This document shows positions 1 through 64,000 of a stretch of DNA of 64,000 nt, piece after piece; positions within the stretch are counted from its first letter, which is position 1; each line of letters opens with the position of its first letter. Source of the stretch: an uncultured Planctomycetales bacterium (GTDB lineage Bacteria > Omnitrophota > Gorgyraeia > Zapsychrales > Zapsychraceae); assembly GCA_964535935.1 (NCBI GenBank), contig CAZHWM010000007.1, forward strand, positions 37,708 through 101,707, given 5' to 3'. Below the pieces are notes generated by a model. The model was not told the origin of the DNA, did not search any database, and saw only the letters and a program-made list of their open reading frames with translations. A program made the position numbers and the translations under genes.

Positions 1-355
1 CCGGGGCAGCAACAACCACATCAAACCCCAAAAAACCCTTTAATACCTTTTCCACCAAATCATCCGCTCCAACAATATCTGCTCCTGCCTCTTTTGCCTT
101 TTGTTCTAATTCTCCTTTACAAAAAACTGCTATCCTTATTTTTTTACCAACTCCATGTGGGAGAACCACCGTCCCTCTAACAGTTTGATCAGAACTCTTA
201 GGATTGATCCTTAAAGAAAAATGCAGCTCTACACTCTCATCGAAATTAACCTTAGGAAATTTATCTATCTTCTCTATAGCCTCTTCTAAGGAATATTCCT
301 TTTTGGTATCAACAACTTCCCTTGCCTGTTTCATCCTTTTGCTTATTCTAACCAT
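1..355 (-). CDS. rplA: 50S ribosomal protein L1, N-terminal part (C-terminus runs off the window start)
   Basis: Minus-strand translation from the ATG at 353-355 gives MVRISKRMKQAREVVDTKKEYSLEEAIEKIDKFPKVNFDESVELHFSLRINPKSSDQTVRGTVVLPHGVGK..., which is typical L1. It starts 1 nt after the rplK stop, the conserved rplKA order. Confidence 0.9.
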   Translation of the reverse strand, partial: MVRISKRMKQAREVVDTKKEYSLEEAIEKIDKFPKVNFDESVELHFSLRINPKSSDQTVRGTVVLPHGVGKKIRIAVFCKGELEQKAKEAGADIVGADDLVEKVLKGFLGFDVVVAAP

Positions 356-356
356 T

Positions 357-782
357 TTAATCTACCACCTCAATACCCATACTTTTTGCTGTCCCACGAA
401 TAATCTTGATAGCCTTCTCAAGATCAGATGTATTCAAATCTTCCATCTTTGTCTTAGCTATCTCTTCAACCTGCTTTTTGGTAATCTGACCTATATTTTC
501 CTTCCCTGCCATACCCGAAGCCTTAGCCAGATTAGCTGCCTTCTTAATCAAAACTGAACTAGGAGGAGTCTTAATAACAAAATCAAATGATTTATCTTTA
601 TATACACTAATAACTGCTGGGAGGATTAATCCCTCCTTGCCCTTAGTTTTATCATTAAATGCCTTACAAAAGGCCATAATATTAACCCCATGTTGACCAA
701 GGGCAGGCCCCACAGGAGGTGCAGGATTTGCTTGTCCTGCAGGAACATATAATTTTATTTGTGCAACAACTTCTTTAGCCAT
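357..782 (-). CDS. rplK: 50S ribosomal protein L11
   Basis: 141-aa [39 protein letters not shown] is the near-invariant L11 N-terminal domain. Confidence 0.97.
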
Positions 783-854
783 ATCAATTTCTCAACTTTT
801 AAAATTATTTTACTAAAAAATCACCTTTATCTTATACGCAAAATCTCAACAAAA

Positions 855-1382
855 TTACAATTTTTCAACCTGCCAATATTCTAACTCTACTGGCGTTGAT
901 CGGCCGAACACAGAAACACTTACCTTTAACTTTCCTCGTTCCGGATATATCTCTGTTACAGAACCATTAAAATTTGCAAACGGACCTTCTGCAATTCTTA
1001 TTGACTCTCCCACCTCAAAAGTAGTCTTCGGAGTAGGCTTTATCTCGGTATCCTCTGTTCTCCTTAAAATAAGCTTGACCTCTTCCTCAGAGATAGGCGT
1101 AGGCTTCCTTCCCATTCCTATAAAACCAGTTATTCCCGGTGTGCTCTTCACAAGATACCAACTTTCTTTTGTCATCTCCATTTTAATAATCACATAGCCC
1201 GGGAAAAACTTTCTTTCAGAAATCCTTTTCTTACCTCCTCGTACCTCAGAAACCTGTTCAGTAGGCACAACTATCTCCTCAATATAATCCTTCAAAGCCG
1301 TAGTTTGCATTCTTTTTAACAATCCTGCCTTTGCTTTTTCTTCTGAACCTGTTTGTGTATGTACAACATACCATTTCTTCAT
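855..1382 (-). CDS. nusG: Transcription termination/antitermination factor NusG
   Basis: 175-aa ORF with an NGN start (KKWYVVHTQTGSEEKA) and a C-terminal KOW (GESIRIAEGPFANFNGSVTEI). Conserved secE-nusG-rplK context. Confidence 0.95.
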   Translation of the reverse strand: MKKWYVVHTQTGSEEKAKAGLLKRMQTTALKDYIEEIVVPTEQVSEVRGGKKRISERKFFPGYVIIKMEMTKESWYLVKSTPGITGFIGMGRKPTPISEEEVKLILRRTEDTEIKPTPKTTFEVGESIRIAEGPFANFNGSVTEIYPERGKLKVSVSVFGRSTPVELEYWQVEKL

Positions 1383-1385
1383 CGA

Positions 1386-1577
1386 TTACACCCGTCTAAT
1401 AACAATCTCTAATATTTTTGAAAGAACAAAATCTGTACATGCTATAAAAACGCCCAAAAGGGCTGAGCTAATCAAAATAAGCCACGTAGAATCTATTAGC
1501 TCTCTACGCGTAGTCCAAGATACTTGCTTTAACTCAACAATCACCTCTGATATAAATTTCTTAATTTTCCCAAACAT
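1386..1577 (-). CDS. secE: Preprotein translocase subunit SecE (63 aa, single TM)
   Basis: The ORF-track start at 1625 runs into the tRNA-Trp gene. The internal ATG at 1575-1577 gives MFGKIKKFISEVIVELKQVSWTTRRELIDSTWLILISSALLGVFIAC..., typical short SecE directly upstream of nusG. Confidence 0.85.
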   Translation of the reverse strand: MFGKIKKFISEVIVELKQVSWTTRRELIDSTWLILISSALLGVFIACTDFVLSKILEIVIRRV

Positions 1578-1593
1578 AATTTTTTCTAACTCA

Positions 1594-1667
1594 CAGGCCT
1601 GGCAGGATTCGAACCTACAACCCACGGTTTTGGAGACCGTTGCTCTACCAATTAGAGCTACAGGCCT
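1594..1667 (-). tRNA. trnW: tRNA-Trp (anticodon CCA)
   Basis: 74-nt minus-strand cloverleaf AGGCCTGTAGCTCTAATTGGTAGAGCAACGGTCTCCAAAACCGTGGGTTGTAGGTTCGAATCCTGCCAGGCCTG. The 7-bp acceptor is AGGCCTG/CAGGCCT, the anticodon loop is CT-CCA-AA and the T-loop is GTTCGAATC. No CCA is encoded. Confidence 0.9.
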
Positions 1668-1720
1668 ATTTTGATCCCAATACCTATTATTTCTAAAATT
1701 TCATGTTATTATACAAATTT

Positions 1721-1894
1721 CTATTTCTTCATCTCGCGATGCAAAACATGCCGACGACAGAAACGACAATATTTCTTCAACTCCAACCTCTCTGGGTGTT
1801 TCTTCTTATCCTTCGTACCAACATAGTTGATACGATGACATTCAGTGCATTCAAACCTTGTAGTTTCTCGCGATCTTGATTTTGATTTTGCCAT
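1721..1894 (-). CDS. rpmG: 50S ribosomal protein L33 (57 aa; below the ORF-track size cutoff)
   Basis: Manual minus-strand translation gives [57 protein letters not shown] then TAG. It has the CxxC...CxxC zinc ribbon and the LELKKYC motif of L33. Confidence 0.9.
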
Positions 1895-1964
1895 CTATTC
1901 TAAATCCTTTAATTTTCTTCAAAATTAATTCAAAAAAACTGTTAGGATCAATTAATTCACACAA

Positions 1965-2037
1965 AGCCCCCGACCGGAATTGAACCGGTGACCCCGTCCT
2001 TACCAAGGACGTGCTCTACCGTCTGAGCTACAGGGGC
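1965..2037 (-). tRNA. trnT: tRNA-Thr (anticodon GGT)
   Basis: 73-nt minus-strand cloverleaf GCCCCTGTAGCTCAGACGGTAGAGCACGTCCTTGGTAAGGACGGGGTCACCGGTTCAATTCCGGTCGGGGGCT. The anticodon stem-loop is CGTCC-TTGGTAA-GGACG. Confidence 0.9.
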
Positions 2038-2119
2038 AGAACCGATCAAATTTTCATATAAACAGTCCTGCCTCTAAGACTTTTTTACTACACGCAAAAC
2101 AACTATTATAAATAGGATA

Positions 2120-2147
2120 AGTATACCTTAAAAACTCATATTGTCAA
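2120..2147 (-). promoter_or_regulatory. Candidate sigma70 promoter for the tRNA-Thr/rpmG/tRNA-Trp/secE-nusG unit
   Basis: Minus strand reads TTGACA (2147..2142), a 16-nt spacer, then TATACT (2125..2120), about 75 nt upstream of tRNA-Thr. Confidence 0.45.
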
Positions 2148-2191
2148 GCAATTTATTCTAAAGTTCCTTGACAAATCACAACAATACCAAA

Positions 2192-3358
2192 TTAAACTAG
2201 CCTGAGAAATCTCCTCTTACCTACTTTCAATACACCCTTTTTGACTATAAAATCACTATCCAATACTTTAACCCCGTCGAGAGATACCGCTCCTTGCATT
2301 ATCAATCTTCTTGCCTCATTCTTAGAACACGACAAAGAAGAATTAATCATAACATCAATAACAGTTTCTTCTCTCTCTGTTTTTAGCTTATATTCTGGTA
2401 TATCTGCTGGCAACCTTTTCTGGGAAAAAATCTTTTCAAACTCTACTCTCGCCTCTCTTGCACATTCAATTCCATGAAACTGCTCTACTATATCCTCAGC
2501 TAATTTAAGTTTCGCATCTTTAGGATGCATATTCTTTATTTTATTAAGGTCGAGATCAGTTAGACATTCAAAATACTTAAACATCAATTCATCACTTATC
2601 GACATTAACTTACCAAACATTTCAGATGGCGGCTCGTTAATACCCACATAGTTGCCAAGTGATTTACTCATTTTCTGCACGCCATCTGTCCCCTCTAAAA
2701 GAGGAGTCATTACAAGCACCTCTGGTTCCTGTCCATATGCCTTTTGCAACTCCCTAGCCATAAGAAGATTAAACTTTTGATCTGAGCCTCCTAATTCAAT
2801 ATCTGCCTTCAAATATATAGAGTCATATCCCTGAAGCAGTGGATAGATAAATTCTAAGATACTTATTTCTCTCCCCGACTCATACCGTTTTTTAAAATCA
2901 GCCCTTGCCAGCATCTGCGCCACAGTAGAATGTGCTGTCAATTCCAAAATATCCTGTGCTGTCAGTCTATTAAGCCAGCTACTATTAAAAACCACTTCTG
3001 TCTTTTGAGGATCAAGTATCTTAAACGCCTGAGCCTTATATGTCTCTGCATTCTCCGCTATTTGTTCCTTACTTAGCCGTGGACGAAGCTGATCCTTCCC
3101 TGTAGGATCTCCAACCTGAGCGGTAAAATCACCTATAAGAAAAAAAACTGTATGCCCAAGATCCTGAAACTGCCTTAATTTTCTAAGCAGGACCACATGC
3201 CCAAGATGAATATCAGGTGCTGTAGGATCAAATCCCGCCTTTATTCTAAGGGGAGTCCCCTTTTCAGAAGCCCTTCGTAACTTATCTTCAAGCCATTGAA
3301 CATCAATAATCTCTGCTGTTCCGCGGCAAATCTTCTCAACTACATCAACTATATTCAT
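2192..3358 (-). CDS. tyrS: Tyrosine--tRNA ligase (short form with C-terminal S4-like domain)
   Basis: 388 aa. Class I HIGH (DIHLGH) and KMSKS motifs, [13 protein letters not shown], and a C-terminal S4-like [19 protein letters not shown]. Confidence 0.95.
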
Positions 3359-3505
3359 CTCACAACTAAGTCTATCTTCCCACTGTCAAAATCTGACAAT
3401 GAGAGCTCTCATTCAATTGTTAAATAATACCTTTGGCATGCACATAGATAGCAAACAACAAGGGTGACAGAAATGAGGAAGGGGAACCTTTATCTTATCC
3501 ACATA

Positions 3506-5050
3506 CTAAAGTTTTGCACCCACCCCTATTTTCATCTGCTCTACGTCTACTTTGATAATTCGTACCTTCAACTTGTCTCCTGGTTTTAATGCTGCTGCTT
3601 TATCTTTATCTATCTCCGATGAATACACCAAGGCCTCGACCTCATCGTCTAATTTCACAAATACACCAAAATTAGAATTTAATACTACCTCAGCATCCAC
3701 CTCTGTGCCCACAGGATATTTCTCTGCAATCTTAGGCCATGGATTTTCTGTAAACTGTTTTAATCCTAAATTTATCTTACGGTTCTCTGGATCTACAGCA
3801 AGAACAACAACACCTACCTCTTCTCCCTTTTTAAGTACATCCTGAGGATGATTAATCTTTTTCGTCCATGACATATCAGAAATATGAATCATGCCTTCCA
3901 GCCCTGAATCCAATTCCACAAAAGCGCCATAATCAGTAAATCCTCTCACCCTTCCTGTCACCTTTGACCCGACCTTATATTTTTCCGCTGCCTCTAACCA
4001 AGGATTGGCCTCTAATTGTTTCATGCTAAGAGAAATTCTCTTAGAATCTTTATCTACGTTAATAATCTGAACCTCAACCTCATCTCCAACTTTAAACATC
4101 TCCTGAGGATTAACCAATTTCTTCTGCCATGTTATCTCTGATGAATGCAACAATCCTTCAATACCCTTCTCTATCTCAACAAATACACCATAAGGCATAA
4201 CATTTACTACCTTCCCCTTTATCTTTGTCCCTGTAGGATATTTTTCATAGATATCATTCCATGGATTTTCTGTAATCTGCTTTAACCCTAAAGATACCTT
4301 GGAATTCTCTTTGTCAAAATCTAAAATAACCACTTCTATCTTATCCCCAATAGAGACAATCTCGGACGGATGATTAACTCTTGTCCAACTCATATCTGTA
4401 ATATGAAGAAGACCATCTATCCCTCCAAGGTCAATAAAGGCACCAAAATCGGTTATACCTTTTATTGTCCCCATTCTCTTTTGGCCTTTTTCTAATTCAT
4501 TCCATAACTTCTCTCTTATCCTCTGTCTCTCCTTCTGGACAACTTCTCTACGAGAAAGAATCAAATTCCTCTTAGCCTTATTCAATTTGGCAACCTGAAA
4601 TCTAAATTTATTTGCTATAATTTGATCTATTGCTACTCCCTTAAAAGCAGACAAAGACATTGGTAAAAATGCCTCAACGCCTTCTATATCTACAATAAAC
4701 CCCCCCTTAACCTGCTTAATTACACGGCCTTCTACCTCATCTCCTTCATTTATAGAATCACCTAACTTCATCCAACCTTTTAATTTCTCTGCCTTTAATC
4801 TAGAAAGAACAACCCTACCATCATCATCTTCTATTGACTCTATCAATACATCTATCTCACATCCCTCCTCAATCTTATCCATATTTCGAAACTCTTCCAG
4901 GGGAACAAAACCTTCTGATTTAAAACCTATATCCACTATTGCCTCTTTATTGTTAAACGATACAACACACCCTTTAACAATCTCCCCCTCTCTAATATCT
5001 TTGAAGGTTTCGTTATATAATTCTTCCATAGATAACATTTGTTCTGTCAT
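3506..5050 (-). CDS. rpsA: 30S ribosomal protein S1
   Basis: 514 aa made of repeated S1 OB-fold units (recurrent G..V.G.V........GAFV.L..G.EGL.HISD pattern). Confidence 0.95.
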   Translation of the reverse strand: MTEQMLSMEELYNETFKDIREGEIVKGCVVSFNNKEAIVDIGFKSEGFVPLEEFRNMDKIEEGCEIDVLIESIEDDDGRVVLSRLKAEKLKGWMKLGDSINEGDEVEGRVIKQVKGGFIVDIEGVEAFLPMSLSAFKGVAIDQIIANKFRFQVAKLNKAKRNLILSRREVVQKERQRIREKLWNELEKGQKRMGTIKGITDFGAFIDLGGIDGLLHITDMSWTRVNHPSEIVSIGDKIEVVILDFDKENSKVSLGLKQITENPWNDIYEKYPTGTKIKGKVVNVMPYGVFVEIEKGIEGLLHSSEITWQKKLVNPQEMFKVGDEVEVQIINVDKDSKRISLSMKQLEANPWLEAAEKYKVGSKVTGRVRGFTDYGAFVELDSGLEGMIHISDMSWTKKINHPQDVLKKGEEVGVVVLAVDPENRKINLGLKQFTENPWPKIAEKYPVGTEVDAEVVLNSNFGVFVKLDDEVEALVYSSEIDKDKAAALKPGDKLKVRIIKVDVEQMKIGVGAKL

Positions 5051-5139
5051 ATAAATTTACCTCATTCCTTTTATTTTCTACCACCTAAAACAAGGGGCAC
5101 ATAATTATCGCAAAATATGCCAATTTGTCAATGAAATTA

Positions 5140-5736
5140 TTATCTAAATCTCGCAAGAGATTCGATGGAACCCATAATCTCTTCTGCTATTTCCTGGTAT
5201 GATTTCCCTACTGTTTCTGTTATATGAAATGGTTTGCCAAAACGCACAATTACTCTTTTCCGTTTAGGGAATTTACTACCAGGAGCTAACACCTTATCTG
5301 ACCCATCTATATATACCGGAACTATAGGTGCACTACTCTTTGCAACTATCATTCCTATCCCTGCCTGCACCTTTTGTTTCCTCTGCCTAACAAGTCGTGT
5401 ACCTTCTGGGAATATAAGCACAGGCATTCCCCTTTTTAGTCTTGATAATATCTCCCTTATTGCACGAAAATCAGCTGTTCCTCGACGTATAGGGAATGCT
5501 TCTAAATGCGTCAAAATCCACGATAATAATCGATTATCGAATAAAGACTTCTTAGCAACAAAACTTATCCGTCTCTTTATAAGTATAGGAATTATCATAG
5601 GGTCCAGATAACTCCTATGATTACTGGCCAATATAAAAGCCCCCTTCGACGGGATATGTTCTATACCGTATACGCGTATAGGGAAAAATAATCCTCTTAT
5701 AACTTTTACAAAAAACCACGTAAACCAATAAAACAT
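5140..5736 (-). CDS. plsC: 1-acyl-sn-glycerol-3-phosphate acyltransferase
   Basis: 198 aa. Acyltransferase motif I NHRSYLDP and motif III FPEGTR. Confidence 0.85.
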   Translation of the reverse strand: MFYWFTWFFVKVIRGLFFPIRVYGIEHIPSKGAFILASNHRSYLDPMIIPILIKRRISFVAKKSLFDNRLLSWILTHLEAFPIRRGTADFRAIREILSRLKRGMPVLIFPEGTRLVRQRKQKVQAGIGMIVAKSSAPIVPVYIDGSDKVLAPGSKFPKRKRVIVRFGKPFHITETVGKSYQEIAEEIMGSIESLARFR

Positions 5737-5747
5737 TAGAAAATCAC

Positions 5748-7181
5748 TTATTTTCGTAATAAGGTTTCACCATAGGCAATCAACTCTTTTGCCCTTTTAA
5801 GCGTTCGTGCCTCAGAATATGCCCTTACCAGAGGCTCTGTTCCAGATGGCCTTAACATTAACCAGCTTTCATCCTCACATATCAATTTAACACCATCAAA
5901 ATCCTTTACATCAACCACCTTTTTACCCAATAATGTTTTTATTGCCTTAATTCTATCTGGGTCAAACCTCCCTTCTTTGAGTCTTAAATCACTTCTCTGA
6001 TAATAATACCGGCCAAACTCTCTTTCCATATCAGCCACAATCTGCCTGATATCCTTTTTCAAATACACCATCATCTCTAAAAGCAGCAACCCTGCAAGAG
6101 TCCCGTCTCTTTCAGGGATATAATCCTGAACACCCATGCCACCTGCCTCTTCCCCTCCTGCAACAATCCTATCTGAAACCATTATATCTGAAATATATTT
6201 AAACCCTACAGGAGTCTCATAAAGTTTAAGACCTAACTTCTTTGCAATATTATCAATCATGGTGGTTCCACATATGGTCTTTACAACACCTCCTTTACGG
6301 CCACGATTCCTTACCAAATGTAAGATAAGCAACCCAAGTATCTTCTGCGGATGTATAAATTTACCAGCAGAATCTATGGCTGCTATTCTATCGGCATCCC
6401 CATCCAGTACAAGCCCTATATCAAACTTTTCCTTCTTTACCCTCGACAATATCTCGCCAAGGTATGCAACGACCGGTTCTGGTTTCCCTCCATCAAAAGA
6501 AGGATTTACATCCTCACGCATTAAGGAAATACGTACCGAGGTGCCTTTAAGTGCCTCTGCCATAAGTGTACCACCACTTCCATGCATAACATCCGTCAAC
6601 ACCTTAAACCTTGATTTGCGTATACGTCCCATATCAAGATAATTTCTAATAAACTTAAGATAATCAGATTTAAAATCCTGCACAATTATCTTCTTTTCCT
6701 TCTGAGCCTGAACAAAATCTAATATCTTTACCGGTCTCTTCTCTAGATAGCCTTCTACCTTCCTTGTTATCTCTACAGAAGCACCTCCTCCATCTCCTGT
6801 TTTAATTTTTACACCATTAAATTTTGCAGGATTATGACTGGCTGATATCATTATGCCTGCATTACATTTCTTCTTTGCTGTCCTATAACTTAAAGTAGGG
6901 GTTGGTATATATGCATCAGAAAGGATCACCTTAATATTATTTGCAGCAAACACACAACTGATAGTCTCTGCATATTCTTTGGATAAAAATCGAGTATCGT
7001 AACCAACTGCAACACTCTTCCCATTCGAATTTCTAACAGACAGATCTTTATTTATCCACTCACTTATAGCTTGTCCCAATATCGCAACGTTTCTAAATGT
7101 AAAAGTGTCTGAGATAACTCCCCTCCAGCCATCGGTTCCAAATTTTATCACATCTTTTGCACTAACAGTTTTGAGATTCAT
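5748..7181 (-). CDS. Alpha-D-phosphohexomutase (phosphomannomutase/phosphoglucomutase family)
   Basis: 477 aa. Catalytic-serine loop GIMISASHNPAKFNGVK, metal loop LDGDADR, sugar loop GGEEAGG. Confidence 0.85.
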   Translation of the reverse strand: MNLKTVSAKDVIKFGTDGWRGVISDTFTFRNVAILGQAISEWINKDLSVRNSNGKSVAVGYDTRFLSKEYAETISCVFAANNIKVILSDAYIPTPTLSYRTAKKKCNAGIMISASHNPAKFNGVKIKTGDGGGASVEITRKVEGYLEKRPVKILDFVQAQKEKKIIVQDFKSDYLKFIRNYLDMGRIRKSRFKVLTDVMHGSGGTLMAEALKGTSVRISLMREDVNPSFDGGKPEPVVAYLGEILSRVKKEKFDIGLVLDGDADRIAAIDSAGKFIHPQKILGLLILHLVRNRGRKGGVVKTICGTTMIDNIAKKLGLKLYETPVGFKYISDIMVSDRIVAGGEEAGGMGVQDYIPERDGTLAGLLLLEMMVYLKKDIRQIVADMEREFGRYYYQRSDLRLKEGRFDPDRIKAIKTLLGKKVVDVKDFDGVKLICEDESWLMLRPSGTEPLVRAYSEARTLKRAKELIAYGETLLRK

Positions 7182-7239
7182 ATGCTTCCTTTCTTAAATA
7201 TTGCCCAAAATTAAATTTATCCTAAATTAATTAAATATG

Positions 7240-7821
7240 TTAAATTTTAGAAGTATATAACTTATGTCTTTGGATATATCGAATCACTGCATCCGGGATA
7301 AGATACCTTACAGTTTTACCCGAAGCAATCCTCTTACGTATAAATGAAGAAGATATATCTAATACAGGGATATCAACTCTTCTTACATCTATCTTCCCCC
7401 TCAAAGAACCTGTTCCCGGTCGGCTCACAGCCACAAATGTTGCTAAGCGTAATATATCATCAATCCTATGCCACGTGTGCAATCCAGCAATATTATCCGT
7501 TCCTATTATAAAAAAAAGACGTATCTTAGAAGAAAAATTCTTATGAAAAAATTCCAGAGTATCAATACTATATGAAACACCTTTCTTTTTTATTTCAAAA
7601 TCCGATACATCAAAGAGATCATTCCCTTTAATTGCCAATTTTACCATATTATATCTATGTACTGCATCAATAACTGCCTTCCTACTCTTATTAGGCGGAA
7701 GATAAGATGGTATAAATATAACCTTATCCAGTTTCAATCTCTCACTGACAAACTGCGCAGAAACAAGATGACCTATATGAATAGGATTAAATGTCCCACC
7801 TAATATCCCTATACGCCTCAT
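7240..7821 (-). CDS. nadD: Nicotinate-nucleotide adenylyltransferase
   Basis: 193 aa. GGTFNPIHIGH nucleotidyltransferase motif and ISSSFIR. Lies in the conserved obg-proBA-nadD neighbourhood. Confidence 0.9.
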   Translation of the reverse strand: MRRIGILGGTFNPIHIGHLVSAQFVSERLKLDKVIFIPSYLPPNKSRKAVIDAVHRYNMVKLAIKGNDLFDVSDFEIKKKGVSYSIDTLEFFHKNFSSKIRLFFIIGTDNIAGLHTWHRIDDILRLATFVAVSRPGTGSLRGKIDVRRVDIPVLDISSSFIRKRIASGKTVRYLIPDAVIRYIQRHKLYTSKI

Positions 7822-7845
7822 TCTAGTATACCTTAATAACTTCTA

Positions 7846-7884
7846 CTGATGATACAATTTAATAAAGTTAAATTGTACCATCAG
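7846..7884 (-). other. 17-bp stem / 5-nt loop hairpin between proA and nadD (RNA element of unknown role)
   Basis: ctgatgatacaatttaa-taaag-ttaaattgtaccatcag. The single imperfect position is A/C on the plus strand but G.U on the transcribed minus strand. It starts 2 nt after the proA stop and is not followed by a U-tract. Confidence 0.6.
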
Positions 7885-7886
7885 AG

Positions 7887-9146
7887 TCATTGTCTTATCT
7901 GACCATTTCCATAGATAATATATTTATAAGTAGTCAATTCTCTTAATCCCATTGGTCCTCGAGCATGCAATTTATCTGTACTAATACCTATTTCAGCACC
8001 AAATCCAAACTGATACCCATCTGTAAATCTCGTAGAGGCATTTACATATACAGAGGATGAATCTACTGACTGCAAAAACACTTCTGCCTCTCTTTTATCT
8101 CTAGTAATAATAGCATCAGAATGGTGAGAGCCATGGGTATTAATATGATCAACTGCCTCTTGCAAGGAGTCTACTACCTTCACTGACAAAACAAGATCAA
8201 GATACTCCTCATCCCAATCTTTTGCCAATGCACGTTTTACTCCTTTTTTAACAATCTTTCTTGTCCTCATACATCCCCTTATCTCTACACCCGCCTCTTG
8301 AAATTGCTTAATCATCTCAGGTAAAAACCTATCTGCTATCTTGCTATGGACCAACATCGTTTCCATTGCATTACATACTCCTGGTCTCTGTACCTTTGCA
8401 TTAAAACAAATAGATGCGGCCATAGATAAATCTGCCTTATCACTAACATATGTATGACAAATACCTTTATAATGTTTAATAACTGGAATAGTCGAATTCT
8501 GAGAAACAAAACGAATAAGCCCTTCGCCTCCTCTTGGAATAATCATATCCACGTACTTATCCTGTTTTAAAAGAAAACCAACCGACTCTCTATCCGTAGA
8601 TGGCATCAATTGTATACATCCGGCTGGCAACTTAGAAGATAAAATTTCTTCTCTTAAAACTAAAAATATCGCTTTATTAGAAAAAGAGGCTTCTTTACCA
8701 CCTTTCAGCACAACTGCATTGCCCGATTTTATACATAAACCAATACAATCACTAGTAACATTAGGCCTGGATTCATAAATAATCCCAATAACTCCTATAG
8801 GGACCCTAACTTTTTTAATAAGTAATCCATTAGGTCTTTTAAAAGAGGCTATCTGTTCTCCAACAGGATCATCAAGTGCTGCTGTTTCATTAAGACATTC
8901 AGCCATAGCCTTAATCCTTGCATCATTTAACCTAAGCCTATCTATCAACGCAGATGAATATCCTTGTTTTTCAGCAAATGCAATGTCTTTTCGGTTCTCT
9001 TGTATAAGATACTCTGCATTCTTTTTTAAAGCACGGCTCATTCTGCGCAGAAGAGTATTCTTTTGTGCGGAATCCACTGTAACCATCTTCTCAGCAGCTG
9101 CCTTTGCAGCCTTAACCTTTTTTATTATCATAGATTCAGATACCAT
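7887..9146 (-). CDS. proA: Gamma-glutamyl phosphate reductase
   Basis: 419 aa of the aldehyde-dehydrogenase-like ProA family (VIGIIYESRPNVT, catalytic Cys context PGVCNAMETMLVH). Adjacent to proB. Confidence 0.95.
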   Translation of the reverse strand: MVSESMIIKKVKAAKAAAEKMVTVDSAQKNTLLRRMSRALKKNAEYLIQENRKDIAFAEKQGYSSALIDRLRLNDARIKAMAECLNETAALDDPVGEQIASFKRPNGLLIKKVRVPIGVIGIIYESRPNVTSDCIGLCIKSGNAVVLKGGKEASFSNKAIFLVLREEILSSKLPAGCIQLMPSTDRESVGFLLKQDKYVDMIIPRGGEGLIRFVSQNSTIPVIKHYKGICHTYVSDKADLSMAASICFNAKVQRPGVCNAMETMLVHSKIADRFLPEMIKQFQEAGVEIRGCMRTRKIVKKGVKRALAKDWDEEYLDLVLSVKVVDSLQEAVDHINTHGSHHSDAIITRDKREAEVFLQSVDSSSVYVNASTRFTDGYQFGFGAEIGISTDKLHARGPMGLRELTTYKYIIYGNGQIRQ

Positions 9147-9147
9147 A

Positions 9148-10239
9148 CTATTTCCCCATTAACAAAAGATTATTTCTATGAATTAATTCTTGGCGACCTT
9201 TTTTATCTTCTATCTTATTTAGTTCAGCTACAGAATAATTTATTACTCCTCTGGCTATCTCTATACCATCTTTATCAAAAACTGATACTACATCTCCTTT
9301 TTTAAAATATCCATCCCATGAAATAATACCGGGCAAAAGAAGACTTTTACCTTTATTAACCAATGCATCCTTTGCCCCATCATCTATCACAACCTTACCT
9401 TTAACCTTTGCTTGAAATGCTATCCAATGCTTTCTTGCAAGTATCTTATCCTGTTTCTCTACAAAATACGTACCTATATGTTCGCCTGTGATTATCCTTG
9501 TCAACACATCACGGACCATACTACTAGCAACTATACATGGTATCCTTGCATGAGCTGCTATCTTTATAGCATCCAACTTAGCCGCCATTCCGCCCTTTGA
9601 CATCTTACCTTTCATAGGGCCGCCGGCAATACGCTCAATCTCTGCAGTTATCTCTTTTACTTCACTTAAAACATGCCTTTCACCATCCTTTAGTTCATAT
9701 AACCCTTCTACATCTGAAAGAATAATCAACAAATCTGCATGTAGCAGACTTGCAACAAAGGCCGAAAGCCTATCATTATCTCCAAATCGTATCTCATCTA
9801 TAGCTATAGTGTCATTTTCATTAACTATTGGAATAACGCCCTTTTCCAAAATAGACAACAAGGTTTTTTTTGCATTATTATTCCTCTTACGATTATCAAA
9901 ATCGTCCCATGTCAAAAGAACCTGAGCACAATGCAAATTTTTACGTTTAAATAATTCAGAGTATGCTCTCATCAAAACCGTTTGACCAACAGCTGCAAAT
10001 GCCTGTAAAGACGCCACATCATTTTTAATTATATGCCTTTCTCTTAACTCTCCTATCCCCAAAACAATAGCACCCGAACTTACAACAACAATCTCTATAC
10101 CCTGACTATGCGTAAAAGCTATCTGCTTGATTAAAGAGCGTAACCACCGTCTATTCGGAAGAAAATTCTCATCTGCAATAGCTGCAGAACCTATTTTTAC
10201 TACAATACGTTTTAACGGCCTAGGAAATTTCCTCAACAT
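9148..10239 (-). CDS. proB: Glutamate 5-kinase (with C-terminal PUA domain)
   Basis: 363 aa. Amino-acid kinase fold (VVKIGSAAI, VVSSGAI, FGDNDRLSA) plus a PUA-like tail. Its stop is 1 nt from the proA start. Confidence 0.95.
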   Translation of the reverse strand: MLRKFPRPLKRIVVKIGSAAIADENFLPNRRWLRSLIKQIAFTHSQGIEIVVVSSGAIVLGIGELRERHIIKNDVASLQAFAAVGQTVLMRAYSELFKRKNLHCAQVLLTWDDFDNRKRNNNAKKTLLSILEKGVIPIVNENDTIAIDEIRFGDNDRLSAFVASLLHADLLIILSDVEGLYELKDGERHVLSEVKEITAEIERIAGGPMKGKMSKGGMAAKLDAIKIAAHARIPCIVASSMVRDVLTRIITGEHIGTYFVEKQDKILARKHWIAFQAKVKGKVVIDDGAKDALVNKGKSLLLPGIISWDGYFKKGDVVSVFDKDGIEIARGVINYSVAELNKIEDKKGRQELIHRNNLLLMGK

Positions 10240-10314
10240 AGTCTCTCTCGTTTACGAATTTCAGACAGATTCTCATGTTGTATATATAGTCAAATTAAAA
10301 AACAAATACCAGTA

Positions 10315-11274
10315 TTAAGACAAAAAATTTTTTATCTCTTTTAAAAGTGGTTTTAACCCCCTCTTCTCCATAGCTGATATGGCAAAGACCTTTTCATTAT
10401 ACTTTCTTTTAAACCTTGCAAGATTTATTCGGGCCTGAGGAATATCCATTTTATTCGCAACAATAATCTTGTTTTTAAAACTAACCTCTTCGCTATATTC
10501 TTCTAGTTCACGGACTATCTGCTCATAATCAGTTAATGGATCTCTTCCATCTGTTGCTGCCATGTCTATAACATGTAAAAGAAGTCTCGTCCGCTCTGCA
10601 TGTCGTAAAAATCTTAGCCCCAATCCCCTGCCTTTATGGGCATCTTTTATTAGCCCAGGTAAATCTGTCATAATAAAACTAAAATCTCCATCGGATACCA
10701 CCCCAAGAACAGGGTACTTTGTAGTAAATGGATAGTTGCCTATTTTAGAGGTCACACGTGACATAGCAGAAATAAGAGTTGACTTGCCAGCATTCGGACA
10801 ACCAATAATTCCTACATCAGCAATCAGTTTTAACTCTAAACTAATCGTCCTTTTCTCTCCCTTACCCGGAGCAACTACTGTCTTGTTATTTGCATTACCT
10901 ATACCTCCTTTGCCACCTCTTGCAACAGTTACTGATTGCTTATCTGTATTAAGGTCCTTTATTAAAAGTCCTGTATCATAATCGCGTAAAATAGTTCCTA
11001 CAGGGACCCGAATAACACAATCCTTACCATCTCTACCTTTTTTACCTTTACTGCTGGCATTCCCTCCTTTCTGTGCCTTATAATGCTGCTTAAATCTAAA
11101 ATCCAACAAAGTCTGTATAGATCTATCAGCGATGAAAACAACATCTCCACCTTTACCGCCATCTCCTCCATCTGGACGGGGATAACGCATATATTTCTCT
11201 CGATAATAGCTCTCACATCCCTTACCGCCGCTACCTGCTTCTACATAAATCTTGGCCTCATCTACAAATATCAT
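10315..11274 (-). CDS. obg: GTPase Obg (short form, no C-terminal extension)
   Basis: 319 aa. Glycine-rich Obg fold (FVDEAKIYVEAGSGGKGC, DGGDGGKGGDV) then GTPase motifs G1 GCPNAGKST and G3 DLPGLI. Confidence 0.95.
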   Translation of the reverse strand: MIFVDEAKIYVEAGSGGKGCESYYREKYMRYPRPDGGDGGKGGDVVFIADRSIQTLLDFRFKQHYKAQKGGNASSKGKKGRDGKDCVIRVPVGTILRDYDTGLLIKDLNTDKQSVTVARGGKGGIGNANNKTVVAPGKGEKRTISLELKLIADVGIIGCPNAGKSTLISAMSRVTSKIGNYPFTTKYPVLGVVSDGDFSFIMTDLPGLIKDAHKGRGLGLRFLRHAERTRLLLHVIDMAATDGRDPLTDYEQIVRELEEYSEEVSFKNKIIVANKMDIPQARINLARFKRKYNEKVFAISAMEKRGLKPLLKEIKNFLS

Positions 11275-11284
11275 ATAACAGGCA

Positions 11285-11596
11285 CTACCCCTGTATCTTA
11301 ATAATATTAAGAGCGGTAAGCTTTTGCCTATGCCCTTTCTTTGTTGCAGAATCCTTCCTTCTACGATATTTAAATGCGACTACCTTTTTATCAAGAAAAT
11401 GACTAGTTATTTTTGCCATAACCTTTACACCCTCAACATATGGCCTACCTACACGAATATCCTCACCATCCGCAAATAATAACACCTTATCCAGAACAAT
11501 ATCATCACCTTCTTTACCTTGAATCCTGTTAGCGCTAATCACATCTCCTTCACTGACCTTAAACTGAAAAGAACCAACCTCTACAACTGCAAACAT
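11285..11596 (-). CDS. rplU: 50S ribosomal protein L21
   Basis: 103 aa. MFAVVEVGSFQFKVSEGD...KVVAFKYRRRKDSATKKGHRQ is typical L21. Confidence 0.95.
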   Translation of the reverse strand: MFAVVEVGSFQFKVSEGDVISANRIQGKEGDDIVLDKVLLFADGEDIRVGRPYVEGVKVMAKITSHFLDKKVVAFKYRRRKDSATKKGHRQKLTALNIIKIQG

Positions 11597-11748
11597 CTTT
11601 TACCTCCTTAAAAAATATATATTAACCCTATTTCACAATTTTACCCATTATAAATTTTACTCCATCATATTTATTCACCTTTTTATAATAAAATATCATT
11701 AATTAAAGACTTAAATAATAACATATCTTTATAAAAAAACCAATATTT

Positions 11749-13083
11749 TTAATTTACTGCTCGAACTCTACCCCTTCCTTTACAATAAGGGCATTCATTA
11801 AAATAAATAGACTCTATAGCTTTACCTGTCCTCGCCCTTGTCATCTCAACCAATCCTAAAGGAGATATTCTATAGACCTCTGTCTTGGCCCTATCTTTAG
11901 ATAAAGCACGCTGTAATGCCTCAAATACCCTTCTATTATGTTCTGCCTTTGCCATATCTATAAAATCAATTACAATAATACCTCCCAAATCCCTCAAACG
12001 AAGTTGTCTGGCTATCTCAGGAATTACTTCCATATTTACCATAAAGGCAGCATCCTCCGGACTTGCCTTGGGTTTAAATTTCCCACTATTTACATCAACT
12101 ACAGTCAATCCTTCTGTTCTCTCAATCACAATATATGCCCCTGATTTACAGTATACATGTGTATCATAAATTTTTTTCAATTCATCAGAGACATTCTTAG
12201 CATCAAATAAAGGCAATCTACCTTTATAATAGTGAATTTTACTGACCATCTGTTTGCCAATAAGATTTTCAACATATTTTTGTATACGTACATACTCTTC
12301 CTCTGAGTCAATAATTAACTTATCTACCTTCTCGGTAAGATAATCTCTAACTATTTTCCACGTCAAATCCCCATCAGCACCTATTAATGCGGGTGCGTTT
12401 GCCTTCTCGGAATTCTTACATATCTGTTGCCATCGTTTATACAAAAACTTAGCCTCTCTGGTAAGTTCACGTTTACCTTTCTTCTGAGCTACAGTTCTAA
12501 TAATAAATCCTCCTGCAGTTGCGAATGAAAAACTCTTTGCTATCTCCCGAAGCCGTTGCCGTTCTTCCACGTCTTCTATCTTTTTAGAAACCCCAGTATG
12601 TTTATCTAAAGGCATATATACAATAAACCTACCAGGTAAAGTTATATGTGTAGTAAGCCTTGCTCCTTTATCCCCAAAAGGGTCTTTAACAACCTGAACA
12701 AGTATCTCTTGTCCTACTGTTAACGGAATATTCTGGCCATCTGGATTTTCCTTATTTTTGGACCTTATTCCTTTATTAACCTTAACCGATCCTCTCCTTC
12801 CCAAAATCTTGTTAAGAAGCCTCCTGGGTGTGGATATGTCTTCTTCAACAAAAGGACTAACGGCATCTGTAAGATACAAAAATCCGTTTTTTTCTTCACC
12901 TATATTAACAAAAGCCGCATTTATAGAAGGCAAAATAGACTCTACTCTCCCTTTATAAATATTCCCTAATAAAGACTGGCAACTATCCACTTCTATATGG
13001 AAATCCTCTATCCTCCCATTTTCTATGATAGCTACCCGTCGTTCATTTTTCCCTAGCTGAATTAATATTTCTCTTGGCACCAC
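11749..13083 (-). CDS. rng: Ribonuclease G/E family endoribonuclease
   Basis: 444 aa. S1 domain (GNIYKGRVESILPSINAAFVNIG), DNase-I-like core (VVDVNSGKF, IIVIDFIDM) and a C-terminal CPYCKGRG zinc link. GTG start preceded by GGGGAAAA. Confidence 0.9.
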   Translation of the reverse strand: MVPREILIQLGKNERRVAIIENGRIEDFHIEVDSCQSLLGNIYKGRVESILPSINAAFVNIGEEKNGFLYLTDAVSPFVEEDISTPRRLLNKILGRRGSVKVNKGIRSKNKENPDGQNIPLTVGQEILVQVVKDPFGDKGARLTTHITLPGRFIVYMPLDKHTGVSKKIEDVEERQRLREIAKSFSFATAGGFIIRTVAQKKGKRELTREAKFLYKRWQQICKNSEKANAPALIGADGDLTWKIVRDYLTEKVDKLIIDSEEEYVRIQKYVENLIGKQMVSKIHYYKGRLPLFDAKNVSDELKKIYDTHVYCKSGAYIVIERTEGLTVVDVNSGKFKPKASPEDAAFMVNMEVIPEIARQLRLRDLGGIIVIDFIDMAKAEHNRRVFEALQRALSKDRAKTEVYRISPLGLVEMTRARTGKAIESIYFNECPYCKGRGRVRAVN

Positions 13084-13394
13084 TTTTCCCCTTTTACATA
13101 TTAAATAGAAATTATCTTATAATATATAACATACATACCTTCTAAATTAACTTAAAATAAATTTAAACTGTTCTGAAATTAAAAATAAAATATCATCTAA
13201 CTTTCCTAATCTAATATTATTATAATAATAGATTTCAATATATATTCCTAGCCCGCAGACAATATTATTTCTTATTAACTAAGTTAATAAATCCCCAAAT
13301 TTTTCTCTTAGACCTTTTATCCTGTAGAGATCACAAACTATCCATTATTACCACAGCTACATAAACAAATACATATTAATTATAAACAACAGTC

Positions 13395-14774
13395 CTACTT
13401 TGTATCCGTTGGCAACTTGGGGGTAACTATATGGGGGGTAATAAACACTATTAAATCTTTTTTAGCTACAGAATTTTCTGTTTTTTGAAAAATAAGTCCT
13501 AAAACAGGGATACTTCCTAATAATGGAAATTTTTTCTTTACTTTTATCTTTTTACTCGTAATAAGCCCCCCGATAACAAGAGTATCCCCATCTTTAATCA
13601 TAACACGCGTCTCAGCCCTCTCCGTATTAACTAATGGAATCATTATATTTTCAAATGCTACCGAACCTGCCGTCTCGGATACCTCAGGAATCAAATCAAG
13701 AGTAACATAACCTGCATTATTAACATGAGGGGTAACCTGAAAGGTTATCCCTACAGGTCTATAACTTACTCCCACCCTCTTCAATTCTCCGGTCTCTTTA
13801 TTAGGCTCAAACTCCGGGATAGGGTAATCCACGGCCACTTTAATATTAGCCTGCTGGTTGTCCAAGGTCACTATTTTGGGGTTTGATAAAATATTTGTAT
13901 CCGTCCTGGATTTCAACATTTCAAGTACTGCCTGCAGTTGAGTAAAATTTAAGGTACCATATGTAAATTCGGTATTTGAACTACCTTCAGTAGTATCTGG
14001 CCCAACAAAAGGATCTGGTATATATTTATTGTCGGAGGATTTAGTAAACGGCCATACTGTAGGCCTCTGTGCCCCGGATAAGGTAACCCTAGCTGTCCAA
14101 TCTATTCCTAAATTCTCTGAATCATTTAAATCCGTTTGCATTATTTTTGCCTCAATCAATACCTGTGGAGTTACAGTATCCAATTTCTTAATAACAGACG
14201 CTATAAGTTGAAGTTTACGTTTTGTATCTGTAACAATCAGAGTATTTGTCCTTTCATCATAATTAACATTCCCTCGTTCAGATTTAATCTTATCTATAGA
14301 AGAGATAATATCTGAAGCCTTTGCAAAATTGAGTGTAAATGTCTGGGTCTCAAGGGGTTCCTGCTCCGCTAATATAGCAGCATCTTCTCTGCTTTTTTTC
14401 ATCTCCTTTACTGTCATAACTAAAATAATATTCCCTTTTTTTTCATAAGCATATCCATGTGTTTTAAGAATAACATCCAAGGCCTGATCCCATGGAACAT
14501 TCTCTAATTTTATGGTAATAAGTCCGGTAACCTCGGGGCTAGCCACTATATTCACTCCACTCTTTAACGATAATATTTTAAATACATTACGAATATCTGC
14601 ATCCCGTAAATCAAGACTAACATATCCTTCCTTTTTAGCCAAATCTTGTTGCGACTCTTCAGTCGAAGTATTTTTCTTATCCTTCCGTAAAACAGCTGTC
14701 TGTTGGGTATATCCTAAGGAAACGGAAACCATAAAATCAAAAACCATACTCAAAACAAAGAGCTTTTTTAACAT
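13395..14774 (-). CDS. pilQ: Type IV pilus secretin PilQ (compact form)
   Basis: 459 aa. Signal peptide, N0/N1-like domains, and a C-terminal secretin domain (VMIKDGDTLVIGGLI...FPLLGSIPVLGLIFQ...LIVFITPHIV). Confidence 0.9.
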   Translation of the reverse strand: MLKKLFVLSMVFDFMVSVSLGYTQQTAVLRKDKKNTSTEESQQDLAKKEGYVSLDLRDADIRNVFKILSLKSGVNIVASPEVTGLITIKLENVPWDQALDVILKTHGYAYEKKGNIILVMTVKEMKKSREDAAILAEQEPLETQTFTLNFAKASDIISSIDKIKSERGNVNYDERTNTLIVTDTKRKLQLIASVIKKLDTVTPQVLIEAKIMQTDLNDSENLGIDWTARVTLSGAQRPTVWPFTKSSDNKYIPDPFVGPDTTEGSSNTEFTYGTLNFTQLQAVLEMLKSRTDTNILSNPKIVTLDNQQANIKVAVDYPIPEFEPNKETGELKRVGVSYRPVGITFQVTPHVNNAGYVTLDLIPEVSETAGSVAFENIMIPLVNTERAETRVMIKDGDTLVIGGLITSKKIKVKKKFPLLGSIPVLGLIFQKTENSVAKKDLIVFITPHIVTPKLPTDTK

Positions 14775-14775
14775 C

Positions 14776-15234
14776 TTATTCTCCCTTTTTTAACTTTAAA
14801 TCAAATTTTTGTTTTCCCTTTCCCAGTAATACAGATTTAGCAGAGATATGCAAAACAACAAATGGCCCTATCTTATCACCCTTTTTCAAAACCTTACCAT
14901 TAATAATCGCAAGATTGGCGTTATCATCTACCCCCAACACAATCCCCTCAAGCACCAAATCAGTTAGTAACAAATTATCTTCATAAGTTATAATAATGCC
15001 ATTACTGTCTACCAATGGTAAAAAAGGATCTCGTTTGCCATGATCATCATAAACAAAATGTCGTTGCCCTCTCCCTTCAGAAATCTTATTTAAAACATTT
15101 TCTTCTCCGAAAGAGTTCCCTACCATTAAAACAAACACCCACATACATAAAAACAAATACAGGGACCATTCGCTATATAAGAATTGTCCTTTCCTCCCCA
15201 ATTGAGCTATATGGCATCTAAAATCCAATATCAT
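14776..15234 (-). CDS. pilP: PilP-like pilus assembly protein
   Basis: 152 aa. N-terminal hydrophobic anchor, RDPFLPL motif, then a beta-domain (LEGIVLG...AIINGKVLKKGDKIGPFVV). Located between pilO and pilQ. The start codon is uncertain because I see no clear RBS. Confidence 0.55.
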   Translation of the reverse strand: MILDFRCHIAQLGRKGQFLYSEWSLYLFLCMWVFVLMVGNSFGEENVLNKISEGRGQRHFVYDDHGKRDPFLPLVDSNGIIITYEDNLLLTDLVLEGIVLGVDDNANLAIINGKVLKKGDKIGPFVVLHISAKSVLLGKGKQKFDLKLKKGE

Positions 15235-15269
15235 AATAATTATTAATAATTTAAATATATTTTTTTATT

Positions 15270-15875
15270 TTATACTTTTTCATAAACAACTGCAAATAAT
15301 GTTAAAATAATATTATGTCGATTAGATTTATCATTTCCTGCTGTTATAGAAAATGAATCTACCTTCAACAATATATCTCCATCTTCTATTTTTGCAAGGA
15401 ACCTCCCAAAGTCATGATAACCAGCACTCGCTTGAATTAAAACTGGCACGGAAAAATATCTCTTACCCCCTGACTCCAACAAAACCTCTGCTGAATTACT
15501 ATCTCCTGTAATCCTTTCTATCCTGACATTATTCTCTTCTGCTATTATAGAGATATATTCTGTAACTAAATTAAGATCTTCTTTTGCCTTAATACCTGAT
15601 AACTCCAGCTTAAGCTTTTTTTGGAGAGACTCTAATTTTTTCTTATACGATGCAAAATTATTAATATCAATCTTTGCTCGCCTAATTTCATGTGACCTGC
15701 TCTTAATCTTTGAAGAAAGCGCTATCAATCCATTCACATGTGGTTGCATAAAAAGCAAATAATATACTGATAGCAGACAGAAAAGAACTCCTACAAACAG
15801 TATATAGCGGCTCCTAGCATCCAAATTCTCTAATAGTTCGACAATTTTGTCTGCTACATTACTTTTTTCTGCCAT
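15270..15875 (-). CDS. pilO: PilO-like pilus assembly protein
   Basis: 201 aa. Single TM, coiled coil, and a ferredoxin-like C-domain (AGYHDFGRFLAKIE). Position in the pilMNOPQ order supports the call. Confidence 0.7.
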   Translation of the reverse strand: MAEKSNVADKIVELLENLDARSRYILFVGVLFCLLSVYYLLFMQPHVNGLIALSSKIKSRSHEIRRAKIDINNFASYKKKLESLQKKLKLELSGIKAKEDLNLVTEYISIIAEENNVRIERITGDSNSAEVLLESGGKRYFSVPVLIQASAGYHDFGRFLAKIEDGDILLKVDSFSITAGNDKSNRHNIILTLFAVVYEKV

Positions 15876-16575
15876 GTTTTTTCTTCCTTCGGGAACGGCT
15901 TTTCTTTTTTTTCTTATTATTCTTTTTATCTTTTTGTCCCTTTATTTCTTGTTTATCTATCGGCCTAAATTCTTGTTTCAAACTAGCAACAATAGAAAAA
16001 TCGACCAATTCAGTACCATTAATTTGCCTGCGCGTAATAGAATCTATATCCATCTCTTGAAAATGTTTTAAAAAAGCATCCTGTTGTCTGAGATTGTGTG
16101 TAAATTCATGGATAGCAACAATCTGATTCTGTTGCCTTGAAATAGCGCTCCCTTCAATAGTAAATGTCTTTCCGTCTTCAAAAGCAATATGCCTTAACCA
16201 TACACCACGTGGAAGGCTATCACTAATTATATTTAATTTTTTCGCCCACAATATCCTGTCAGCATCTATTAATTTATCTACATCCTGCTTAATAGACTGT
16301 AATTTCCGTATTTCGGATATAATTTTATCCACCTTCTTTTTGGAAGGCTGAATAGATTCCCACTCCTTTTTAGTTTGCATATACCTTTTTTTAAGAGAAA
16401 TATGCTTAAATATTATAAAAATATGTATAGCTATTAAAAAAAGAAGAAGCCCTCCACCACCACCTATAATCACCTCTGGCGGGACATGAAAGCCCTTCGG
16501 CAAAATCCTTCGTTTTGGTTTTCTCCTTAAATCAGGAGGCGCTAAATTAATATCAATCATAATCGTAAAGGGCAA
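15859..16575 (-). CDS. pilN: PilN-like pilus assembly protein with polybasic C-terminal tail
   Basis: 238 aa. N-terminal IDINLAPP (PilM-binding INLLP-like motif), one TM, and a periplasmic domain. It ends KDKKNNKKKKKSRSRRKKKHGRKK and overlaps the pilO start by 17 nt. Confidence 0.75.
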   Translation of the reverse strand: MPFTIMIDINLAPPDLRRKPKRRILPKGFHVPPEVIIGGGGGLLLFLIAIHIFIIFKHISLKKRYMQTKKEWESIQPSKKKVDKIISEIRKLQSIKQDVDKLIDADRILWAKKLNIISDSLPRGVWLRHIAFEDGKTFTIEGSAISRQQNQIVAIHEFTHNLRQQDAFLKHFQEMDIDSITRRQINGTELVDFSIVASLKQEFRPIDKQEIKGQKDKKNNKKKKKSRSRRKKKHGRKK

Positions 16576-17620
16576 GTCCTAATGCTACTCCTATTTTAGG
16601 AGCCAATAGATTAATATCTTCTGACAATATATTCTCTGATATATCTATCTTATCCAATGGATTCCATATTTGAACTTTAACCTCAAGATGTCTCTCAAAG
16701 GCAGAACAAATACCATCTAACATACATCCCCCACCTGTCAAAAATAATTTCGTAACGGTCTTATTTTTTTCCCTCGAGAAGTAATTAAAAGATAAAGTTA
16801 ACTCCTGAACAAAATTTAATATAGCTGCTTCGGAAGCATTTACTATTTGTTCTCGTTTTTCACCCGGCGACTTCTTTAATCTCTCTGCCTCATGAAAACT
16901 TATTCCCAAAGCATTACTAATCCTTTTAGTTAATTCATCCCCGCCAATAAATATGTCTCTTATAAACCAAGGCATCCTGTCCACTAAAACAATCAAACTA
17001 CTCATAGAAGCCCCCATATCAAGTATAGCAAATGCTGCATCCTTGCGTTTGCTTTCTTCATCATCAGTATCCACACCTAATATATTAACCACATTAGCAA
17101 TAGCTACAGAATTAATTCCGATAAAATCAGGAGACAATCCCAAACTCTGAAGCATTTCAACTCGTCTATCTACTATCTCCTTTTTAGCTGCTGCGGCCAT
17201 AACATACATCTGTTTTCTATTATCCCCAGGGCTAATTATACAACAATCAATATAAACCTCATCCAAAGAAAAAGGGAAATATTTATCTGCTTCTATAGAG
17301 AACGATTTTTTTAATTCATCTAACGACATATTAGGCATATCAAGATAACGTATTAACGTCCCCTTGCCAAACACAGAAGTATAAATTCTTTTACATGGCT
17401 GCGTTAATTTGCTCATGATAGTCTTAACCGCTGAGGAAATATCCTTATCATGAATAGGTTCCATGGCCCAATTAATTAGTTTGAAATCTTCTCCTGAAAA
17501 TGCAAGCTCTACCATTTTGCAATCACCTGCACCAATATCAATACCAACAGACACTGTCCCCTGTTCTCCCATAACTAGCTTTTTTATCGTAGTAAAATAA
17601 TTAACCATTAAATTAGCCAT
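16553..17620 (-). CDS. pilM: PilM, actin-like ATPase of the type IV pilus alignment complex
   Basis: 355 aa. Actin/HSP70-fold phosphate loops (VGIDIGAGDCKMV, ILDMGASMSSL, LTGGGCMLDG). Confidence 0.9.
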   Translation of the reverse strand: MANLMVNYFTTIKKLVMGEQGTVSVGIDIGAGDCKMVELAFSGEDFKLINWAMEPIHDKDISSAVKTIMSKLTQPCKRIYTSVFGKGTLIRYLDMPNMSLDELKKSFSIEADKYFPFSLDEVYIDCCIISPGDNRKQMYVMAAAAKKEIVDRRVEMLQSLGLSPDFIGINSVAIANVVNILGVDTDDEESKRKDAAFAILDMGASMSSLIVLVDRMPWFIRDIFIGGDELTKRISNALGISFHEAERLKKSPGEKREQIVNASEAAILNFVQELTLSFNYFSREKNKTVTKLFLTGGGCMLDGICSAFERHLEVKVQIWNPLDKIDISENILSEDINLLAPKIGVALGLALYDYD

Positions 17621-17665
17621 AATATTATACCTATCGACCCAATTTCCTTAAATATACCTCTTTAA

Positions 17666-18070
17666 TTACCAACTTGTTATCCCACCAGTAGAAATAGAAA
17701 ATACTGCTGAACCTGATATACCAGGTCTTACTGGGGTGGCTGTGATAGTATAAAAATTACCATTCCCCCAATCACATGTATATAAAAACCCCATAATCTC
17801 CTTATCACAATAACTGTCCATTAAATAGGGGGGATCCGATTCAGTAAGAGCATCCTCACTTCTAGGATAACTGTTATGTGCTGTAAAATACGTCTCTGCC
17901 GCCACAGATATTGTCCTTAAAGTATTTTTGGCAAGGGCATCATTAGACTCCTTATATGCCCTTAATAGACCTGGAATTGCCACACTAGCCAATAAGGCAA
18001 TAATAGAAATAACTATCATAATCTCTACAAGAGTAAATGCTTTTTCCTCTCGTATTATACACATACTCAC
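17666..18070 (-). CDS. Type IV pilin paralogue (Ala at the -1 position of the prepilin site)
   Basis: 134 aa. Leader ...REEKA then FTLVEIMIVISIIALLA (F+1, E+5). The C-terminal Cys pair is YCDKEIMGFLYTC. Clearly paralogous to the upstream pilin (ATPV..G.SGS..F.I.TGG). Confidence 0.8.
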   Translation of the reverse strand: MSMCIIREEKAFTLVEIMIVISIIALLASVAIPGLLRAYKESNDALAKNTLRTISVAAETYFTAHNSYPRSEDALTESDPPYLMDSYCDKEIMGFLYTCDWGNGNFYTITATPVRPGISGSAVFSISTGGITSW

Positions 18071-18201
18071 ACTCCATATATTCTAAAAATTTACATATAA
18101 TATTTTTATCTATGCAAATTTTACCATACCTTTAATAATATAACATTAACTTATTAAAAAACTTAACATGACAAAAAATCATTATAATCTGATCCTTTTA
18201 A

Positions 18202-18231
18202 TAAAAAAGGGGCTGTATATAAACAGCCCCT
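18202..18231 (-). terminator. Rho-independent terminator after the first pilin gene
   Basis: Minus strand reads AGGGGCUGU-UUAUAU-ACAGCCCCU followed by UUUUUU, about 30 nt after the pilin stop. Confidence 0.7.
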
Positions 18232-18261
18232 ACCTTTAACAATACTTTAATAATTAACTTA

Positions 18262-18657
18262 TTAATTTAACCATACACCACCTGTTGTAATCTGAAATGT
18301 CTGAGAACCTGTAACCCCTTTATTAACTGGTGTAGCAGTTATAGTATAGCCGCCAGCATCCCATTGACATGTAATCTGAAATCCTGCCTTTGTAGTTCCA
18401 CAATATGATTCTGTTAAATAAGCTGGAGTTGCATCAGTAAGATCAGACTCTGCTGTAGGATATTGACCATTATTTGCTGTAGAATATGATTCTGCTGCTG
18501 TTGATATAGTACGTAAGGTACTCTTAGCAATAGAATCGTTGGATGCTACCTTTGCCCTTAACAACCCGGGAATTGCTATCATTGCTAAGACAGCAATAAT
18601 AGCTACAACAATCATAATCTCTACTAAGGTAAAACCTGATTTCTCTTTTAATCTCAT
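18262..18657 (-). CDS. pilA: Type IV pilin (probable major pilin)
   Basis: The internal ATG at 18655-18657, with RBS AAGGAAAGGAGAAAGAGG, gives MRLKEKSG then FTLVEIMIVVAIIAVLA (G-1, F+1, E+5). The Cys pair is YCGTTKAGFQITC. The ORF-track start at 18696 adds an unlikely 13-aa extension. Confidence 0.85.
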   Translation of the reverse strand: MRLKEKSGFTLVEIMIVVAIIAVLAMIAIPGLLRAKVASNDSIAKSTLRTISTAAESYSTANNGQYPTAESDLTDATPAYLTESYCGTTKAGFQITCQWDAGGYTITATPVNKGVTGSQTFQITTGGVWLN

Positions 18658-18915
18658 CCTCTTTCTCCTTTCCTTTACCAAAGAATAATTAATCATCCTT
18701 TAGTATCGGAACCGCTCAATAAAGATGTCTTTCTAGCATTTTTCATTATTATCTAATTAAAAATTATTATTACAGAACCCTATAATTATCTCTAAATTAT
18801 GCGGTTCCTATTTTTTATTTATTTTTAATTACTCTTCTATCTTGAACTATGATCCAGCAAATATTTTTTATTTCACCTCCTTCCCTGCTAAATTTAATCA
18901 TAGTCACAAGTAAAC

Positions 18916-18947
18916 AAAAAAAGCCTATCCCACTCATAGGGATAGGC
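18916..18947 (-). terminator. Intrinsic terminator, candidate expression platform of the c-di-GMP riboswitch
   Basis: Minus strand reads GCCUAUCCC-UAUGAGU-GGGAUAGGC followed by UUUUUUU, 27 nt downstream of the aptamer and about 260 nt upstream of the pilin ATG. Confidence 0.75.
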
Positions 18948-18974
18948 ATAATACTTCAACTTCTTTTATTTTTA

Positions 18975-19049
18975 CGGCAACTGGCTACCCTGAAGATAAT
19001 TATTTCAGGGCCCTATAGCTTTGTGTCCCACCCTTACGAATGGTTTACC
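18975..19049 (-). promoter_or_regulatory. c-di-GMP-I (GEMM-I) riboswitch aptamer
   Basis: Minus strand reads GGUAAACCAUUCGUAAGGGUGGGACACAAAGCUAUAGGGCCCUGAAAUAAUUAUCUUCAGGGUAGCCAGUUGCCG. This aligns with the V. cholerae Vc2 aptamer GGCAAACCAUUCGAAAGAGUGGGACGCAAAGCC...GGUAGGUAGCGGGGUUACCG. Shared features are a GNRA-capped hairpin CCAUUC-GUAA-GGGUGG, the GGGAC(R)CAAAGC core, a second hairpin CCCUGAA/UUCAGGG, and a closing helix GGUAA/UUGCC. Confidence 0.8.
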
Positions 19050-19081
19050 TTTTTCGTTAATTCTGTTAATTGTCCATTGAA

Positions 19082-19110
19082 AGTATAACATGCTATATCA
19101 ATGTTGTCAA
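19082..19110 (-). promoter_or_regulatory. Sigma70 promoter driving the riboswitch-pilin leader
   Basis: Minus strand reads TTGACA (19110..19105), a 17-nt spacer, then TATACT (19087..19082), about 25 nt upstream of the aptamer. Confidence 0.6.
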
Positions 19111-19271
19111 TGTCATCACCTATAACATAAAAATCAAGCCCCCTAGATCATAATCTAAAAATTTGTAATATATTAAAAATGTCCCTAAAACAATAACACA
19201 AATAATAAACTAATAAAAAATCCTTTAATAATTTTGTATTCAATCAGTTGCATGATCTACTGAATTTTCAT

Positions 19272-20309
19272 CTATTTTTGTATTTCTAATAGTTCTTTTT
19301 TTAAAGTCTTATTTTCATTATGAATAATAGATAAATTCTTTTTAAGACTATCCACATCCTCGCCTACACTTACAAGATTTTCTGTCTCCTCTATCTTTTT
19401 TTTTAGTTTTGTTATTAATTCATTTAATTCACGTTTTCGTGTTCTTAATTTTTCAATTTCCATCTCTATCTTTGACAAACTAACATTATTTGTCTCTCGT
19501 AAAGCCTTTATCTGTGACTGTAAAATTTTTTCATCGTCTAATGCTGTTTTATATTCCTTCTCCAATTCAGCAAGAGTGTTCTTTAATATCTTATTTTCTC
19601 CCTCTAGGTCATCAAGCTCTCTTAAAGGAACAGCATATTTCCTACAAATTAATTGTTTTTCTCTTTTTAGTGAAATTGTATTCTTTTTTCTTTTCTCTAT
19701 AGACTCAATAAGTCGTTGCTTTTCTTCTATAAATTTATTATTTTCATCTGAAGAAAGAATTTTTATTTCCTTTTTTATTGTTTCAACATCCTCTTGCAAT
19801 TTCTTCGCTTGTTTTTTTAACTTATCAATCTGTTGTTGATTAGCATTTATCTTAGCTATCAGAGATAATCTTTCTTTGTCTAACCCAGAAACATTTTGAT
19901 TTACTGTTGGTAACTTCTTTTCTAAAGAATTACTTTCTTCTAATTTATCAGACAGATAACTTGAAAGTTTATTCTTCTCTTTTATGAGAATTTCTTTCTC
20001 TTGCAAAAGTTTGTCATATCTTTTTTTTAAATTATCTATCTGCTCTTGAAATATTTTTATTTTCGTAGAGAGCCATTTATTACGCTGCTTTACCTTATCG
20101 GCACTCTCCTTAAGACTCCGTAGACTCTGTTCTAAAAGAGCCATAATAGAAACATGATGCCTTGAAATTTGAGAAAAGGAAGATGTGCTCCATGAAAAAA
20201 CAACGATACAAACAACCGACATAAAATAAATTCTTTTTATACCCTTTATAAATAAAAAAGCGAAAATATTTCTATTTCTTCTATATATTTTATTTCTTAT
20301 TATAGACAT
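19272..20309 (-). CDS. Membrane-anchored/secreted long coiled-coil protein, unknown function
   Basis: 345 aa. N-terminal hydrophobic segment (MSVVCIVVFSWSTSSFS), then about 300 aa of K/E/L/Q-rich heptad-like sequence. I recognise no catalytic motif. Located between pilC and the pilin leader. Confidence 0.6.
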   Translation of the reverse strand: MSIIRNKIYRRNRNIFAFLFIKGIKRIYFMSVVCIVVFSWSTSSFSQISRHHVSIMALLEQSLRSLKESADKVKQRNKWLSTKIKIFQEQIDNLKKRYDKLLQEKEILIKEKNKLSSYLSDKLEESNSLEKKLPTVNQNVSGLDKERLSLIAKINANQQQIDKLKKQAKKLQEDVETIKKEIKILSSDENNKFIEEKQRLIESIEKRKKNTISLKREKQLICRKYAVPLRELDDLEGENKILKNTLAELEKEYKTALDDEKILQSQIKALRETNNVSLSKIEMEIEKLRTRKRELNELITKLKKKIEETENLVSVGEDVDSLKKNLSIIHNENKTLKKELLEIQK

Positions 20310-20322
20310 CTTATCTTCCTTT

Positions 20323-21540
20323 TTATTTTATCAGACTAGTAATATTCATTATAGGCATAAATAAAGCTATTACAATAAAACCTATCATGATACCAAGCAC
20401 TCCTATTATAAGGGGTTCTATGATACTGGTAAGACCCTCTACTGCCGCATCCACCTGATCATCGTAAAACTCTGCTATCTTAAGAAGCATCTTATCCAAC
20501 TGCCCTGATTTTTCGCCTATAGCTATCATACGTGTCACCATGGAAGGAAACACTGGACTCTTTGCTAGTGGGGCTGCAAGACTTTCCCCCTCACGGACAC
20601 TATTTTTTACCTCTTCCACCACATTCTCTAAAAGTCTATTTCCTATAGTTCTTAAAAGGATGTCAAATGATTCTAATATTGGGACACCGCTCTGTAGTAA
20701 TGTAGCTAGAGTCCGGCAAAATCTACTTATAGCTACTTTACGTAAAAGCTCACCAAATAATGGAAGTTTAAGTATCGCGCTATCTATCGCTAACGCCCCT
20801 TTATCTGTCTTATACCATTTTCTTAATCCAAATACAACTATACTAATGCCTCCTACAAAAAACAAAAGTTGCCGTTTCAAGACATCGCTTATAGTAATAA
20901 GTAGTTTTGTCATAACTGGCAACTCTTGATCAAATGAACTATATATTTGAGCAAAAGTAGGAACAACCTTTACCAAGAGTCCTACCGTTATAAGAATAGC
21001 CATAGACACTACAACTGCCGGATACATCATAGCAGATTGTACCTTACGTTTTAACTTAAGGCTTTTCTCCATATAAGCAGCAACTCGATCTAAGACTATA
21101 TGTAATACTCCTCCTGTCTCCCCAACCTTCACCATATTTACAAAAAACACATCAAATACCCGAGGATATTTAGCAAAAGCAGCTGAAAGACTGCTGCCTG
21201 TTTGAATATCATCATGCACATTGTTAAGCACTTTTTTAAACACCGGATGGTTAATCTGCTCACGTAACGCATCTAAGGCCTGTACAATAGGAATACCTGC
21301 CTCTATCATAGTAGCCAATTGCCTACAAAATATAACTATCTCATCCGGTTTAATCTTCTTATTCTTAAATAGGCTACCCTCACCCCCCTTTGCTGAAGCG
21401 CCTTTTAGCTCTTCTACAGATATAATAATAAGATTCCTCTTTCTGAGTTCTTCTACAACAGCAGACTTACTTTCAGCTGCTATTTTACCAATTATAGTCT
21501 TAGCCTCGTTATTTTTAGCTGTATATTTAAAAGTGGCCAT
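20323..21540 (-). CDS. pilC: Type IV pilus platform protein PilC (GspF family)
   Basis: 405 aa. Duplicated GspF domain (FCRQLATMIEAGIPIVQAL and FCRTLATLLQSGVPILESF) with three TM segments. Confidence 0.95.
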   Translation of the reverse strand: MATFKYTAKNNEAKTIIGKIAAESKSAVVEELRKRNLIIISVEELKGASAKGGEGSLFKNKKIKPDEIVIFCRQLATMIEAGIPIVQALDALREQINHPVFKKVLNNVHDDIQTGSSLSAAFAKYPRVFDVFFVNMVKVGETGGVLHIVLDRVAAYMEKSLKLKRKVQSAMMYPAVVVSMAILITVGLLVKVVPTFAQIYSSFDQELPVMTKLLITISDVLKRQLLFFVGGISIVVFGLRKWYKTDKGALAIDSAILKLPLFGELLRKVAISRFCRTLATLLQSGVPILESFDILLRTIGNRLLENVVEEVKNSVREGESLAAPLAKSPVFPSMVTRMIAIGEKSGQLDKMLLKIAEFYDDQVDAAVEGLTSIIEPLIIGVLGIMIGFIVIALFMPIMNITSLIK

Positions 21541-21561
21541 CCAGTCTCTCCTAAATAAATA

Positions 21562-23274
21562 TTATTCATCTGCTGTAACACGTATAACCTCTTCTAGTGT
21601 TGTAAACCCTGCTATACATTTAGACATCGCATCATCCCATAAAGTAGCCATTTCTTTATTTTTACGTGCATATCCTTTTATTTCGTCTGAAGACTTTCCT
21701 CTTAATAAAAGATTTCTAATTTCGTCATCTACATCTAACACTTCTGTAACACACATCCTTCCTAGATATCCAGTATTACGACAAACATCACAGCCTTCCC
21801 CCTTATATAAAGTTATCCCCGATTTAAATTTATCTGTTAGATTCAATTTCTCTAATATTAGGTCTGTATCTTTTCTCTCTTGTTTGCAATGGGGGCATAT
21901 TCTTCGACACAATCTCTGTGCACTAATACATACAATACTTGATGCCACAAGAAATGGCTCTACCTGCATGTCTATCAACCTAGTCAAAGCACCGGCAGCA
22001 TCATTTGTATGCAAAGTAGAAAAAACTAATTGTCCTGTAAGTGATGCCTTAATTGCTATATCTGCAGTCTCATTATCCCTTATTTCTCCTACCATGACAA
22101 TATCTGGACTCTGCCGTAATATAGCACGCAAGCCCTCTGCAAAAGTTAAACCTATTTCTGGCCTGGTCTGTATCTGTGTAAGACCTTCTATCAAATATTC
22201 CACCGGATCTTCTACTGTTATAATATTTTTGTCCACTGTATTCAACTCGTTTATAATTGAATATAAAGTAGTGGACTTTCCACTCCCAGTAGGGCCAGTA
22301 ACTAAAATCATCCCAAACGGCTTCCTGATGGCCTCCTGAAGTATCGCCAAAGCATTCTCCGATATACCAAGTTCACTTAGGCCAACAGAAAGATTACCTT
22401 TATCAAGCACACGCATAACAACCTTCTGCCCAAATGTTGTAGGCAACAATGATACACGAAAATCAATCTCTTTATTTGATATACGCATCTTAAACCTACC
22501 ATCCTGTGGAATCTGGTTAACAGTAATATCCAATTTTGACATAATTTTTATTCTCACAATAACTGCATTCTGATTTTCTTTAGGTATTGTTAAAACATCA
22601 TGTAAGACGCCATCAACCCGAAACCTAACCCTCACGGCATCTGCCATGGGTTCTATATGTATATCAGAAGCTCGCTGCTTTACTGCCTCTTTTACTATAA
22701 GGTTGACCATACGTACAATAGGGGCTCGCTCACTTTCATCAACAACATTATCATCTGCAGTTTCGTCATGATCACTTACAATCTCAAAATCATCTATTTT
22801 TATATCCTTGCTTATATCTGTCACAGTTGTCTCAGTGGGGATACCGTAATAGTTATCAATAGTCTTAGATATCTCGGAATCTGTACTCATCACCACATCA
22901 ATATCTTTACCTGTGATATTATGCAAATCATCCGTAACAAATACATTTAATGGATCAGACATAGCAATAGTTATAGTATTATCTAATGCCGATAAGGGGA
23001 CAATATGGTACTGCCTTGCAACATTTTCTGGAATAATTTCTTGAAGAGAAGGATCTATCTTATATTTCTTAAGATTAATAAAAGGCACATTAAGCTCACG
23101 AACTAGCAAACTCAACAAATCTTCCTCATTTATGAGCCCTCGCTCTAACAATGCCTTATCAAAACTTATTGCCTTCTGTTCAGCAAGTCTCTGGACATCC
23201 TGTATATCCTTTTCTTTCAATTGCTTTGAGGCAATCAGGGCCTTTATAATTTTATCTTTTAATGTCTCCGCCAT
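21562..23274 (-). CDS. pilB: PilB/GspE-family pilus extension ATPase (copy 1)
   Basis: 570 aa. T2SSE_N region, Walker A GPTGSGKST, Asp box, Walker B IVMVGEIRD, His box, and a tetracysteine CPHC...CDVC. Confidence 0.95.
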   Translation of the reverse strand: MAETLKDKIIKALIASKQLKEKDIQDVQRLAEQKAISFDKALLERGLINEEDLLSLLVRELNVPFINLKKYKIDPSLQEIIPENVARQYHIVPLSALDNTITIAMSDPLNVFVTDDLHNITGKDIDVVMSTDSEISKTIDNYYGIPTETTVTDISKDIKIDDFEIVSDHDETADDNVVDESERAPIVRMVNLIVKEAVKQRASDIHIEPMADAVRVRFRVDGVLHDVLTIPKENQNAVIVRIKIMSKLDITVNQIPQDGRFKMRISNKEIDFRVSLLPTTFGQKVVMRVLDKGNLSVGLSELGISENALAILQEAIRKPFGMILVTGPTGSGKSTTLYSIINELNTVDKNIITVEDPVEYLIEGLTQIQTRPEIGLTFAEGLRAILRQSPDIVMVGEIRDNETADIAIKASLTGQLVFSTLHTNDAAGALTRLIDMQVEPFLVASSIVCISAQRLCRRICPHCKQERKDTDLILEKLNLTDKFKSGITLYKGEGCDVCRNTGYLGRMCVTEVLDVDDEIRNLLLRGKSSDEIKGYARKNKEMATLWDDAMSKCIAGFTTLEEVIRVTADE

Positions 23275-23333
23275 AATAAAAAATAAATTTTTAACTGATT
23301 AAATATCAGGTTAAAAAATATAAAAAGATACTT

Positions 23334-25091
23334 TCATCCCTCAACTCTATGAAGTGGATCATCTGGAGCGGTTACCCTTAAGACTTCCTCAAGAGTTGTC
23401 AAGCCTTTAGCAGCCTTAGCCAATCCATCCTCCCGCATAGTCTTCATACCCTCCGCACGAGCTACTTGTTTAATCTCAAATTCACCTGCCCTTTGTAATA
23501 TATATTCTTTTATTCGTGCAGATAAAACACAAATTTCAGTAATGCCTACCCGCCCTTTATATCCTGTATTAAAACATTCATCACATCCTCTGCCTTTATA
23601 AAATTGGATATCGCCTTCCTTTAAATATTGTGCAATGCCTATCCTTTTAGCGATATCTTCCGGCACATTATATAGTTCTTTACATTTAGGACATATCCGC
23701 CTTAAAAGCCTCTGGGCAACAATAGCAAGTACAGATGAACATATAAGAAAAGGTTCTATTCCCATATTCATCATACGTATAACCGAGCCTGCCGCTGTTG
23801 TCGTATGCAATGAACTTAAAACCAAATGTCCTGTAAGTGCTGCCTTTACAGCTATATCTAATGTCTCTGAATCCCGTATCTCACCTATCATAATTATATC
23901 AGGGTCCTGCCTTAAAATCGAACGTAAACATACAGGGAAGGTTAACCCCATAGAAGATTTTATATTTACCTGATTAAGCCCTGGCATCTCATATTCAACA
24001 GGATCCTCTACTGTAACGATATTTTTCTCCGGGGAATCTACAAACTTAAGAATAGAATATAGAGTAGTGGTCTTACCACTACCTGTTGGGCCACAGGTTA
24101 AAATCATACCATGTGGTTTTACTACACACTCCTTAAGTCGTTTCATAGATTCTGGTTCAAACCCTAATTTATCTATATTAAGCACTGAACTATCTTGATC
24201 AAGCACTCGTAATACAATCTTTTCGCCCAAAACGGTAGGGAGGACATTAACTCTAAAATCAACTTCATGATCCCCTGAAATAATCATCTTAAACCTTCCA
24301 TCCTGTGGGATCCTGTGTTCAGAGATATCCAAATTCGATATTACCTTAAACCTCGAAATAAGAGGGGAAAGAAGGACTTTCGCCATTCGGTCTATTTCCC
24401 GTATCACACCGTCCACACGGTATCTGATACGCATAGACTTCTCTAGCGGCTCTATAAATACATCACTTGCTCCTGCCATAACTGCCTGTTTGATAATTGT
24501 ATCTGCCAATTTAATTATAGGTGCTTCCTCTGTTAACTCCTCCACTATTTCTTGACTTTGAGAAGAATCTATATCCTTAACCAATTCAAGATCCTCTGTA
24601 TCCCTAATATCCTGCATGATCTCATCGAATGTTTCCGTTTTTTCATCAGAAGCTTGCTCTTGCTTATAATAACTATCCAAAACAGCCTCTATTTCCTTAG
24701 GGGAGCTAATGACAGGAATTATTGAATATCCTGTAAGTGCTTTTAAATTGTCTATTGCAAAAATATTAAGAGGGTCAGCCATCGCCACAGTCAAATGCTC
24801 CCCTATAAGAGAAATGGGCACAAGCTGATAATTACGACACACCTTAGAGGGGATAATTTTTATTATAGAAGAGTCCAATTTAACACAGGAAACCTTGATA
24901 ATAGGGATACCAAGTCCCTCACTCAATACCTGTCTGAGAGTATCCTCATCTACTAATTTCATCTTCAAGAGAATCTTCCCAAGTTCTTCTCCTGTCTTAG
25001 CCTGCTCATCCAATGCACGACTCAGGTCCTCAGAAGATATAATACCATCACGAATAAATATAGCTTTTAAGCGATCGTTTAAAGATGCCAT
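23334..25091 (-). CDS. PilB/GspE-family ATPase (copy 2) with MshEN-like N-terminus
   Basis: 585 aa. N-terminal RLKAIFIRDGIISSEDLSRALDEQ-AKTGE-ELGKILLKMKLVDEDTLRQVL, Walker A GPTGSGKTT, Walker B IIMIGEIRD, and CPKC...CDEC. Confidence 0.93.
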   Translation of the reverse strand: MASLNDRLKAIFIRDGIISSEDLSRALDEQAKTGEELGKILLKMKLVDEDTLRQVLSEGLGIPIIKVSCVKLDSSIIKIIPSKVCRNYQLVPISLIGEHLTVAMADPLNIFAIDNLKALTGYSIIPVISSPKEIEAVLDSYYKQEQASDEKTETFDEIMQDIRDTEDLELVKDIDSSQSQEIVEELTEEAPIIKLADTIIKQAVMAGASDVFIEPLEKSMRIRYRVDGVIREIDRMAKVLLSPLISRFKVISNLDISEHRIPQDGRFKMIISGDHEVDFRVNVLPTVLGEKIVLRVLDQDSSVLNIDKLGFEPESMKRLKECVVKPHGMILTCGPTGSGKTTTLYSILKFVDSPEKNIVTVEDPVEYEMPGLNQVNIKSSMGLTFPVCLRSILRQDPDIIMIGEIRDSETLDIAVKAALTGHLVLSSLHTTTAAGSVIRMMNMGIEPFLICSSVLAIVAQRLLRRICPKCKELYNVPEDIAKRIGIAQYLKEGDIQFYKGRGCDECFNTGYKGRVGITEICVLSARIKEYILQRAGEFEIKQVARAEGMKTMREDGLAKAAKGLTTLEEVLRVTAPDDPLHRVEG

Positions 25092-25165
25092 TATGATTTT
25101 TTATGGTAGGCAATTAAGTAGTTGTTCCTAATTTTAAATAATAACTAAAATTATAACAAAACTTA

Positions 25166-25609
25166 TCATATATAATATTTATCTATAGCCTGTCTTATCT
25201 CTGTAGCAGTGGCAACAAACACCTGAACAATACAGCCAGTAATCACCTCCACATCCTCTACCGCCTGCATATTTAAAGGATTCGACATAGCCAAAGTAAG
25301 ACTTTTACCAATCTTATCAATTGGAACAAGACAATACTGCTGGCATAAGTTCTTAGGCACAGAACCTATTACTTCCGGATCTATTTCATAATTTGCTAAC
25401 GGAAGATACGGAAAACCATACTGACATGTCAGTGCCTGAGCAATATCCTTCTCAGTACAAAACTTCAACTCAACCAAAACCTCTCCTATAAGCCCCCCCT
25501 GCCTCTTCCAATATTCTAGGGCATTATTTAACTGCTCATGGGTAATAACACCCCTCTCTATCAGAAGCTCCCCTATCTTCTTTTTGGTTGTTCTTGTATA
25601 ACTCTTCAT
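25166..25609 (-). CDS. Stand-alone PilB/GspE N-terminal domain protein (MshEN-like + T2SSE_N, no ATPase)
   Basis: 147 aa. KIGELLIERGVITHEQLNNALEYW-KRQGG-LIGEVLVELKFCTEKDIAQALTCQ is followed by a T2SSE_N-type segment (YGFPYLPL...LVPIDKIGKSLTLAMSNPLNMQAVEDVEVITGCIV). Confidence 0.75.
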   Translation of the reverse strand: MKSYTRTTKKKIGELLIERGVITHEQLNNALEYWKRQGGLIGEVLVELKFCTEKDIAQALTCQYGFPYLPLANYEIDPEVIGSVPKNLCQQYCLVPIDKIGKSLTLAMSNPLNMQAVEDVEVITGCIVQVFVATATEIRQAIDKYYI

Positions 25610-25705
25610 TTCCCTAGTTTAAATCAAATTTATAATATATGCGTATTCTACAATAGTTAAACAAATATAACAATTATTTTATTATTCTAATTATTCTCTC
25701 AACGC

Positions 25706-26767
25706 TTATTGAAGATCCGTCTCAGATAACAAAACCTCCCTCCAAAACTTTATATGCTCATTACGATCAAAAACAGCATCAATCCTAAGACATGTATCAA
25801 CATTATCTATCATGCCAAAACTATGACATGAAAAATAATTTGACCGTACACATAATAAATTTGCAGAAACGACAGTTTGCAATTGTGATAATTCATTTAT
25901 ATCCAACCCTTCTTCCCTACTTAATGTACTTGATATAGTAGATGGACTCTTAAAAACATTATCATCTTTCGTTGCAGGCAAGCCATCTTCGCCATTACGA
26001 AAATGAATCAACTTCTCAACAAGACTATCACTCATCCCTAAACTCTCTAACACCAACATATCGGCAGTATTGACGTTCACCGCACCCGTACCAAATATAG
26101 TCAATCTATCTCTTACTTTGCCAAATATATCACGGTCCATGCCTTTTACCAAAAGAAGTTCCTCTAACGACTCAAAATTGGAATTCTTGCAAGGATACCC
26201 CGGCCTTAAATTAGAATAATAACTAGTCTCTGCTCCATCATCTTCCGGTTCATCATCTTTATCCCTCCAATCAATAATTGATGATGCTATCTCCCTGGCC
26301 TTCTGAGAGCTAATACCTGCTACTGTTTCAAAAAACCGTTTAAGCACTTCAAAAGGGGCTGTATTAATATTTATCTTACGCTCCTCGTCTACAAGTCCAT
26401 ACAACTGTATCATATCATCCCCATCTCCATTAGGCCAAAAACTCATTATACTAAAACTACCATTCCCTAGTTGAATACATTTAAATTCTTTCTCATTATT
26501 ACTCCATAAATCATTTAAAGCATCATACTCTGCATCATCTTTACCCAATACATACATAGCCTTTTCCACTCCTGCCGTAGCAAGATAATACATCTCTGTA
26601 TGCCTTGCTATTTTACTAGCAACATTTAGCTGCGGCCATAAATACGCGTGAATCGCAACAGCTAGCATACTTAAAAAAAACAACATCCATAAAACTATAA
26701 ATAGTATACTACCTCTTTGAGTTTTCCTATTTTTATAATTCAAATTTATATCATAACCATACTGCAT
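25706..26767 (-). CDS. GspK-like minor pseudopilin
   Basis: 353 aa. N-terminus QRGSILFIVLWMLFFLSMLAVA (pseudopilin-like helix without Glu+5, as in GspK) and two helix-hairpin-helix-like NxNTA motifs (ININTAPFEVLKRF, VNVNTADMLVLESLG). Confidence 0.65.
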   Translation of the reverse strand: MQYGYDINLNYKNRKTQRGSILFIVLWMLFFLSMLAVAIHAYLWPQLNVASKIARHTEMYYLATAGVEKAMYVLGKDDAEYDALNDLWSNNEKEFKCIQLGNGSFSIMSFWPNGDGDDMIQLYGLVDEERKININTAPFEVLKRFFETVAGISSQKAREIASSIIDWRDKDDEPEDDGAETSYYSNLRPGYPCKNSNFESLEELLLVKGMDRDIFGKVRDRLTIFGTGAVNVNTADMLVLESLGMSDSLVEKLIHFRNGEDGLPATKDDNVFKSPSTISSTLSREEGLDINELSQLQTVVSANLLCVRSNYFSCHSFGMIDNVDTCLRIDAVFDRNEHIKFWREVLLSETDLQ

Positions 26768-26956
26768 AAAAACCTTTCAAAATACAATACTTCTACTACC
26801 TCTATCAATGCTATTATAATTTATTATAATATCTACATAAACAGTGCACAAACACCCATCTTATAGTGATAAAAAATAATTTCATTACATAAAATAGACT
26901 AAATAATATTATATACTCTGCATTATTCCCTTTAATCTTTCAATAGCTAAATAAAA

Positions 26957-27589
26957 TCATATGGCTACTGGGATTAATATTACTTTCGACCAAACATAAT
27001 CTCTCCCGGCTGAATTAAATTCGATTCTCACCATAACAGCTTTGGGTATCCCATCTTTGCTAACCCATTTATCTTTCCACTCATATTCTCCCTCAGAATT
27101 AATATAAAGATATTTGAATAACATCTGTTTTACATGAAAAAGCCTCCTTCTGTTTGTAATAGTATTCCCTTCTTTAGACACGGCTAAAGGGTAGGTTTGT
27201 TCAGCCTTCACTAAATAACCAGTGTGCTTATCAAAATAATAATATATCCTACCAACACTAACCTTACTCTTCTCACCGGTGCCCATCCTAACCAATCCTG
27301 GGAAAGACAGGCTATTATTACTTCCAGAAAAACCTATACTGGAAAAATAAAAAATACTTCTAATATCTCGTTCTATGTGCTCAAAAAACAATACCGCATT
27401 TACCTGCTGATTTCCATATTCTTTTACTCTATTATATATATCTAATCCTCTAGAAAAAACAGAGACTATAGAAACAGATATAATTCCAAAGATAGAAACT
27501 GCAATGAGCAATTCTATTAATGTAAATCCTTTTAAATAAAGGCGACTAATATTTTTGTTCTTTATACAAAAATGTATTCTTATCAACAT
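26957..27589 (-). CDS. Prepilin-type N-terminal cleavage/methylation domain protein (minor pseudopilin, GspJ/PilW-like)
   Basis: 210 aa. Leader ...LYLKG then FTLIELLIAVSIFGIISV (G-1, F+1, E+5). Confidence 0.7.
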   Translation of the reverse strand: MLIRIHFCIKNKNISRLYLKGFTLIELLIAVSIFGIISVSIVSVFSRGLDIYNRVKEYGNQQVNAVLFFEHIERDIRSIFYFSSIGFSGSNNSLSFPGLVRMGTGEKSKVSVGRIYYYFDKHTGYLVKAEQTYPLAVSKEGNTITNRRRLFHVKQMLFKYLYINSEGEYEWKDKWVSKDGIPKAVMVRIEFNSAGRDYVWSKVILIPVAI

Positions 27590-27659
27590 ATTGCACTCAT
27601 AAAAATCTAATTACATAAATCAACAAAATAAATAATGCCATTAGTAAGCTCTATAATAA

Positions 27660-29540
27660 TTAAAACTCAAAGGAAAACCCACCTTCAAAATATCTTCTAG
27701 GTAAAGGATGGCAAATATTGGACCAATATTTGCTATTCGTAATATTATGAACATCTAAAAATACGCTCAAACCCTTACATACATTGCCAAACTTTTTGCG
27801 CATATGCACATCAAAGATAAATTTGCGGTCCTCTGGCTGAGAAGATGCTGGAGAACTCCACCGGTTATATGTTCCAATAATACCTACAAAAAGACCATTG
27901 TCGCTTTTATACGAAGCAGAAATAACAAACCCCTGTCTGGCTATTGCCTCGTCACGCACAATTTCATTTGTTTCTGCATTTCTTACATCATTAAATACAG
28001 CAGATGTATGTAAGTTAATCTTATCCGTTAATTGACAGTCAATAAAAAGCTCTGCTCCCTGTCGTCTGAATTTCTTAAAATTATCATATGCAGATATGGT
28101 AGTAGACCAGCCGATCGCATCTTTTATATCTGTCCGATACAAATTCAAATTTATTTTTAAAAGATTATTTACTTCTGATGCAATGCCTATTTCATAAACA
28201 ACCGCTCGTTCTGGTTTAAGATCTGAGTTGGGATATACCCCTAAAGAAGGATCATCCATATATATCCATAATAGTGGTGGAGCATTAAACGCACGGGATA
28301 CTTTAAACCTAAAGATCGTAGTCCTATTTCTATTAAAATAATACACACATCCCAGACTTGGACTAAGCTGAGAACCAAACTGTCTGTTATAATCAAACCT
28401 TATACCTGCTATGATATCCATATTTTTACGTTTAAGCGTATAATTCATATAAGGCGCTTGCATAACCGCACATTTACTATCGGAGAGATATCTATTAGAC
28501 TTAAGTACATACCAGTCAAAGTCTGCTCCAGCGACAATAAAAGAGCTATCAGACAAATGCATGCTTGAGGCAATACTCATGCCTTGATAAAAATTATTGC
28601 TTACTGTTGACGATTCTAGTATCCCAGATGAAACATTATATCTATCACTTATGATATCCTGGTCATTGTATTTATATGCAATATTCCATGAGAATCTATC
28701 CTTGTCAACATCTACAGACAATTTGCCATATCTTGATATATATGGAGTATAATACCATTTACCATTGGGATTTGGGCCATCATAAACATCTGCCCCACAC
28801 CAACCGAATGAACCGATTACCCTACTGCTATCGCCTAAGTCATAAGAAAGTTTGAGGAATCCGTCTCTTTCCTGTGCATCTGATATTGATTTGATTCCCT
28901 TTGTTTCCATATAACTGCCTGATAAAAAATATCCTAGTTTAGCAAACTTGCCTGAAAGTTCCAAACTTTTCTTCATCGTAGCAAACTCTGCAAAACTAGA
29001 AGTAACCTTTCCCTTAGGAGACAAGGATGTGCCTGTATCTTTTGTAATAACATTAATCACCCCACCTAAACCAGATCCCCATACGCTTGAAGCCCCTGCT
29101 TTTATTATCTCAATACGGGCTATATTTCCTATAGGCAAACGTGCAGGGTTCGCCTGCCCTGAAAGTTGAGTATTAAAGGGAATACCGTCCACCATAACCA
29201 GGACATGCCGTGATTCAGAACCATGAATAGATAAAGACCTTGCTTGGCAGAACTGGCTTGATACCCCAACATCCACTCCCGGGACATAATACAGAAATTC
29301 TCCTAAGTCCCTTGCTGGCATCGTTTCTATTTCTTCAAAAGAATACACAGATATATTATCTGCTATACCATCATCTGCTCCAGACTTGATATGCCTTGCA
29401 CTTATAACAACCGTCCCTAAATCCGTAGATAAAGGAATATATAAATCCGCTGCTAATAGAGATATGGGAAAAGCTATATATATCTGTATTATGATGAGAA
29501 AAAATGTTATCGTAAATCTAAAACAATAGAACCTACACAT
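27660..29540 (-). CDS. TonB-dependent outer-membrane receptor (BtuB-sized)
   Basis: 626 aa. Signal peptide, TonB-box-like LGTVVISA, plug domain (PGVDVGVSS...SIHGSESRHVLVMVDGIPFN), a long beta-barrel, and a terminal ...GGFSFEF with a C-terminal Phe. Confidence 0.85.
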   Translation of the reverse strand: MCRFYCFRFTITFFLIIIQIYIAFPISLLAADLYIPLSTDLGTVVISARHIKSGADDGIADNISVYSFEEIETMPARDLGEFLYYVPGVDVGVSSQFCQARSLSIHGSESRHVLVMVDGIPFNTQLSGQANPARLPIGNIARIEIIKAGASSVWGSGLGGVINVITKDTGTSLSPKGKVTSSFAEFATMKKSLELSGKFAKLGYFLSGSYMETKGIKSISDAQERDGFLKLSYDLGDSSRVIGSFGWCGADVYDGPNPNGKWYYTPYISRYGKLSVDVDKDRFSWNIAYKYNDQDIISDRYNVSSGILESSTVSNNFYQGMSIASSMHLSDSSFIVAGADFDWYVLKSNRYLSDSKCAVMQAPYMNYTLKRKNMDIIAGIRFDYNRQFGSQLSPSLGCVYYFNRNRTTIFRFKVSRAFNAPPLLWIYMDDPSLGVYPNSDLKPERAVVYEIGIASEVNNLLKINLNLYRTDIKDAIGWSTTISAYDNFKKFRRQGAELFIDCQLTDKINLHTSAVFNDVRNAETNEIVRDEAIARQGFVISASYKSDNGLFVGIIGTYNRWSSPASSQPEDRKFIFDVHMRKKFGNVCKGLSVFLDVHNITNSKYWSNICHPLPRRYFEGGFSFEF

Positions 29541-29588
29541 CTACATACATAACTTTTATTAAACAAAATAATTATTTCAATAATTAAG

Positions 29589-30491
29589 CTACTCATGCAT
29601 TAAGACCCCAATAGATTTTCTAAAAAAGGCTTCCTCTTCTATAAACCCAAAATCATGGCATAGTTTTAATAATTTTCTATACCTGTCTACAGGATCAAGG
29701 CCTAATGCCCAACAAAGTTTTCTAAGACAAACAGGACAGAGCCATAAAGGACGACTATCTAACTCTATTCTATAATTACTACCATTCATCACACATTCAT
29801 AAAAAATACAATGATGAAATCCAAGTATATGACATATCTCATGCACGCCTGTTTTTATTGCTCGCTTGAGACACAGTTTATATGCTGCCTGATCCTTTGC
29901 TGGATCACCATAACGATATATAGACCACACTCCTACTCGATCTACTACGGAGGCCTGTCCAAAAACATAATTCCATCCCTTCCCAGGCCATAAGTCAGAT
30001 GATGTAAACGCAAGGAAACAAAAAGCATCCGATGGCATATTAGGTATAAGTATTTTTTCAATGACATAACTACTTAAAATCTGGTGATCATGTGTCAAGG
30101 GATGGATCCTCTTTGCATACGAAGGAATTGAAGAAAGACTGATAGAAGGAGCAAACTTCACTGGCAAACCAAAAAACGCCTCAATATACTTGACAGTATC
30201 TTTTATTATCTGTTTACCTGCAGGAGAAAACTTGCCAAGAAGAGTAATATAAATTATCCTTCTATCTTTGCTAGGTAGGGGGGGATTACTCTTAATATAT
30301 TCACTATAACTCTGACCATCTTCTCTATGATTCGCCAACCAGTCATTTTCCCCAGGAGGAGTTTTGATCTTATGAAGGGGTAAAAGTCGTTCAAAAGCTG
30401 CCTCATCTGAAAAATTTATTGTATCAGCATAAACAAAACTTACAAAGAACAGGAAACAAATACCAACTAAAAAAATAAAATTCAACCTCAT
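29589..30491 (-). CDS. Archaemetzincin-like zinc metallopeptidase (M54) with signal peptide
   Basis: 300 aa. N-terminal MRLNFIFLVGICFLFFVSFVYA signal peptide. HEICHILGFHHCIFYECVMNGS...LWLCPVCLRKL matches the archaemetzincin signature HExxHxxGxxxCxxxxCxM...CxxC. Confidence 0.8.
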   Translation of the reverse strand: MRLNFIFLVGICFLFFVSFVYADTINFSDEAAFERLLPLHKIKTPPGENDWLANHREDGQSYSEYIKSNPPLPSKDRRIIYITLLGKFSPAGKQIIKDTVKYIEAFFGLPVKFAPSISLSSIPSYAKRIHPLTHDHQILSSYVIEKILIPNMPSDAFCFLAFTSSDLWPGKGWNYVFGQASVVDRVGVWSIYRYGDPAKDQAAYKLCLKRAIKTGVHEICHILGFHHCIFYECVMNGSNYRIELDSRPLWLCPVCLRKLCWALGLDPVDRYRKLLKLCHDFGFIEEEAFFRKSIGVLMHE

Positions 30492-30602
30492 GAAAAAAAG
30501 TTTCCATTATAATCAAATAATTATCAATCTTATAATTCCTAAAACATAAATTTTTAATATTAAAAATTTATTAATAGTTCTAAATTTCCCTCTCGCTCCA
30601 GA

Positions 30603-30992
30603 TTACTCAACAGGCAACAATTTTACTCCTGTTTCTGGACAATACTCCATATTAGCACTATATCTCTTCCCTGTAACAGGAGAATATTTAACCTTTACTT
30701 TGCCTGGGATAACTGCATCACCTATCTCCTTTATAACTGTCTGGGCCTCTTTATCTTTTACGATACTTTTTGTAAGATTAACTACTTCGTCTTCGTTTAA
30801 TTTTTTACCTGTAATTACCTCTGATACTGTCTTTATGGTATTAAACGCGTCCTTTCTTCTCCGAATAGTTGGGGTTCCTGTTAATTTTTTCTTATGAGGC
30901 GATAAGGATACACATCCTGCAATAATAAATATTACAACAATAACACCTATCAGATGAACACAAAAATTAATTCTTCGGAGTATTAACCACAC
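30603..30992 (-). CDS. Hypothetical lipoprotein
   Basis: 129 aa. GTG start preceded by GGGTGG. Signal peptide ending in the lipobox IIAGC. I recognise no domain. Confidence 0.45.
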   Translation of the reverse strand: MWLILRRINFCVHLIGVIVVIFIIAGCVSLSPHKKKLTGTPTIRRRKDAFNTIKTVSEVITGKKLNEDEVVNLTKSIVKDKEAQTVIKEIGDAVIPGKVKVKYSPVTGKRYSANMEYCPETGVKLLPVE

Positions 30993-31005
30993 ACAAAACC
31001 ACCCT

Positions 31006-31434
31006 TTATTTCGTAGCGGTCTGAATCATATGATCAATGACCTTATCACTAACATTATTATTTTTCAGATATGAAATTATCTCTGAGGTAAGTTTATATA
31101 CAGAATGCGTTCTATCTATCTCACTTATAATAAGATCATCTGGCATTCCTTTTTTTACCATATCAACAATCTTCTCTATAGTAACATAATTAGGATTATT
31201 AGCCGCCTGATATTTATCCATCTGATACCCTATAAGCCCACCGCTTAACGCTCCTGCAGCCCCTCCTATCAGAGCGCCTTCCCATGCATGCCCATCCTGA
31301 TGGCCAACAATACCTCCAATAGCCGCACCCGTTAACGCTCCAATACCCGCACCTTTTTTAGTTCCCTCTCCCATAGTCTCACAACCAGCAAAGGCTACCA
31401 CCATTACCATAACAAAAATAAGATTTTTTTTCAT
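31006..31434 (-). CDS. Glycine-zipper lipoprotein
   Basis: 142 aa. MKKNLIFVMVMVVAFAGC lipobox, then glycine-zipper repeats GAGIGALTGAAIGGIVG...GALIGGAAGALSGGLIG, plus a small C-terminal domain. Confidence 0.6.
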   Translation of the reverse strand: MKKNLIFVMVMVVAFAGCETMGEGTKKGAGIGALTGAAIGGIVGHQDGHAWEGALIGGAAGALSGGLIGYQMDKYQAANNPNYVTIEKIVDMVKKGMPDDLIISEIDRTHSVYKLTSEIISYLKNNNVSDKVIDHMIQTATK

Positions 31435-31463
31435 GGTAAAATCTCCCTATACAAAAAACAAAT

Positions 31464-31862
31464 TGGTGGAGGTGCGGGGAATCGAACCCCGGTCCTTGCA
31501 ACGTTATGCATAAGCTTCTACATGCTTAGCCTGTCAATTAATCTCCCCCTTGCTGCCTTGACAGGCAAAGTCAACAAAAGGCAGCCCTCTAAAAATCTCA
31601 CATCCGCCCCAAGGGCAAGGACAGATGCCAGCCTGCTAGTGACCTTTTATAGACCCGCAGGCAAGACCTATAAAAGGGCCTTGTTTATCTATTAAACAAG
31701 GGCTTCGTCACCTGCAAAGACAGGTTCCACTATAGAACTTGCCTTTGCTAACAAACGTTCATTCTCGCCGTTTGTTTTTGCCCGGATGATTAACGAGGCC
31801 AACCAGGCTTCCTCGGCATGCCACTTATGCATCAACTGTCCAAGTCGAGACCAATCACCCCC
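31464..31862 (-). ncRNA. ssrA: tmRNA (SsrA)
   Basis: Minus strand starts GGGGGUGAUUGGUCUCGACUUGGACAG and ends ...GGGGUUCGAUUCCCCGCACCUCCACCA. The acceptor GGGGGUG/CACCUCC carries the G3:U70 alanine identity pair and the CCA is encoded. An internal reading frame ends ...GCA GGU GAC GAA GCC CUU GUU UAA UAG, with the stops in the loop of a hairpin (CCUUGUUUA/UAAACAAGG). Confidence 0.92.
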
Positions 31863-31989
31863 CTTTATTTATTATTAAAACTAACCTTACCCCCGTTCTA
31901 TATCTCTATAAAACTTATATATTTTATATATATTATAATAAATATCCCCACCCCTTTCAACAAGGTTTTCCCTTCATCCCATCTAATGG

Positions 31990-32967
31990 TTATGAATATA
32001 AATATTTATCAAGTTCATCTTCCTGTGGCAGCGGACTTTGTTGGGCATATCCAAATGCCTGTTTTATCTCTCTATCAATAGCAGTAGCTATCTCATCAAG
32101 CTGAGGACTTGTTGCAATATCATTTTTTAAAATATAATTAACTAACACCTTGACAGAGTCTCTGTTATTAGCCTCATCCCTATCCTCTGGCTTACGATAT
32201 TGTTGTCTTAATGGATCTCCAGCGCCCGAATGAGCACGCCATCTCTGCACTAGACATTCAAGGAAAAACGGCCCTTTCCCACCCCGTGCACGTTCAATTA
32301 CCTCACGTGACTGACTATAAACCTCAAGAACATCCATCCCGTCTATACGCCTAGCTGGCAAATCAAAGGCTGATGCCCTTTTATAAATATTATCATCTAC
32401 CTGTCTTGCTGAAATATGCGAACATACGGCATACTTATTATTCTCGCACACAAATATAACTGGCAAATTCATCATCTTAGCCAAATTCATACTCTCATAT
32501 AATATACCCTGTTCACATGCAGCATCACCAAAAAAAGCTACCGCAACTAAACCCTTACCCTGCCTCTTATATGCAAAACCAGCACCTACTGCATGGGGGA
32601 TACCACCAGCAACTATAGCAGAACACCCTAAATGTCCCACAGAGATATCTATCAAATGCATTGAACCACCTCGACCCTTGGCACAACCTGTCCTTTTACA
32701 ATAAAGTTCTGCCATCATTGCTTTAAGGTCTCCTCCTTTGGCTAAGTAATGTGCATGGCTGCGATGATTACTAAAAATATTATCCTCTCTTCTCAAATTA
32801 GCACACACGCCAACCGCAACCGCTTCCTGCCCAAGCGACAGGTGTACAGGAGTTCTCATCTCATCTTCATGATAATGTTTTTCTATCTCCAACTCTGTCT
32901 TCCGTATTTTTAAAAGAGAAGCATATAATTCCAAAATCTTTTCTTTAGAAATATTATGATCCACCAC
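31990..32967 (-). CDS. Thiamine-diphosphate-dependent dehydrogenase E1 component, alpha subunit (no beta subunit adjacent)
   Basis: 325 aa of the E1-alpha family (HLSLGQEAVAVG, GRGGSMHL, ThDP-binding FFGDAACEQG...NNKYA). GTG start with AGGGAGAAG upstream. Confidence 0.85.
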   Translation of the reverse strand: MVDHNISKEKILELYASLLKIRKTELEIEKHYHEDEMRTPVHLSLGQEAVAVGVCANLRREDNIFSNHRSHAHYLAKGGDLKAMMAELYCKRTGCAKGRGGSMHLIDISVGHLGCSAIVAGGIPHAVGAGFAYKRQGKGLVAVAFFGDAACEQGILYESMNLAKMMNLPVIFVCENNKYAVCSHISARQVDDNIYKRASAFDLPARRIDGMDVLEVYSQSREVIERARGGKGPFFLECLVQRWRAHSGAGDPLRQQYRKPEDRDEANNRDSVKVLVNYILKNDIATSPQLDEIATAIDREIKQAFGYAQQSPLPQEDELDKYLYS

Positions 32968-32987
32968 TATCTTCTCCCTTTATCTGA

Positions 32988-33173
32988 TTAAAAAATATAA
33001 CCTTTTCTAATTACAACCGGATAAAGTATATAAATATCCCGATGCTCTATAAGCCTCAGTTCAGCCTCCTTTTTACCTATTTTATTTAAATAATCCAAAA
33101 TATACACATCATCTGTTTTCCCGTTTTCATCAGAAGCAATACTTAGAAACGGATAAAAACCCCAAAGATCCAT
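32988..33173 (-). CDS. Hypothetical small protein (possibly the 3' part of a disrupted gene)
   Basis: 61-aa ORF ending 20 nt before the E1-alpha start. I recognise no motif. It is preceded, in another frame, by a 46-codon TM-like ORF (see findings). Confidence 0.3.
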   Translation of the reverse strand: MDLWGFYPFLSIASDENGKTDDVYILDYLNKIGKKEAELRLIEHRDIYILYPVVIRKGYIF

Positions 33174-33362
33174 AACTTCAAAATAATGTAAATTTCCTTT
33201 TATAATAGTAAGAGATCCTCATATATGTTAAATGACAATCAAGATATTCTGTCATTCTAATAGTAATTCCATAAACAAGGAAAAATAAAATCAATATCCA
33301 CAAAAGGAAACTGAACACACCACCTACATACTTCTATAAAACTCTCCTACAAGAGGATATGA

Positions 33363-33521
33363 TCAAAAAAGCGTATAAATAAACGGTGTAACTGCTGAAC
33401 TTGATGCAAAAACAATAAGAAGACTTAATACAGCTAATATGATAATAATAGGCGCAAGCCAATACCTTTTCCTTACTTTAAGAAAATCCCAGAATTCTTT
33501 TATAATAGAAAGCTTTGACAT
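33363..33521 (-). CDS. DUF5989 (SxtK-like) small membrane protein, 52 aa (below the ORF-track cutoff)
   Basis: Manual translation after RBS AGGAGGGG gives MSKLSIIKEFWDFLKVRKRYWLAPIIIILAVLSLLIVFASSSAVTPFIYTLF then TGA. The basic RKRYWL motif, single TM and C-terminal PFIYTLF match my recollection of DUF5989 proteins found next to carbamoyltransferases. Confidence 0.75.
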   Translation of the reverse strand: MSKLSIIKEFWDFLKVRKRYWLAPIIIILAVLSLLIVFASSSAVTPFIYTLF

Positions 33522-33577
33522 AAAGTTCCCCTCCTGTTACAAAAAATTTCTCTCATTTTTCTACTTTTATCATTAAA

Positions 33578-33985
33578 CTAAAATTGTTTCAAATAATCAC
33601 TCTTCTTATATATTTTATCATCCCGTTTATGCCAATAAGATTGTGTTTTTTTATCTATTTTTCTATCTAATAAATCCCGCCCTGTCAATCTCAAAAAAAT
33701 ACCAGCAGGTGCAAAAATAAAAAGAAATACGATACTCATAATAATAGCTGTAACTATATCCCCAATAAAATGCGCTACCCTCATCCATTTAAAAAAAACA
33801 AATTCAAGCCCTCTACGATTAAACAAGGCCAAAATAAGTATAAATAAGCCAACAAAAAAAAGGACAAATGGAAAGAGATTCCAACCGTGTTTTAATACAG
33901 ACCTTATACCTAAAATCGTAAAAATTATAGGTAGGCCATATCCAAAAAAATTCAAACTTTTAGTATCTACACCATTTTTTGTCAT
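33578..33985 (-). CDS. SxtJ-like membrane protein
   Basis: 135 aa with three or four TM segments. The call rests on its position between the carbamoyltransferase and the DUF5989 gene (the conserved sxtI-J-K-like triad), on size and on topology. It does not rest on a catalytic motif. Confidence 0.6.
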   Translation of the reverse strand: MTKNGVDTKSLNFFGYGLPIIFTILGIRSVLKHGWNLFPFVLFFVGLFILILALFNRRGLEFVFFKWMRVAHFIGDIVTAIIMSIVFLFIFAPAGIFLRLTGRDLLDRKIDKKTQSYWHKRDDKIYKKSDYLKQF

Positions 33986-34002
33986 AACACTATATATAAA
34001 AG

Positions 34003-35841
34003 TTAATCCAAAATTGTAGAAATATCATCTTTTTTATATCTGTTCCTATCAGGCTGTTTCTGTTTATCCAACAGGCAATTACCCATTACAAGATAATCCA
34101 TATCCGTACACATAAAACATCTATAGGCATCTTCTGGAGTACATACAATAGGCTCACCCCTGATATTAAAAGAGGTATTAATAACAACAGGACAATTTGT
34201 TATTTTCTCGAATTCCTTAATAATATCGTAAAAAAAAGTATTTTTTTTATAAGAGACCGTTTGTATACGCGCAGAATAATCAACATGCGTTACTGCCGGT
34301 ATATCGGATCTCTTTATCTTTAGCCGTTCAAGACCTTCTGCCTTTATTTTCTTAGACTCCTGATTTATCTTTGATTCTCTCAGTTTAGCAACAAGAAGCA
34401 TATATGGGCTTTTGGAATTTAAGTCAAAATATTCGCTGCATCTCTCCTCCAAAACACTTGGTGCAAAAGGTCTAAAGGATTCCCTAAATTTTATCTTCAA
34501 ATTCAGTTTTGATTGCATTGTCTCGGACCTTGGATCTGCAATTATACTACGTGCACCCAATGCACGTGGACCGAACTCCATTCTACCATAAAACAAACCT
34601 ATGACCTTATCATCAGCTATAAGCTTTGCAACCCTACTAGCCATGAGGTCTAATGGTATCTGTTCAAAAGGGACACCTTTAGCCTTCAAGAAACCAGAAA
34701 CCTCCTCATCTGTAAAAGAAGGCCCCAAATACGACCCCTTTTGCATATCTTCTATATCATCAACCTTACGTTCCATTCCAAGATACCTATACCATACAAA
34801 CAATGCCGCACCAACCGCTCCCCCTGCATCTCCTGCAGCAGGCTGTATCCATATATTTTTAAACCTACTTTCACGAAGTATCCTTCCATTACCAACACAA
34901 TTAAGCGCAACCCCACCTGCCAAACACAAATTCTGTTTACCTGTAACCTCATGCACATGATTTGCCATCTTAAGCATAACCTCTTCTGTAACATCCTGAA
35001 TAGATCTGGCAATATCCATATGCTTTTGTGTAATCTCTGTCTCTGGTTTCCTAGGAGGGCAACCAAAAAGAGAATGAAACCTATTATTAGTCATCGTTAG
35101 GCCAGCACAGTAATTAAAATATTCCATGTTCAACTTAAAAGAACCATCAGGCTTTATATCTATCAATTCTTTCTTTATCAGATCAGAATATATAGGCCTA
35201 CCATAAGGAGCAAGGCCCATAAGTTTATATTCGCCTGAATTAACCCTGAAACCGACAAAATATGTAAATGCAGAATAAAGCAATCCCAAAGAATGAGGGA
35301 AATGAATATCTGCAAGAAGCTTTATACTATTCCTCTCACCTATACCATAACTAGTTGTAGTCCATTCGCCTACACCATCTATTGTCAAAATAGCAGCATC
35401 TTCAAAAGGCGATGGGAAAAATGCAGATGCAGCATGAGATTCATGATGTTCCGGAAATATTATATCTCCTTTATAACCTAACTCTTTACTTATAATATCC
35501 TTTAAATAAAGCTTTTCCTTCATCCATAAAGGAATAGCCTTGATAAAAGAACGAATACCTAAAGGAGCATAAGTCAAATATGTGAGAAGAAGTCTCTCGA
35601 ATTTCAAAAAAGGTTTATCATAAAAACCACAATAATCTATCTGCGATATATCAATACCTGCTTCATCCAGACAATACTTAATAGCCTGCGAAGGAAATCT
35701 ATGATCATGTTTTTTTCTAGAAAATCTCTCCTCTTGTGCAGCAGCAACTATCTCTCCATCTTTTACCAAACAAGCTGCACTATCATGGTAAAAAGCAGAT
35801 ATACCTAATATATAAATAGGTCGGTGTTTATTTCTGGCCAT
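34003..35841 (-). CDS. Carbamoyltransferase (NodU/CmcH/SxtI family)
   Basis: 612 aa. N-terminal ASKHA-like ILGISAFYHDSAACLVKDGEIVAAAQEERFSRKKHD, and a C-terminal YrdC-like/carbamoyl-AMP domain (GRMEFGPRALGARSI, NTSFNIRGEPIV). Confidence 0.92.
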   Translation of the reverse strand: MARNKHRPIYILGISAFYHDSAACLVKDGEIVAAAQEERFSRKKHDHRFPSQAIKYCLDEAGIDISQIDYCGFYDKPFLKFERLLLTYLTYAPLGIRSFIKAIPLWMKEKLYLKDIISKELGYKGDIIFPEHHESHAASAFFPSPFEDAAILTIDGVGEWTTTSYGIGERNSIKLLADIHFPHSLGLLYSAFTYFVGFRVNSGEYKLMGLAPYGRPIYSDLIKKELIDIKPDGSFKLNMEYFNYCAGLTMTNNRFHSLFGCPPRKPETEITQKHMDIARSIQDVTEEVMLKMANHVHEVTGKQNLCLAGGVALNCVGNGRILRESRFKNIWIQPAAGDAGGAVGAALFVWYRYLGMERKVDDIEDMQKGSYLGPSFTDEEVSGFLKAKGVPFEQIPLDLMASRVAKLIADDKVIGLFYGRMEFGPRALGARSIIADPRSETMQSKLNLKIKFRESFRPFAPSVLEERCSEYFDLNSKSPYMLLVAKLRESKINQESKKIKAEGLERLKIKRSDIPAVTHVDYSARIQTVSYKKNTFFYDIIKEFEKITNCPVVINTSFNIRGEPIVCTPEDAYRCFMCTDMDYLVMGNCLLDKQKQPDRNRYKKDDISTILD

Positions 35842-35914
35842 AGACTTATTATTTATAAAAACTAATTATATTTTATATTATCAATCCAGTGTATAAAGCA
35901 CAACAAAGCAGAAT

Positions 35915-36859
35915 CTACAAGCTTTTATTTTTAAACCAGCTAATGGTTTCTTTCAATCCCTGTTCCAAATTAACCTTTGGTGACCATTTCAGATGTTTTT
36001 TAGCCAGAGAGATATCCGGCCGACGTTGTTTTGGATCATCTATAGGAAGGGGTTTAAACACTATCTTACTACGTGATGAGGATATCTTGATCACTAATTT
36101 AGCAAAATCAAGTATTGTAAACTCATCAGGATTTCCTATGTTAACAGGTGAATGTAAAGGAGAAAACAAAAGGCGGGTTATTCCTTCTATCAAATCAGAA
36201 TAAAAACAAAAAGACCTTGTCTGCTTACCGCGACCGAACACTGTTAAAGATTCATTATTGATAGCCTGATGAATAAAATTAGGCACTACCCTTCCATCGT
36301 TTATACGCATACGCGGCCCATAGGTATTAAAAATACGTACTATCTTTGTATCTATATTATGATACCTATGATATGCCATAGTAATAGCTTCTGCAAACCG
36401 TTTTGCCTCATCATAAACTCCTCGAGGTCCAATAGGATTAACATTACCCCAATAAGTCTCTTTTTGCGGATGGACAAGAGGATCTCCATATACCTCGGAT
36501 GTAGACGCAAGCAAAAACCGTGCTTTTTTGAGTTTTGCAAGGCCAAGTGTGTTATGGGTGCCTAAAGAACCTACCTTAAGCGTTGGAATAGGATAATTAA
36601 GATAATCCACAGGGCTTGCTGGCGAGGCAAAATGTAATACATAATCTATTCTACCTTTAATCTTGATCTCCTTTGAGATATCATGTTTAATAAATTCAAA
36701 ATCTTTATTGTCTAAAAGATGTTCTATATTAGACATACTCCCTGTTATAAGATTATCCACACAATACACCCTAAAACCATCCCTTAAGAATCTATCGCAC
36801 AAATGGCTACCTAAAAAACCTGCCCCTCCAGTCACAACTATTGTTTTTTTTACCGCCAT
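35915..36859 (-). CDS. UDP-glucuronate decarboxylase (UDP-xylose synthase)
   Basis: 314 aa [50 protein letters not shown] and [10 protein letters not shown] are characteristic of UXS. Confidence 0.9.
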
Positions 36860-36937
36860 TTTTTACCTCTTAATTTTATAATACCACCCTACTATTTATA
36901 TATAGTTATATTACTTTTAATAAATTAATTAAATTAA

Positions 36938-38245
36938 TTATAAGCGTAGAATCTTTTTACTTTTCCTATCTTTATATACATTACGTGTATCAAAAATAAC
37001 CTTTGCATACTTCAATATAAAACTATAATCCACAGCACTATGATCCGTAGCAACAACAACACAATCATATCTTTTTATTGCACTAGCAGATAATTTAATT
37101 GATAACATATGAAGATCATTTATATCTATATAAGGGATTATAGGATCATAATAATCAACAGTATATCCTGCATCTTGCAATATCTCAATCAATTTAAGAG
37201 ATGGTGATTTTCGTAAATCTTTAACATCTTTCTTATAAGTAACCCCTAATACAAGAATCCTTCCGGCATCAATATCTTCACCTTTACCTTTATCTAATAG
37301 GATATCTCTTATCCTTCCTAGCACATAATACGGCATATACGCATTTGTATCCGCTGCTAACTTTATAAACTTTGAGCTAAATCCATGATATTTAGCCTTC
37401 CAATACAGATAAAGTGGATCATCTGGTATACAGTGCCCCCCTACTCCTAACCCTGGATAAAATGGCATAAATCCAAACGGTTTTGTCTTAGCCGCCTCTA
37501 TAACCTCCCATACATCAATTCCAAGCTTGCCGCACATCATAGCAACCTCATTAATCCAACCTATATTGATTATCCTGAAAGAATTCTCTAATAATTTTGT
37601 CATCTCCGCTGTCCTAGCAGAGGAGACCAAATGTATCTTTCTAATTATTTTTTTGTATAACAATTTTGTAAGTTCTCCTGACTGAGGAGTAAGCCCTCCT
37701 ACAACCTTCGGTATCTTTGTAACATCATAGCTCTTATTACCTGGATCAATTCTCTCTGGAGAAAATGAAAGAAAAAAATCCTTACCTGCTTTAAGCCCAC
37801 TCTTCTCCAGTTCTGGTAAGATAACCTCTTCCGTAGTCCCCGGATAAGTTGTACTCTCCAATACGACAAGATGCTCCTTGCGCAAAAACTTTCTAATAGT
37901 TCTTACAGCACTCAAGATATAAGTAATATCCGGAGTATATTTTCTTTTAAGTGGGGTTGGGACACAAATGATAATGACATCAACCTCTGAGAGAATATCA
38001 AAATCCAGTTGAGCGCTAAAAAATCCATTATCAATTACTTTAGACAAATCCTTAACAGATACATCCAGAATATAACTCTCTTTACTATTTACCCTTTCTA
38101 CCCTATCAGTATCTTTGTCCAAACCATAAACCCTAAAACCTGCCTTTGCAAAACTCACTGCCAAAGGCAGACCAACATAGCCAAGACCAATCACTGCTAT
38201 CCTGGCCTTACCTGAAGATATTTTTCTTTTCAATGTAGTTCTCAT
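36938..38245 (-). CDS. UDP-N-acetyl-hexosamine 6-dehydrogenase (WbpA/TviB/WecC-type nucleotide-sugar dehydrogenase)
   Basis: 435 aa. Rossmann IAVIGLGYVGLPLAVSFA and catalytic-Cys region PGLGVGGHCIPDDP. Substrate assignment is at family level only. Confidence 0.85.
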   Translation of the reverse strand: MRTTLKRKISSGKARIAVIGLGYVGLPLAVSFAKAGFRVYGLDKDTDRVERVNSKESYILDVSVKDLSKVIDNGFFSAQLDFDILSEVDVIIICVPTPLKRKYTPDITYILSAVRTIRKFLRKEHLVVLESTTYPGTTEEVILPELEKSGLKAGKDFFLSFSPERIDPGNKSYDVTKIPKVVGGLTPQSGELTKLLYKKIIRKIHLVSSARTAEMTKLLENSFRIINIGWINEVAMMCGKLGIDVWEVIEAAKTKPFGFMPFYPGLGVGGHCIPDDPLYLYWKAKYHGFSSKFIKLAADTNAYMPYYVLGRIRDILLDKGKGEDIDAGRILVLGVTYKKDVKDLRKSPSLKLIEILQDAGYTVDYYDPIIPYIDINDLHMLSIKLSASAIKRYDCVVVATDHSAVDYSFILKYAKVIFDTRNVYKDRKSKKILRL

Positions 38246-38261
38246 ATCATAACCTCAAATT

Positions 38262-39587
38262 TTATCTTACCCCACGACCTATTCCATAATATTCAAAACC
38301 TAGTTTTTCAAGACCTTTATTATAATAAAGGTTCCTGCCATCAAATAATAACGGCTGTTTCATCAAGGTAGCTATCTTTTTAAAATCTAAGTCACGAAAC
38401 TCATCCCACTCTGTCAACAATAATAAACAATCACACTCAGCTGCTGTTGCATAAGGATCTTTACAATATTCAACTGACTTTAATACCTTAGCTGCCTGTT
38501 TCATTGCAACAGGATCATATGCCTTAATCCTTGCACCTTCTTTCTGCAGCATATTAATAATATCTATGGCAGGGGCATTACGCATATCATCAGTATTAGG
38601 CTTAAATGCCAACCCCAAAACACCAATAACCTTATTCTTTATAATCCAAAGTTTATCTTCTATTAGTTTCACAAATGATGTTTTCTGTTGTTCATTTACT
38701 GCCCTTACTTCTTTTAATAAAGAAAAATCATAGCCATTTTTCTCACTAAGGCGAATGAAGGCATCAACATCCTTTGGGAAACAACTACCTCCGTAACCTA
38801 TTCCTGCATTTAAAAATTTAGGGCCTATACGTTTATCCAATCCCATACCTTCCGCAACCTTAATAACATCAGCCCCAATATAATCACATACCTGAGCTAT
38901 AGCATTTATAAAAGATATCTTCATTGCAAGAAAAGAATTTGATGCATGTTTAATAATTTCAGCTGAATTAATATCAGTTACTACAATACGTGCCTTAAGA
39001 GGTCTATACATCTCACGGAACAATTTCTCCGCCCTTTTACTACTTACACCCACAACTATCCTATCAGGTTTCATAAAATCCTCTACTGCAGAGCCTTCCT
39101 TTAAAAATTCAGGATTTGAAGCAACATCGAATTCAAATGCCTTCCCTTTATCTTTATATTTTTTAGGTAAATTAATCCGTATAGTCTTTTCTACCCGCTT
39201 ACCAGTCTCTGCTGGTACAGTAGATTTTTCAATGATAAGTCTGTATGAAGTCATATTCTCTGCTATCTGTCGAGCTACATTCTCAACATATGTAAGGTCA
39301 GCATCTCCATTTTTCTTAGAAGGCGTCCCTACTGCAATAAAAATAGCAAGCGATCTTCTAGTAGCCTCTCTTATCGATGTAGTAAAGGATATTCTGCTTG
39401 CCTTTAAATTTTTCTGCAAAAGCTCATCAAGACCAGGTTCATAAATGGGAACCTTGCCTTGCCTGAGTTTTCTTATCTTCTCTTTATCCACGTCAACACA
39501 TATAACATTATGCCCTATCTCAGCAAGACAGACCCCCGTAACTAATCCGACATATCCTGAACCAATAACTGCTATCTCCATCTTCAT
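38262..39587 (-). CDS. ugd: UDP-glucose 6-dehydrogenase
   Basis: 441 aa. IAVIGSGYVGLVTGVCLA, NPEFLKEG, GIGYGGSCFPKD. Confidence 0.9.
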   Translation of the reverse strand: MKMEIAVIGSGYVGLVTGVCLAEIGHNVICVDVDKEKIRKLRQGKVPIYEPGLDELLQKNLKASRISFTTSIREATRRSLAIFIAVGTPSKKNGDADLTYVENVARQIAENMTSYRLIIEKSTVPAETGKRVEKTIRINLPKKYKDKGKAFEFDVASNPEFLKEGSAVEDFMKPDRIVVGVSSKRAEKLFREMYRPLKARIVVTDINSAEIIKHASNSFLAMKISFINAIAQVCDYIGADVIKVAEGMGLDKRIGPKFLNAGIGYGGSCFPKDVDAFIRLSEKNGYDFSLLKEVRAVNEQQKTSFVKLIEDKLWIIKNKVIGVLGLAFKPNTDDMRNAPAIDIINMLQKEGARIKAYDPVAMKQAAKVLKSVEYCKDPYATAAECDCLLLLTEWDEFRDLDFKKIATLMKQPLLFDGRNLYYNKGLEKLGFEYYGIGRGVR

Positions 39588-39592
39588 TCCTC

Positions 39593-41713
39593 CTAATATG
39601 ACTGCGAACCCGCCTTTCTTTTGTTAAAACTCGTTCCGGCCTCAATCCCTATATCAGGAAAAGCCTTAAGTCGAAACATCAAAAGAATCTCATCACCGCT
39701 GTTTCTGGTTTCGTTAAAATTTATTTCCATCTGCCACGCATGCAGATCTCTTGTAACAGCAACATCAAATTCCTTTTGACTCCCGCTCTCCACATCTATA
39801 CGTTCATACAAAGATATCTTCCACTTAGGATTTATAGTATAGTTTAATTGTGTTGTAATCTGATCATCTACTTCCTTCTTCCATCGTTTGCTCATATTAA
39901 ACGACCAATTGGCCCCACAGTTAATATAAATATCAAAATTTGCCTCACTCAGGGCATCTCGATGTGCATCATATTTAGCATCAAAATAAAACTTTAACCA
40001 ATCAGAAGGGAAAATATCGATATCTGCTGTAATCTGATTAAATCCTCCCTTTCCAGGATGCTCCTTAAGATAAAAATCTGTGCTAAGATTAACCCTTGCA
40101 AAATCCACTGTTTTATCGTTTCTTTTTGTCTGGAATTTATTCTCCAAACCAAACACAATTTTATGTTCCCTTTCCTGAGAATCAATACTATCATAACTAT
40201 CCAAATATGAGGAGGGAATAGTAGGATTACTCTTATAACTATATGAAATTGTAGGCGTAACAATATGTCTTAATCTATGAATATTAATACCAAAGGCATC
40301 GACATTCACGTCAAATATCCTATAAAACTTGGCACTCATGCTCACACCAGTAAAAAATATCCCTCTTATCGAATTATCCACCTTTGTATTTTTAGCTCGA
40401 CTATAATATGTATGCCTTCCTCCTACATATGGTTTAACTTCTATAAACGATACCTTCATTGGATAAGATATCTCTGTATTAACATCAAGACGCATAGTCT
40501 TCTGCCTTACCTCACTTGGAGAAGGCGTCTTTTTCACTAAATTCGAATACGTAGTCGTATTAGTAATATAAACACCTGTATTAGCTATCTCATGATTTAT
40601 TATATTGTACTGTATTTCAGGCAACCGTTCTACTTTTGCCTCAAAACGATTTACTCTTGCCTCTGCACGAAAGCTCAATGTCCCAACACTAAGATTACGG
40701 GTAATAAAAAAATAGGTATCTGGAGAGCTGTCCTTGTCATATTCACTTTCAAAATAATCTTTAAGGAATGTGTTGTCACTTAATTTATAGTATTGTAAAA
40801 TCGCATCTGTCTTATCATCTATATCCCATTTATGCCTCCACTCTACCCTAAACCTTTCTCTTTCTATTGTAGGAGAAGGCCTTTTTCTATAGAAACGTTT
40901 TGCTGTAATGCTCCTTTCATTCATATAATAAGTACGGATAATACCACTCCCCATATTTTGGGTTGAATAATCTAAATCAATCCCCCACGCAATATCTTTT
41001 TTCTCTCTTGCATCAAGATGGAGAACACCTTTAAAATCATCATTCAAATAATACCTCCATTGTGAAAGCAAAAATAACCCCCAATCTTTATCATAACCCG
41101 GAGTAACTACAATCTTAGCCTTACGGTCTTTAAGGTTCTGGGTATAATGCGGCAAAAACATTACAGGGATCTTACCTAACAGCATCCGCACATCTTTCGA
41201 AACCACCTTTTCCCCTGGGAACAGATCAATTCGAGAAGATGTAAGTCGATATTCAGGATCGTCAAAGTCTGAAGTAGTAATATATCCATCATAAAGAACA
41301 ACCCTACCGTCTGAAAATTTATAAACTTTATCTGCTGCACCATAAAAAGGTGGGAAAACTATCTTTGAATTCAGGAAATCTCCCTCGCCTGTCTCAAAAT
41401 TATACGTTATTTTATCTGCTGAAATTTGACCATCTTTCACTATTAAATGCACATCACCATATGCGGTAGCTAGCATCTTATCACGATAAAATTCTATTCT
41501 ATCACACCTTAACACAGCTCCCTTATAAACAGCCTCAACCCTACCTTCAGCCAACACCTTATTCCCTTTCATTGAATACTCTATTTTATCGCCATTCAAC
41601 TCTACCTTATCTTTAGAGAATAAATTATCCGGATGGAAAAAAATAATACTTGCTAATATAATAAAAAAACAGTGTTTTACTACTCGTAATTGATTATGAC
41701 TTATACGGTTCAT
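39593..41713 (-). CDS. lptD: LPS-assembly outer-membrane protein LptD (OstA family)
   Basis: 706 aa. Signal sequence, N-terminal OstA-like beta-jellyroll (LNGDKIEY...GNKVLAEGRVEAVYKGAVLRCDRIEF) and a large aromatic-rich beta-barrel. Confidence 0.8.
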   Translation of the reverse strand: MNRISHNQLRVVKHCFFIILASIIFFHPDNLFSKDKVELNGDKIEYSMKGNKVLAEGRVEAVYKGAVLRCDRIEFYRDKMLATAYGDVHLIVKDGQISADKITYNFETGEGDFLNSKIVFPPFYGAADKVYKFSDGRVVLYDGYITTSDFDDPEYRLTSSRIDLFPGEKVVSKDVRMLLGKIPVMFLPHYTQNLKDRKAKIVVTPGYDKDWGLFLLSQWRYYLNDDFKGVLHLDAREKKDIAWGIDLDYSTQNMGSGIIRTYYMNERSITAKRFYRKRPSPTIERERFRVEWRHKWDIDDKTDAILQYYKLSDNTFLKDYFESEYDKDSSPDTYFFITRNLSVGTLSFRAEARVNRFEAKVERLPEIQYNIINHEIANTGVYITNTTTYSNLVKKTPSPSEVRQKTMRLDVNTEISYPMKVSFIEVKPYVGGRHTYYSRAKNTKVDNSIRGIFFTGVSMSAKFYRIFDVNVDAFGINIHRLRHIVTPTISYSYKSNPTIPSSYLDSYDSIDSQEREHKIVFGLENKFQTKRNDKTVDFARVNLSTDFYLKEHPGKGGFNQITADIDIFPSDWLKFYFDAKYDAHRDALSEANFDIYINCGANWSFNMSKRWKKEVDDQITTQLNYTINPKWKISLYERIDVESGSQKEFDVAVTRDLHAWQMEINFNETRNSGDEILLMFRLKAFPDIGIEAGTSFNKRKAGSQSY

Positions 41714-41744
41714 TCTTATTAAAATAATATATATTATAATCCCT

Positions 41745-42683
41745 CTACTTAGATAAATTAGACAAATATTTCTTTACCAAAACATACGCCCCTATAATAC
41801 CTGCATCACTACCTAATCTTGCTTTAGTAATTTTTACCATCTTCGCCTGAACGCTCATTGATCTTTCTTTTACTATTCTATTTATAGTCGCAATCATAAA
41901 CTGATAACTATTAGATACACCTCCTCCTATAATAATCAACCTCGGATTAAGAAGATTTACAATACTCACCAATCCATTTCCTATATGTATAGCGACCTCT
42001 TCCCAAAATTTTACTGCACGCATATTCCCCGCTTTAGTAAGTTCAAAGACATCCTCCAATCGTATCTTTTTATTTTTAAATATCTTTGCTGCCTTTTCTT
42101 GTAATATCCTGTTGCCTACATAACGTTCAAAACAAGCATATCCACCACAATTACATACAGGTCCTTTCTCATTAAGAGGCATATGTCCTACTTCTCCTGC
42201 TACATACCCTTCCCCACGGTAAAGCTGTCCATTCAAAATCAAACCTCCTCCTATACCTGTCCCTAAAGTAATACATACAAGATTATTATATCCTTTCCCT
42301 GCTCCAAATCTCCATTCTCCTAAAGTAACAAGATTGACATCGTTATCTAAAAAGACTGGAAGAGATAATTTTTTTTCCATAATTCTTTTAAGAAATACGT
42401 CTTTCCATCCAGGCACATTAGGCAAAAATTTTACAACACCTCTATCCGGATCAACTAAACCAGGAAGTCCTATCCCAATCCCTAATATATCCTTGTTATA
42501 AAGCCCATTACCATCTATTAATCTTATAATTGTATCTACTATAGCAGATATTAATTTCCTCCTTTTCCCTTCATAATTACCTGTCTCCAATGCACTCCTA
42601 GATATAATCTTTCCCTTATCATTAACTACTCCTAATTTTATATTGGTCCCGCCTACATCAATACCTATAACATATCTCTTCAT
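41745..42683 (-). CDS. ROK-family sugar kinase (glucokinase-like)
   Basis: 312 aa. IGIDVGGTNIK, DNDVNLVTLGE, GTGIGGGLI and the ROK zinc motif GHMPL...CNCGGYACFE. Confidence 0.85.
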   Translation of the reverse strand: MKRYVIGIDVGGTNIKLGVVNDKGKIISRSALETGNYEGKRRKLISAIVDTIIRLIDGNGLYNKDILGIGIGLPGLVDPDRGVVKFLPNVPGWKDVFLKRIMEKKLSLPVFLDNDVNLVTLGEWRFGAGKGYNNLVCITLGTGIGGGLILNGQLYRGEGYVAGEVGHMPLNEKGPVCNCGGYACFERYVGNRILQEKAAKIFKNKKIRLEDVFELTKAGNMRAVKFWEEVAIHIGNGLVSIVNLLNPRLIIIGGGVSNSYQFMIATINRIVKERSMSVQAKMVKITKARLGSDAGIIGAYVLVKKYLSNLSK

Positions 42684-42777
42684 AACATCACCTATTATAA
42701 ATTTTAAGGGTTTATAATATTAAAATTTTTTATATTTTACCATAGGATTTATAAGTTTCTATGGAAAAGCCATTAAT

Positions 42778-43794
42778 TCATATCTGGTTCTCATCAAAAA
42801 CACAAACCCTGTTTCTCCCTAATTTTTTGGCGCGATACAATGCCCAATCTGCCTTATCTATAAGAGTTTCCTCTTCCTTTCCATCGTAAGGAAAAGTGGA
42901 TATCCCAATACTTAAAGTAACCTTCACTACAGCATCATAGACCCTAATTTTAGAGGCCTCTACAGCCTTTCGTATACGTTCTGCAACATACATAGCTCCT
43001 TGCCTATCTGTATCAGGCAAAATAATACAAAATTCCTCTCCTCCATAACGACCTGCAATATCTATTTCGCGAATATTTGTCTTAATAATAGAACCTACTT
43101 CTCTCAATATTTTATCCCCTGTCAAATGTCCATACTTATCATTACATTTTTTGAAAAGATCAATATCTACCATAAGAAACGACAATTTTATTCGTCGCAT
43201 ACTAGAACGCTTTATTTCCTCCCTAAATCTCGATAATGCATATCTTCTGGTATTTACTCCTGTGAGATTATCTGTAATAGCTACCCTCTCTATTTTTTGA
43301 TACAAACTAACTCTACGTAATGCTAAGGCAAATTGATGTGCCAAAATAACAATCTTATCTTCATCTTCTGGGGAGGCTCCTCTAATCAATAACCTTCCTA
43401 TCTGCTCCTCCCTTGCCCTAAGTAAGAAGACAAATTCTCCTTTACCCGCATGTATATCTGACTTATTATCTGTAACTGGAATAAATCTACATTCCCTAAA
43501 ACGGACATGTTCTTTTAATTTTTGTTTAAAAATATTAAAGGCTTCTTGTTGACTAATACTCTTAGTAATATCTTTCATCAACTCATACAAAACAAAGATC
43601 TCATTAGCTTCTGTCTGTAATTCTACCTTACGTGCGTCAAGTTCTTTTTTCTTGGCCTTCAAAACATAACAACGATGAGACACATTCTTAAGTTGTTGAT
43701 GTAAATCAAGTTCAAGATTTACAATCGTATTCTTACAAATAAAAAAAATTACTGCTATATAAGCAAAGACTATTATAAAATATAAAAAAATCAT
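42778..43794 (-). CDS. Membrane-anchored diguanylate cyclase (GGDEF, with RxxD I-site)
   Basis: 338 aa. N-terminal TM, coiled coil and a sensor-like region. The GGDEF domain has REID-IAGRY-GGEEF, an I-site 5 residues upstream of the active site. Confidence 0.9.
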   Translation of the reverse strand: MIFLYFIIVFAYIAVIFFICKNTIVNLELDLHQQLKNVSHRCYVLKAKKKELDARKVELQTEANEIFVLYELMKDITKSISQQEAFNIFKQKLKEHVRFRECRFIPVTDNKSDIHAGKGEFVFLLRAREEQIGRLLIRGASPEDEDKIVILAHQFALALRRVSLYQKIERVAITDNLTGVNTRRYALSRFREEIKRSSMRRIKLSFLMVDIDLFKKCNDKYGHLTGDKILREVGSIIKTNIREIDIAGRYGGEEFCIILPDTDRQGAMYVAERIRKAVEASKIRVYDAVVKVTLSIGISTFPYDGKEEETLIDKADWALYRAKKLGRNRVCVFDENQI

Positions 43795-43816
43795 ATAAAG
43801 ACCCTATAATAAGCTA

Positions 43817-45106
43817 TCAACAAATACATATTCTGTTTTTCCCATGCCGCTTAGCCTTATACATTGCAATATCTGCTTTATGTATCAAATCTTCTCGAGT
43901 TTTAGCATCTCTAGGGAACATGGCGATCCCAATAGATACCGTGATATGTGTCTTTTCCCTACGTAACACAATCTCCTCTTCCGCTATTCTGAGACGTATT
44001 CCTTCCGCCATACGCAAAGCCGTTTCCTGTCTACATTCAGTAATAATAACACAAAACTCTTCACCTCCATAACGACAAACCAAAGTCCCTGGTCTATTAA
44101 ATAATGACGATAATATCCTTCCAACTGCCTTCAATACAATATCTCCCGCAATATGTCCATATCTATCATTATATTGCTTAAAATTATCCAAATCCAACAT
44201 AAGAAACGCCATACTCCTTTGTCTACGTATATGTCTTAAAACCTCTTCCCCTAATCTGTCCATACAATAGTGTCTCAAATACAATCCTGTAAGACTATCT
44301 CGTGTTGCAAGCTGGCCGACCCTTTCATATAACTGGGCATTTTCAATAGCAATAGCGCCAAGATCTCCCACAGTAGTCAAAAATCTCAAATCATCTGTGG
44401 TGAAATAATGTTTAATATGACTATCCACCCTTAAAATACCTAAAGCCTTATTGGCAGATATCAACGGGGTGGTTATCAAAGAACAAATTCTCCGTGCCGT
44501 ACCTAAACAATTAATATCAAACCGAAAATCCGTTCTAACATCCTCCACAAGCAATGATTGCATAGTCCTTGCCACCCAATGGTCAAAAATGTCCCCCTGT
44601 TTTTCTTTTATATTAACCTTCATTCTTCCCTTATGAGAATAAGATATACCTAACTCTCCTGTCCTAGAATGAAATAGATATAATATAATAGTAACATTCT
44701 CTCCAAAATGTTTATTGAGTTCTACAGAAATAGCCTTTGATACATCATCCAAAGAAAGGCACATACTTAACTTTTCCGCAAGTCCTTTGAGTTGAAAATA
44801 ATGAATAATCTTCTCCCCAAAAGAATTTATCGCTGTTTCTTCTTTTCTAATCTCAATTTCAAGAAGATTAATCTCTTCGTGACAATGTTGAATTTTAAGC
44901 AAAATTTCTTTACGTGTCTCATGGAAACGAACATGAAGAGGGAAAAGAAGAATAAGACAAGAAGCGAATCCTAAAAATAAAGCAATAAATGCCTTTGCAT
45001 CGAATACCGTAGCATAGACAAAAAAAAGTACAGCAATAAATATCAAAATAACTGATATTACTACAGGATGAGATTTAAACAATGGTTTTCTCTGTGTCCT
45101 TATCAA
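43817..45106 (-). CDS. Membrane GAF-GGDEF diguanylate cyclase (no I-site)
   Basis: 429 aa. Two N-terminal TMs, a GAF-like domain (LLVEDVRTDFRF...ALGILRVDS...AIAIENAQLYERV), and GGDEF with RPGT-LVCRY-GGEEF, where the RxxD position lacks Asp. The ORF start overlaps the upstream ATPase gene by 32 nt, so the true start may be internal. Confidence 0.9.
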   Translation of the reverse strand: MIRTQRKPLFKSHPVVISVILIFIAVLFFVYATVFDAKAFIALFLGFASCLILLFPLHVRFHETRKEILLKIQHCHEEINLLEIEIRKEETAINSFGEKIIHYFQLKGLAEKLSMCLSLDDVSKAISVELNKHFGENVTIILYLFHSRTGELGISYSHKGRMKVNIKEKQGDIFDHWVARTMQSLLVEDVRTDFRFDINCLGTARRICSLITTPLISANKALGILRVDSHIKHYFTTDDLRFLTTVGDLGAIAIENAQLYERVGQLATRDSLTGLYLRHYCMDRLGEEVLRHIRRQRSMAFLMLDLDNFKQYNDRYGHIAGDIVLKAVGRILSSLFNRPGTLVCRYGGEEFCVIITECRQETALRMAEGIRLRIAEEEIVLRREKTHITVSIGIAMFPRDAKTREDLIHKADIAMYKAKRHGKNRICIC

Positions 45107-46181
45107 AAAAATGCACCTTATTCATATCAAGAACCAAATCCATATCTTTATTAACATCCGGTCTATTATGAGCTGCTACACGAGCGATAAAAGTATGTCT
45201 TCCGGTATTTAAATGCAAATATACCTCTGATCCCAAAGGCTCAACAACCTCACATACCGCACGAATAGTATGCTCTTCAGATGCCTCGGAAACAAAAAGT
45301 TTATCATATATATCCTCAGCCCTTACCCCCAAAATCACCTCTTTACCCTCATAGGGAGCAATCTGTTTATACATTTCTTTAACCAATCTCACCTTAAACC
45401 TACCTTCATCAAAAAAATATTTTCTTTCCTTTTTAATAATCCTACCATCCATCAAATTTATAGGAGGTGTGCCTATAAAACCTGCAACAAACTTATTGGC
45501 AGGCTTATTATAAACGGTCATCGGATCTGCACATTGTAGAAGCTTACCATCCTTCATTACCGCTATCCTATCACCCAACGTCAATGCCTCTATCTGGTCA
45601 TGAGTAACATAAATAAATGTAGTCTGTAATTTTAACCGTAATTTATGTATCTCTGTCCGCATCTGAACACGCATTTTCGCATCTAAATTACTCAAGGGTT
45701 CATCAAACAAAAATACCATAGGTTTTCTAACAATAGCTCGTCCTAACGCTACCCGCTGTCTTTCTCCTCCTGACAGTTGTCTGGGTTTTCTGTTAAGAAG
45801 ATGTCGTATTCCTAATATTTCTGTAGCCTCAATAACCCTCCTTTCAATTTCAGACTTAGGAAATTTTCTCAACCTTAATCCAAATGACATATTTTCATAT
45901 ACAGTCATATGAGGATAAAGTGCATAATTTTGAAAAACCATAGCAATATTTCTATCCTTTGCAGGGACATCGTTTACCATCCTATCCCCAATCCAAACCG
46001 TCCCTTCAGTAACCTCTTCCAGTCCAGCTATTATCCTTAATGTAGTAGATTTACCACATCCAGATGGACCAACCAGGACTAAAAATTCCTTATTTTCTAT
46101 TCCTAAAGTTATATTATCTACTGCCTTTCTCTTACTACTTGCATACACCTTTGTGACTTTCTGTAAACTTACTTGTGCCAT
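45075..46181 (-). CDS. Sugar-type ABC transporter ATP-binding protein (MalK/UgpC/MsmX family), no permease nearby
   Basis: 368 aa. Walker A GPSGCGKST, signature LSGGERQRV, Walker B VFLFDEPLSNLD, and a C-terminal MalK-like regulatory domain. Confidence 0.92.
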   Translation of the reverse strand: MAQVSLQKVTKVYASSKRKAVDNITLGIENKEFLVLVGPSGCGKSTTLRIIAGLEEVTEGTVWIGDRMVNDVPAKDRNIAMVFQNYALYPHMTVYENMSFGLRLRKFPKSEIERRVIEATEILGIRHLLNRKPRQLSGGERQRVALGRAIVRKPMVFLFDEPLSNLDAKMRVQMRTEIHKLRLKLQTTFIYVTHDQIEALTLGDRIAVMKDGKLLQCADPMTVYNKPANKFVAGFIGTPPINLMDGRIIKKERKYFFDEGRFKVRLVKEMYKQIAPYEGKEVILGVRAEDIYDKLFVSEASEEHTIRAVCEVVEPLGSEVYLHLNTGRHTFIARVAAHNRPDVNKDMDLVLDMNKVHFFDKDTEKTIV

Positions 46182-46219
46182 TTCTCTCTCAATCCTTTTT
46201 AAAGTTATATAGCCATCAT

Positions 46220-47065
46220 TTAGGCTACAGTATACTCTATTATATTCATAATCCTATTTTTCAAATCTTTTCTTTCTACAATCATATCAATCAACCCATG
46301 TGAAAGCAAAAATTCAGACCGCTGAAAACCCTCAGGCAACTTTTGCCTTATAGTCTGTTCTATAACACGTGGTCCTGTAAAACCAATCAATGCCTTAGGC
46401 TCTGCTATAATAACATCACCTATACCAGCAAAGGAGGCCATTATCCCTGCCATAGTAGGATTTGTTAACAAAGAGATATGCAGCAACCCTGCTTCATGAT
46501 GCCGAGCAAGAGCTGCACAAGTTTTTGCCATCTGCATAAGAGAAAAAACACCTTCATACATCCTTGCTCCGCCACCAGAACCTGAAACAATAATAGCAGG
46601 CAACCTATTAGCGGTTGCGAATTCTATTGCTCGTGTAATCCTTTCACCAACTACAGATCCCATAGAGCCCATAATAAAACGAGAATCAGTAACCCCTATT
46701 ACTACCTGCCGCTTACCTATCTTTGCATGCCCTGTAATCACTGCATCCGTTAACCCTGTAGCCCTTTGATCTGCCGTCAACTTAGCCTTATATGTCTTAG
46801 GCCCCTTAAACCTCAAGGGATCTGTAGATATAACCCCACTATCCATCTCCTGAAAACTGTCCGTGTCAATAAGCAAATCTATCCTTTCCTTTGCTGTTAA
46901 AGGAAAATGATATCTACATTTAGGACATACCCTAAAATTTTGTTCAAGTTCTTTTCTATAATTTGTAGTCCCACACTCCGGACATTTTACCCATAACCCT
47001 GCGGGAATATCTTTTTTTTTCTTTATATTTATAAAAGGATATTTCTTCCTGCCTAGTAGCGACAT
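46220..47065 (-). CDS. accD: Acetyl-CoA carboxylase carboxyltransferase beta subunit
   Basis: 281 aa. N-terminal zinc ribbon CPECGTTNYRKELEQNFRVCPKC and the carboxyltransferase core (MGSMGSVVGE, SGGARM). Confidence 0.93.
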   Translation of the reverse strand: MSLLGRKKYPFINIKKKKDIPAGLWVKCPECGTTNYRKELEQNFRVCPKCRYHFPLTAKERIDLLIDTDSFQEMDSGVISTDPLRFKGPKTYKAKLTADQRATGLTDAVITGHAKIGKRQVVIGVTDSRFIMGSMGSVVGERITRAIEFATANRLPAIIVSGSGGGARMYEGVFSLMQMAKTCAALARHHEAGLLHISLLTNPTMAGIMASFAGIGDVIIAEPKALIGFTGPRVIEQTIRQKLPEGFQRSEFLLSHGLIDMIVERKDLKNRIMNIIEYTVA

Positions 47066-47193
47066 AATGGTAAAATTATATTGTATTTTATCCCTATAAA
47101 AATTATTAATCTAATTCATAGATTTTATAAAAACAGTAATTAAATATATATTTTATATATCAATACTAGATACGTCAATAATAGAATAAAATA

Positions 47194-48456
47194 TTACATT
47201 TTATATATGGTAAGCCCTGACAACACCTTTGGATAGAAATAAGTAGTCTTCGGGGGCATCCTTTCACCATTAAGAGCTATAGCCTTTAATTGAGGAATTT
47301 TCACAGGATTCATAATAAAACAAACATCGGCCTCTCCATTATCTACCATAGCTGATGCCTTGTCTATATCCTCAGTGTAAACAACATTATCAGAAGTAAC
47401 TCCAATACGATCTAAAACAAAATACTTCAATATTGTGGCATCAAGGCTCTTATAATCAGTCGATCCTTCTTTTACATATTCGTTTATTAACATCTTATTT
47501 TTCAACCGCAACAACCTAATACCTTCTCTTGAATATAAACCAAATGCATGCTCATTCCGACCTGCCCTTGCAAGCATGATAACCAAATCATTTTTAGTCT
47601 TAATCTTATCTATCCTAAACACCTCATCCAAGAAATCTAATCTATTAGGAAGCCTTTTAATGAGCCTATGAATTGGAAATATCTGTAGGTCCTTAGAATC
47701 TATATTAGTAAAATATGTCATAACATAATTAAAAGGCTCCTCTCCTGTAAAGGTCTTCCTCCTTATCATTTTCATCTGTCTATAAGCCATCGCAACCTTG
47801 TATCGATGATGACCATCAGCAATAAACAAATGCTGATCTGCTATAGTATTATTCATCTCAGCTACCAACGTTTCATCATCCAGTCGCCATAATACATGAC
47901 GGATATTTTCACTGTCTATTATATCAAAAAGAGGGGGATTAGTTATCACATCCCTTGTAAAAATCTTTTCAATCTTCTTCTGTTTATCAGAATAACATAC
48001 AAATATACAACTTAAATTGGCATTAAGGCTCTGCCATAATTTTAACCTATCTTCTACCGCAGCACTATGTGTATTCTCATGAGGGAACACTTTAGACTCC
48101 TCTTCATCCTGCAACTGCATAAGAGAAATAAACCCCATACGTTTACGTCTCTGACCTAAAAAAGTATATTCTTGTTTATAAAAATATATCCCTGCTCGTT
48201 CATCCTGGGTCAAAACACCTTTTTCCATCCACTGAAGATATGTGCTCTTTGCTCTAGTATATTTATTATTAACTTTATCATCCCCCTTTTTATCCTTTCC
48301 AAGAAGAATATGGATAAAATTATATGGACTCATATTACGAAATACTGCTGCATCTTCTTCAGAGATTACGTCATAAGGAGGACATACCACCTTTGATAAA
48401 TCTTTAATCTTTTTTAAATTGTAAGTTACTGCTTTAAAAGGTTTTATCTTAGACAT
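47194..48456 (-). CDS. DUF1015 family protein
   Basis: 420 aa. IKPFKAV...VVCPPYDVIS and LFIADGHHRY match my recollection of the DUF1015 family. Function unknown. Confidence 0.75.
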   Translation of the reverse strand: MSKIKPFKAVTYNLKKIKDLSKVVCPPYDVISEEDAAVFRNMSPYNFIHILLGKDKKGDDKVNNKYTRAKSTYLQWMEKGVLTQDERAGIYFYKQEYTFLGQRRKRMGFISLMQLQDEEESKVFPHENTHSAAVEDRLKLWQSLNANLSCIFVCYSDKQKKIEKIFTRDVITNPPLFDIIDSENIRHVLWRLDDETLVAEMNNTIADQHLFIADGHHRYKVAMAYRQMKMIRRKTFTGEEPFNYVMTYFTNIDSKDLQIFPIHRLIKRLPNRLDFLDEVFRIDKIKTKNDLVIMLARAGRNEHAFGLYSREGIRLLRLKNKMLINEYVKEGSTDYKSLDATILKYFVLDRIGVTSDNVVYTEDIDKASAMVDNGEADVCFIMNPVKIPQLKAIALNGERMPPKTTYFYPKVLSGLTIYKM

Positions 48457-48494
48457 AATACCTCTTTTACCATTTAATAAGAAAAATATATAAT

Positions 48495-48917
48495 TTATCT
48501 CTCTAAACTATCATTAAATTTTTTATTTTTTATCCACCTATAATATAAATATACTCCTAATATACTACCCACCAAATCTGCTAAAAGATCAAAAAAAGAA
48601 GAATCTCTCCCTGCTACAAAAGACTGATGGAATTCATCACTTATTCCATAAACAAAACACAATATTATTGTCCACAAACAAACACGCTGTAAACATACCC
48701 TTTTTATAGTATTATAAAAAGCCCGACTGACCAATATCCCTAATAGCATATACTCCATAATATGGACAACCTTATCAGAATTCATCCCACTTAGTGGAAC
48801 AGAGAGATGTGGGATAGATGATATATAAAAGATAATACCAGAATAAAGCGCTGGAGGAAACCAAAACTTTAATATTTTTAACATGCGCATAAAACTAAAC
48901 ACCTTATGACAAAGCAC
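48495..48917 (-). CDS. VanZ-like membrane protein
   Basis: 140 aa with four TM segments. DKVVHIMEY and SDEFHQSFVAGRDSSFFDLLADLVGSILG are VanZ-like. The start is probably an internal Met. Confidence 0.7.
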   Translation of the reverse strand: MLCHKVFSFMRMLKILKFWFPPALYSGIIFYISSIPHLSVPLSGMNSDKVVHIMEYMLLGILVSRAFYNTIKRVCLQRVCLWTIILCFVYGISDEFHQSFVAGRDSSFFDLLADLVGSILGVYLYYRWIKNKKFNDSLER

Positions 48918-49004
48918 ATAGCTATAAAAATAGTTGCCCTTCTTTTAATTATTTAAATAATCAATTATAAATAAAATCCCTCATACAGACCTTAATTTAA
49001 CTTT

Positions 49005-49044
49005 TATAAAAAATCCTCTTCCCTAACATACTACTAGGGAAGAG
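49005..49044 (-). terminator. Rho-independent terminator after the FmdB-like gene
   Basis: Minus strand reads CCUCUUCCCUA-GUAGUAUGU-UAGGGAAGAGG (11-bp perfect stem) followed by AUUUUUUAU. Confidence 0.7.
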
Positions 49045-49081
49045 GCAAAGACAAATGCTACTTCACTAAAAATTCTACTAC

Positions 49082-49369
49082 CTATTCCCCACCTGAACAA
49101 GCACAGCAACAATCACTACATGTATCTGTTGATGCAGACCGAGTCTTCTTATTATTAGAAGAACCTCCTACTTTTGAGACCTTAGTGTTTTTATAATCTG
49201 TTTCATAAAAACCAGAACCTTTAAAAATAATACTACTACCACTACCAATCAAACGAGACAGCCTCATTTTACCGCATTCCGGACATTTTCTTAATTTTTT
49301 ATCTGTCATTGATTGAAAAAGCTCAAATGTATGCCCGCAGGCAGCACATTCATATTGATATGTAGGCAT
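49082..49369 (-). CDS. FmdB-family zinc-ribbon protein
   Basis: 95 aa. MPTYQYECAACGHTFELFQSMTDKKLRKCPECG is the canonical FmdB/CxxC-CxxC ribbon. It has a Cys-rich tail CSDCCCAC. Confidence 0.8.
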   Translation of the reverse strand: MPTYQYECAACGHTFELFQSMTDKKLRKCPECGKMRLSRLIGSGSSIIFKGSGFYETDYKNTKVSKVGGSSNNKKTRSASTDTCSDCCCACSGGE

Positions 49370-49508
49370 TTTCCCCTCCTTAAGTTATCTTTAAATCTTT
49401 TCAACTTATTCCATTATGACTACTCAAATTATATCTACTAACCCTAGTAGTATATATATTCCATAAAACCACTCTATAACAGGCTATCTAAACCACTCCA
49501 TATAACTT

Positions 49509-50657
49509 CTACCCAAAAACCTTTTTCAACTTTTCCTTAAACGAATCTTCTTTTGAAGATACATCCTCCCCACTAACAGCAGCAAACTCTTCTAATATCC
49601 TACGCTGTTCTGAGGTAAGTCTTTTGGGAACCTGTATCATTACCTTAACATATTGATCTCCTTTTACCCCTCCGTGAAGATCTGGCATCCCCTTTCCTCT
49701 AAGTCTAAATATTTTCCCACTCTGAGTACCTGCTGGGATCTTCATACTCACCCTACCATCAAGAGTAGGCACATATACCTCTCCTCCCAAAGCTGCCTTT
49801 ACAAAACTAACATCTACCTGACAATAGATATCCTTGCCCTCTCTCTTAAAAAAACTATGGGGTAATACATGTATATAAAGATATAAATCTCCTGCGCCTG
49901 CTGCTCCAACTTCACCTTCATTTCTAATTCTCAAACGGGAATTATTATCAACCCCAGCTGGAATAGTTACCTCAATATTCCTTACTGCACGAACATATCC
50001 CTTGCCATTACATATAGGACAATACTCTGTTATTACAGTTCCTCTACCCGCACAATCAGGACAGGTCTGCTGCATACGGAAAAATCCACTTGCCATCATA
50101 ACCACACCCCTACCACCACAAGTAGCACATGTCTTCATTTTAGAACCAGCCTTTGCTCCTGAGCCATTGCAAGCAGAACAATATTCATTTCTAGGAATCT
50201 TTATCTTTTTCCTAACTCCTTTAAACGACTCTTCTAAACTAATCTCTATCTCATACTGGATATTCCTTCCTCTTCTCTTATGCGTCGAACTGCCTGCCCT
50301 TGCCTCAGCACCGAAAAAATCAAATCCGCCCCCTCCAAAAAAAGAACCAAAAATATCTCCCAGACCTACCTCCTCAAATATACTACCAAAATCAGCCCCC
50401 TTAAAAATATCCTCTGTAGTAAATCTCTGATCTATACCTGCGTGACCATACTGATCATACATAGCACGCTTCTTTGCGTCTGATAATACACCATATGCCT
50501 CTGATATCTCCTTAAACTTTTCCTCTGCTTGTTTTTTCTCTGACTCAGGGACACGATCCGGATGATACTTCAAAGCAAGAGATCTATATGCCTTTTTAAT
50601 CTCTTGAAGCGTTGCATTTTTATTAACACCCAATATTTCATAATAGTCTCTCTTCAT
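49509..50657 (-). CDS. dnaJ: Chaperone DnaJ
   Basis: 382 aa. J domain (DYYEILGV...KYHPDR), G/F region and four CxxCxGxG zinc-finger repeats. Confidence 0.97.
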
Positions 50658-50907
50658 AATTACCTCTTAAAAATAAAATAATAATATAAACTTACCATTA
50701 AAATAACTATCTATTCCAATATTTCCCACAACATACAACACTTAACCTATTTTAATAATCTCAATTATAAAAACCTAATCTCATAAAAACGGAAGGCAAG
50801 GCTAAGAAGTTAAGATACTAGGTAAAATAAGAAACATCTCAACATCTATGGCCCTGCCTTGCACTCTATACTATTCTTACAATAAGTGCAAACACTTTCA
50901 ACAAACT

Positions 50908-52878
50908 TTACTTTTCATCTTCCGCCTTAAAATCAGCATCTATAACCTCATCAGCGTTATTACTATTCCCTCCGGTAGCTGAACTATCAGATCCTCCCCC
51001 TGTAGCTGTCTCAGCAGAAGACATTTTCGAGGCATTCTGCTGATTCCCTGACGAAGCCGTCCCAGCAGAAGATGAACCTGCGCCCGCTGCCTGCTGTGCA
51101 GCAGTAGACTTATATACCTCCTCTGCTAACTTATGACTTGCCTTCTGCAGAGAATCCATTCCAGCCTTTATCCTTGATTGATCTTTAGCCTTAATAGCCT
51201 CTTTAAGATTATTTAGTTCCTTCTCTATATTAGCCTTTTCATCTGCAGATATCTTATCTCCATAATCTTTAAGGGATTTCTCTGTTGCATACACAAGACT
51301 ATTAGCCTGATTGAGCAATTCTACTTCCTCCCTACGTTTTCTATCCTCTTCTGCATATTTCTCTGCTTCCTTAACCATCCTATCTATCTCATCTTTTGAC
51401 AATTTAGTCGGAGCTGTTATACGGATAGACTGTTCTTTTCCTGTCCCCTTATCTTTAGCAGAAACATGAACAATACCGTCACGGTCTATATCAAAGGTTA
51501 CCTCTATCTGAGGCACTCCTCTGGGTGCAGGAGGAATCCCAACCAAATCAAAACGACCGAGTTCTGTATTATCATTCGCCATCTGGCGCTCACCTTGTAA
51601 AACCCTAATAGTAACTGCTGATTGATTATCCTCCGCTGTTGAAAATACCTGACTCTTTTTAACTGGAATAGTGGTATTCCTTTCTATTAATTTAGTAAAC
51701 ACTCCTCCTAAAGTTTCAATACCTAAAGAAAGTGGAGTAACATCTAACAAAAGAACCTCTTTGGCTTCACCTTTAATTATACCGCATTGGATAGCAGCAC
51801 CAAGTGCAACGCACTCCATAGGATCAATCCCACGTTCTATCTTCTGACCGACCTCCTTTTCTACAAACTGCTGAACAATTGGCATTCTAGTCGGTCCACC
51901 TACAAGAATAACTCTATCTATCTTTATATCTTCCCCCAATTTCGATGAGGCATCCTTCATTGCTTGCACTATCGGTCCACGACATCTCTCTACTATAGGA
52001 GCAACTAAAGCCTCCAATTTAGCCCTGTCTATCGTCATAGTAAGATGCTTTGGTCCACTGGCATCAGCAGTAATAAACGGCAAATTTATCTCTGTCGAGA
52101 CAGTACTTGAAAGTTCTACCTTAGCCTTTTCTGCTGCCTCTCTTAACCTCTGAAACGCCATTTTATCATTCTTTAAATCTATCCCAGACTCTTTTTTAAA
52201 CTCCTCTATAATATAATCTATCAAGGCATTATCCATATCTGTCCCGCCTAAATGATTATCTCCACTGGTAGCCAAAACCTCAAAGGTAGCTGCCTTATGT
52301 TCCTCATCCCATCCCATCTCAAGAATAGTAACATCCAGGGTACCACCACCAAAATCAAAAACCATAATCTTCTGTTCTTTTCCTGCCTTGTCAAGTCCAT
52401 AAGCAAGACATGCTGCTGTGGGTTCATTGATAATCCTTAACACCTTAAGACCAGCTATCTCTCCTGCATCTTTTGTTGCCTGCCTCTGGTTGTCATTAAA
52501 ATATGCAGGTACAGTAATAACAGCCTCATCAACTGTCTCGCCAAGATATTTCTCAGCATCAGCCTTTATCTTTTGTAATATAAACGCACTTATTTGCTGC
52601 GGGGTAAACTCCTTATCCCATACCTTAAAAATATGGTTTGTCCCCATCTTCCTTTTAGCAGCATATATAGTACCTTCTGGATTAATTGGGGCTTGCCTTC
52701 TTGCAGGTTCACCAACGAGCCTCTGCCCATCCTTCGTAAAAGCGACAAAAGAAGGGAATGCCTTGCCAGAGGCAACACCTGCACCCTCTGCTGAAGGAAT
52801 AATAGTAGGCCTTCCTCCTTCCATAACAGCAGCAGCTGAATTTGAAGTTCCTAAATCAATACCTATTGCTCTGCCCAT
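50908..52878 (-). CDS. dnaK: Chaperone DnaK (Hsp70)
   Basis: 656 aa. [28 protein letters not shown]. Low-complexity G/S/A-rich C-terminus. Confidence 0.98.
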
Positions 52879-52920
52879 CGTAAATCACCTCCTCTTCACT
52901 AAAAAATATTAAACTGCCTT

Positions 52921-53580
52921 CTATGCATCCGTCTGATTTCCCTCTTTAGAAAGATCATCCCCAGTGTTTTGGGCATTATCCTTCTGGATTTTTTTTGCAA
53001 TCTTAACCTTAGCTGTACGCAATACCCTATCATTAAAGTAGTATCCTTTCTGAAATTCATCCATCACAACTCCATCATCAAACTCATCCGTCTCTTCTTG
53101 CATCAATATCTCATGGCAATGAGGATCAAAACTCTTACCTCTTGCCTCAATCGGTTTCACACCATGTTTTGATAATACTTCTCTTGCTTGAGAAAGTACC
53201 ATATTAATCCCCTCTAACAAACCATCTATATCAGGAGACTCTTTGTTTACAGAATCCAAAGATCGTTCCAGATTATCTATAATAGCCAGTAATTCCAATA
53301 AAATTCCCTCATTGGCATACTTAATAAACTCCTGTTTTTCCCTCTCCATCCTCTTACGTGCATTATCAAACTCTGCGCATAAACGAATATATTTATCCTT
53401 ATACTCGTCAAGCTCCTCTAACACCTGTTTTAACCTTTCCTCTTTATTATCATCTTTATGGCTCTTATCATCCTTATTTTTTACCCTATCCTGTGGCTGC
53501 TTTGCTTCAGTAGTAAATTCACTAACCTTTTGTTCTTTCTCATAGTCCGTATCCTTTTTATCTCTACCCCTTACCTTCAT
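52921..53580 (-). CDS. grpE: Nucleotide exchange factor GrpE
   Basis: 219 aa. Charged N-terminus, coiled coil (YIRLCAEFDNARKRMEREK), and a C-terminal beta-domain (FDPHCHEILMQEE...GYYFNDRVLRTAKV). Confidence 0.93.
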   Translation of the reverse strand: MKVRGRDKKDTDYEKEQKVSEFTTEAKQPQDRVKNKDDKSHKDDNKEERLKQVLEELDEYKDKYIRLCAEFDNARKRMEREKQEFIKYANEGILLELLAIIDNLERSLDSVNKESPDIDGLLEGINMVLSQAREVLSKHGVKPIEARGKSFDPHCHEILMQEETDEFDDGVVMDEFQKGYYFNDRVLRTAKVKIAKKIQKDNAQNTGDDLSKEGNQTDA

Positions 53581-53628
53581 CTCACACCCCTTTTTAAATA
53601 TATATTAATAATAAATAATAATTATTAT

Positions 53629-54369
53629 TTATAAAATTCTTTCCAACAACTCTGAAAGATAATTCAATGTCGAAACAACCCTCTCATAATCCATACGCGT
53701 AGGACCAAGCACAGCAATCCGCCCCTTCGGCCCTCTTTTGGGCTCATATCTAGAAACTACTAATGAACAACTACTATTAATATCAGAACAAGCTATCTCG
53801 CTACCAATAAAAATCTCTAATTTATTAACAAGATCCTGATTAATTACTTCTAACAATCGTTGCTTCTCATCTAATGCATTTAATATCTGGGCTATTTTTT
53901 TAATATCATTATAATCAGGATAATTAACTACAAAACTGGTCCCTTGACAAAACAATTTATTCTGCCATCCCTCAACAGAAACAATACTTGTATAATGTGT
54001 TGTCTCCGCTAAAACTCGAGATGTTTTCTCAAGAAGAGCCTCCAACTCCATACTTTCACGTTCATACTCAGCTTTAATCCGCTCCTTCTCCTCCTCAAGC
54101 AATTGAATTTCGTTCATCAAATTATCCACATAATAACGATACCCTTTCTGTGTAGGCACACGACCTGCTGAAGTATGCGGATGAGTAAGATACCCCTCCT
54201 GCTCAAGCTCAGCCAAAATATTTCTAATTGTAGCCGAACTCAATCCTTCAAAAAACTGTTTAGTAATATAATTAGAACTTACTGGACTAACCGTCTTAAT
54301 ATACTGTTCTATAACAATACTTAACACCCTATCTTTTCTTGCCTGCATATCAACCCACCTTGCAGACAT
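53629..54369 (-). CDS. hrcA: Heat-inducible transcription repressor HrcA (short form, 246 aa)
   Basis: Winged-helix N-terminus (RKDRVLSIVIEQYIKTVSPVSSNYI...GYLTHPHTSAGRVPTQKGYRYYVDNLM) and a C-terminal GRIAVLGPTRMDYERV motif. It heads the hrcA-grpE-dnaK unit behind a CIRCE. Confidence 0.88.
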   Translation of the reverse strand: MSARWVDMQARKDRVLSIVIEQYIKTVSPVSSNYITKQFFEGLSSATIRNILAELEQEGYLTHPHTSAGRVPTQKGYRYYVDNLMNEIQLLEEEKERIKAEYERESMELEALLEKTSRVLAETTHYTSIVSVEGWQNKLFCQGTSFVVNYPDYNDIKKIAQILNALDEKQRLLEVINQDLVNKLEIFIGSEIACSDINSSCSLVVSRYEPKRGPKGRIAVLGPTRMDYERVVSTLNYLSELLERIL

Positions 54370-54412
54370 ATCTCAGCTCCTTCTTTCCTTTATTTTTAAA
54401 TTTTTACATTAA

Positions 54413-54439
54413 TTAGCACTCTTGACCTAAGAATGCTAA
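54413..54439. promoter_or_regulatory. CIRCE operator (HrcA binding site)
   Basis: TTAGCACTC-ttgacctaa-GAATGCTAA. This has one mismatch to the consensus TTAGCACTC-N9-GAGTGCTAA. It lies immediately downstream of the promoter -10 and 44 nt upstream of the hrcA ATG. Confidence 0.85.
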
Positions 54440-54445
54440 AAATGT

Positions 54446-54473
54446 ATTATAACAGAAAAAAATCCCTTGTCAA
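54446..54473 (-). promoter_or_regulatory. Sigma70 promoter of hrcA-grpE-dnaK
   Basis: Minus strand reads TTGACA (54473..54468), a 16-nt spacer, then TATAAT (54451..54446). Both hexamers are perfect consensus. Confidence 0.7.
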
Positions 54474-54495
54474 TTGCATAAACATAGAAACAAAT

Positions 54496-55185
54496 CTATT
54501 CTTTTAATTTCCATTTTAACCTTTTGACAATTGTCAACATCTTCTGACAATAATCTTCTATCGAGGCCACATCACTATAAAGAAAGCGGAGGTTTGGTAA
54601 AAATGGGGCCTCAAATGGATAAAAATCCATTATCAACTCACTTTCTTCTATCCTTAAAGAAACAAATGGATATCCCGGACCTTTAGTATTTTTAAACTCC
54701 GAAAATATACGTACAATCTTATCGTCATTCAAAATTTGTTGAACCAACTTCATATTATTAGTAGTAACATCAAATAAAGATAATTCTTTTGGCATCTTAA
54801 AATGTAGCTGTCGTCTATGCAATTTACTATCCATACCTGTTGATTCCAAAATACTACTATGTCTGACTAAGTCTCCTGTCTTTTCTATAAAACTCATATT
54901 AAACTTTCCTGGCATTAAGACTTTAAGTCGTGCTCTATACACATTTCCCCTAAATCCATGTTCCTCTATATCCTCAAATACAAATTCTTCTTCGTCAAAA
55001 TTAAAAACTATCCTAAAACAATTTTCCTGATCTTCAATAGGTTGAAAACTGCTTCCCACAAAATCCTCAAATTGTTTTAAAAACTCCTCCCTTGTCTTTC
55101 CCTTCGATTGAAGTTGACTACATACAAATAAAATTCCTCCTATAAAGACCAAGATAACAAATAAAAGATATGGCGTCATTACCAT
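54496..55185 (-). CDS. Hypothetical membrane-anchored protein
   Basis: 229 aa. One N-terminal TM (PYLLFVILVFIGGILFV) and an acidic soluble domain. I recognise no motif. Confidence 0.5.
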   Translation of the reverse strand: MVMTPYLLFVILVFIGGILFVCSQLQSKGKTREEFLKQFEDFVGSSFQPIEDQENCFRIVFNFDEEEFVFEDIEEHGFRGNVYRARLKVLMPGKFNMSFIEKTGDLVRHSSILESTGMDSKLHRRQLHFKMPKELSLFDVTTNNMKLVQQILNDDKIVRIFSEFKNTKGPGYPFVSLRIEESELIMDFYPFEAPFLPNLRFLYSDVASIEDYCQKMLTIVKRLKWKLKE

Positions 55186-55490
55186 CCTCCTGGCATGTAG
55201 AAGCCTATTGCCTTAACAGGTTAAAATTACAATGATTTTTCCTCTTCATTAATCAATTGGGCATTCATACTTTCCAATTAATATAAGTAATTATAATAAT
55301 TTATTGATAAAAACAAGGAAAAGATGACATGGTATAACTGATACATAACTTTTTTATCTATTAGATGGTATTAATTTTAACCCTAAATATCAAAGAACCT
55401 TTTTTGCAGATAATCTCCTCTATTACATTTGTTAAAAAATCAATTCAAAAACACTTTTTACATAGAAATCTATATACTCAAAAACTCTAG

Positions 55491-58076
55491 CTAACGCCCC
55501 ACATCTATATTAAGTCCAGCATCTCCCCTACTGACCCTTAGCGAATCCCCTTCTCGTATTTCTCCTTTTAGAAGTTTTAATGCAACAGGATCCTGAACTA
55601 ACTTCTGTATCACCCTCTTCAGTGGTCTAGCCCCATAAACAGGATCGTAGCCTCTTTCACTTAAATAATCCTTAGCGTCATCAGTAAGATCAATAGAAAT
55701 ATTTTTTTCTGAAAGACGCTGCTTAAGTATATCTATTTGGATATCAACTATGTGCTTAATATCCTCTTTACCCAATTTATTAAAAATAACAATCTCATCA
55801 ACACGATTCAAAAATTCCGGTCTAAAATGTTCTTTTAATGCTGAATGAATTCTTTTTTCTATTTCTGTGGAATCATCCAAATCCATTATCATCTCAGTAC
55901 CTATATTAGAAGTCATAATGATAATAGTATTCTTAAAGTTCACTATACGACCCTGTCCATCAGTAAGTCTTCCGTCATCAAGTATCTGTAATAAGGCATT
56001 AAACACATCTCTATGTGCCTTTTCTATCTCATCAAATAAGACAACCGCATATGGTCTACGCCTTACAGCCTCCGTTAACTGGCCACCTTCATCATAGCCT
56101 ACATAACCTGGAGGCGCACCTATAAGCCTAGACACACTATGCTTTTCCATATATTCACTCATATCAATGCGTATCATGGCATTTTCATCATCAAACAAAA
56201 ACCATGCAAGAGATTTAGCAAGTTCAGTTTTTCCAACCCCAGTAGGGCCTACAAAGATAAAAGAACCCAACGGTCTATTAGGATCATTTAGTCCTGTTCT
56301 CGAACGCCTGATGCATGATGCAATCATATCAATTGCCTTATCTTGGCCTACTACACGCTTCTTAAGACTTTCCTCAATATTAATCAATTTTTCTGTCTCA
56401 GATTCCATCAATTTTGCCAACGGTATCTTTGTCCATTTAGATACAATCTGGGCTATATCCTCGTCGCTAACCTCTTCTTTAAGCATACATCCTTGCTTCT
56501 GTAATCTCGCTAACTCCTCGTTATATTTAGTTAACTCCTTCTGTAGTTCAACAAGCCTACCATACCTTATCTCAGCAACCTTGCCAAGATCTCCTTCCTT
56601 TTCATATTGAGAAGCTTGCAACCGTGCCTTTTCTATCTCTGCCTTTATGGCACGTATTTTCTCTATAACCTGCTTTTCCCCTTGCCAACGCACACGTAGT
56701 TTCTTATTTTCCTCTCGCAATGCATTCAACTCTTGCTCTAACTTCGCAAGCCTTTGCTTAGATGCTTCATCTGTTTCTTTTTTTAATGCCTGTTTTTCAA
56801 TCTCAAGTTGACGAATACGCCTCTCATTGATATCTAACTCCTGCGGCATACTGTCTATTTCAATGCGAAGACGGGAGGCTGCCTCATCAATAAGATCTAT
56901 TGCCTTATCTGGGAGAAAACGATCACTAATGTAACGATGCGACATCACAGCCGCAGCAATAATAGCAGAATCCTGAATGCGCACCCCATGATGAACCTCA
57001 TAACGTTCCTTAAGCCCTCTTAAAATAGCAATAGTATCCTCGACTGTAGGCTCCCTTACTATAACTGGTTGAAACCGTCGTTCAAGTGCAGCATCCTTCT
57101 CTATATACTTTCTATATTCATCAAGAGTAGTTGCCCCAATACAACGCAACTTACCCCTTGCAAGCGCGGGCTTCAACATATTGCCAGCATCCAATGAACC
57201 TTCTGCCTTGCCAGCACCTACAATAGTATGCAATTCATCTATAAAAAGTATTATCTGCCCAGCCTTAGATTCTATCTCCTTCAATACAGCCTTAAGCCTA
57301 TCCTCAAAATCACCCCTAAATTTTGCACCTGCGAGCAATGCACCTACATCAAGGGCTACAACCCTCTTTCTTTTAAGCCCTTCAGGGACATCCCCAGAAA
57401 CTATTCTCTGGGCAAGTCCTTCTACAATAGCTGTTTTCCCAACACCAGGCTCACCTATCAACACAGGATTATTTTTCGTCCTACGACTTAAAACCTGAAT
57501 AACCCGCCTAATCTCCTCATCACGTCCAATTACAGGATCTAATTCACCTTCTTCTGCCAACTTTGTCAAATCTCTACCATATTTATCTAAAGCCTGATAT
57601 TTATCCTCTGGATTATTATCTGTCACCTTCTGTCCCCCTCTCATCTCTTCAAATACCTTTAATATCTCCTGTTCACCAATACCATTTCTTCTTAAATCCT
57701 CAGCTAATATATTATTACCTGCCTTATATAAAGCAAGAAAAACATGCTCTTGAGATACATACTCATCCCTCATCCTCGAGGCTATCTTTTGCGCCTGACG
57801 AAGCACATCATTCAAAGACTGAGATAAAAATGGCTGCTGATTAGAACCTTCTACACTTGGCTTCTTCTTTAACTCCGCCTCCAACTTGGCAAGAATATCT
57901 TCTACAGGGATATTAAATCTATTCAACAGGGATGAAAACATCCCTTCCTCTTCCTTTAACAAAGAATAAATTAAATGCTCCGGCTCTATCTGTTGATGCC
58001 CAAACTCATATGCAAGCTCAACACTCCTCTGTATTGCCTCCTGATTTTTTATAGTAAATTTATCTAATCTAAACAT
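55491..58076 (-). CDS. clpB: Chaperone/disaggregase ClpB
   Basis: The internal ATG at 58074-58076, with RBS AAAGGGGGAAAGG, gives [18 protein letters not shown]..., a typical ClpB N-terminus. Two AAA+ modules ([18 protein letters not shown]) flank a long coiled-coil middle domain. The ORF-track start at 58136 lies inside the leader inverted repeat. Confidence 0.95.
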
Positions 58077-58101
58077 TAGCCTTTCCCCCTTTAACTTATT
58101 G

Positions 58102-58172
58102 TATTCTGCACTATTTAACCTTGTTGATTTGTGCATTTTTCACTATTTAACAAGGTTAAATAGTGCAGAATA
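58102..58172. repeat. 24-bp perfect inverted repeat (23-nt spacer) in the clpB leader/promoter region
   Basis: tattctgcactatttaaccttgtt (58102..58125) is the exact reverse complement of aacaaggttaaatagtgcagaata (58149..58172). The 11-mer cactatttaac occurs at 58109..58119 and 58141..58151, and inverted at 58155..58165. Confidence 0.85.
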
Positions 58173-58196
58173 GCACTCTATGATATTAAGTGCTAA
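58170..58196. promoter_or_regulatory. CIRCE-like element upstream of clpB
   Basis: Minus strand reads TTAGCACTT-aatatcata-GAGTGCTAT. This has two terminal mismatches to TTAGCACTC-N9-GAGTGCTAA and abuts the inverted repeat. Confidence 0.55.
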
Positions 58197-58213
58197 TTAA
58201 AGAATAAAAAAAT

Positions 58214-58528
58214 TTATTGTTTTTTCTTTAAAATATTAGCTTTTTCTTCCTCAATTCTTAAAATCATTTTAACTCCATTTATATTAACACCCTTTTGATT
58301 TATCAGATACCGCACATAGCTGAGTTTTTCTATTTGTACCTTTGAATAGCAACGAGTGCGTTTGCCAATTCGTTTAGGTCTAACAATGCCCAGCTCATCC
58401 AATTTACGCAATGTCCATATCGGCAGACCAACCATCTCGCTTGCAACACTGATAACAAACAACGGAGCCTCAGGATTAATCTCAACCTTAAATCCTTTTT
58501 GTCCCTGTTGTTGTTTGTCCCCACCCAT
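58214..58528 (-). CDS. hspR: MerR-family heat-shock regulator (HspR-like)
   Basis: 104 aa. MerR-type HTH (LFVISVASEMVGLPIWTLRKLDELGIVRPKRIGKRTRCYS) plus a short coiled coil. It lies directly upstream of clpB, as known HspR regulons include clpB. Confidence 0.75.
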   Translation of the reverse strand: MGGDKQQQGQKGFKVEINPEAPLFVISVASEMVGLPIWTLRKLDELGIVRPKRIGKRTRCYSKVQIEKLSYVRYLINQKGVNINGVKMILRIEEEKANILKKKQ

Positions 58529-58572
58529 ACACTTACTCCTTATTACTATGCAAATGACATAAAATCATTATA

Positions 58573-58601
58573 AATATATCATACTGCAAATAAATTGTCA
58601 A
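58573..58601 (-). promoter_or_regulatory. Candidate sigma70 promoter of the hspR-like gene
   Basis: Minus strand reads TTGACA (58601..58596), a 17-nt spacer, then TATATT (58578..58573), about 45 nt upstream of the ATG with RBS AAGGAG. Confidence 0.55.
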
Positions 58602-58784
58602 GTCTATCTAATCAAAAAAATTAGTTTTTCTAACCGTAACAATAATAAATTTATCACTTCTTTTAACTAATAAAAAAAAGATACACTAAATTAGAACATT
58701 AAAATTCAACCCAAATTTTTAATTACAAATAATAAGTTGATATAACTTCCGGATAAGTTTAGAGTTAGATTAGATAAGAAAGGA

Positions 58785-59393
58785 TTAATTGTCACTAAAA
58801 TGTTTCTTAATATACTCATCCATTAATCGAATTGCTTCATCCTTACATTGACCGCATACTGTACCGAGTTTGGTGCGTTCCTGCAGTTCATAATAGGTCT
58901 TTGCACCTTCAAGTATTGCATACTCTATCTCTTTATCTGTAACATTCATACACTGACAAATTATCTTTGCCTTTTCCTTTATCACCTTATCCTTCATACC
59001 ATTGCGCATATAATAATCATTTATCGCAGCACGCAATGCCTTATCCCCCAAAACAGAGCAATGCAGCTTATGCTCCGGTAGGCCCCCTAACTTCTTTGCA
59101 ATATCCTTAGGTGATATATGATATGCCTCTTCAAGACTCATACCTTTAACTGCCTCCGAGAGTATAGATGTGCTCGCAATAGCACTGGCGCAGCCATAGG
59201 TTTTCCATTTGCAATCTGTGATGATGTCTTTATCCTTATCAACCTTAATCACAACCATCATTTGGTCCCCGCATTTTATATTACCAACCACACCCCTTCC
59301 ATCTTCATGAAACGAGGTTTCATCTTCTAGAACATTCTTAGGATTCATAAAATGTTCTTTAACAATATCTGTATATACCCAATTATTTCCCAT
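58785..59393 (-). CDS. nifU: NifU-type Fe-S cluster scaffold (IscU-like domain + BFD-like [2Fe-2S] domain)
   Basis: 202 aa. IscU motifs GNIKCGDQM, WKTYGCASAIASTS, LPEHKLHCSVL, then BFD-like CQCMNVTDKEI...CGQC. Confidence 0.85.
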   Translation of the reverse strand: MGNNWVYTDIVKEHFMNPKNVLEDETSFHEDGRGVVGNIKCGDQMMVVIKVDKDKDIITDCKWKTYGCASAIASTSILSEAVKGMSLEEAYHISPKDIAKKLGGLPEHKLHCSVLGDKALRAAINDYYMRNGMKDKVIKEKAKIICQCMNVTDKEIEYAILEGAKTYYELQERTKLGTVCGQCKDEAIRLMDEYIKKHFSDN

Positions 59394-59509
59394 AAATAAT
59401 TTAAAGATTCTCCAATTTAAAATTTAAAAATCTGTGTTAGAATATAACATTAGAATTTTTTACAGTCAAGAGAATTCTTTTTAACCTTTATTATATTTTA
59501 AATATTATT

Positions 59510-61168
59510 ATGAAAAAATTTATACTTTTTATAAGATTATATTGGGTAAGAATATTAATTACAGTAGTGCTTATATCCTTGTTTATTGGTGCTATAGTAT
59601 TTCTTGTTTATGGTATGAGCAACTACTTATCACTTGAACCATGGTCGCGTAAACAGATCGCAGGCCAAATGGCGATGATGATACCTATGTTCTTTTTCGC
59701 TCAACTGTTTACCATACCCTTTTATTTTGTTATGGATTATTATTTTATACAAGGGGGCAATTTAGGAAAAATAGATATCCAGAAAGCAAAGGTTAATGTC
59801 AAGTGGGATGAGGTCATCGGCCTTGAAGAGGCAAAAAAAGAGGCGTGGGAACTGGTAAAGCTCTTAAAGGATAGGGCATTACTTAAATCTGTTGGTGGTA
59901 AAATTATTAAAGGGACAATTATGTTAGGTCCTCCTGGCTGCGGAAAAACTTACCTTGCAAAGGCAATAGCCTCTGAGTGTGGTCTACCTCTATTACCTGC
60001 TGTAGGAAGTGAATTTGTTGGTATGTTCGTAGGCCAAGGCACTGCTAGGATGAAATCTCTCTTCAAGCAAGCAAGGGCCCTTGCAAAGATGGAAGGTGGA
60101 TGTATTATATTCATCGATGAAATAGACTCATTTGCCAGACCAAGAGGAGCAGATACAGGTTTTGGTGGAAGATTAGATATGAATGCAACCATCAATCAAT
60201 TTCTTACAGAAATGGATGGCTTGCGAAATACTGAAAATAATATAGTTGTAATTGCCGCAACTAATGTGGAAGAACATGAATTGGATCCTGCTATTATGCG
60301 TGCAGGCAGATTCGATAGGAAAATACATGTTCGCAGACCAAATTTAAAAGAACGTGAACAAATATTCAAGCTGTACTTATCTAAACTAAAATATGCACCT
60401 TCTATTAATATTAATGTATTAGCACGTAAAACTGTCAATTTTTCTCCTGCTGAGATAGAAAGTATGGTAAGAGAAGCAGGACTTATATGCCGAAGAAATG
60501 GTAGAGATACAATAAATATGAAGGACCTTAGTGATGCATATGAAAGAGTTGCATTTGGATTAAAAAGTAATGTTATTATGAGCGATAAAGAAAAACTATG
60601 GACCGCATATCATGAAACCGGACATGCATTTTTATATTATATGATCCATCCTACTGACGATGTTATGAAGGCAACTATAATACCTAGACGTGGTGCTTTA
60701 GGCTATGTATTTGCTCGTTCAGAAGAAGAAAGACATTCTGGTGATTATAATTTATTAATATCTGAAATTAAAGTCTGTATTGCTGGATATGTAGCAGAAA
60801 AAATAAAGTTTGGACATACTTCTGATGGTGTAGGATCTGATTTCGATAAAGCAATGAAACTAGCTCAATCAATGGTATGGACATTAGGAATGGGACCATC
60901 TGGTATAATCGGCAGTCATAATCCTGCCTATTTGTCAGAGGAGACAAAAACAAAACTCAATGAAGACACTCAACAAATATTACAAACCTGTCTAAAAGAA
61001 GTAGAAGACCTACTAAGAAAAAACTGGGAAGCAGTCGAACATTTTGCTGAACAACTCTATAAAAAAGAAGAACTCGACTACGATGAAATTGAAGCAGTAT
61101 TTAATAAATTCGGCATACAAAGGGCAAAAAATAAATTATCTATAGACGAAGAAAGCAATCTCTCATAA
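59510..61168 (+). CDS. FtsH-family AAA+ zinc metalloprotease, divergent short form with a minimal periplasmic loop
   Basis: 552 aa. Two TMs separated by only about 20 residues. Walker A GPPGCGKT, pore loop GMFVG, Walker B IIFIDEID, SRH ATNVEEHELDPAIMRAGRFDRK, and M41 HETGH. Confidence 0.85.
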   Translation: MKKFILFIRLYWVRILITVVLISLFIGAIVFLVYGMSNYLSLEPWSRKQIAGQMAMMIPMFFFAQLFTIPFYFVMDYYFIQGGNLGKIDIQKAKVNVKWDEVIGLEEAKKEAWELVKLLKDRALLKSVGGKIIKGTIMLGPPGCGKTYLAKAIASECGLPLLPAVGSEFVGMFVGQGTARMKSLFKQARALAKMEGGCIIFIDEIDSFARPRGADTGFGGRLDMNATINQFLTEMDGLRNTENNIVVIAATNVEEHELDPAIMRAGRFDRKIHVRRPNLKEREQIFKLYLSKLKYAPSININVLARKTVNFSPAEIESMVREAGLICRRNGRDTINMKDLSDAYERVAFGLKSNVIMSDKEKLWTAYHETGHAFLYYMIHPTDDVMKATIIPRRGALGYVFARSEEERHSGDYNLLISEIKVCIAGYVAEKIKFGHTSDGVGSDFDKAMKLAQSMVWTLGMGPSGIIGSHNPAYLSEETKTKLNEDTQQILQTCLKEVEDLLRKNWEAVEHFAEQLYKKEELDYDEIEAVFNKFGIQRAKNKLSIDEESNLS

Positions 61169-61179
61169 AAAACAAAACT

Positions 61180-62139
61180 ATGAATAGATATTTGCATATT
61201 ATCCTTTCTCTTCTACTTTTAACAACCTCATCTATAAATTGTTTCAAAATGGTCCCCTCCCAAGGTATAACAATACCTCAGGCAGTTCAAAAATTCAGGA
61301 AAATATGTAAGGAAGAACTGCATATCAACCCTGTCATAAAACAAATACAGGACACATTATGGATATATGTACCCATAAAAAAAGACCTATTGGAATTTAA
61401 GGCATCAAAAAACGGGCCACAAAATCCCAATGAGGCAAAAACAAAAATATCTATCCGTTTTCTAGATACAGTATTTAAAGACAACGGATTTTATATTACA
61501 TATGATATTGCAAGGATAAAAACATATGCAAGAGATTATGGTTACAGTTCTGTTTATTCTGATTATTATCAAAATCTACACAGAGGAGTCTTCTCTGCTA
61601 TGCAAAGAAGCCTTTTGGGTGTAGGAGAAATTTCAGGAGATATAAAATTTAAAGATATAAAAAAACAAAACACACACAAAAGACTTATAAACACATATAT
61701 AAAAACAGATATTCCCCCTCTATTTATTGTCGTTGTCATAGCTGATATAAAAACCGGAATAGAACTTGAAAGCATGTTTTATTTCAATGACCTAAAACGG
61801 GCATACAGTATAACTGCAAATATATCCGGAGCAGAATATATGAAAAGATATATCTCTGATTTAAGGGGAAATATAAATATTATAGGTGATGAAAAAGGCA
61901 AGCATCTAAACTATCGACAGATCACTATGGGAGAATTCCTTGCCAAACAGATAGCAAACAGGATAAGATTCAAATATGAAAGGAGTCAATTCCCCCCATC
62001 TGCTAATACAAAAAAAGAAATATTACAAATCGTAAAAACTACAGTCAACATCTATAAATTTACTAAATTCCAAACCGTCACCCTGAAGGACCTCAAGACT
62101 AATCAAATATATTCTATATCTAAACAAGATCTACTATAA
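61180..62139 (+). CDS. Hypothetical exported protein, probably co-transcribed with the FtsH-like gene
   Basis: 319 aa. N-terminal signal sequence MNRYLHIILSLLLLTTSSINC (possible lipoprotein Cys). I recognise no domain. It starts 11 nt after the FtsH-like stop. Confidence 0.5.
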   Translation: MNRYLHIILSLLLLTTSSINCFKMVPSQGITIPQAVQKFRKICKEELHINPVIKQIQDTLWIYVPIKKDLLEFKASKNGPQNPNEAKTKISIRFLDTVFKDNGFYITYDIARIKTYARDYGYSSVYSDYYQNLHRGVFSAMQRSLLGVGEISGDIKFKDIKKQNTHKRLINTYIKTDIPPLFIVVVIADIKTGIELESMFYFNDLKRAYSITANISGAEYMKRYISDLRGNINIIGDEKGKHLNYRQITMGEFLAKQIANRIRFKYERSQFPPSANTKKEILQIVKTTVNIYKFTKFQTVTLKDLKTNQIYSISKQDLL

Positions 62140-62229
62140 ACAAAAAGGCATTCCTCTATCAAAATTCATACAGAAATTAGTAGTATTACCCTTATACTAA
62201 ACTTCTCTTATGGCATAAAAAAAATACTT

Positions 62230-62703
62230 CTACGGCCGTTCTATCTTAACTATCTTATATCTCAACTTCCCAGCAGGAACGTCTATTTCGACCTCTTCTC
62301 CTTCTCCCTTACCCATTAACCCTTTACCTATCGGAGAAAATATAGACAATTTATCCTCATCATAATTAGCTTCCTCAGGGGATACCAACATATACTTAAC
62401 AATATCTCCCTTATCCATATCTTCCAAAGTTACAATTGCACCAATATAGACCTTATCTGCAGGAATATTTTCATCCTCTATAATACGAACCTTTGCCAAT
62501 TTCTCCTCAAGTTCCGCTATTCTAGCAGCATTATGCGCTTGGGCCTCTTTTGCAGCATCATATTCTGCGTTCTCAGATATATCACCCTGAAGCCTAGCCT
62601 CTCCTATAGCCTGAGAAATCTTAACTTTTTCTGCCTTTAACTGTTCCAATTCTTCCACTAACTTCTGATATCCTGCTCTAGTTAAATACACAGCATCCAT
62701 CAT
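62230..62703 (-). CDS. greA: Transcription elongation factor GreA
   Basis: 157 aa. Coiled-coil N-domain with GDISENAEYDAAKE and a C-terminal FKBP-like domain. Confidence 0.95.
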   Translation of the reverse strand: MMDAVYLTRAGYQKLVEELEQLKAEKVKISQAIGEARLQGDISENAEYDAAKEAQAHNAARIAELEEKLAKVRIIEDENIPADKVYIGAIVTLEDMDKGDIVKYMLVSPEEANYDEDKLSIFSPIGKGLMGKGEGEEVEIDVPAGKLRYKIVKIERP

Positions 62704-62815
62704 AAACTATATCACCTCCCTCCTTACATGTTGAATATTGCAAAAACCTTTATCAAATTGTGAAATAATCCTTATACTATTACACACTTTTAATTAGGTC
62801 TCGACAAAATCATAC

Positions 62816-63049
62816 CTATTCTATACTCTCTACTGCCTTCATCATAATAGGTATAATCTCTTTTGCCTCTTCCTTACTAAGCCTGCCCAACTTGGCAAAA
62901 CGCCATTCATCCTGGGTCCTATTTTCTCTGGTTAACTGTATCTTCTTAGGCCCATTATTATATGAATAAACACCCACTGTTATCCTTGTATCACCAAATT
63001 CCTTGGTTTCTTTAAAAAATTCCACATCCAAAGATTGATCATATGGCAT
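62816..63049 (-). CDS. Small hypothetical protein, possibly PC4/YdbC-like ssDNA-binding fold
   Basis: 77 aa. The pattern ...RITVGVYSYNNGPKKIQLTRE......FAKLGRLSKEEAKEI resembles bacterial YdbC/PC4-like proteins. This is weak, recollection-based similarity only. Confidence 0.35.
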   Translation of the reverse strand: MPYDQSLDVEFFKETKEFGDTRITVGVYSYNNGPKKIQLTRENRTQDEWRFAKLGRLSKEEAKEIIPIMMKAVESIE

Positions 63050-63130
63050 AAGTATACCCTCCTTAAAATATTATAGCCTTATGGCCTTATTATTAATATT
63101 AAAATTTATCTAATATTCTTAGAGTTCAAA

Positions 63131-63430
63131 CTAAAACCCACCTAATCCTGGAATAGATGGCATCACCTCCCTCATCTTCTCAGCTGCAATACCCTGAGAC
63201 TTTCGTATCGCAGCATTTACACTTCTAAGCAAATCTCTTTCTAATCTCCTCTTTGCCTCTGGTCTTAAATATTCTTCATCAATACTAATTGACACAAAAT
63301 TCTGAGAACCATTTATTTTTATACTAATACCGCTAACTTCATTCACATCTATGTCAGATGAATCCAAATTCTTTTTTATCTTGTCAACCTGTTTTTTCAT
63401 CTCCATTAATTGTTTCATCTTATCAAACAT
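63131..63430 (-). CDS. ybaB: Nucleoid-associated protein YbaB/EbfC
   Basis: 99 aa. MFDKMKQLMEMKKQVDKIKKNL...VNAAIRKSQGIAAEKM...IPGLGGF is typical of the YbaB family. Confidence 0.9.
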   Translation of the reverse strand: MFDKMKQLMEMKKQVDKIKKNLDSSDIDVNEVSGISIKINGSQNFVSISIDEEYLRPEAKRRLERDLLRSVNAAIRKSQGIAAEKMREVMPSIPGLGGF

Positions 63431-63455
63431 TATCTTCCTCCTTTTAAAAAAATTT

Positions 63456-63749
63456 TTAATGTAATGCTAATCCTATACGATAAATAACAGGAACTAAAAA
63501 CCACTGAAGAAATCTTATGCAAAAGAATACAATAACAGGTGAAATATCAATCCCCATTGGTGGCAATAAGCGTCTTACCGGCTGTAAAATTGGTTCTGTG
63601 GTCCTATACAAAAATTGAACTATTGGATTATAGGGATCTGGATTAACCCAACTTATTAATGCACGAATCAATACTAAAATCCATAATAATCCTAAGATCG
63701 TATCAACCAAGTTTGCCAATGCAATAAAAAATTGGCTAAAAATAAACAT
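63456..63749 (-). CDS. yggT: YggT-family membrane protein
   Basis: 97 aa with two TMs. LIRALISWVNPDPYNPIVQFLYRTTEPILQPVRRLLP...GIDISP is the YggT signature region. Confidence 0.8.
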   Translation of the reverse strand: MFIFSQFFIALANLVDTILGLLWILVLIRALISWVNPDPYNPIVQFLYRTTEPILQPVRRLLPPMGIDISPVIVFFCIRFLQWFLVPVIYRIGLALH

Positions 63750-63770
63750 AACCTCTCCTCCTATCTGAAA

Positions 63771-64000
63771 TTAGAATACTTTAAACAAATTACCATCAAT
63801 CATTCTCTGTTCTATACGATTCAATATCCTCCTGGTCTTTTTGGTAATATATCCCATATCCTTCAACAAACAATTAATCCCTTCTGCTGTCAATGACAGA
63901 GTATGGGCTGTCTCTGCAACCACATCTGCCAATTCCTGAACATCCAGTCTACCAAACTCCTCGGATGTCTTAGTAAAAGACCTTGCAGCTGCAGTAAAAG
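63771..64000 (-). CDS. Hypothetical protein, C-terminal fragment (N-terminus beyond the window end)
   Basis: An open minus-strand frame to the window edge ends ...LTAEGINCLLKDMGYITKKTRRILNRIEQRMIDGNLFKVF then TAA at 63771-63773. I recognise no motif. Confidence 0.4.
   Translation of the reverse strand, partial: FTAAARSFTKTSEEFGRLDVQELADVVAETAHTLSLTAEGINCLLKDMGYITKKTRRILNRIEQRMIDGNLFKVF

Follow-up and report, generated by a model that had tools for sequence, protein, structure and literature searches.

A type IVa pilus gene cluster of Omnitrophota with a c-di-GMP-I riboswitch ahead of a pilin gene and candidate MshEN receptors

The window analysed in this study is a 64-kb stretch of DNA from a genome of Candidatus Omnitrophota. 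A sequence-only reading of it had proposed a layered c-di-GMP circuit in which cyclases, an RNA receptor and protein receptors control a pilus machine. Taken one by one the parts are real, as each component was found, and the minus strand carries all of them at the following positions.

13395..14774, minus strand: PilQ secretin (Pfam Secretin, Secretin_N and STN; NCBIfam TIGR02515 PilQ, 316 bits, cut-off 284)
14776-15234, minus strand: pilP-like gene (weak Pfam PilP-like matches)
15270-15875, minus strand: pilO (Pfam PilO)
15859-16575, minus strand: pilN (Pfam PilN)
16553-17620, minus strand: pilM (Pfam PilM_2, 162 bits)
17666..18064, minus strand: second pilin, 132 aa (Pfam N_methyl; gene call from the identical contig L081)
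18208..18231, minus strand: intrinsic terminator directly past pilin1 (nine-pair stem, then TTTTT)
18262..18657, minus strand: pilin1, likely major pilin, 131 aa (N_methyl / TIGR02532; gene call on L081)
18766..18794, minus strand: weak equivalent of promoter P2 (TAGAGA, 17 nt, TG-AATAAT; 9/12 consensus matches)
18916..18947, minus strand: expression platform, terminator hairpin GCCUAUCCC/GGGAUAGGC and seven U
18972..19058, minus strand: c-di-GMP-I (GEMM-I) aptamer (Rfam, covariance model, covariation, ligand contacts)
19082..19110, minus strand: promoter P1, driving the aptamer (TTGACA, 17 nt, TG-TATACT; 11/12 matches)
19272..20309, minus strand: membrane-anchored coiled-coil protein, 345 aa (weak coiled-coil matches only, Pfam and NCBIfam)
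20323..21540, minus strand: PilC platform protein (Pfam T2SSF, 238 bits)
21562..23274, minus strand: PilB paralogue a, 570 aa (Pfam T2SSE 443 bits, MshEN 81 bits)
23334..25091, minus strand: PilB paralogue b, 585 aa (Pfam T2SSE 464 bits, MshEN 71 bits)
25166..25609, minus strand: stand-alone MshEN-domain protein, 147 aa (Pfam MshEN 74 bits; NF053729 65.1 bits, cut-off 38)
25706-26767, minus strand: GspK-like minor pilin (Pfam T2SSK_1st; N_methyl given for the GspK/J-like pair)
26957-27589, minus strand: GspJ-like minor pilin (Pfam T2SSJ, weak; N_methyl as above)
42778-43794, minus strand: GGDEF cyclase with an RxxD I-site (Pfam PF00990, 157 bits)
43817-45106, minus strand: GAF-GGDEF cyclase without an I-site (Pfam PF00990, 156 bits)

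The region is a type IVa pilus gene cluster, kept across the uncultured phylum Omnitrophota. The proposed output machine (PilQ, PilP-like, PilO, PilN, PilM, two pilins, PilC, two ATPases and the GspK/J-like proteins) was found in full, but its description as a hybrid did not hold. The secretin passes the NCBIfam PilQ model and stays under the cut-off of the GspD model. PilB is the top-scoring NCBIfam model for both extension ATPases, which are 44% identical to each other. The PilC protein falls under the NCBIfam cut-offs for both PilC and GspF. The GspK- and GspJ-like proteins are likewise under their NCBIfam cut-offs (94 vs 130 and 36 vs 65). Their genes adjoin the cluster only in the lineage of the window, that is in the near-identical contigs L081 and L082 and the 95%-identical sister L084, and in 0/80 species-level loci. 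GspH-K-like minor pilins are ordinary components of type IVa pili.

Eighty species-level relatives conserve the order stand-alone MshEN gene, pilB, pilB, pilC, riboswitch, pilin, pilMNOPQ; the grouping of pilus, MshEN and riboswitch is therefore not due to chance. Co-occurrence of the riboswitch with the stand-alone MshEN gene and a duplicated pilB in related genomes, which the earlier reading had suggested as a check, is thus clear across Omnitrophota. The pilP-like, pilO, pilN and pilM genes (14776..17620) also stand in an order common to the relatives. The coiled-coil protein keeps its place between pilC and the riboswitch and its sequence weakly so (22-31% identity). The cluster runs from the stand-alone MshEN protein through PilB-b, PilB-a, PilC and the coiled-coil protein to a pilin unit and then to pilin2-pilMNOPQ. 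Our account of the locus joins this conserved cluster to a predicted c-di-GMP-I OFF switch before pilin1 and to possible MshEN receptors, and as a whole we hold it with moderate confidence.

The GEMM-I aptamer that had been read ahead of the pilin is confirmed by its Rfam match, its canonical contacts and its place, which is kept across the phylum. Its top Rfam family is the GGC variant RF03167 (64.1 bits, gathering score 59), and the threshold of another family in that clan was reached there as well. Our own covariance model scores it at 102.9 bits and locates an aptamer 160-560 nt upstream of a pilin in 34/40 pilin-containing loci, as well as in L084 and L085 beyond these; the pilins that come after the aptamer in relatives are pilin1 homologues of 50-64% identity. 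Covariation supports the predicted fold: 98% of cells pair, eight pairs are changed on both sides and 0/500 shuffles reach the observed values. The canonical ligand contacts G20, A47 and C92 are present in the window RNA, and their equivalents in 39/42 aptamer matches.

On the protein side, PF05157 matches both PilB paralogues and the stand-alone protein. The latter is 63-77% identical across Omnitrophota and has 2852 homologues, at least 494 species genomes having one. NF053729, the NCBI model of the c-di-GMP motif (cut-off 38 bits), is passed only by the free MshEN protein and by PilB-b (49.6 bits; partial motif RLKAIFIRDGIISSEDLSRALDEQ), both without key Arg/Gly residues; PilB-a gave no match and its motif positions are degenerate. 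As in V. cholerae MshEN (PDB 5HTL), which belongs to the same families, PF05157 and NF053729, there are two 24-residue half-sites with a 5-residue spacer (PMC5013675). Unlike in V. cholerae, neither stacking arginine is kept, motif 2 has Lys in place of Gly10, and the copy that matches best is a free protein of 147 aa without an ATPase domain. Throughout the MshEN-only family, Q, H or K stands at position 1 of motif 1 and L at that of motif 2; in PilB-b, motif 1 has Lys or Gln instead of Gly at position 3, and its motif 2 is degenerate. These deviations are kept across orthologues and fall at positions shown to matter. A further parallel is PilF of Thermus thermophilus, in which GSPII domains B and C bind c-di-GMP and domain A does not (PMC12002112). 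Several MshEN/GSPII modules per pilus motor, consensus-like and degenerate ones mixed, are found in both systems (PMC12002112), fused in one polypeptide in PilF and here distributed among three proteins (four in about half the relatives), of which two are full ATPases. From these motifs, the stand-alone protein and PilB-b may bind c-di-GMP and may act as protein-level receptors on a two-ATPase motor. Of the receptor layer proposed earlier, the MshEN domains stand, two of them passing NF053729; the case for its binding function is weakened by the degenerate motifs and by the non-binding homologue.

The two membrane cyclases, one with an RxxD I-site and one without, are present as first read. 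The former has a single N-terminal hydrophobic segment and a REID I-site five residues ahead of GGEEF; the latter is a TM-GAF-GGDEF protein with RPGT where RxxD would be. The motifs GGEEF, DxLTG and ND are readable in the translations, GGEEF being intact in both, and the pair looks catalytically intact. The two enzymes probably make c-di-GMP; their one tie to the pilus is that they share a genome. The suggested link through proximity was not upheld, for the 17-kb distance is not conserved and no syntenic link was found. Unrelated housekeeping genes and a tmRNA gene lie in between, and a sister species with a 95%-identical MshEN protein already has a different upstream context. In about 31/75 relatives the MshEN gene is immediately preceded by a degenerate HAMP-GAF-GGDEF gene, and in L055 a REC-GGDEF gene is found inside the operon. 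In agreement with the earlier reading, Pfam scans of the main ORFs of the window (minus-strand ORFs and two plus-strand ORFs of at least about 95 aa, a few housekeeping genes excepted) gave no EAL, HD-GYP, PilZ, PilT or prepilin peptidase. Since phosphodiesterase, PilT and PilD are absent from the window, the sequence does not suffice to close the circuit.

It is a serious possibility, if somewhat short of an even chance, that the RNA alone senses c-di-GMP, the MshEN-only and PilB N-terminal domains being non-binding structural or assembly modules and the nearby GGDEF enzymes serving other targets. The conserved degeneracy of the motifs and the unconserved position of the cyclases speak for this, and so does GSPII-A of PilF: among solved structures it matches the MshEN-only protein best, and despite this close structural homology it does not bind (PMC12002112). 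Against it, two proteins pass NF053729 with a margin, Gly3 and Gln24 are invariant or nearly so in both half-sites of the MshEN-only family, and GGDEF-domain genes recur at the pilus operon. Moreover, GSPII-C binds though it is off consensus (our alignment reading and PMC12002112).

Concerning the direction of switching, the riboswitch is probably a transcriptional OFF switch by which c-di-GMP lowers pilin1 transcription, since the 5' arm of the terminator is complementary to the aptamer core. An equivalent terminator begins 9-39 nt past the aptamer in 31/33 leaders (the window and 32 from relatives). The duplex of terminator arm and P1a is computed at -16.9 kcal/mol in the window vs a mean of -5.9 for random 24-mers, and in 26/29 leaders, the window included, it beats at least 95% of these. 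In our model, the P1a hairpin region (19041..19027) would pair without ligand with the terminator 5' arm and loop (18946..18932), and this antiterminator would let P1 transcripts read through into pilin1. Bound c-di-GMP would lock the aptamer, so that the terminator forms and P1 transcripts end; high c-di-GMP would then mean less major pilin transcription. The minimum-energy fold of the full leader of the window includes the antiterminator. In 29/30 leaders, all of them from relatives with the window as the exception, that fold already has the terminator, so that switching, if it occurs there, must be under kinetic control, and shuffling of the terminator arm with energy comparison was not significant (median z -0.7).

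The predicted arrangement resembles Cd1 (Cdi-1-3) of C. difficile, a class I c-di-GMP riboswitch that precedes the flgB flagellar operon: an intrinsic terminator comes after a class I aptamer, ligand binding promotes termination and the target is a motility and surface organelle (PMC6366702). It differs in that a single type IV pilin gene is the target and that a second promoter lies past the terminator. C. difficile Cdi-2-4 offers another likeness: it stands directly before pilA1, the major pilin gene in a type IV pilus cluster, and transcription partly continues into the genes for pilus assembly (PMC6366702). Unlike here, its aptamer is of class II and an ON switch, in a Gram-positive organism without a secretin. 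That the present riboswitch, too, is an ON switch, bound c-di-GMP blocking termination and raising pilin expression, is unlikely. It has the precedent of type IV pilin genes induced by c-di-GMP through a riboswitch (PMC6366702), and the ligand-free folds of the relatives hold the terminator as expected for default termination. However, terminator and aptamer have no nucleotides in common, so a bound aptamer cannot sequester the terminator directly; the conserved complementarity joins the terminator arm to the aptamer core, and ligand binding would remove the competing antiterminator and favour termination. In addition, the class I switches of C. difficile are reportedly OFF switches for the most part (bioRxiv 10.1101/617340). 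Because the riboswitch is predicted to be OFF with ligand, there is no need for the layers of the circuit to pull the same way.

Pilin1 (leader MRLKEKSG, then FTLVE) is most likely the only gene under the switch, since the terminator right behind it makes it a one-gene transcription unit, which would consist of P1, aptamer, intrinsic terminator, weak P2, pilin1 and terminator. An RNA receptor ahead of the pilins and possibly pilMNOPQ had been proposed; its place before pilin1 stands and its reach into pilMNOPQ is unlikely. In the second pilin, Ala replaces Gly ahead of the FTLVE cleavage site.

P1 is the top promoter-like site within 13000-28000, and most relatives keep it, at 6-36 nt ahead of the aptamer. 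Past the riboswitch terminator and at a constant distance from the pilin, most relatives have a second promoter, P2 (TTGACA, 16-18 nt, TAnnAT, in most cases with an extended-10 TG), which lies some 110-160 nt ahead of the pilin; its equivalent in the window ends 109 nt ahead of the ATG. P2 transcription, strong in relatives and weak in the window, would escape the switch, and because of this position the switch may, in most relatives, account for only a minor share of pilin expression. Vc2/tfoY of V. cholerae is likewise a class I OFF switch that part of the expression bypasses: further promoters lie within and downstream of the aptamer, and a short aptamer-containing RNA accumulates (bioRxiv 10.1101/617340). 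Unlike here, Vc2 seems to work through translation and RNA stability and not through a clear terminator, and its target is a regulator, not a pilin. The accumulating P1-Vc2 sRNA (bioRxiv 10.1101/617340), the two conserved near-consensus promoters with P2 fixed past the terminator, and the strong terminators would also suit a separate small-RNA gene of P1, aptamer and terminator, whose short transcript would itself do the work, for example as a c-di-GMP-stabilised sRNA or ligand buffer, with the pilin expressed mainly from P2. This we regard as quite improbable: the aptamer lies in the same orientation directly upstream of a pilin in 34/40 loci, the conserved antiterminator complementarity implies regulated read-through, and the -35 element of P2 is lost in the window and its sister species, so P1 read-through should matter here.

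Finally, cGAMP-type aptamers carry A20. That the aptamer is a c-di-GMP-I-GGC variant or a cGAMP-type GEMM-Ib, with a ligand that is not c-di-GMP, as the top family RF03167 could suggest, is very improbable, for the G of the variant model (GCGAA) is A in the window and in 39/42 relatives, matching canonical A47, G20 is G in 42/42 matches, and the best family for orthologous aptamers is canonical RF01051, which matches at 58-60 bits at the orthologous positions in L029, L047 and L065.

The DNA window carries a conserved Omnitrophota type IVa pilus locus, whose major pilin gene is equipped with a canonical class I c-di-GMP riboswitch and a terminator platform. Two unusual protein features are also conserved at this locus, namely a free MshEN protein and a pair of PilB ATPases, both candidates for a relation to c-di-GMP. 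The mechanisms are all of known kinds; their arrangement is new, and no description of this Omnitrophota system was found in the literature searched. Many of the uncultured Omnitrophota are thought to be host-dependent, hence surface organelles are probably central to their lifestyle. The sequence-only reading had proposed a three-layer c-di-GMP circuit controlling a hybrid pilus machine. Its parts are present and co-conserved, the hybrid nature of the machine and the tie to the cyclases were not supported, and reception of c-di-GMP by the MshEN proteins stays a candidate. All genes in 13395-45106 are carried on the minus strand, as follows.

42778-45106, minus strand, two tandem GGDEF proteins
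26957-27589, minus strand, GspJ-like minor pilin (Pfam, NCBIfam)
25706-26767, minus strand, GspK-like minor pilin (Pfam, NCBIfam)
25166-25609, minus strand, MshEN-only protein, 147 aa, MshEN domain alone (Pfam, NCBIfam)
23334-25091, minus strand, PilB-b, full-length PilB-type ATPase (Pfam, NCBIfam)
21562-23274, minus strand, PilB-a, full-length PilB-type ATPase (Pfam, NCBIfam)
20323-21540, minus strand, PilC (Pfam, NCBIfam)
19272-20309, minus strand, coiled-coil protein, 345 aa
19058..18972, minus strand, c-di-GMP-I aptamer, intergenic
18657..18262, minus strand, pilin1, the likely major pilin
18064..17666, minus strand, pilin2
17620..13395, minus strand, PilM, PilN, PilO, PilP-like protein and PilQ secretin

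PilB-a and PilB-b are 44% identical. The interval between pilus genes and cyclases holds unrelated genes (TonB-dependent receptor, M54 peptidase, tmRNA gene, sugar-nucleotide enzymes, LptD, ROK kinase), and the remaining window content consists of housekeeping genes. Pfam scans of the main minus-strand ORFs and two plus-strand ORFs of at least about 95 aa in the 64-kb window found no EAL, HD-GYP, PilZ, PilT or PilD. Together with the Pfam and NCBIfam identifications, these scans bear out the earlier inventory of parts, including its absences. The tmRNA gene in the interval is full-length (185 bits, 31464-31862, minus strand); an overlapping plus-strand ORF (31818-32081) is probably spurious. 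The 345-aa protein has an N-terminal hydrophobic segment, a long coiled coil and no family match. In the relatives, the slot between PilC and the riboswitch is always filled by a coiled-coil protein of this type, with a sequence conservation of only 22-31%. In pilin2 the residue before the prepilin cleavage site (position -1) is Ala (REEKA then FTLVE) and not the usual Gly, which is found in pilin1 (KEKSG then FTLVE).

Concerning the identity of the machine, the type IVa set is present with PilB, PilC, PilM, PilN, PilO, PilQ and prepilins with a cleavage/methylation motif. PilQ scores above its NCBIfam cut-off, and both ATPases score best as PilB (612 and 647 bits, below the equivalog cut-off of 675.65). 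Scores for Type II equivalogs remain below cut-off for GspD (245 vs 351), GspE (598 and 561 vs 630) and GspF (395 vs 424). The same applies to the NCBIfam models of GspK (94 vs 130) and GspJ (36 vs 65). GspJ- and GspK-like minor pilins are normal in type IVa pili, and here their genes adjoin the cluster only in the window's own lineage. With a PilQ-type secretin, ATPases that match PilB best and such minor pilins, the term "hybrid" is unwarranted. With regard to PilT, a third PilB-like ATPase was found within 10 kb in none of 80 relatives.

The locus is widespread. We found 2852 homologues of the MshEN-only protein, the best of them about 150 aa long, 63-77% identical and, where named, from Omnitrophica or Omnitrophota. 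In a scan of one genome per species, at least 494 genomes encode a relative of it. Eighty loci with 10-kb flanks each were retained for comparison and searched by tblastn with the window proteins. The order MshEN-only, PilB-b, PilB-a, PilC, pilin(s), PilMNOP(Q) is kept wherever the contig is long enough. Across loci, the conservation of the MshEN-only protein (63-74% identity) equals or exceeds that of the motor proteins PilB-b (57-70%) and PilC (50-72%). Of the 80 loci, 37 have a second MshEN-only gene, placed between PilB-a and PilC. In the window these two genes are separated by 21 nt and the second copy is lacking; where present (e.g. 14184-14642 in locus L035), it shares 31-46% identity with the first. 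Using a covariance model derived from four aptamers, we detected the aptamer on the coding strand 160-560 nt 5' of the pilin1 homologue in 34 of 40 pilin-containing loci, at the truncated ends of three others, as well as in L085 and L084, the latter from the sister species. By this synteny and aptamer distribution, the riboswitch, the stand-alone MshEN gene and the duplicated pilB clearly co-occur across related genomes, which had been suggested as a check of the circuit.

With this model, a pilin without an aptamer was seen only in L075-L080, the most distant loci. An Rfam scan at gathering thresholds of L080, the sole aptamer-less locus scanned, gave no other known RNA; as no family matched, another regulatory RNA could exist there. 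In the aptamer-less loci L076, L077 and L080, the pilin is preceded by a consensus promoter at a distance of about 220-240 nt, and the long leader contains a AAAGGAGG element. Additional aptamers occur as well: L057 has two in tandem before the pilin (15773-15878 and 15960-16067), and L025 an extra one at 16525-16620, 3 kb upstream of the pilin and ahead of other genes.

In Rfam, the window aptamer is ranked first as the c-di-GMP-I-GGC variant RF03167 (64.1 bits, gathering 59), and a second member of clan CL00126 also exceeds its own threshold at the same site. We rejected the variant class, since the variant's G (consensus GCGAA) at the canonical A47 is A in the window (GACACAAAGC, cmscan alignment), whereby we infer the defining position from the RF03167 model consensus and read the name GGC as positions 20, 47 and 92. 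A likewise stands opposite the variant's G in 39 of the 42 matches in relatives. The ligand contacts, which we take to be G20, A47 and C92 (V. cholerae Vc2 numbering), are conserved across these 42 model matches in 42, 39 and 39 cases, the three exceptions being the weakest matches, and the pair C22:G45 beside the contacts covaries to U:A. Against the canonical model RF01051 (gathering score 35), the aptamer orthologues of L029, L047 and L065 reach 58-60 bits. Over 40 distinct sequences, 98.1% of cells pair in the two-hairpin fold and both sides change in 8 of 19 pairs; none of 500 shuffles and no slid version matched these values, although fitting of the alignment to the model works in favour of this result. 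On the basis of the conserved contacts, the RF01051 matches of orthologues and the covariation, we classify the window RNA as a canonical c-di-GMP-I aptamer, predicted to bind c-di-GMP. For riboswitch annotation this means that an Rfam call to the GGC variant may in fact be a canonical aptamer.

The aptamer is preceded by P1, a near-consensus promoter (TTGACA, 17 nt, TG-TATACT; 19110..19082, minus strand) and the best promoter-like site in 15 kb, which most relatives keep 6-36 nt 5' of the aptamer. On the 3' side of the aptamer follows a strong intrinsic terminator (18947..18923 plus seven U). Among the 33 leaders examined, that of the window being one, 31 have an equivalent terminator 9-39 nt past the aptamer. 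Terminator and aptamer have no nucleotides in common, and the 5' arm and loop of the terminator are complementary to the region of the aptamer hairpin P1a. Shuffling the arm had no significant effect on fold energy (median z -0.7). The pyrimidine-rich arm pairs almost anywhere in a G-rich aptamer; this test was replaced by a duplex test against random genomic 24-mers. In the window the arm-P1a duplex reaches -16.9 kcal/mol vs -5.9 for random 24-mers, and it beats at least 95% of random 24-mers of the same locus in 26 of 29 leaders (window included). Ligand binding would lock P1a within the aptamer; c-di-GMP would thereby free the terminator arm, cause termination and turn the switch OFF. The complementarity between arm and P1a, together with a ligand-locked P1a, is consistent with this logic. 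The minimum-energy fold of the whole leader contains the antiterminator in the window. Two caveats apply to the OFF direction, namely the arm-shuffling result and the finding that in relatives the full-length minimum-energy fold already holds the terminator. Taken together, the modelling favours a switch that is probably turned OFF by c-di-GMP. Such behaviour would be like that of Cd1 of C. difficile and unlike that of the C. difficile pilA1 switch Cdi-2-4 (PMC6366702). This leads to a testable prediction for the whole phylum, namely that the major pilin gene is under c-di-GMP control via a class I riboswitch, probably in the OFF direction, the opposite of the best-studied pilin riboswitch (C. 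difficile).

A second strong terminator directly 3' of pilin1 (18231..18208, minus strand) restricts the regulated unit essentially to pilin1, beyond which there may at most be some read-through into pilin2-pilMNOPQ. Of the proposal that the riboswitch stands ahead of the pilins and possibly pilMNOPQ, the part on pilin1 thus persists, and pilin2-pilMNOPQ drop out save for possible read-through. Unexpectedly, an alignment of the regions between terminator and pilin revealed a pilin-proximal promoter, P2, in the relatives (TTGACA, 16-18 nt, TAnnAT, usually with an extended-10 TG). P2 lies 3' of the riboswitch terminator at a near-constant 110-160 nt from the pilin start, whereas the spacing between aptamer and P2 ranges from 56 to 281 nt. 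As the pilin has its own promoter, the riboswitch would gate only the extra transcripts starting at P1, similar to the multi-promoter locus Vc2/tfoY of V. cholerae (bioRxiv 10.1101/617340). Both the window and the sister species, whose MshEN protein is 95% identical, keep the -10 element of P2 and have lost the -35 element, so the riboswitch should weigh more here than in most relatives. A sigma-54 promoter was not found in the pilin leader, read by eye. Two perfectly complementary 8-mers, GGAACCGC at 18808-18801 and GCGGUUCC at 18715-18708 (minus strand), flank the weak P2, and both arms would therefore be present only in P1 transcripts. The two 8-mers are conserved in the sister locus L084; in L047, comparable leader positions are occupied by another complementary pair, of 9-mers.

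On the protein side, the Pfam domain MshEN (PF05157) is recognised in the MshEN-only protein (74 bits), PilB-b (71 bits) and PilB-a (81 bits). NF053729, an NCBIfam model of the 53-residue c-di-GMP-binding unit with a cut-off of 38 bits, matches the MshEN-only protein (65.1 bits) and PilB-b (49.6 bits) and gives no match for PilB-a. These matches bear out the MshEN-like motifs noted before on a PilB paralogue and a free N-domain protein. The MshEN motif consists of two tandem RLGxx(L/V/I)(L/V/I)xxG(L/V/I)(L/V/I)xxxxLxxxLxxQ copies (PMC5013675). Residue-by-residue comparison over 72-80 orthologues of each protein found two consensus copies in none of the three, and the relaxed pattern of the same study is fitted only by motif 1 of the MshEN-only protein. 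This protein keeps Gly3 and Gln24 of both half-sites and the hydrophobic positions; its position 1 is never Arg (Q/H/K in motif 1, L in motif 2), and Gly10 of motif 2 is usually replaced by Lys. PilB-b keeps Arg1 and Gln24 of motif 1, with K/Q at Gly3 of motif 1 and a degenerate motif 2 (E, K, G at key positions). In PilB-a little is kept and both motifs are degenerate. Among solved structures, the GSPII-A domain of Thermus PilF matches the MshEN-only protein best, and in its case homology alone was no predictor of c-di-GMP binding (PMC12002112). [quoted passage not shown] Cyanobacterial CdgR was rejected as a model of a small free receptor, since it is of the ComFB type and not MshEN. The very conserved free MshEN-domain protein heading a motor operon and the fixed pair of PilB ATPases are worth biochemistry.

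A different reading of both layers is that the aptamer RNA works in part as an sRNA that buffers or senses a pool of only some tens of ligand molecules, or by promoter occlusion, instead of as a simple cis switch, and that the phylum-wide MshEN-only protein, in which both motif arginines are lacking, is a trans-acting adaptor which sets activity or composition of the two-PilB motor and could stand in for a missing PilT. That both halves of this proposal hold together appears unlikely to us.

Both window GGDEF proteins match PF00990 (157 and 156 bits), contain the GGEEF, DxLTG and ND motifs and look catalytically competent from their translations. Five residues upstream of GGDEF, the 338-aa protein has the RxxD motif REID and the 429-aa protein RPGT instead, in agreement with the earlier assignment of an RxxD I-site to one cyclase and not the other. 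Nothing links these two enzymes to the pilus, as the upstream context differs among 75 relatives and the sister species. Directly upstream of the MshEN gene, the 75 relatives have a RodA-sized ORF (about 370-440 aa), confirmed as rodA after mreBCD-pbp2 in L035 and L085, or a degenerate HAMP-GAF-GGDEF gene. The latter, whose degenerate active site is itself conserved (GDHEF or AEHEF, no RxxD), is found in about 31 of the 75 but not in the window. At the sister locus L084, a CheR-CheY-CheA cluster beyond the peptidase replaces the window's genes. This CheR-CheY-CheA/CheW cluster (1-3566) sits upstream of the pilus genes at a distance of about 6 kb, a place taken in the window by the tmRNA gene and an E1 dehydrogenase. 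The window cyclases were rejected as counterparts of the operon-adjacent GGDEF genes of relatives, owing to 24-35% identity and the degenerate GDHEF/AEHEF sites of the latter. One locus, L055, has a REC-GGDEF response regulator with intact GGEEF and RxxD (RCVD) inserted after PilB-a. The recurrence of GGDEF genes at the operon gives circumstantial backing to c-di-GMP signalling at the phylum's machine, though not to these two enzymes.

Further details of these neighbourhoods concern single loci. The HAMP-GAF-GGDEF gene of L035 spans 8536-9951 (480 aa), and among the approximately 31 relatives stop and start codons sometimes overlap with the MshEN-only gene. A PAS hybrid histidine kinase, a CBS protein and a REC protein are encoded directly upstream of the MshEN gene in L085. 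The insertion in L055 (13919-18963) comprises the REC-GGDEF gene and a 1383-aa protein with a degenerate N-terminal GGDEF (AGDEF), located between PilB-a and the second MshEN-only gene.

Follow-up and report, generated by a model that had tools for sequence, protein, structure and literature searches.

Between the coiled-coil gene and the major pilin gene of a type IV pilus cluster in Candidatus Omnitrophota lies a gap of 575 bp, into which a first-pass annotation had placed a promoter, a GEMM-I (c-di-GMP-I) riboswitch and a terminator. The locus thus raises the question of whether the pilin gene is under the control of a c-di-GMP-sensing RNA and, if so, in which direction such an RNA would act. 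We have addressed it in the stretch of 64,000 nucleotides of DNA that contains the cluster, called the window in the following, and in related genomes. Taken as a whole, a device made of promoter, GEMM-I aptamer and terminator that exerts OFF control on the pilin gene is likely to be the best explanation of the locus, and its parts deserve different degrees of confidence. Judged from the sequence, a c-di-GMP-I riboswitch very probably acts on the terminator in the gap. The OFF direction, with invasion of the first aptamer hairpin as the antiterminator, is a model prediction that we favour with moderate confidence.

Gene cluster and conserved regulatory module

The PilC protein of the window has identical copies on metagenome contigs (ERZ27262694; GCA_006243085.1). 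The cluster on the minus strand forms a complete type IV pilus system, which comprises a T2SSK-like protein, a stand-alone MshEN protein, two MshEN+T2SSE ATPases, PilC, the coiled-coil protein, two pilins, PilM, PilN and PilO, a small protein and a secretin. MshEN receptors in the cluster and diguanylate cyclases nearby had been claimed for this region, and indeed three MshEN-domain proteins and two GGDEF proteins have been found, the latter as a pair ~24 kb away from the pilus cluster. OFF control of the pilin, as proposed here, sits oddly beside ATPases of the MshEN type. The gap itself holds promoter, aptamer and terminator on the minus strand, each of them where it had been placed before (Table 1). 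The open reading frame of 79 aa on the opposite strand, which had been set aside as an antisense artefact, does exist and is best read as such an artefact, because it overlaps with the conserved RNA.

Table 1. Positions of the features discussed, numbered from the first letter of the window.
Feature	Position	Strand	Remarks
Promoter P1, TTGACA-17-TATACT, TG extended -10	19110..19082	-	11/12 consensus positions
c-di-GMP-I (GEMM-I) aptamer	19058..18972	-	RF03167, 64.1 bits, E = 7.9e-13
Aptamer P1 helix	19057-19055 with 18976-18974	-	3 bp
First aptamer hairpin, GUAA loop	19043-19028	-
Second aptamer hairpin	19020-18979	-
Antiterminator upstream strand, AUUCGUA-A-GGGUGGG-A-CA-C-AA-A-GCU	19017..19041	-	Predicted, minimum-energy folds
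Antiterminator downstream strand, AGU-A-UU-A-UG-CCUAUCC-C-UAUGAGU	18932..18955	-	Predicted, minimum-energy folds
A/U-rich linker, aptamer to terminator	18948..18973	-
Intrinsic terminator	18947..18916 (hairpin 18947..18923)	-	DNA: GCCTATCCC-TATGAGT-GGGATAGGC + T7; RNA: GCCUAUCCC-UAUGAGU-GGGAUAGGC, then U7
Degenerate counterpart of promoter P2, TTAGCA-17-AAAAAT	18863..18891	-	8/12
AAGGAGGTG	18882-18874	-	Within degenerate P2
Only other promoter candidate	18794..18766		9/12; 2-kb scan
Major type IV pilin gene, prepilin MRLKEKSG/FTLVEIMIV...	18262..18657	-	Pfam N_methyl, E = 1.1e-07
Second terminator-like site, after first pilin gene	18208..18231	-	Terminator scan
Antisense ORF, 79 aa	18849..19088	+	Overlaps conserved RNA
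Coiled-coil gene	19272-20309
Three MshEN-domain proteins	21562-23274, 23334-25091, 25166-25609
Two GGDEF proteins	42781-43803, 43820-45121

The promoter P1, described as near-consensus in the first-pass annotation, has proved to be the top-scoring of the 15 promoter sites found in a scan of 2 kb, and we infer a transcription start near 19075. The intrinsic terminator with its U7 tract has likewise been recovered; its stem consists of nine pairs, six of them G-C, with an energy of -16.3 kcal/mol, and the 2 kb contain two terminator-like sites in all against 0.4 expected from shuffles. The linker that precedes it contributes its 3' part (AGUAUUAUG) to the predicted antiterminator strand. The pilin gene starts at the ATG at 18657 (MRLKEKSG/FTLVE; ribosome-binding site AGGAGAAAGAGG) and not at the mechanical start of the open reading frame at 18696, and the distance from terminator to start codon is therefore ~260 nt.

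At the gathering threshold, an Rfam covariance search of the whole 64-kb window has returned four matches, namely a tmRNA, two tRNAs and a single riboswitch, which is the aptamer in the gap. The string of 75 nt that had been quoted for this aptamer is present in the sequence, and its identification as GEMM-I has been borne out by the Rfam E-value, by covariation among homologues and by the order of promoter, aptamer, terminator and pilin gene, which recurs in ~40 related loci of Omnitrophota. These relatives come from a PilC search with one genome per species, which has yielded 80 loci with 39-72% identity, nearly all of them in metagenome-assembled genomes of Candidatus Omnitrophota. A covariance model (R1), built by hand from 19 homologous aptamers and run on the PilC-linked loci and the window, has given 48 matches, all on the strand of PilC and typically 1-3 kb downstream of it; in the window it finds a single match with 100.1 bits.

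The hairpins, for which covariation and conservation in related genomes had been suggested as a check, do covary. In a MAFFT alignment of the 19 homologues, 93.8% of the cells are paired under the GEMM-I fold and 10 of the 22 pairs change on both sides; none of 500 shuffles reaches this level, and slid registers are paired to 32-50% with 3-4 pairs. The aptamer P1 helix is weak (72% paired in the same homologues), and the second hairpin is variable in length with insertions of up to ~70 nt. The fold that RNAalifold proposes for the 19 sequences, with a GGUAA/UUGCC pairing in place of the GEMM-I junction pairs, has been rejected as the native one, since columns 14-37 covary perfectly (U-A in 17, C-G in 2) and columns 14-98 include a C-A mismatch; this pairing may represent a ligand-free alternative.

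Around the aptamer, the rest of the module has been conserved as well. A stable hairpin with a T-run follows 43 of the 48 aptamers, usually 35-65 nt downstream, and nearly all relatives carry a pilin gene with the N-terminus GFTLVEIMIVVAIIALLAAIAIPNL at 200-480 nt downstream of the aptamer. A promoter of the P1 type (TTGACA-17-TATACT) precedes the aptamer by at most 70 nt in 36 of 44 loci, compared with 0.011 per locus in shuffles, and where two pilin genes are present (loci L038 and L046) each of them has an aptamer of its own. The order promoter, aptamer, terminator, pilin gene is a phylum-wide unit. The conserved inverted repeat CCTATTCC...GGAATAGG has also been considered as a protein operator for the downstream promoter and rejected as the main explanation, because its arms lie between 3 and >13 nt apart and are followed in every case by a T-run.

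Pairing partners of the terminator and direction of switching

Terminator stems normally drift in sequence, and the 5' arm of the terminator is conserved in these leaders as CCUAUUC, often after GUG(A), i.e., as (U)GUG(A)-CCUAUUC, which suggests that the arm has a second pairing partner. A complement to this motif is found in the aptamer core strand GGRUGGG-ACAC. Three candidate partners of the arm have been compared in a fixed register in 38 distinct leaders. The 3' strand of the first hairpin, GGRUGGG, leaves 94.4% of the cells paired (slid controls 27-69%). For GGGUAG in the aptamer, which had been paired with CUAUCC of the terminator in the first-pass annotation, the value is 89% (slid controls 34-69%); the proposed pairing is thus possible, but 8 of the 38 leaders break it by a C-A mismatch, their second hairpin carrying C in place of U, and the longer pairing with GGGUGGG-ACAC fits better. 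The 5' junction AAAGGU has been discarded at 72% (slid controls 21-58%), as it is broken by arm variants of the CCC type. Covariation is absent for all three partners in the 38 leaders: permuting the partners among leaders keeps the paired fraction, because both strands are nearly invariant. The idea that the pre-terminator GUGA pairs with the 3' strand of the aptamer P1 helix has been dropped too, as no covariation is seen by eye and GUGA is kept where this strand reads CCGCUU.

Duplex energies point to the same region as the fixed-register comparison. In 36 of 40 leaders the arm forms its strongest duplex with the region of the first hairpin; the mean is -9.3 kcal/mol, against -5.4 kcal/mol for the 3' strands of the second hairpin and the P1 helix, to which the pairing of the first-pass annotation belongs. 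When the pairing is extended to a core strand of 20 nt (3' strand of the first hairpin, junction and start of the second hairpin) and 19 nt around the arm, the mean reaches -13.0 kcal/mol compared with -7.6 kcal/mol for shuffled arms, and 31 of 40 leaders are more than 3 kcal/mol better than their own shuffles.

Indeed, the minimum-energy fold of the whole leader in the window is an antiterminator (-45.8 kcal/mol, z = -3.64), whose predicted upstream strand runs from the loop of the first hairpin through its 3' strand and the junction into the second hairpin, and whose downstream strand covers the last bases of the linker together with the 5' arm and the loop of the terminator. The same fold is obtained for a transcript truncated before the terminator 3' arm. 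Base-pair probabilities of truncated transcripts give a more mixed picture across the relatives, as the 3' strand of the first hairpin is the main partner of the arm in only 9 of 39 leaders, and the arm often turns to the 5' junction instead. With the complete hairpin in place, the relatives favour the terminator state by a median of 5.8 kcal/mol, and in the window the antiterminator state and the state with aptamer plus terminator differ by 1.6 kcal/mol and are about equal. Constrained folding finds the terminator state more stable in 41 of 42 full-length leaders, and the choice of read-through would therefore have to be co-transcriptional or kinetic.

In the usual layout of an ON switch, the terminator 5' arm overlaps with the 3' strand of the aptamer P1 helix. 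Such an overlap is absent at the window leader, where the terminator is self-contained and separated from the P1 helix by the linker. The OFF direction is suggested because both candidate antiterminators use aptamer strands, the terminator is without overlap to the P1 helix, and no segment complementary to it would be released.

According to the proposed mechanism, the transcription unit starts at a strong promoter of the sigma-70 type, and its 5' end encodes a canonical class I c-di-GMP aptamer followed by a Rho-independent terminator ~260 nt upstream of the major pilin gene, so that the riboswitch would set the share of P1 transcripts that pass the terminator into this gene. In the ligand-free RNA, the terminator 5' arm, together with the bases preceding it (AGUAUUAUG-CCUAUCC-C-UAUGAGU), is predicted to invade the first aptamer hairpin and to form pairs with the 3' strand of this hairpin and the core next to it (AUUCGUA-A-GGGUGGG-ACACAAAGCU), by which an antiterminator would form and read-through would occur. 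With c-di-GMP bound, the aptamer core would be locked, the terminator 5' arm would be free for its own 3' arm, and transcription would stop at U7. The element would then be an OFF switch, in which high c-di-GMP leads to less P1-driven pilin transcription.

The same aptamer and terminator could in principle be wired as an ON switch, in which c-di-GMP prevents the terminator and raises pilin transcription. Such a wiring would agree with the activation of MshEN-type pilus ATPases by c-di-GMP and would parallel the riboswitch Cdi-2-4 upstream of pilA1 in Clostridioides difficile (PMC6366702); the higher stability of the terminator state in nearly all full-length leaders is compatible with termination as the default, and a further GEMM-I element in one relative (L003, 7928-8018) does show the layout of an ON switch, with a hairpin overlapping its 3' strand. 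At the window locus, however, no ligand-released segment is complementary to the terminator arms, the A/U-rich linker is without a GGGAUAGG-like stretch, and few leaders show a pairing between the linker and the terminator 5' arm. The complementarity that has been conserved is that of the 5' arm to aptamer strands, which ligand binding would occupy, and we regard the ON direction as rather unlikely.

A second promoter in front of the pilin gene in most relatives

Between the riboswitch terminator and the pilin gene, 34 of 44 relatives possess a second promoter, P2, with at least 10 of 12 consensus positions, against 0.09 per locus in shuffles. It takes the form TTGACA-16..18-TAGAAT or TAAAAT and often has AAGGAGGTG in its spacer; this element has been found inside TTGACA-N-TAGAAT promoters in 18 loci. 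P2 keeps an almost fixed distance from the pilin motif (median 172 nt). In the window, the counterpart of P2 is degenerate and retains AAGGAGGTG, and no strong promoter-like site other than P1 has been found ahead of the pilin gene. Since most relatives carry P2, the riboswitch there could do no more than modulate transcription that supplements a separate pilin promoter or interferes with it, and it may control only part of pilin expression in these P2-bearing relatives. RNAalifold has not found a consensus structure in the MAFFT-aligned pilin 5' UTRs; covariation has been seen for a basal helix picked by hand in them.

These observations bear on two further readings, in which the riboswitch would be more than, or something other than, a simple leader. 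The first is a two-promoter device, in which the riboswitch unit would serve either as an independent c-di-GMP-sensing small RNA or as a gate for read-through that interferes with or adds to transcription from the second promoter. It rests on the succession of promoter, aptamer, terminator, second promoter, a structured leader of ~150 nt and pilin gene, and we judge it clearly unlikely. We know of no description of such a layout for GEMM-I.

The second reading takes the element as a stand-alone transcript of ~160 nt and not as a leader at all, which would act in trans or as a sponge in the form of a c-di-GMP-binding RNA, or whose read-through would interfere with the pilin promoter. Its own strong promoter and strong terminator would suit such a role, as would P2, which follows directly in the 34 relatives at its constant distance from the pilin gene. 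Against this, the element is always co-oriented with and directly upstream of a pilin gene, even where the gene has been duplicated (the two loci with an aptamer for each pilin gene), the degenerate P2 of the window leaves P1 as the only strong promoter-like site, and a trans target is not known; the stand-alone role appears very unlikely.

Ligand pocket, precedents and significance

The Rfam family to which the aptamer is assigned calls for care. The first-pass annotation had named RF01051, and the element is indeed a class I GEMM RNA, but the top family is RF03167 (c-di-GMP-I-GGC), whose cut-off of 59 is exceeded with 64.1 bits; a second member of the clan likewise passes its own threshold on the window aptamer and is masked by clan competition. 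Among 14 homologous aptamers from 11 related loci, RF03167 wins 11 (59.2-73.3 bits, cut-off 59) and RF01051 wins 3 (55.7-65 bits, cut-off 35), and exactly 11 masked clan matches have been reported. From these wins, scores and masked matches it follows that both models score the aptamers of Omnitrophota almost equally, the scaffold of this phylum being slightly higher on the model of the GGC variant than on RF01051. The GGC variant reportedly goes back to Weinberg et al. (PNAS, 2017), and its ligand is unsettled. Its label presumably denotes a ligand-contact triad with A47 changed to G, which agrees with the conserved G in the GCGAA of the RF03167 consensus. In the window the corresponding base is an A (ACAAA) and the match line is blank in that column.

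In Vc2 of Vibrio cholerae, c-di-GMP is contacted by G20, A47 and C92 (PMC4744006). According to the Rfam alignment, the equivalent bases in the window are G 19049, an unpaired G ahead of the GU pair, A 19022, and C 18977, an unpaired C ahead of the P1 helix. This triad is found in ~44 of 48 homologues, and all full-length homologues have A in the column equivalent to A47. Since the ligand-contact triad is the canonical one, c-di-GMP is the expected ligand, and the element is expected, from its sequence, to be a canonical c-di-GMP-I aptamer. Membership in the GGC variant has been rejected on the same column, as its defining G is replaced by A in the window and the homologues although the RF03167 cut-off is passed. 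A c-AMP-GMP riboswitch (GEMM-Ib) has been rejected as well, as it needs A at position 20 and both 19049 and its homologues are G.

An interhelical Watson-Crick C-G pair is universally conserved in this class (PMC4744006). Its candidate nucleotides here, a C within GGGAC at column 36 and a G within the UAG bulge at column 90, are both invariant in 19 aligned homologues. In GEMM RNAs of type 1, a GNRA tetraloop on the first hairpin docks into a receptor in the second hairpin. The loop of the first hairpin, GUAA in the window, is GUAA, GAAA or GUGA in the homologues, and the putative receptor side on the second hairpin (CUAUAGGG / GGGUAGCC) is conserved and differs from the classical 11-nt motif.

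That the element is a specificity variant, sensing either the ligand of the GGC class or 3'3'-cGAMP as in the GEMM-Ib of Geobacter, is highly improbable: RF03167 leads the Rfam families and both GGDEF proteins of the window apparently miss the usual residues at two guanine-contact positions (aligned by eye to the PleD sequence), but the defining GCGAA is ACAAA in window and homologues, the G20 equivalent is a G and not the A of cGAMP riboswitches, and RF01051 also passes its cut-off in the homologues with similar scores. The label 'GGC' is misleading for these aptamers of Omnitrophota with their canonical pocket.

Compared with Vc2 (RF01051), the element shares the three-helix architecture, the GNRA loop on the first hairpin, the core GGYAAACC...GGGACRCAAAGC...AGCC...GYURCC, the bases G20, A47 and C92, and the candidate nucleotides of the interhelical C-G pair. 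It differs in its phylum-specific scaffold, which has a U-A instead of a C-G pair beside G20 (U-A in 17 and C-G in 2 of 19 sequences) and a variable second hairpin. Cd1 of C. difficile, located upstream of flgB, and Bc1 and Bc2 of Bacillus likewise combine an aptamer of class I with an intrinsic terminator behind it. Cd1 is an OFF switch in which c-di-GMP leads to termination (PMC6366702), and Bc1 resembles the window in its long stretch between aptamer and start codon (PMC11218506). Unlike these systems, which serve flagellar, chemotaxis or adhesin genes, the window element has a type IV pilin as its target, and the antiterminator predicted for it recruits the first internal hairpin through the 3' strand of the latter. 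A c-di-GMP riboswitch that acts by termination upstream of a major type IV pilin gene is likewise found in C. difficile, where Cdi-2-4 controls termination upstream of pilA1 as an ON switch of class II (PMC6366702). The fold of class II is unrelated, whereas the window element is of class I and predicted to be OFF.

GEMM-I aptamers with terminators (Cd1, Bc1 and Bc2) and a c-di-GMP riboswitch linked to a pilin (class II, ON) are thus already known, and existing knowledge of the working principle of GEMM-I is unchanged by the window element. A literature search for Omnitrophota together with riboswitches, type IV pili or c-di-GMP has found no description of such a riboswitch. The points of modest interest are the misleading Rfam label, the predicted OFF direction with invasion of the first hairpin, and the conserved two-promoter layout.

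Members of Candidatus Omnitrophota are ultra-small and possibly host-dependent. To our knowledge there is no cultured model of this phylum, and type IV pili are among its few identifiable surface machines. The window element offers a directly testable RNA receptor for c-di-GMP in Candidatus Omnitrophota, and a single in-vitro result would probably be valid for most relatives, because the whole module is conserved across dozens of genomes. Automated annotation, through clan competition in Rfam, would give these aptamers the wrong ligand class. With P2 and a structured leader, pilin expression would be layered, and the two-promoter layout, if true, is apparently fixed across the whole candidate phylum. 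The predicted logic, in which c-di-GMP would shut off the pilin, is the reverse of that of the best-studied pilin riboswitch, the one upstream of pilA1 in C. difficile.

Hairpins of the aptamers and terminators

The first hairpin of the aptamer (CCAUUC-GUAA-GGGUGG) and the hairpin of the terminator (CCUAUCC-CUAUGAGU-GGGAUAGG) have been found to be near reverse complements of one another, so that the two local hairpins can fuse into a single helix of ∼17 bp. This relation, in which the same strands form either two hairpins or one duplex, is kept phylum-wide. In L003, one of the PilC-linked relative loci, an extra GEMM-I aptamer has been detected. Its layout is of the ON type: a hairpin (GGUUACC...GGUAAUCC) with a U-run after it overlaps the aptamer's 3′ strand GGGUUACC. 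The cysteine-rich protein encoded downstream of this aptamer carries a Flp-pilin-like N-terminus (GQNMTEY).

Features located in the window and in related loci
Feature	Locus	Position (strand)	Remark
First aptamer hairpin	window	19028-19043	
Terminator hairpin	window	18923-18947	
Public gene call, 44 aa	window	18815-18949 (-)	L002 8320-8454, identical contig
P2 counterpart	window	18863-18891	
P2 example	L022	about 4400-4430	also in L007, L013, L048
Possible leader-hairpin counterpart	window	about 18774-18811	AGGAACC...GGUUCU
Extra GEMM-I aptamer	L003	7928-8018	immediately after PilC
Gene downstream of it	L003	8054-10579	841 aa
tmRNA gene	window	31464-31862 (-)	185 bits
tRNA genes	window	1594-1667, 1965-2037 (-)	
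GGDEF (GGEEF) proteins	window	42781-43803, 43820-45121 (-)	adjacent pair

Between the terminator and the pilin gene

Immediately 3′ of the riboswitch terminator and ahead of the pilin gene, a second, sigma-70-like promoter (P2) has been observed in 34 of 44 loci, taking the form TTGACA-16..18-TAGAAT or TAAAAT in the relatives. In 18 loci its spacer holds a conserved, perfect Shine-Dalgarno-like AAGGAGGTG, which is followed by no start codon; the counterpart in the window retains AAGGAGGTG, but its hexamers are degenerate. The public 44-aa gene call, which starts within the terminator stem (ATGCCTATCCC...) and overlaps the promoter remnant as well as the terminator, is likely to be an artefact.

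The pilin leaders of the relatives (130-200 nt) fold into a long hairpin in the alignment of their 5′ UTRs (A3), which is centred on the motif ACGGCAUUAUAYUUAC and closed by the basal helix GAGYCAAU/AUUGRCUC. This helix covaries, with 31 compensatory cells vs. 14.3 in shuffles, and 69.6% of its cells are paired vs. 18-44% in slid controls. No Rfam match has been obtained at the leader in scans of the window and 11 relative loci, and RNAalifold has found no structure on the sequence alignment of the pilin 5′ UTRs. Aligned with those of the relatives, the leader of the window runs out of register, and a possible counterpart of their hairpin lies within a longer A/U-rich hairpin.

Other RNA genes and GGDEF proteins

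Beside two tRNA genes, the window contains a tmRNA gene, which carries a long insertion in the region that the Rfam alignment matches to the model's tag-coding part. One of the two GGDEF proteins carries a GAF domain. By-eye alignment with PleD suggests that both proteins are devoid of the Asn and Asp that are usual at two guanine-contact positions (LTGLYLRHYCMDRLG, LTGVNTRRYALSRFR), which might affect which nucleotide they make.

What the first reader, a model, noticed from the sequence alone, without database searches (positions are those of the whole stretch)
27660..31434. Secreted archaemetzincin in an operon with a TonB-dependent receptor and two lipoproteins
Four tightly spaced co-oriented genes make up this unit. 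They are a glycine-zipper lipoprotein, a 129-aa lipoprotein, a 300-aa protein and a BtuB-sized TonB-dependent receptor.

The 300-aa protein carries the archaemetzincin signature HEICHILGFHHCIFYECVM...CPVC behind a clear signal peptide (cleavage around VYA/DT). Archaemetzincins (M54) are described as cytosolic enzymes of archaea and vertebrates, and their physiological substrates are poorly defined. An exported version genetically coupled to an outer-membrane active transporter suggests an extracytoplasmic peptide-processing and uptake module.

There is no riboswitch or Fur-box-like element I can recognise upstream, and no room for one between the protease and the receptor (48-nt gap).
Basis: partly seen in the sequence, partly recalled or inferred. 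Interest (0 to 1): 0.55.

Follow-up and report, generated by a model that had tools for sequence, protein, structure and literature searches.

The report
Exported archaemetzincin beside an orphan TonB receptor
The four genes are real and the 300-aa protein is an exported archaemetzincin-type zinc protease, but it belongs to a large, already annotated bacterial group, and its position next to the outer-membrane receptor is confined to one genus rather than being a conserved protease-plus-uptake module.

Summary
On the minus strand lie a Gly-zipper lipoprotein (31006-31434), a 129-aa lipoprotein-like gene (30603-30992), a 300-aa M54 protein (29589-30491) and a 626-aa TonB-dependent receptor, or TBDR (27660-29540). 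The gaps are 13, 111 and 48 nt.

The M54 protein has the full archaemetzincin motif. It passes the Pfam cutoff, matches AmzA crystal structures by sequence and by predicted fold, and starts with a signal peptide.

- Exported archaemetzincins are not unusual. Thousands of about 300-aa homologues exist in Omnitrophota and Planctomycetota, most with hydrophobic N-termini, and many are already named archaemetzincin.
- The M54-TBDR pairing is not conserved. None of 81 other M54 loci has an adjacent TBDR, and none of 82 TBDR-family loci has an M54 gene.
- Only congeneric genomes, syntenic across the whole region, keep the block.
- Co-orientation means little, because nearly every gene in the window is on the minus strand.

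The TBDR's relatives sit in a different conserved cassette: a σ54-type regulator, the TBDR, a family-5 binding protein, a CCFP peptide, a radical-SAM maturase and an ABC exporter. None of these partners is in the window.

The finding is a new member of a known kind and of low to moderate interest.

The parts
31464..31862 (-). tmRNA (ssrA) gene, ending 29 nt upstream of the Gly-zipper gene.
   Evidence: Rfam RF00023 at 185.3 bits, E=6.6e-74. ARAGORN reports the tag peptide GENERLLAKASSIVEPVFAGDEALV. The junction with the next gene is conserved in congeners.
31006..31434 (-). Glycine-zipper lipoprotein, 142 aa, with lipobox AFAG|C.
   Evidence: Pfam Gly-zipper_Omp E=6.5e-12 and Gly-zipper_YMGG E=1.1e-11. 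It is 85% identical in congeners and absent from all other M54 and TBDR loci.
30603..30992 (-). 129-aa lipoprotein-like protein (GTG start, IIAG|C) of unknown family.
   Evidence: No Pfam hit. Only 12 homologues are found in 5.8 billion proteins. The three more distant homologues examined are not next to M54, TBDR or Gly-zipper genes.
30504..30539 (-). Conserved half of the 111-nt gap upstream of the M54 gene. It contains a perfect TATAAT (30506-30511) and is a candidate promoter for an M54-TBDR transcript. This is an inference.
   Evidence: In the alignment with congener L082, the part of the gap nearest the M54 start is nearly invariant while the far part is divergent. The consensus promoter scan did not call it.
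29589..30491 (-). Exported archaemetzincin-family (M54) zinc metallopeptidase, 300 aa. Layout: signal peptide (residues 1-22), conserved N-terminal extension (about 30-78), AmzA-like catalytic domain (about 79-259), C-terminal helices (260-300).
   Evidence: PF07998 at 43.5 bits against cutoff 24.4. PDB AmzA 3zvs E=8.7e-12 and 2x7m E=1.6e-10. AF2 model pLDDT 94.4. Foldseek TM 0.85 and 0.80 to AmzA.
29727..29843 (-). Codons for the archaemetzincin signature, residues 217-255: H217-E218-xx-H221-xx-G224-xx-H227-C228-x4-C233-x-M235-x16-C252-xx-C255.
   Evidence: Read directly from the translation. H217, E218, H221, H227, C228 and C252 are invariant in 91 homologues. C233, M235 and C255 are at least 90% conserved.
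30426..30491 (-). Codons for the signal peptide, MRLNFIFLVGICFLFFVSFVYA|DT.
   Evidence: Read from the translation. The congener has MKWNFFLVGVCLVFFVTCAYA|ET, which keeps the small residues at -3 and -1. The model shows a helix at 2-20 followed by a low-confidence linker. Of 116 homologues, 97 have a comparable hydrophobic N-terminal segment.
27660..29540 (-). TonB-dependent outer-membrane receptor, 626 aa, with signal peptide, TonB-box-like GTVVISA, plug, 22-strand-type barrel and terminal Phe. It is not a BtuB equivalog. It belongs to an Omnitrophota TBDR clade that is otherwise linked to a peptide (RiPP) cassette.
   Evidence: Plug at 70.8 bits and barrel at 89.2 bits. BtuB models score 144 and 126 bits against cutoffs of 600 and 836.

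Best explanation
The 300-aa gene encodes a Sec-exported, probably periplasmic, zinc metallopeptidase of the archaemetzincin (M54) family. Its catalytic His3/Glu site, Met-turn and Cys4 structural site are all intact. It belongs to a large bacterial clade of about 300-aa proteins found in Omnitrophota, Planctomycetota and other PVC-group lineages. This clade adds three things to the archaeal AmzA core: a signal peptide or membrane anchor, a conserved N-terminal extension of about 50 residues, and a C-terminal helical extension.

The TonB-dependent receptor next to it belongs to a different system. Its relatives are embedded in a cassette for a small radical-SAM-modified CCFP peptide, with a family-5 binding protein and an ABC exporter. 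In this genus the receptor has been separated from that cassette, or has lost it, and has landed beside the protease gene.

The four envelope-protein genes between the tmRNA gene and a type II secretion/type IV pilus-like cluster are therefore a genus-specific juxtaposition. The M54 and TBDR genes are probably co-transcribed here, given the 48-nt gap and the conserved TATAAT-containing block upstream of M54. There is no evidence that they depend on each other.

Shown here: family membership, fold, conservation of the export signal, and lack of pairing conservation. Inferred: periplasmic location, proteolytic activity and co-transcription.
For: Family and fold:
- Pfam M54 is the only hit and is above its cutoff.
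- The best PDB sequence hits are AmzA proteins.
- The AF2 model has pLDDT 94.4 and pTM 0.88. Foldseek gives TM 0.85 and 0.80 to AmzA structures 3zvs and 2x7m.
- The catalytic and Cys4 residues are invariant or nearly so in 91 homologues.

Export:
- A hydrophobic N-terminus followed by VYA|D is conserved as AYA|E in the congener.
- 97 of 116 homologues have such a segment, and 16 of those have a lipobox-like motif.
- Two fusion proteins place the M54-like domain across a transmembrane segment from a Ser/Thr kinase or FAIM1-like domain.

Clade size:
- 3444 word-indexed hits, many already named archaemetzincin.
- 4191 clusters at E<=1e-3 and 698 at E<=1e-30 in the 50% identity representative library.

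No conserved pairing:
- A TBDR profile hits only L013 and L016 among 81 M54 loci, about 3.2 kb away and not adjacent.
- An M54 profile hits none of 82 TBDR-family loci, 787 kb in total.
- The block is present only in congeners that are syntenic at 83-85% DNA identity.
- Homologues of the 129-aa gene in three more distant contigs lie in unrelated contexts.

Real partners of the TBDR:
- SBP_bac_5 in 24 loci, radical SAM in 31 and response regulators in 53 of 82 loci.
- A CC[FYW]P-motif peptide ORF (CCFP in 12) lies in 14 of 15 gaps between the binding-protein and radical-SAM genes.
- The window's TBDR nests inside that clade.
- None of these partners is found in the window.
Against: - M54 and TBDR are only 48 nt apart (34 nt in the congener), with no recognisable terminator or promoter between them. 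Co-transcription, and hence some functional link in this genus, is plausible.
- The TBDR family is associated with a peptide in its relatives, so a peptide-related role for a neighbouring protease is not absurd.
- No dedicated signal-peptide predictor was available. A 20-residue hydrophobic stretch could instead be an uncleaved anchor.
- Only 64 kb of the genome was seen, so the missing cassette could lie elsewhere in it.
- The TBDR tree is neighbour-joining without bootstrap support.
- The NCBIfam archaemetzincin subfamily model scores below its cutoff, 87.9 against 145 bits.
Confidence: 0.75

Rival explanations
1. One reading: the exported M54 protease and the TBDR form a dedicated extracytoplasmic module. 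The protease trims a peptide or protein substrate, and the receptor imports the product.
For: - The genes are on the same strand, 48 nt apart (34 nt in the congener), with a conserved promoter-like block upstream of M54 and none seen between them.
- Both products are envelope proteins.
- The two proteins are conserved to the same degree between congeners, 86% each.
- Relatives of the TBDR are linked to a small peptide and to an oligopeptide/nickel-type binding protein.
Against: - The pairing is absent from 81 other M54 loci and 82 other TBDR-family loci.
- It is seen only within one genus, where the entire region is syntenic.
- Almost all genes in the window share the strand.
- The flanking lipoprotein genes have independent distributions.
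Confidence: 0.12
2. A piracy variant. This genus lost the biosynthesis, export and binding-protein genes of the CCFP-peptide system and kept only the receptor, so that it can take up the peptide made by neighbours. It then recruited the periplasmic M54 protease to process or destroy the imported molecule.
For: - The window's TBDR nests within a clade whose members carry the full cassette.
- The cassette genes and the CCFP peptide are absent from the 64-kb window.
- The protease gene lies immediately upstream of the receptor gene.
Against: - Only 64 kb of the genome was examined, so the cassette may be elsewhere.
- No other lineage shows the same recruitment.
- Nothing is known about the substrate of any archaemetzincin. 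AmzA was inactive on the substrates tested (PMC3427221).
Confidence: 0.06
3. The M54 protein is not an active secreted protease. Instead it is a membrane-anchored or non-catalytic archaemetzincin-like module with a sensor or regulatory role, as in Myxococcus CarG.
For: - The hydrophobic segment is long, about 18-20 residues, and could be an uncleaved anchor.
- A clade member, P0350, is a kinase-TM-M54-like fusion with HEXXH degenerated to QETGN.
- NCBIfam has a 'non-proteolytic archaemetzincin-like' model that gives a weak hit of 29.7 bits.
- Archaeal AmzA enzymes showed no activity in vitro (PMC3427221).
Against: - All catalytic residues (H217, E218, H221, H227, M235) are intact here and conserved across 91 homologues.
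- The small residues at -3 and -1 (VYA|D, AYA|E) are conserved.
- The CarG-type model scores far below its cutoff of 250 bits.
Confidence: 0.07

Closest known systems
Archaeal archaemetzincins AmzA (Archaeoglobus fulgidus 3ZVS/4A3W/4AXQ; Methanopyrus kandleri 2X7M), MEROPS M54
   Same: - Same signature, HEXXHXXGXXHCX4CXM...CXXC.
- Same catalytic-domain fold, with Foldseek TM 0.85 and 0.80.
- Sequence E-values of 8.7e-12 and 1.6e-10.
   Different: - AmzA proteins are 160-195 aa with no signal peptide.
- The window protein adds a signal peptide, a conserved N-terminal extension of about 50 residues and C-terminal helices of about 40 residues.
- It scores below the NCBIfam archaemetzincin subfamily cutoff.
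- Most bacterial clade members have Ser rather than Gly in HEXXHXXG. The window protein keeps Gly.
Vertebrate AMZ1/AMZ2 and Myxococcus CarG (archaemetzincin homologues)
   Same: They share the M54 core and the Cys4 cluster (PMC3427221).
   Different: - AMZ1 and AMZ2 are described as aminopeptidases, and CarG as a non-proteolytic part of a transcriptional regulator (PMC3427221).
BtuB (TonB-dependent cobalamin receptor)
   Same: - Similar size, 626 aa.
- Same plug-plus-barrel architecture.
- BtuB models are the best-scoring NCBIfam models, and some sources label relatives 'vitamin B12 transporter'.
   Different: - Scores are far below the equivalog cutoffs, 144 against 600 bits and 126 against 836 bits.
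- There is no cobalamin riboswitch.
- Relatives are linked to a peptide/radical-SAM cassette, not to btuCDF-type genes.
Geopeptide-type radical-SAM peptide systems (NCBIfam TIGR04280), and methanobactin-style peptide metallophore loci that combine a TonB receptor with a family-5 binding protein (the latter from my own knowledge)
   Same: - Relatives of the window's TBDR sit beside SBP_bac_5, a roughly 31-aa CCFP peptide, a radical SAM/SPASM maturase and an ABC exporter.
- The maturase's nearest NCBIfam model is the geopeptide maturase, at 288 bits.
   Different: - The maturase scores below the cutoff of 400 bits.
- The two CCFP peptides tested match no NCBIfam model.
- None of these partner genes is in the window.
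- The methanobactin analogy is architectural only and was not tested.

Membership tests
Archaemetzincin (MEROPS M54 / Pfam PF07998) | Profile match above the curated threshold | tested here: met
   PF07998 scores 43.5 bits against a gathering cutoff of 24.4, E=4.8e-11, and is the only Pfam family hit.
Archaemetzincin (MEROPS M54 / Pfam PF07998) | Extended metzincin zinc motif HEXXHXXGXXH with catalytic Glu | tested here: met
   H217-E218-I-C-H221-I-L-G224-F-H-H227 is read from the translation. H217, E218, H221 and H227 are invariant in 91 homologues.
Archaemetzincin (MEROPS M54 / Pfam PF07998) | Four-cysteine cluster and Met-turn, CX4CXM...CXXC (motif from PMC3427221) | tested here: met
   C228-x4-C233-V-M235-x16-C252-P-V-C255. 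The M-to-C spacing equals that of AfAmzA in the pairwise alignment. The residues are conserved.
Archaemetzincin (MEROPS M54 / Pfam PF07998) | AmzA-like three-dimensional fold | tested here: met
   AF2 model with pLDDT 94.4. Foldseek to 3zvs gives E=1.4e-9 and target-normalised TM 0.85, and to 2x7m gives TM 0.80. MMPs and other metzincins reach only E>=0.046.
Archaemetzincin (MEROPS M54 / Pfam PF07998) | Zinc-dependent peptidase activity | not testable with these tools
   This needs enzyme assays. Even archaeal AmzA was inactive on the substrates tested (PMC3427221).
NCBIfam NF033823 'archmetzin' subfamily | Score above the curated cutoff of 145 bits | tested here: not met
   87.9 bits, E=7e-25, covering model positions 12-170. 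The protein is a homologue but lies outside the curated subfamily threshold.
Sec-exported protein (cleavable signal peptide) | Positively charged N-terminus, hydrophobic core, small residues at -3 and -1 | tested here: inconclusive
   M-R, then an 18-residue hydrophobic core, then V-Y-A|D. The congener keeps A-Y-A|E. 97 of 116 homologues pass a hydropathy heuristic. No dedicated predictor or experiment was available, so an uncleaved anchor is not excluded.
TonB-dependent receptor | Plug domain plus beta-barrel domain above the Pfam thresholds | tested here: met
   PF07715 at 70.8 bits (cutoff 23.9) and PF00593 at 89.2 bits (cutoff 27). The protein also has a C-terminal Phe and a TonB-box-like GTVVISA after the signal peptide (the consensus is from my own knowledge).
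BtuB cobalamin receptor (equivalog) | Equivalog-level score and a cobalamin riboswitch or btu gene context | tested here: not met
   TIGR01779 scores 144.5 against 599.7 bits, and NF007926 scores 126.4 against 836 bits. Rfam finds no cobalamin riboswitch in the window.
Conserved operon / functional module M54 + TBDR | Recurrence of the gene pair in independent lineages | tested here: not met
   No adjacent TBDR in 81 M54 loci. No M54 in 82 TBDR-family loci. The pair is present only in congeners that are syntenic across the whole region.
Conserved operon / functional module M54 + TBDR | Co-transcription in this organism | not testable with these tools
   The 48-nt gap and the conserved block upstream of M54 are compatible with it. 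No transcript data were available.

The most novel reading that the evidence does not exclude
In this Omnitrophota genus, an orphaned receptor of the CCFP-peptide (geopeptide-like RiPP) uptake family has been re-paired with an exported archaemetzincin. Together they would form a piracy module. The receptor imports a modified peptide, possibly a metallophore, made by other cells. The periplasmic protease opens it, replacing the binding-protein route. That would give an archaemetzincin its first physiological substrate.
Probability: 0.06. Interest if true: 0.65.

Novelty: new member of a known kind. Interest (0 to 1): 0.25.

Why it matters
No archaemetzincin has a known physiological substrate, so a conserved genetic partner would have been a valuable lead. 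This analysis shows that the receptor is not such a partner.

What remains useful is the recognition that a large clade of the family is bacterial and extracytoplasmic (4191 clusters at 50% identity with E<=1e-3, 698 with E<=1e-30). That bears on whether the Cys4 site stays a zinc site or forms disulfides, and it points to better places to look for function. One such place is the recurrent TPR, DsbA-like and secretin-like neighbours in other Omnitrophota.

The by-product may be more promising than the original finding: an Omnitrophota cassette that couples a radical-SAM-modified CCFP peptide with a TonB receptor, a family-5 binding protein and an exporter.

Tried and rejected
- Genomic island at the tmRNA gene. 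No direct repeat of the tmRNA 3' end, and no att-like repeat, occurs in 15-33 kb. Composition is unremarkable. The synteny break between congeners lies on the other side of the tmRNA.
- Fur box. The best match in the three intergenic gaps scanned (before M54, M54-TBDR, after the TBDR) is 12 of 19, a score reached 274 times in the window.
- Cobalamin or any other riboswitch in the block. None was found.
- σ70 promoter and terminator scan. It finds fewer promoter-like sites than in shuffled sequence and nothing decisive in the gaps.
- A CCFP precursor peptide, family-5 binding protein, radical-SAM maturase or σ54 regulator in the window. None was found.
- Domain fusions of clade members as clues to substrate. 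No consistent partner emerged. A kinase and a FAIM1-like domain inform only on topology.
- Homologues of the 129-aa gene as an intermediate-distance synteny probe. Their contexts are unrelated.
- Literature searches. Nothing was found for 'Peptidase_M54' with 'signal peptide', or for 'geopeptide'.

Full report
**What is there**

The region 27660-31434 holds four ORFs, all on the minus strand.
- A 142-aa glycine-zipper lipoprotein at 31006-31434. Pfam Gly-zipper_Omp gives E=6.5e-12, and the lipobox is AFAGC.
- A 129-aa lipoprotein-like protein at 30603-30992, with a GTG start, an IIAGC lipobox and no Pfam family.
- A 300-aa protein at 29589-30491.
- A 626-aa TonB-dependent receptor (TBDR) at 27660-29540, with Plug at 70.8 bits and barrel at 89.2 bits.

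Independent gene calls on public contigs carrying the same sequence give the same four lengths. The gaps are 13, 111 and 48 nt, with 70 nt to the next gene, a T2SS-J-like pseudopilin.

A tmRNA gene at 31464-31862 (Rfam 185 bits; ARAGORN tag peptide) ends 29 nt before the first gene. Also, nearly every ORF of at least 100 aa in the 64-kb window is on the minus strand, with strongly negative GC skew throughout, so co-orientation carries no information about operon structure. The organism is a Candidatus Omnitrophota bacterium, judged from the names attached to homologues.

**The protease**

The 300-aa protein hits only Pfam Peptidase_M54, at 43.5 bits against a cutoff of 24.4. It scores 87.9 bits on the NCBIfam archaemetzincin subfamily model, below the 145-bit cutoff.

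It carries the complete signature H217-E218-xx-H221-xx-G224-xx-H227-C228-x4-C233-x-M235-x16-C252-xx-C255. This matches the published HEXXHXXGXXHCX4CXM...CXXC motif (PMC3427221). These residues are invariant or at least 90% conserved in 91 homologues.

The best PDB sequence matches are archaemetzincins: 3zvs at E=8.7e-12 and 2x7m at E=1.6e-10. An AlphaFold2 model built on the 91-sequence alignment is confident, with pLDDT 94.4 and pTM 0.88. Its only strong structural neighbours are AmzA structures, with target-normalised TM 0.85 and 0.80. MMPs and other metzincins trail at E>=0.046. No other metzincin family is a better home.

**Export**

The N-terminus, MRLNFIFLVGICFLFFVSFVYA|DT, has one basic residue, an 18-residue hydrophobic core and small residues at -3 and -1. 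The congener keeps the pattern as ...CAYA|ET. In the model this is a helix at 2-20 followed by a low-confidence linker.

A simple hydropathy test finds a comparable segment in 97 of 116 close homologues. Most of the rest have truncated N-termini or score just below the threshold. Sixteen of the 97 also have a lipobox-like motif.

Two clade members are fusions in which a transmembrane segment separates the M54-like domain from a cytoplasmic-type Ser/Thr kinase or a FAIM1-like domain. This agrees with an extracytoplasmic location. I could not run a dedicated signal-peptide predictor, so cleavage as opposed to anchoring remains an inference.

**How unusual is an exported archaemetzincin?**

It is not very unusual.
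- The word-indexed search returned 3444 homologues. The top 120 are all about 300 aa and 46-61% identical, apart from the 100% self-match. The sources name them as Omnitrophota or Planctomycetota, and many are already called archaemetzincin.
- The exhaustive search of 50%-identity representatives found 4191 clusters at E<=1e-3 and 698 at E<=1e-30. Most of the best 150 match across roughly residues 30-297, which is the full extended architecture.
- The literature already lists bacterial archaemetzincins (PMC4681839).

What has not been described, as far as my searches show, is that this bacterial clade is exported and carries a conserved N-terminal extension of about 50 residues (F.KL.PLH..K..PGP.DWLA.H.EPGQTF) and C-terminal helices.

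**Is the protease-receptor pairing conserved?**

It is not.

Forward test. I examined 80 M54 loci from GTDB representative genomes, with up to 8 kb on each side, plus one metagenome locus. I searched them with tblastn and with an HMM built from 120 TBDR homologues. Only L013 and L016, two related genomes with the same layout, have any TBDR. It lies about 3.2 kb downstream, beyond intervening ORFs on both strands, and is only distantly related.

Reverse test. I examined 80 metagenome loci of the TBDR family plus two more, 787 kb in total, with an M54 HMM. None has an M54 gene.

The four-gene block recurs only in L082, L083 and L084. These genomes have 83-85% DNA identity to the window across the whole stretch from the tmRNA into the secretion/pilus cluster, so this is plain synteny. 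The Gly-zipper gene is absent from all the other fetched M54 and TBDR-family loci. The 129-aa gene belongs to a family of only 12 proteins, and the three more distant members whose contigs I examined sit in unrelated contexts.

**What the neighbours normally are**

In a subclade of Omnitrophota, the M54 gene follows a membrane protein of about 430 aa with TPR repeats (14 loci). It often also follows a DsbA-like thioredoxin and a short secretin-like protein (8 loci each), or a response regulator (8 loci).

The TBDR's relatives have a much stronger signature. Upstream lie σ54-type response regulators (53 of 82 loci). Downstream lie an SBP_bac_5 binding protein (24 loci, Pfam E=2e-90), a radical SAM/SPASM maturase (31 loci) and an MsbA/HlyB-like ABC exporter (10 loci). 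The maturase's nearest NCBIfam model is the geopeptide maturase, at 288 bits against a cutoff of 400. Nearly all close relatives with enough flanking DNA have the full set.

Between the binding-protein and maturase genes, 14 of 15 loci encode a peptide of about 28-36 aa with a conserved CC[FYW]P motif (CCFP in 12), of the form MEIIRKGSDKVF..GPL.CCFP.G....

In a neighbour-joining tree without bootstrap support, the window's receptor and its congener nest inside this cassette-linked clade. None of the cassette genes, and no CC[FYW]P peptide ORF, is in the window. The receptor is therefore best seen as a displaced or orphaned member of a peptide (RiPP)-associated uptake family. It is not a BtuB: it scores 144 against 600 bits, and there is no cobalamin riboswitch.

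**Transcription**

The half of the 111-nt gap nearest the M54 start is almost invariant between the window and its congener. It contains a perfect TATAAT at 30506-30511, while the far half has diverged. The M54-TBDR gap (48 nt, or 34 nt in the congener) is AT-rich and conserved, with no terminator or promoter call. I infer that M54 and the TBDR are probably co-transcribed from their own promoter, separately from the two lipoprotein genes.

The lipoprotein genes lie so close to the tmRNA gene, 23-29 nt with a conserved T-run and GGGAG, that they must be read through from it or from a promoter inside it. These are inferences without transcript data.

**Rejected leads**
- No att-like repeat of the tmRNA end was found.
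- No Fur box above chance was found.
- No compositional anomaly was seen.
- Domain fusions gave no informative partner.

**Verdict**

The 'secreted archaemetzincin' part is supported, but the protein is a member of a large bacterial clade that databases already annotate. The 'operon with a TonB-dependent receptor as a processing-and-uptake module' part is not supported beyond a single genus.

A residual possibility, which I put at roughly 6-12%, is that the pair has acquired a joint function in this genus. One version is piracy of the CCFP peptide.

Novelty: new member of a known kind. Interest: 0.25.

Noticed in passing
L085, L088-L100, L105, L111 and others (TBDR-family loci); compare window 27660-29540: Conserved Omnitrophota cassette: σ54-type response regulator(s), TBDR, SBP_bac_5 binding protein, a roughly 31-aa peptide with a conserved CC[FYW]P motif (CCFP in 12 of 14; MEIIRKGSDKVF..GPL.CCFP.G...), a radical SAM/SPASM maturase (nearest model is the geopeptide maturase TIGR04280, below cutoff) and an ABC exporter. 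It looks like a system that makes, exports and re-imports a modified peptide, possibly a metallophore. No paper mentioning 'geopeptide' was found.
   Followed up: partly
window 31464-31862 (-): A tmRNA gene ends 29 nt upstream of the Gly-zipper lipoprotein gene, with only a T-run and a GGGAG ribosome-binding site between them. That leaves no room for a separate promoter. In congener L082 the genes on the far side of the tmRNA differ (chemotaxis genes rather than the E1 dehydrogenase), so a synteny breakpoint sits at the tmRNA.
   Followed up: partly
window 18972-19058 (-): A c-di-GMP-I-GGC riboswitch aptamer (Rfam RF03167, 64.1 bits against a gathering score of 59). It lies just downstream of the secretion/pilus-like gene cluster and upstream of a 144-aa ORF at 18262-18696.
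   Followed up: no
window 1-59400 versus 59510-62139: Extreme strand bias. Essentially all long ORFs over about 59 kb are on the minus strand, with GC skew from -0.18 to -0.40. The only sizeable plus-strand genes are at 59510-62139, where the skew turns positive.
   Followed up: no
window 19272-27589 (-): Immediately downstream of the TBDR lies a type II secretion/type IV pilus-like cluster: a J-like pseudopilin, T2SS-K, an MshEN-domain protein, two tandem paralogous T2SS-E ATPases (DNA repeats 22007-22155 and 23803-23951, 71% identical) and T2SS-F.
   Followed up: partly
L001, L002, L004, L006, L011-L013, L015-L019, L022, L024: In a subclade of Omnitrophota, the M54 gene is preceded by a membrane protein of about 430 aa with TPR repeats. 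In eight loci each there is also a DsbA-like thioredoxin and a short secretin-like protein. A DsbA-like neighbour is suggestive, given the Cys4 cluster of an exported archaemetzincin.
   Followed up: partly
proteins P0350 and P0289 (clade members from the representative library): P0350 is a Ser/Thr kinase, a TM segment and an M54-like domain with HEXXH degenerated to QETGN, so it is probably a pseudo-protease sensor. P0289 is a FAIM1-like domain, a TM segment and an intact M54 domain.
   Followed up: partly

Follow-up and report, generated by a model that had tools for sequence, protein, structure and literature searches.

A dispersed REPIN-like repeat in the clpB leader of an uncultured Omnitrophota bacterium

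Background

[quoted passage not shown] A GTAG or CGTC tag at one end marks two large REP superfamilies (PMC3733652). It is not a defining property of REPs in general. The repeat family described here resembles the REPIN/RAYT systems of Pseudomonas fluorescens (GI-GIII) and Escherichia coli (REP/BIME, TnpA-REP) in several respects: it is made of short imperfect palindromes present in many copies and almost only extragenic, its unit of two inverted REPs and a short spacer folds as a long hairpin, repeats lie on either side of an IS200-like HUH/Y1 transposase gene, and the copies persist vertically at orthologous sites of sister species, often between genes of one operon. It differs from them in its host, the uncultured phylum Omnitrophota, and in its REPs, which are AT-rich with a 3-nt loop (those of the two named systems are GC-rich) and end in TATYCTGCAC and GTGCAGRATA without a GTAG or CGTC tag. 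Furthermore, its transposase falls under the NCBIfam RAYT cut-off (70.6 versus 80) and has an extra C-terminal HTH region, and the outer stems found at shared sites vary between sister species. No link of Omnitrophota to REPs or RAYTs was found in the literature searched.

Three other described systems are relevant to the locus. The Correia elements of Neisseria are MITEs, small palindromic repeats in gene leaders that are co-transcribed and form long hairpins, which can act as RNase III substrates or as a source of promoter hexamers. The repeat upstream of clpB is also a small palindromic repeat in a gene leader, but Correia elements measure 100-155 bp, have 26-bp terminal repeats and a TA duplication, and lack both a Y1 transposase and a singlet form. 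The CIRCE/HrcA system is recognizable at positions 58170-58196, which fit the 9-N9-9 consensus with 2 mismatches at a conserved position, and in an hrcA gene with its own CIRCE; however, this likeness concerns only an element next to the large repeat and sharing 3 nt with it. With the HAIR/HspR system of Streptomyces and Helicobacter the locus shares an HspR-like gene of the MerR family directly upstream in a chaperone operon. In this case the differences are that CTTGAGT-N7-ACTCAAG is not matched, that the repeat is dispersed and occurs also at non-heat-shock loci, and that the repeat at the hspR promoter is TTAG-N5-CTAA.

Results and discussion

Organization of the clpB leader

The window, that is, the whole stretch of 64 kb that was analysed, has on its minus strand an HspR-like gene followed by clpB, with a gap of 137 nt between the stop of the former (58214) and the ATG of the latter (58076). 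The features of this region are the following.

55491..58076, minus strand: clpB, 861 aa counted from the ATG at 58076
About 58080-58092, clpB-sense: Shine-Dalgarno of clpB, AAAGGGGGAAAGG
58102..58172, unstranded: REPIN, a 71-nt REP doublet with boundaries matching the conservation drop in 39 doublets, a 71/71 copy at L104 and 81 distinct sites elsewhere
58102..58133, unstranded: clpB-proximal REP, inverted, the imperfect palindrome CACAAATCAAC-AAG-GTTAAATAGTG plus outer stem CAGAATA
58134..58140, minus strand: 7-nt spacer between the REPs, AAAAATG in clpB sense
58141..58172, unstranded: promoter-proximal REP, the perfect palindrome CACTATTTAAC-CTT-GTTAAATAGTG plus outer stem TATTCTG
58170..58196, minus strand: CIRCE operator, presumed HrcA site of clpB, TTAGCACTT-N9-GAGTGCTAT, its last 3 nt common with the REPIN end
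58214..58528, minus strand: HspR-like gene of the MerR family, 104 aa, PF13411

An earlier reading made from the sequence only had described this leader, and all of its elements were found at the coordinates given. The perfect 24-bp arms (58102-58125 and 58149-58172, with a 23-nt spacer) are present and had no equal in 100 shuffles. Allowing for mismatches they lengthen to 32 nt with 91% complementarity and a 7-nt loop, and no other inverted repeat in the window comes near this one in size. The 11-mer CACTATTTAAC occurs, as had been claimed, twice directly and once inverted (58109+, 58141+ and 58155-), all three copies being inside the repeat, and has no other exact copy in the window. The HspR-like character of the upstream gene was likewise correctly recognized: its best NCBIfam family is HspR, at 73 bits and so below the curated cut-off of 105. 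Homologues of this small protein belong nearly all to Candidatus Omnitrophota and are found throughout the phylum.

The clpB leader as RNA folds at -49.3 kcal/mol (z = -8.9) and the 71-mer as DNA at -24.3 kcal/mol (z = -10.7). The stem of the leader hairpin has 24 perfect pairs, worth about -37 kcal/mol, and the hairpin ends 9 nt ahead of the clpB Shine-Dalgarno with no anti-SD within it. An RNA thermometer, opening under heat shock so that clpB can be translated, would suit an element sitting in a heat-shock gene leader with two alternative folds. Nevertheless, a stem of this size is much too stable to open at physiological temperatures, the hairpin stops short of the Shine-Dalgarno that it would have to cover, and the same element precedes unrelated genes (see below), making this reading extremely improbable. 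A scan of the region against Rfam gave only sub-threshold matches to miRNA-type or generic hairpins. Neither was any intrinsic terminator (a GC-rich stem with a U-tract) detected, with 0 terminator-like sites in the region and a tail past the hairpin reading ATAAGTTAAAGG, in agreement with the earlier statement that this is not a simple terminator. As for the clpB promoter that had been proposed, TCAACA-18-TACAAT, the hexamers do exist and score 9/12, but the match is no better than chance, with 6 such sites in the region against 4.5 expected.

The inverted repeat is a doublet of REPs

On the clpB-sense strand the REPIN reads TATTCTG-CACTATTTAAC-CTT-GTTAAATAGTG-AAAAATG-CACAAATCAAC-AAG-GTTAAATAGTG-CAGAATA. 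It is built from two REPs of 32 nt in inverted orientation around a 7-nt spacer, and each of them is an imperfect palindrome of the form CAC-W-AAC N3 GTT-W-GTG. The two 25-bp palindromes have their starts 32 nt apart, and inverting the first gives the second together with its outer stem. Comparison of 39 non-identical doublets showed 80-100% conservation within TATYCTG...CAGRATA, dropping to background directly outside, and the edges of the conserved segment correspond exactly to 58172 and 58102 in the window. The spacer was AAAAATG in 25 of these 39 doublets and CATAATG in 12. Both the triplicated 11-mer and the alternative hairpins arise because each REP is palindromic and the two REPs are inverted. 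The mutually exclusive hairpins that had been pointed out in the leader are real as alternative folds, but they are a built-in feature of a REP doublet.

REPs are scattered through intergenic DNA

A single metagenome scan with the degenerate REP palindrome CACWAWTYAAC-N3-GTTRAWTWGTG retrieved 120 matches in 58 loci, with several matches per contig on many of them and many doublets in the 32-nt register of the window. Most came from JGI Ga0256914 and from NCBI assembly VAPK01, the latter being the same assembly that bears the exact hspR locus of the window. After de-duplication, the scan and look-up loci together (364 kb) contained 81 distinct REP sites, 44 singlets and 37 doublets, so that the singlet, 39 nt long, is as common as the doublet. 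The REP core lay outside all ORFs of at least 90 aa at 60 of the 81 sites, in DNA with an ORF coverage of 79%; at the remaining 21 it clips the end of a naively called ORF, by 2-48 nt. One copy (L104:1341-1411) is identical to the window doublet at 71/71 positions and sits between a 90-aa ORF and the gene of an Era-like GTPase. Other copies adjoin secretin, TPR, histidine-kinase and response-regulator genes, and no chaperone gene was seen as neighbour of another copy among 80 or more intergenic sites. The proposal that the 24-bp repeat and the 11-mers form an HspR operator or a thermosensor does not survive this result: the element is a dispersed REP-like sequence at many unrelated loci, an outcome that the sequence-only reading had itself named as speaking against it.

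In the 83 kb contiguous with the locus (the 64 kb of the window plus 19 kb walked out from both ends) no further REP copy was found. The window does contain, at 7846-7884 between two co-directional genes, an AT-rich hairpin with 17-nt arms at 94% (CTGATGGTACAATTTAA...TTAAATTGTATCATCAG), the core of which matches the REP half-site at 9/11 positions. Judging by this resemblance, it may be a decayed member of the family.

Three Logan contigs from two species (L046, L050 and L051) end 68-69 nt past the hspR stop, that is, inside the REPIN. Evidently the palindrome breaks short-read assembly, a practical point to bear in mind with REP palindromes of this kind.

Other identities were considered and discarded. 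Integron attC sites came to mind for the AAC/GTT motifs and the kb-scale spacing of copies in contig L088. In attC, however, RYYYAAC and GTTRRRY stand at the outer ends, and in each REP AAC and GTT are central and 3 nt apart; besides, the genes between the L088 copies form an ordinary conserved operon, also found in the sister species, and no integrase was seen. The CRISPR and tandem-repeat readings were dropped for the irregular spacing.

A Y1 transposase gene flanked by REP doublets

One of the REP-bearing contigs encodes a transposase.

L088:9411-10388 (= L110:10001-10978): Y1 transposase ORF P0121, PF01797 Y1_Tnp

P0121 matched PF01797 with 35.9 bits, above the cut-off of 23. Its best NCBIfam family was the REP-associated tyrosine transposase (REP_Tyr_transpos; E = 1e-19), with the 70.6 bits that leave it below the curated cut-off, and the IS200 family gave just 16 bits. 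Both a HUH motif (HLH) and a tyrosine motif, YIHLNPVKAG, are present. REP doublets lie on both sides of the ORF, at 9357-9413 and 10370-10426 (L088/L110), and the transposase of the sister species (L112) is likewise flanked by REP elements on both sides. Homologues of P0121 with the C-terminal HTH region are widespread in Omnitrophota. The RAYT-like proteins of the phylum (such as L088:9411-10388 and L112:10001-10906) have about 300-325 aa, and the HTH-like region gave weak matches to sigma-70 region 4 and to HTH_7/HTH_23. The stop codon of P0121 falls inside the downstream REP.

Two assemblies, ERZ27262694 and GCA_006243085.1, contain both P0121, seen on one contig per assembly, and the hspR-clpB locus of the window. 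Its orthologue in MAG GCA_054039975.1 (84% by BLASTP, 83% by tblastn) has the same gene neighbourhood, and this MAG also holds the sister hspR-clpB locus, L045. Protein identities are similar in the two contig pairs, window and sister on one side and transposase contig and sister on the other. The co-occurrence in assemblies and the binning of the sister MAG suggest that the transposase contig and the window come from one genome. Mobilisation of the REPs by the Y1 transposase seems the most likely explanation of their spread; the family would have been scattered in the intergenic DNA of this Omnitrophota lineage, as singlets and as REPINs of two inverted 32-nt REPs with a 7-nt spacer, by a REP-associated tyrosine transposase of the IS200-like HUH/Y1 type, the gene of which has copies of the repeat on both sides.

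A MITE with TYCTGCAC terminal repeats and a TA target duplication, moved by a DDE transposase and not by Y1, would also produce sharp boundaries with TA conserved at both ends. Correia-type MITEs are similar in size and palindromic build. However, 39-nt singlets are as common here as doublets, the Y1/IS200-like transposase, with copies on both sides in two species, is the only one seen beside them, and the fetched loci, which are partly annotated, showed no DDE transposase with matching ends. We regard a MITE as improbable.

Orthologous sites in a sister species

Four contigs of the same species (L048, L049, L116 and L117) have a leader identical to that of the window. The closest different organism is the sister species represented by L045 (MAG GCA_054039975.1), with proteins 88-96% identical. 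In its clpB leader the CIRCE and CACTATTTAACCTTGTT are unchanged and are followed by GATTTGTGACAT and then by the distal half only of the second palindrome, amounting to one intact REP of GTCAC type plus half of another. The hspR-clpB gap is 16 nt shorter (121 versus 137 nt), and the spacing between sites is 23 nt versus 32 nt in the window. The sister hairpin folds at -23.6 kcal/mol, pairing being kept through G-U pairs on the sense strand. L045 has a second copy, a perfect one, AAATGTCACTATTTAAC-CTG-GTTAAATAGTGACATTT, just past greA.

Within 19 kb the sister MAG has 11 REP copies, and the intergenic sites that they occupy are orthologous to REP sites of the window species. The sister copies are mostly singlets with ATGTCAC...GTGACAT stems, whereas the window species has doublets with CTGCAC...GTGCAG stems. 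Comparing contigs L110 and L112, five orthologous intergenic gaps have REPs at the same positions, with outer stems and copy form specific to each species. The clpB leader conforms to this pattern, with a doublet in the window and a GTCAC-type REP and a remnant in L045. Since the leader is occupied in both species, the insertion must have preceded their split, and the copies either evolve concertedly or are renewed at their sites. We propose that one copy was inserted between the CIRCE and the ribosome-binding site of clpB at a time when the window and sister lineages had yet to separate. Repeat biology would gain from this phylum an AT-rich REPIN family and an HTH-extended Y1 transposase, with orthologous sites bearing differing variants.

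Heat-shock control of clpB

A genome scan for relatives of the hspR gene provided 44 related loci. At least 35 of them have clpB downstream of hspR, and in about 22 loci an Hsp20 gene stands between the two; in the window lineage, the sister species and about eight others hspR is directly next to clpB with no hsp20 there. The regulatory sites near hspR and hrcA in the window, besides the CIRCE listed above, are these.

54413..54439, minus strand: second CIRCE, 1 mismatch, upstream of hrcA
58206..58212, minus strand: T-run, preceding the CIRCE at a fixed distance in relatives
58573..58601, minus strand: strong hspR promoter of sigma-70 type, TTGACA-17-TGaTATATT, 11/12 with an extended -10
58596..58635, minus strand: candidate HspR operator, GGTTAGAAAAACTAA (58635-58621) plus ATTAGATAGACTTGACA abutting the -35

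The CIRCE of clpB has 2 mismatches to TTAGCACTC-N9-GAGTGCTAA, with about 0.01 matches expected by chance. The CIRCE-like site that had been noticed overlapping the repeat by 3 nt is therefore well founded, and it is conserved: a CIRCE with at most 3 mismatches directly follows hspR in 38 of the 44 loci, where the best background matches have 8-9 mismatches. The hrcA gene lies in the window 4 kb from this CIRCE and scores 229.9 bits, above the TIGR00331 cut-off of 197.2. HrcA control of clpB can be soundly presumed, since the CIRCE is conserved and hrcA, with a CIRCE of its own, is so near. From the sequences compared, clpB is most plausibly regulated by the CIRCE/HrcA pair, perhaps together with transcription that starts at the hspR promoter. 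Heat-shock control would thus act on clpB through the adjacent CIRCE and HrcA, possibly with read-through from an HspR-controlled hspR promoter, and not through the repeat.

The -35 of the hspR promoter (CTTGACA) is conserved in nearly all relatives. About 20 nt upstream of it nearly all loci have an inverted repeat of the type AGTTAGATAATCTAACT, with a second ATTAGA abutting CTTGACA. TTAG-N5-CTAA was found upstream of hspR in 35/44 loci against 19/900 control windows. This motif, unlike the HAIR consensus, is the better candidate for the HspR operator of Omnitrophota. In 32/33 loci the end of a run of at least 6 T (usually TTTTTTTTG) is exactly 9 nt from the CIRCE that follows, and inspection of the relatives by eye gave no consistent -10 at a fixed distance from T-run and CIRCE. 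The run might be an UP or -35 element, or might pair as RNA with the purine-rich SD.

The large repeat would be an HspR operator if its two palindromic sites, one of them in the spacer of a clpB promoter, mediated dual HrcA/HspR control. Dual control by these two repressors exists in Helicobacter pylori, the centres of the two 25-bp palindromes are separated by 32 bp, or roughly three helical turns, and a weak promoter-like match does overlap the proximal palindrome. Against this, at least 80 unrelated intergenic sites have the palindromes, and at none of them was another chaperone gene seen as a neighbour. The palindrome of the window is absent from the 44 Omnitrophota hspR loci, more than 40 hspR-clpB loci in which the regulator is kept and its HTH residues are invariant. 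The promoter match is at chance level, and the spacing of 23 nt in the sister species differs from the 32 nt of the window. Finally, no match to the HAIR consensus CTTGAGT-N7-ACTCAAG with up to 3 mismatches was found in or near the leader, as the earlier reading had already noted, and the hspR promoter has a conserved inverted repeat of another kind. Of the dual control suggested for clpB, the HrcA part is supported by the conserved CIRCE, but HspR acting through the 24-bp repeat is highly unlikely.

We consider instead that the inverted repeat is, with high probability, a REPIN insertion with no dedicated heat-shock role. Counting against this are the lone copy in the 83 kb around the locus, the transposase score below the RAYT cut-off with the extra C-terminal HTH region, the missing GTAG/CGTC tags and the terminal TA, which could be a MITE target duplication. 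A false lead would be removed in this way, the striking palindrome in a heat-shock leader being repeat DNA and neither a new operator nor a thermosensor. The heat-shock wiring of an uncultured phylum also becomes clearer, with a conserved hspR-(hsp20)-clpB operon, a CIRCE directly after hspR and TTAG-N5-CTAA as candidate operator.

Two other observations concern the same cluster. HrcA of the window (53629-54369) has 246 aa for a family model of 338 positions and matches it in two stretches, with the same length in the sister species; a middle segment of the protein appears to be missing in the window lineage. Between clpB and hrcA, at 54496-55185, there is a 229-aa ORF with no Pfam or NCBIfam match, which we count as an uncharacterised member of the heat-shock cluster because it is conserved in the sister species (88%).

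Hairpins ahead of clpB in other Omnitrophota

If transcribed, the REPIN would give the clpB leader a hairpin of great stability (about -37 kcal/mol), and any effect of it would be a by-product or a later co-option. Related loci with a short hsp20-clpB gap (L001, L008, L009, L014, L016, L017, L019, L024, L025, L031, L032, L035-L038 and L041) all have a strong hairpin that lacks a U-tract and lies 0-38 nt ahead of the clpB ATG (16/16). The median of these pre-clpB hairpins is -32.8 kcal/mol versus -14.6 in 64 other co-directional gaps (Mann-Whitney p = 3e-8). They have no common sequence and are conserved in position only, and within the 8-kb loci no second copies of them were found. Among the relatives without hsp20, L018 and L022 have unrelated GC-rich hairpins between CIRCE and clpB, and six others (L004, L020, L028, L034, L039 and L043) have no hairpin before clpB.

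The REPIN could then serve at present as a stable stem-loop upstream of the clpB ribosome-binding site (an intercistronic mRNA stabiliser, a partial terminator or an RNase III processing site), uncoupling the expression of clpB from that of hspR or hsp20. Such a function would add to a REPIN origin and not replace it. The strong hairpins in all 16 short gaps and in the two hsp20-less loci argue for it, as do the occupation of the clpB site in both window and sister species and the pairing kept through G-U on the sense strand of the latter. A perfect 24-bp stem where relatives have hairpins could mean selection for structure, a point that also weighs against the lack of any role. Effects of REPs on mRNA turnover and attenuation have been reported (PMC3479197, PMC3337134). 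On the other hand, the six hsp20-less relatives do without a hairpin, the sister copy has lost half of its second REP and reaches only -23.6 kcal/mol, and the same element is found in many gaps without a common gene function. Overall, we take a present RNA function to be possible and rather unlikely, and infer that the repeat lacks a dedicated regulatory role. More doubtful still is an extended version, in which the co-opted REPIN replaced an ancestral, phylum-wide stem-loop and sets the clpB:hspR ratio through RNase III processing, attenuation or stabilisation, within an undescribed Omnitrophota REPIN system with an HTH-fused RAYT and copies renewed in place.

A different kind of repeat was observed between hsp20 and clpB in two related loci (L021:1605-1990 and L026:4811-5061), which have two to three tandem units of about 100 nt or longer (ACACGACC.AGGGAGTGTAAACTAGAAATGCGAATTGATCCTTC...).
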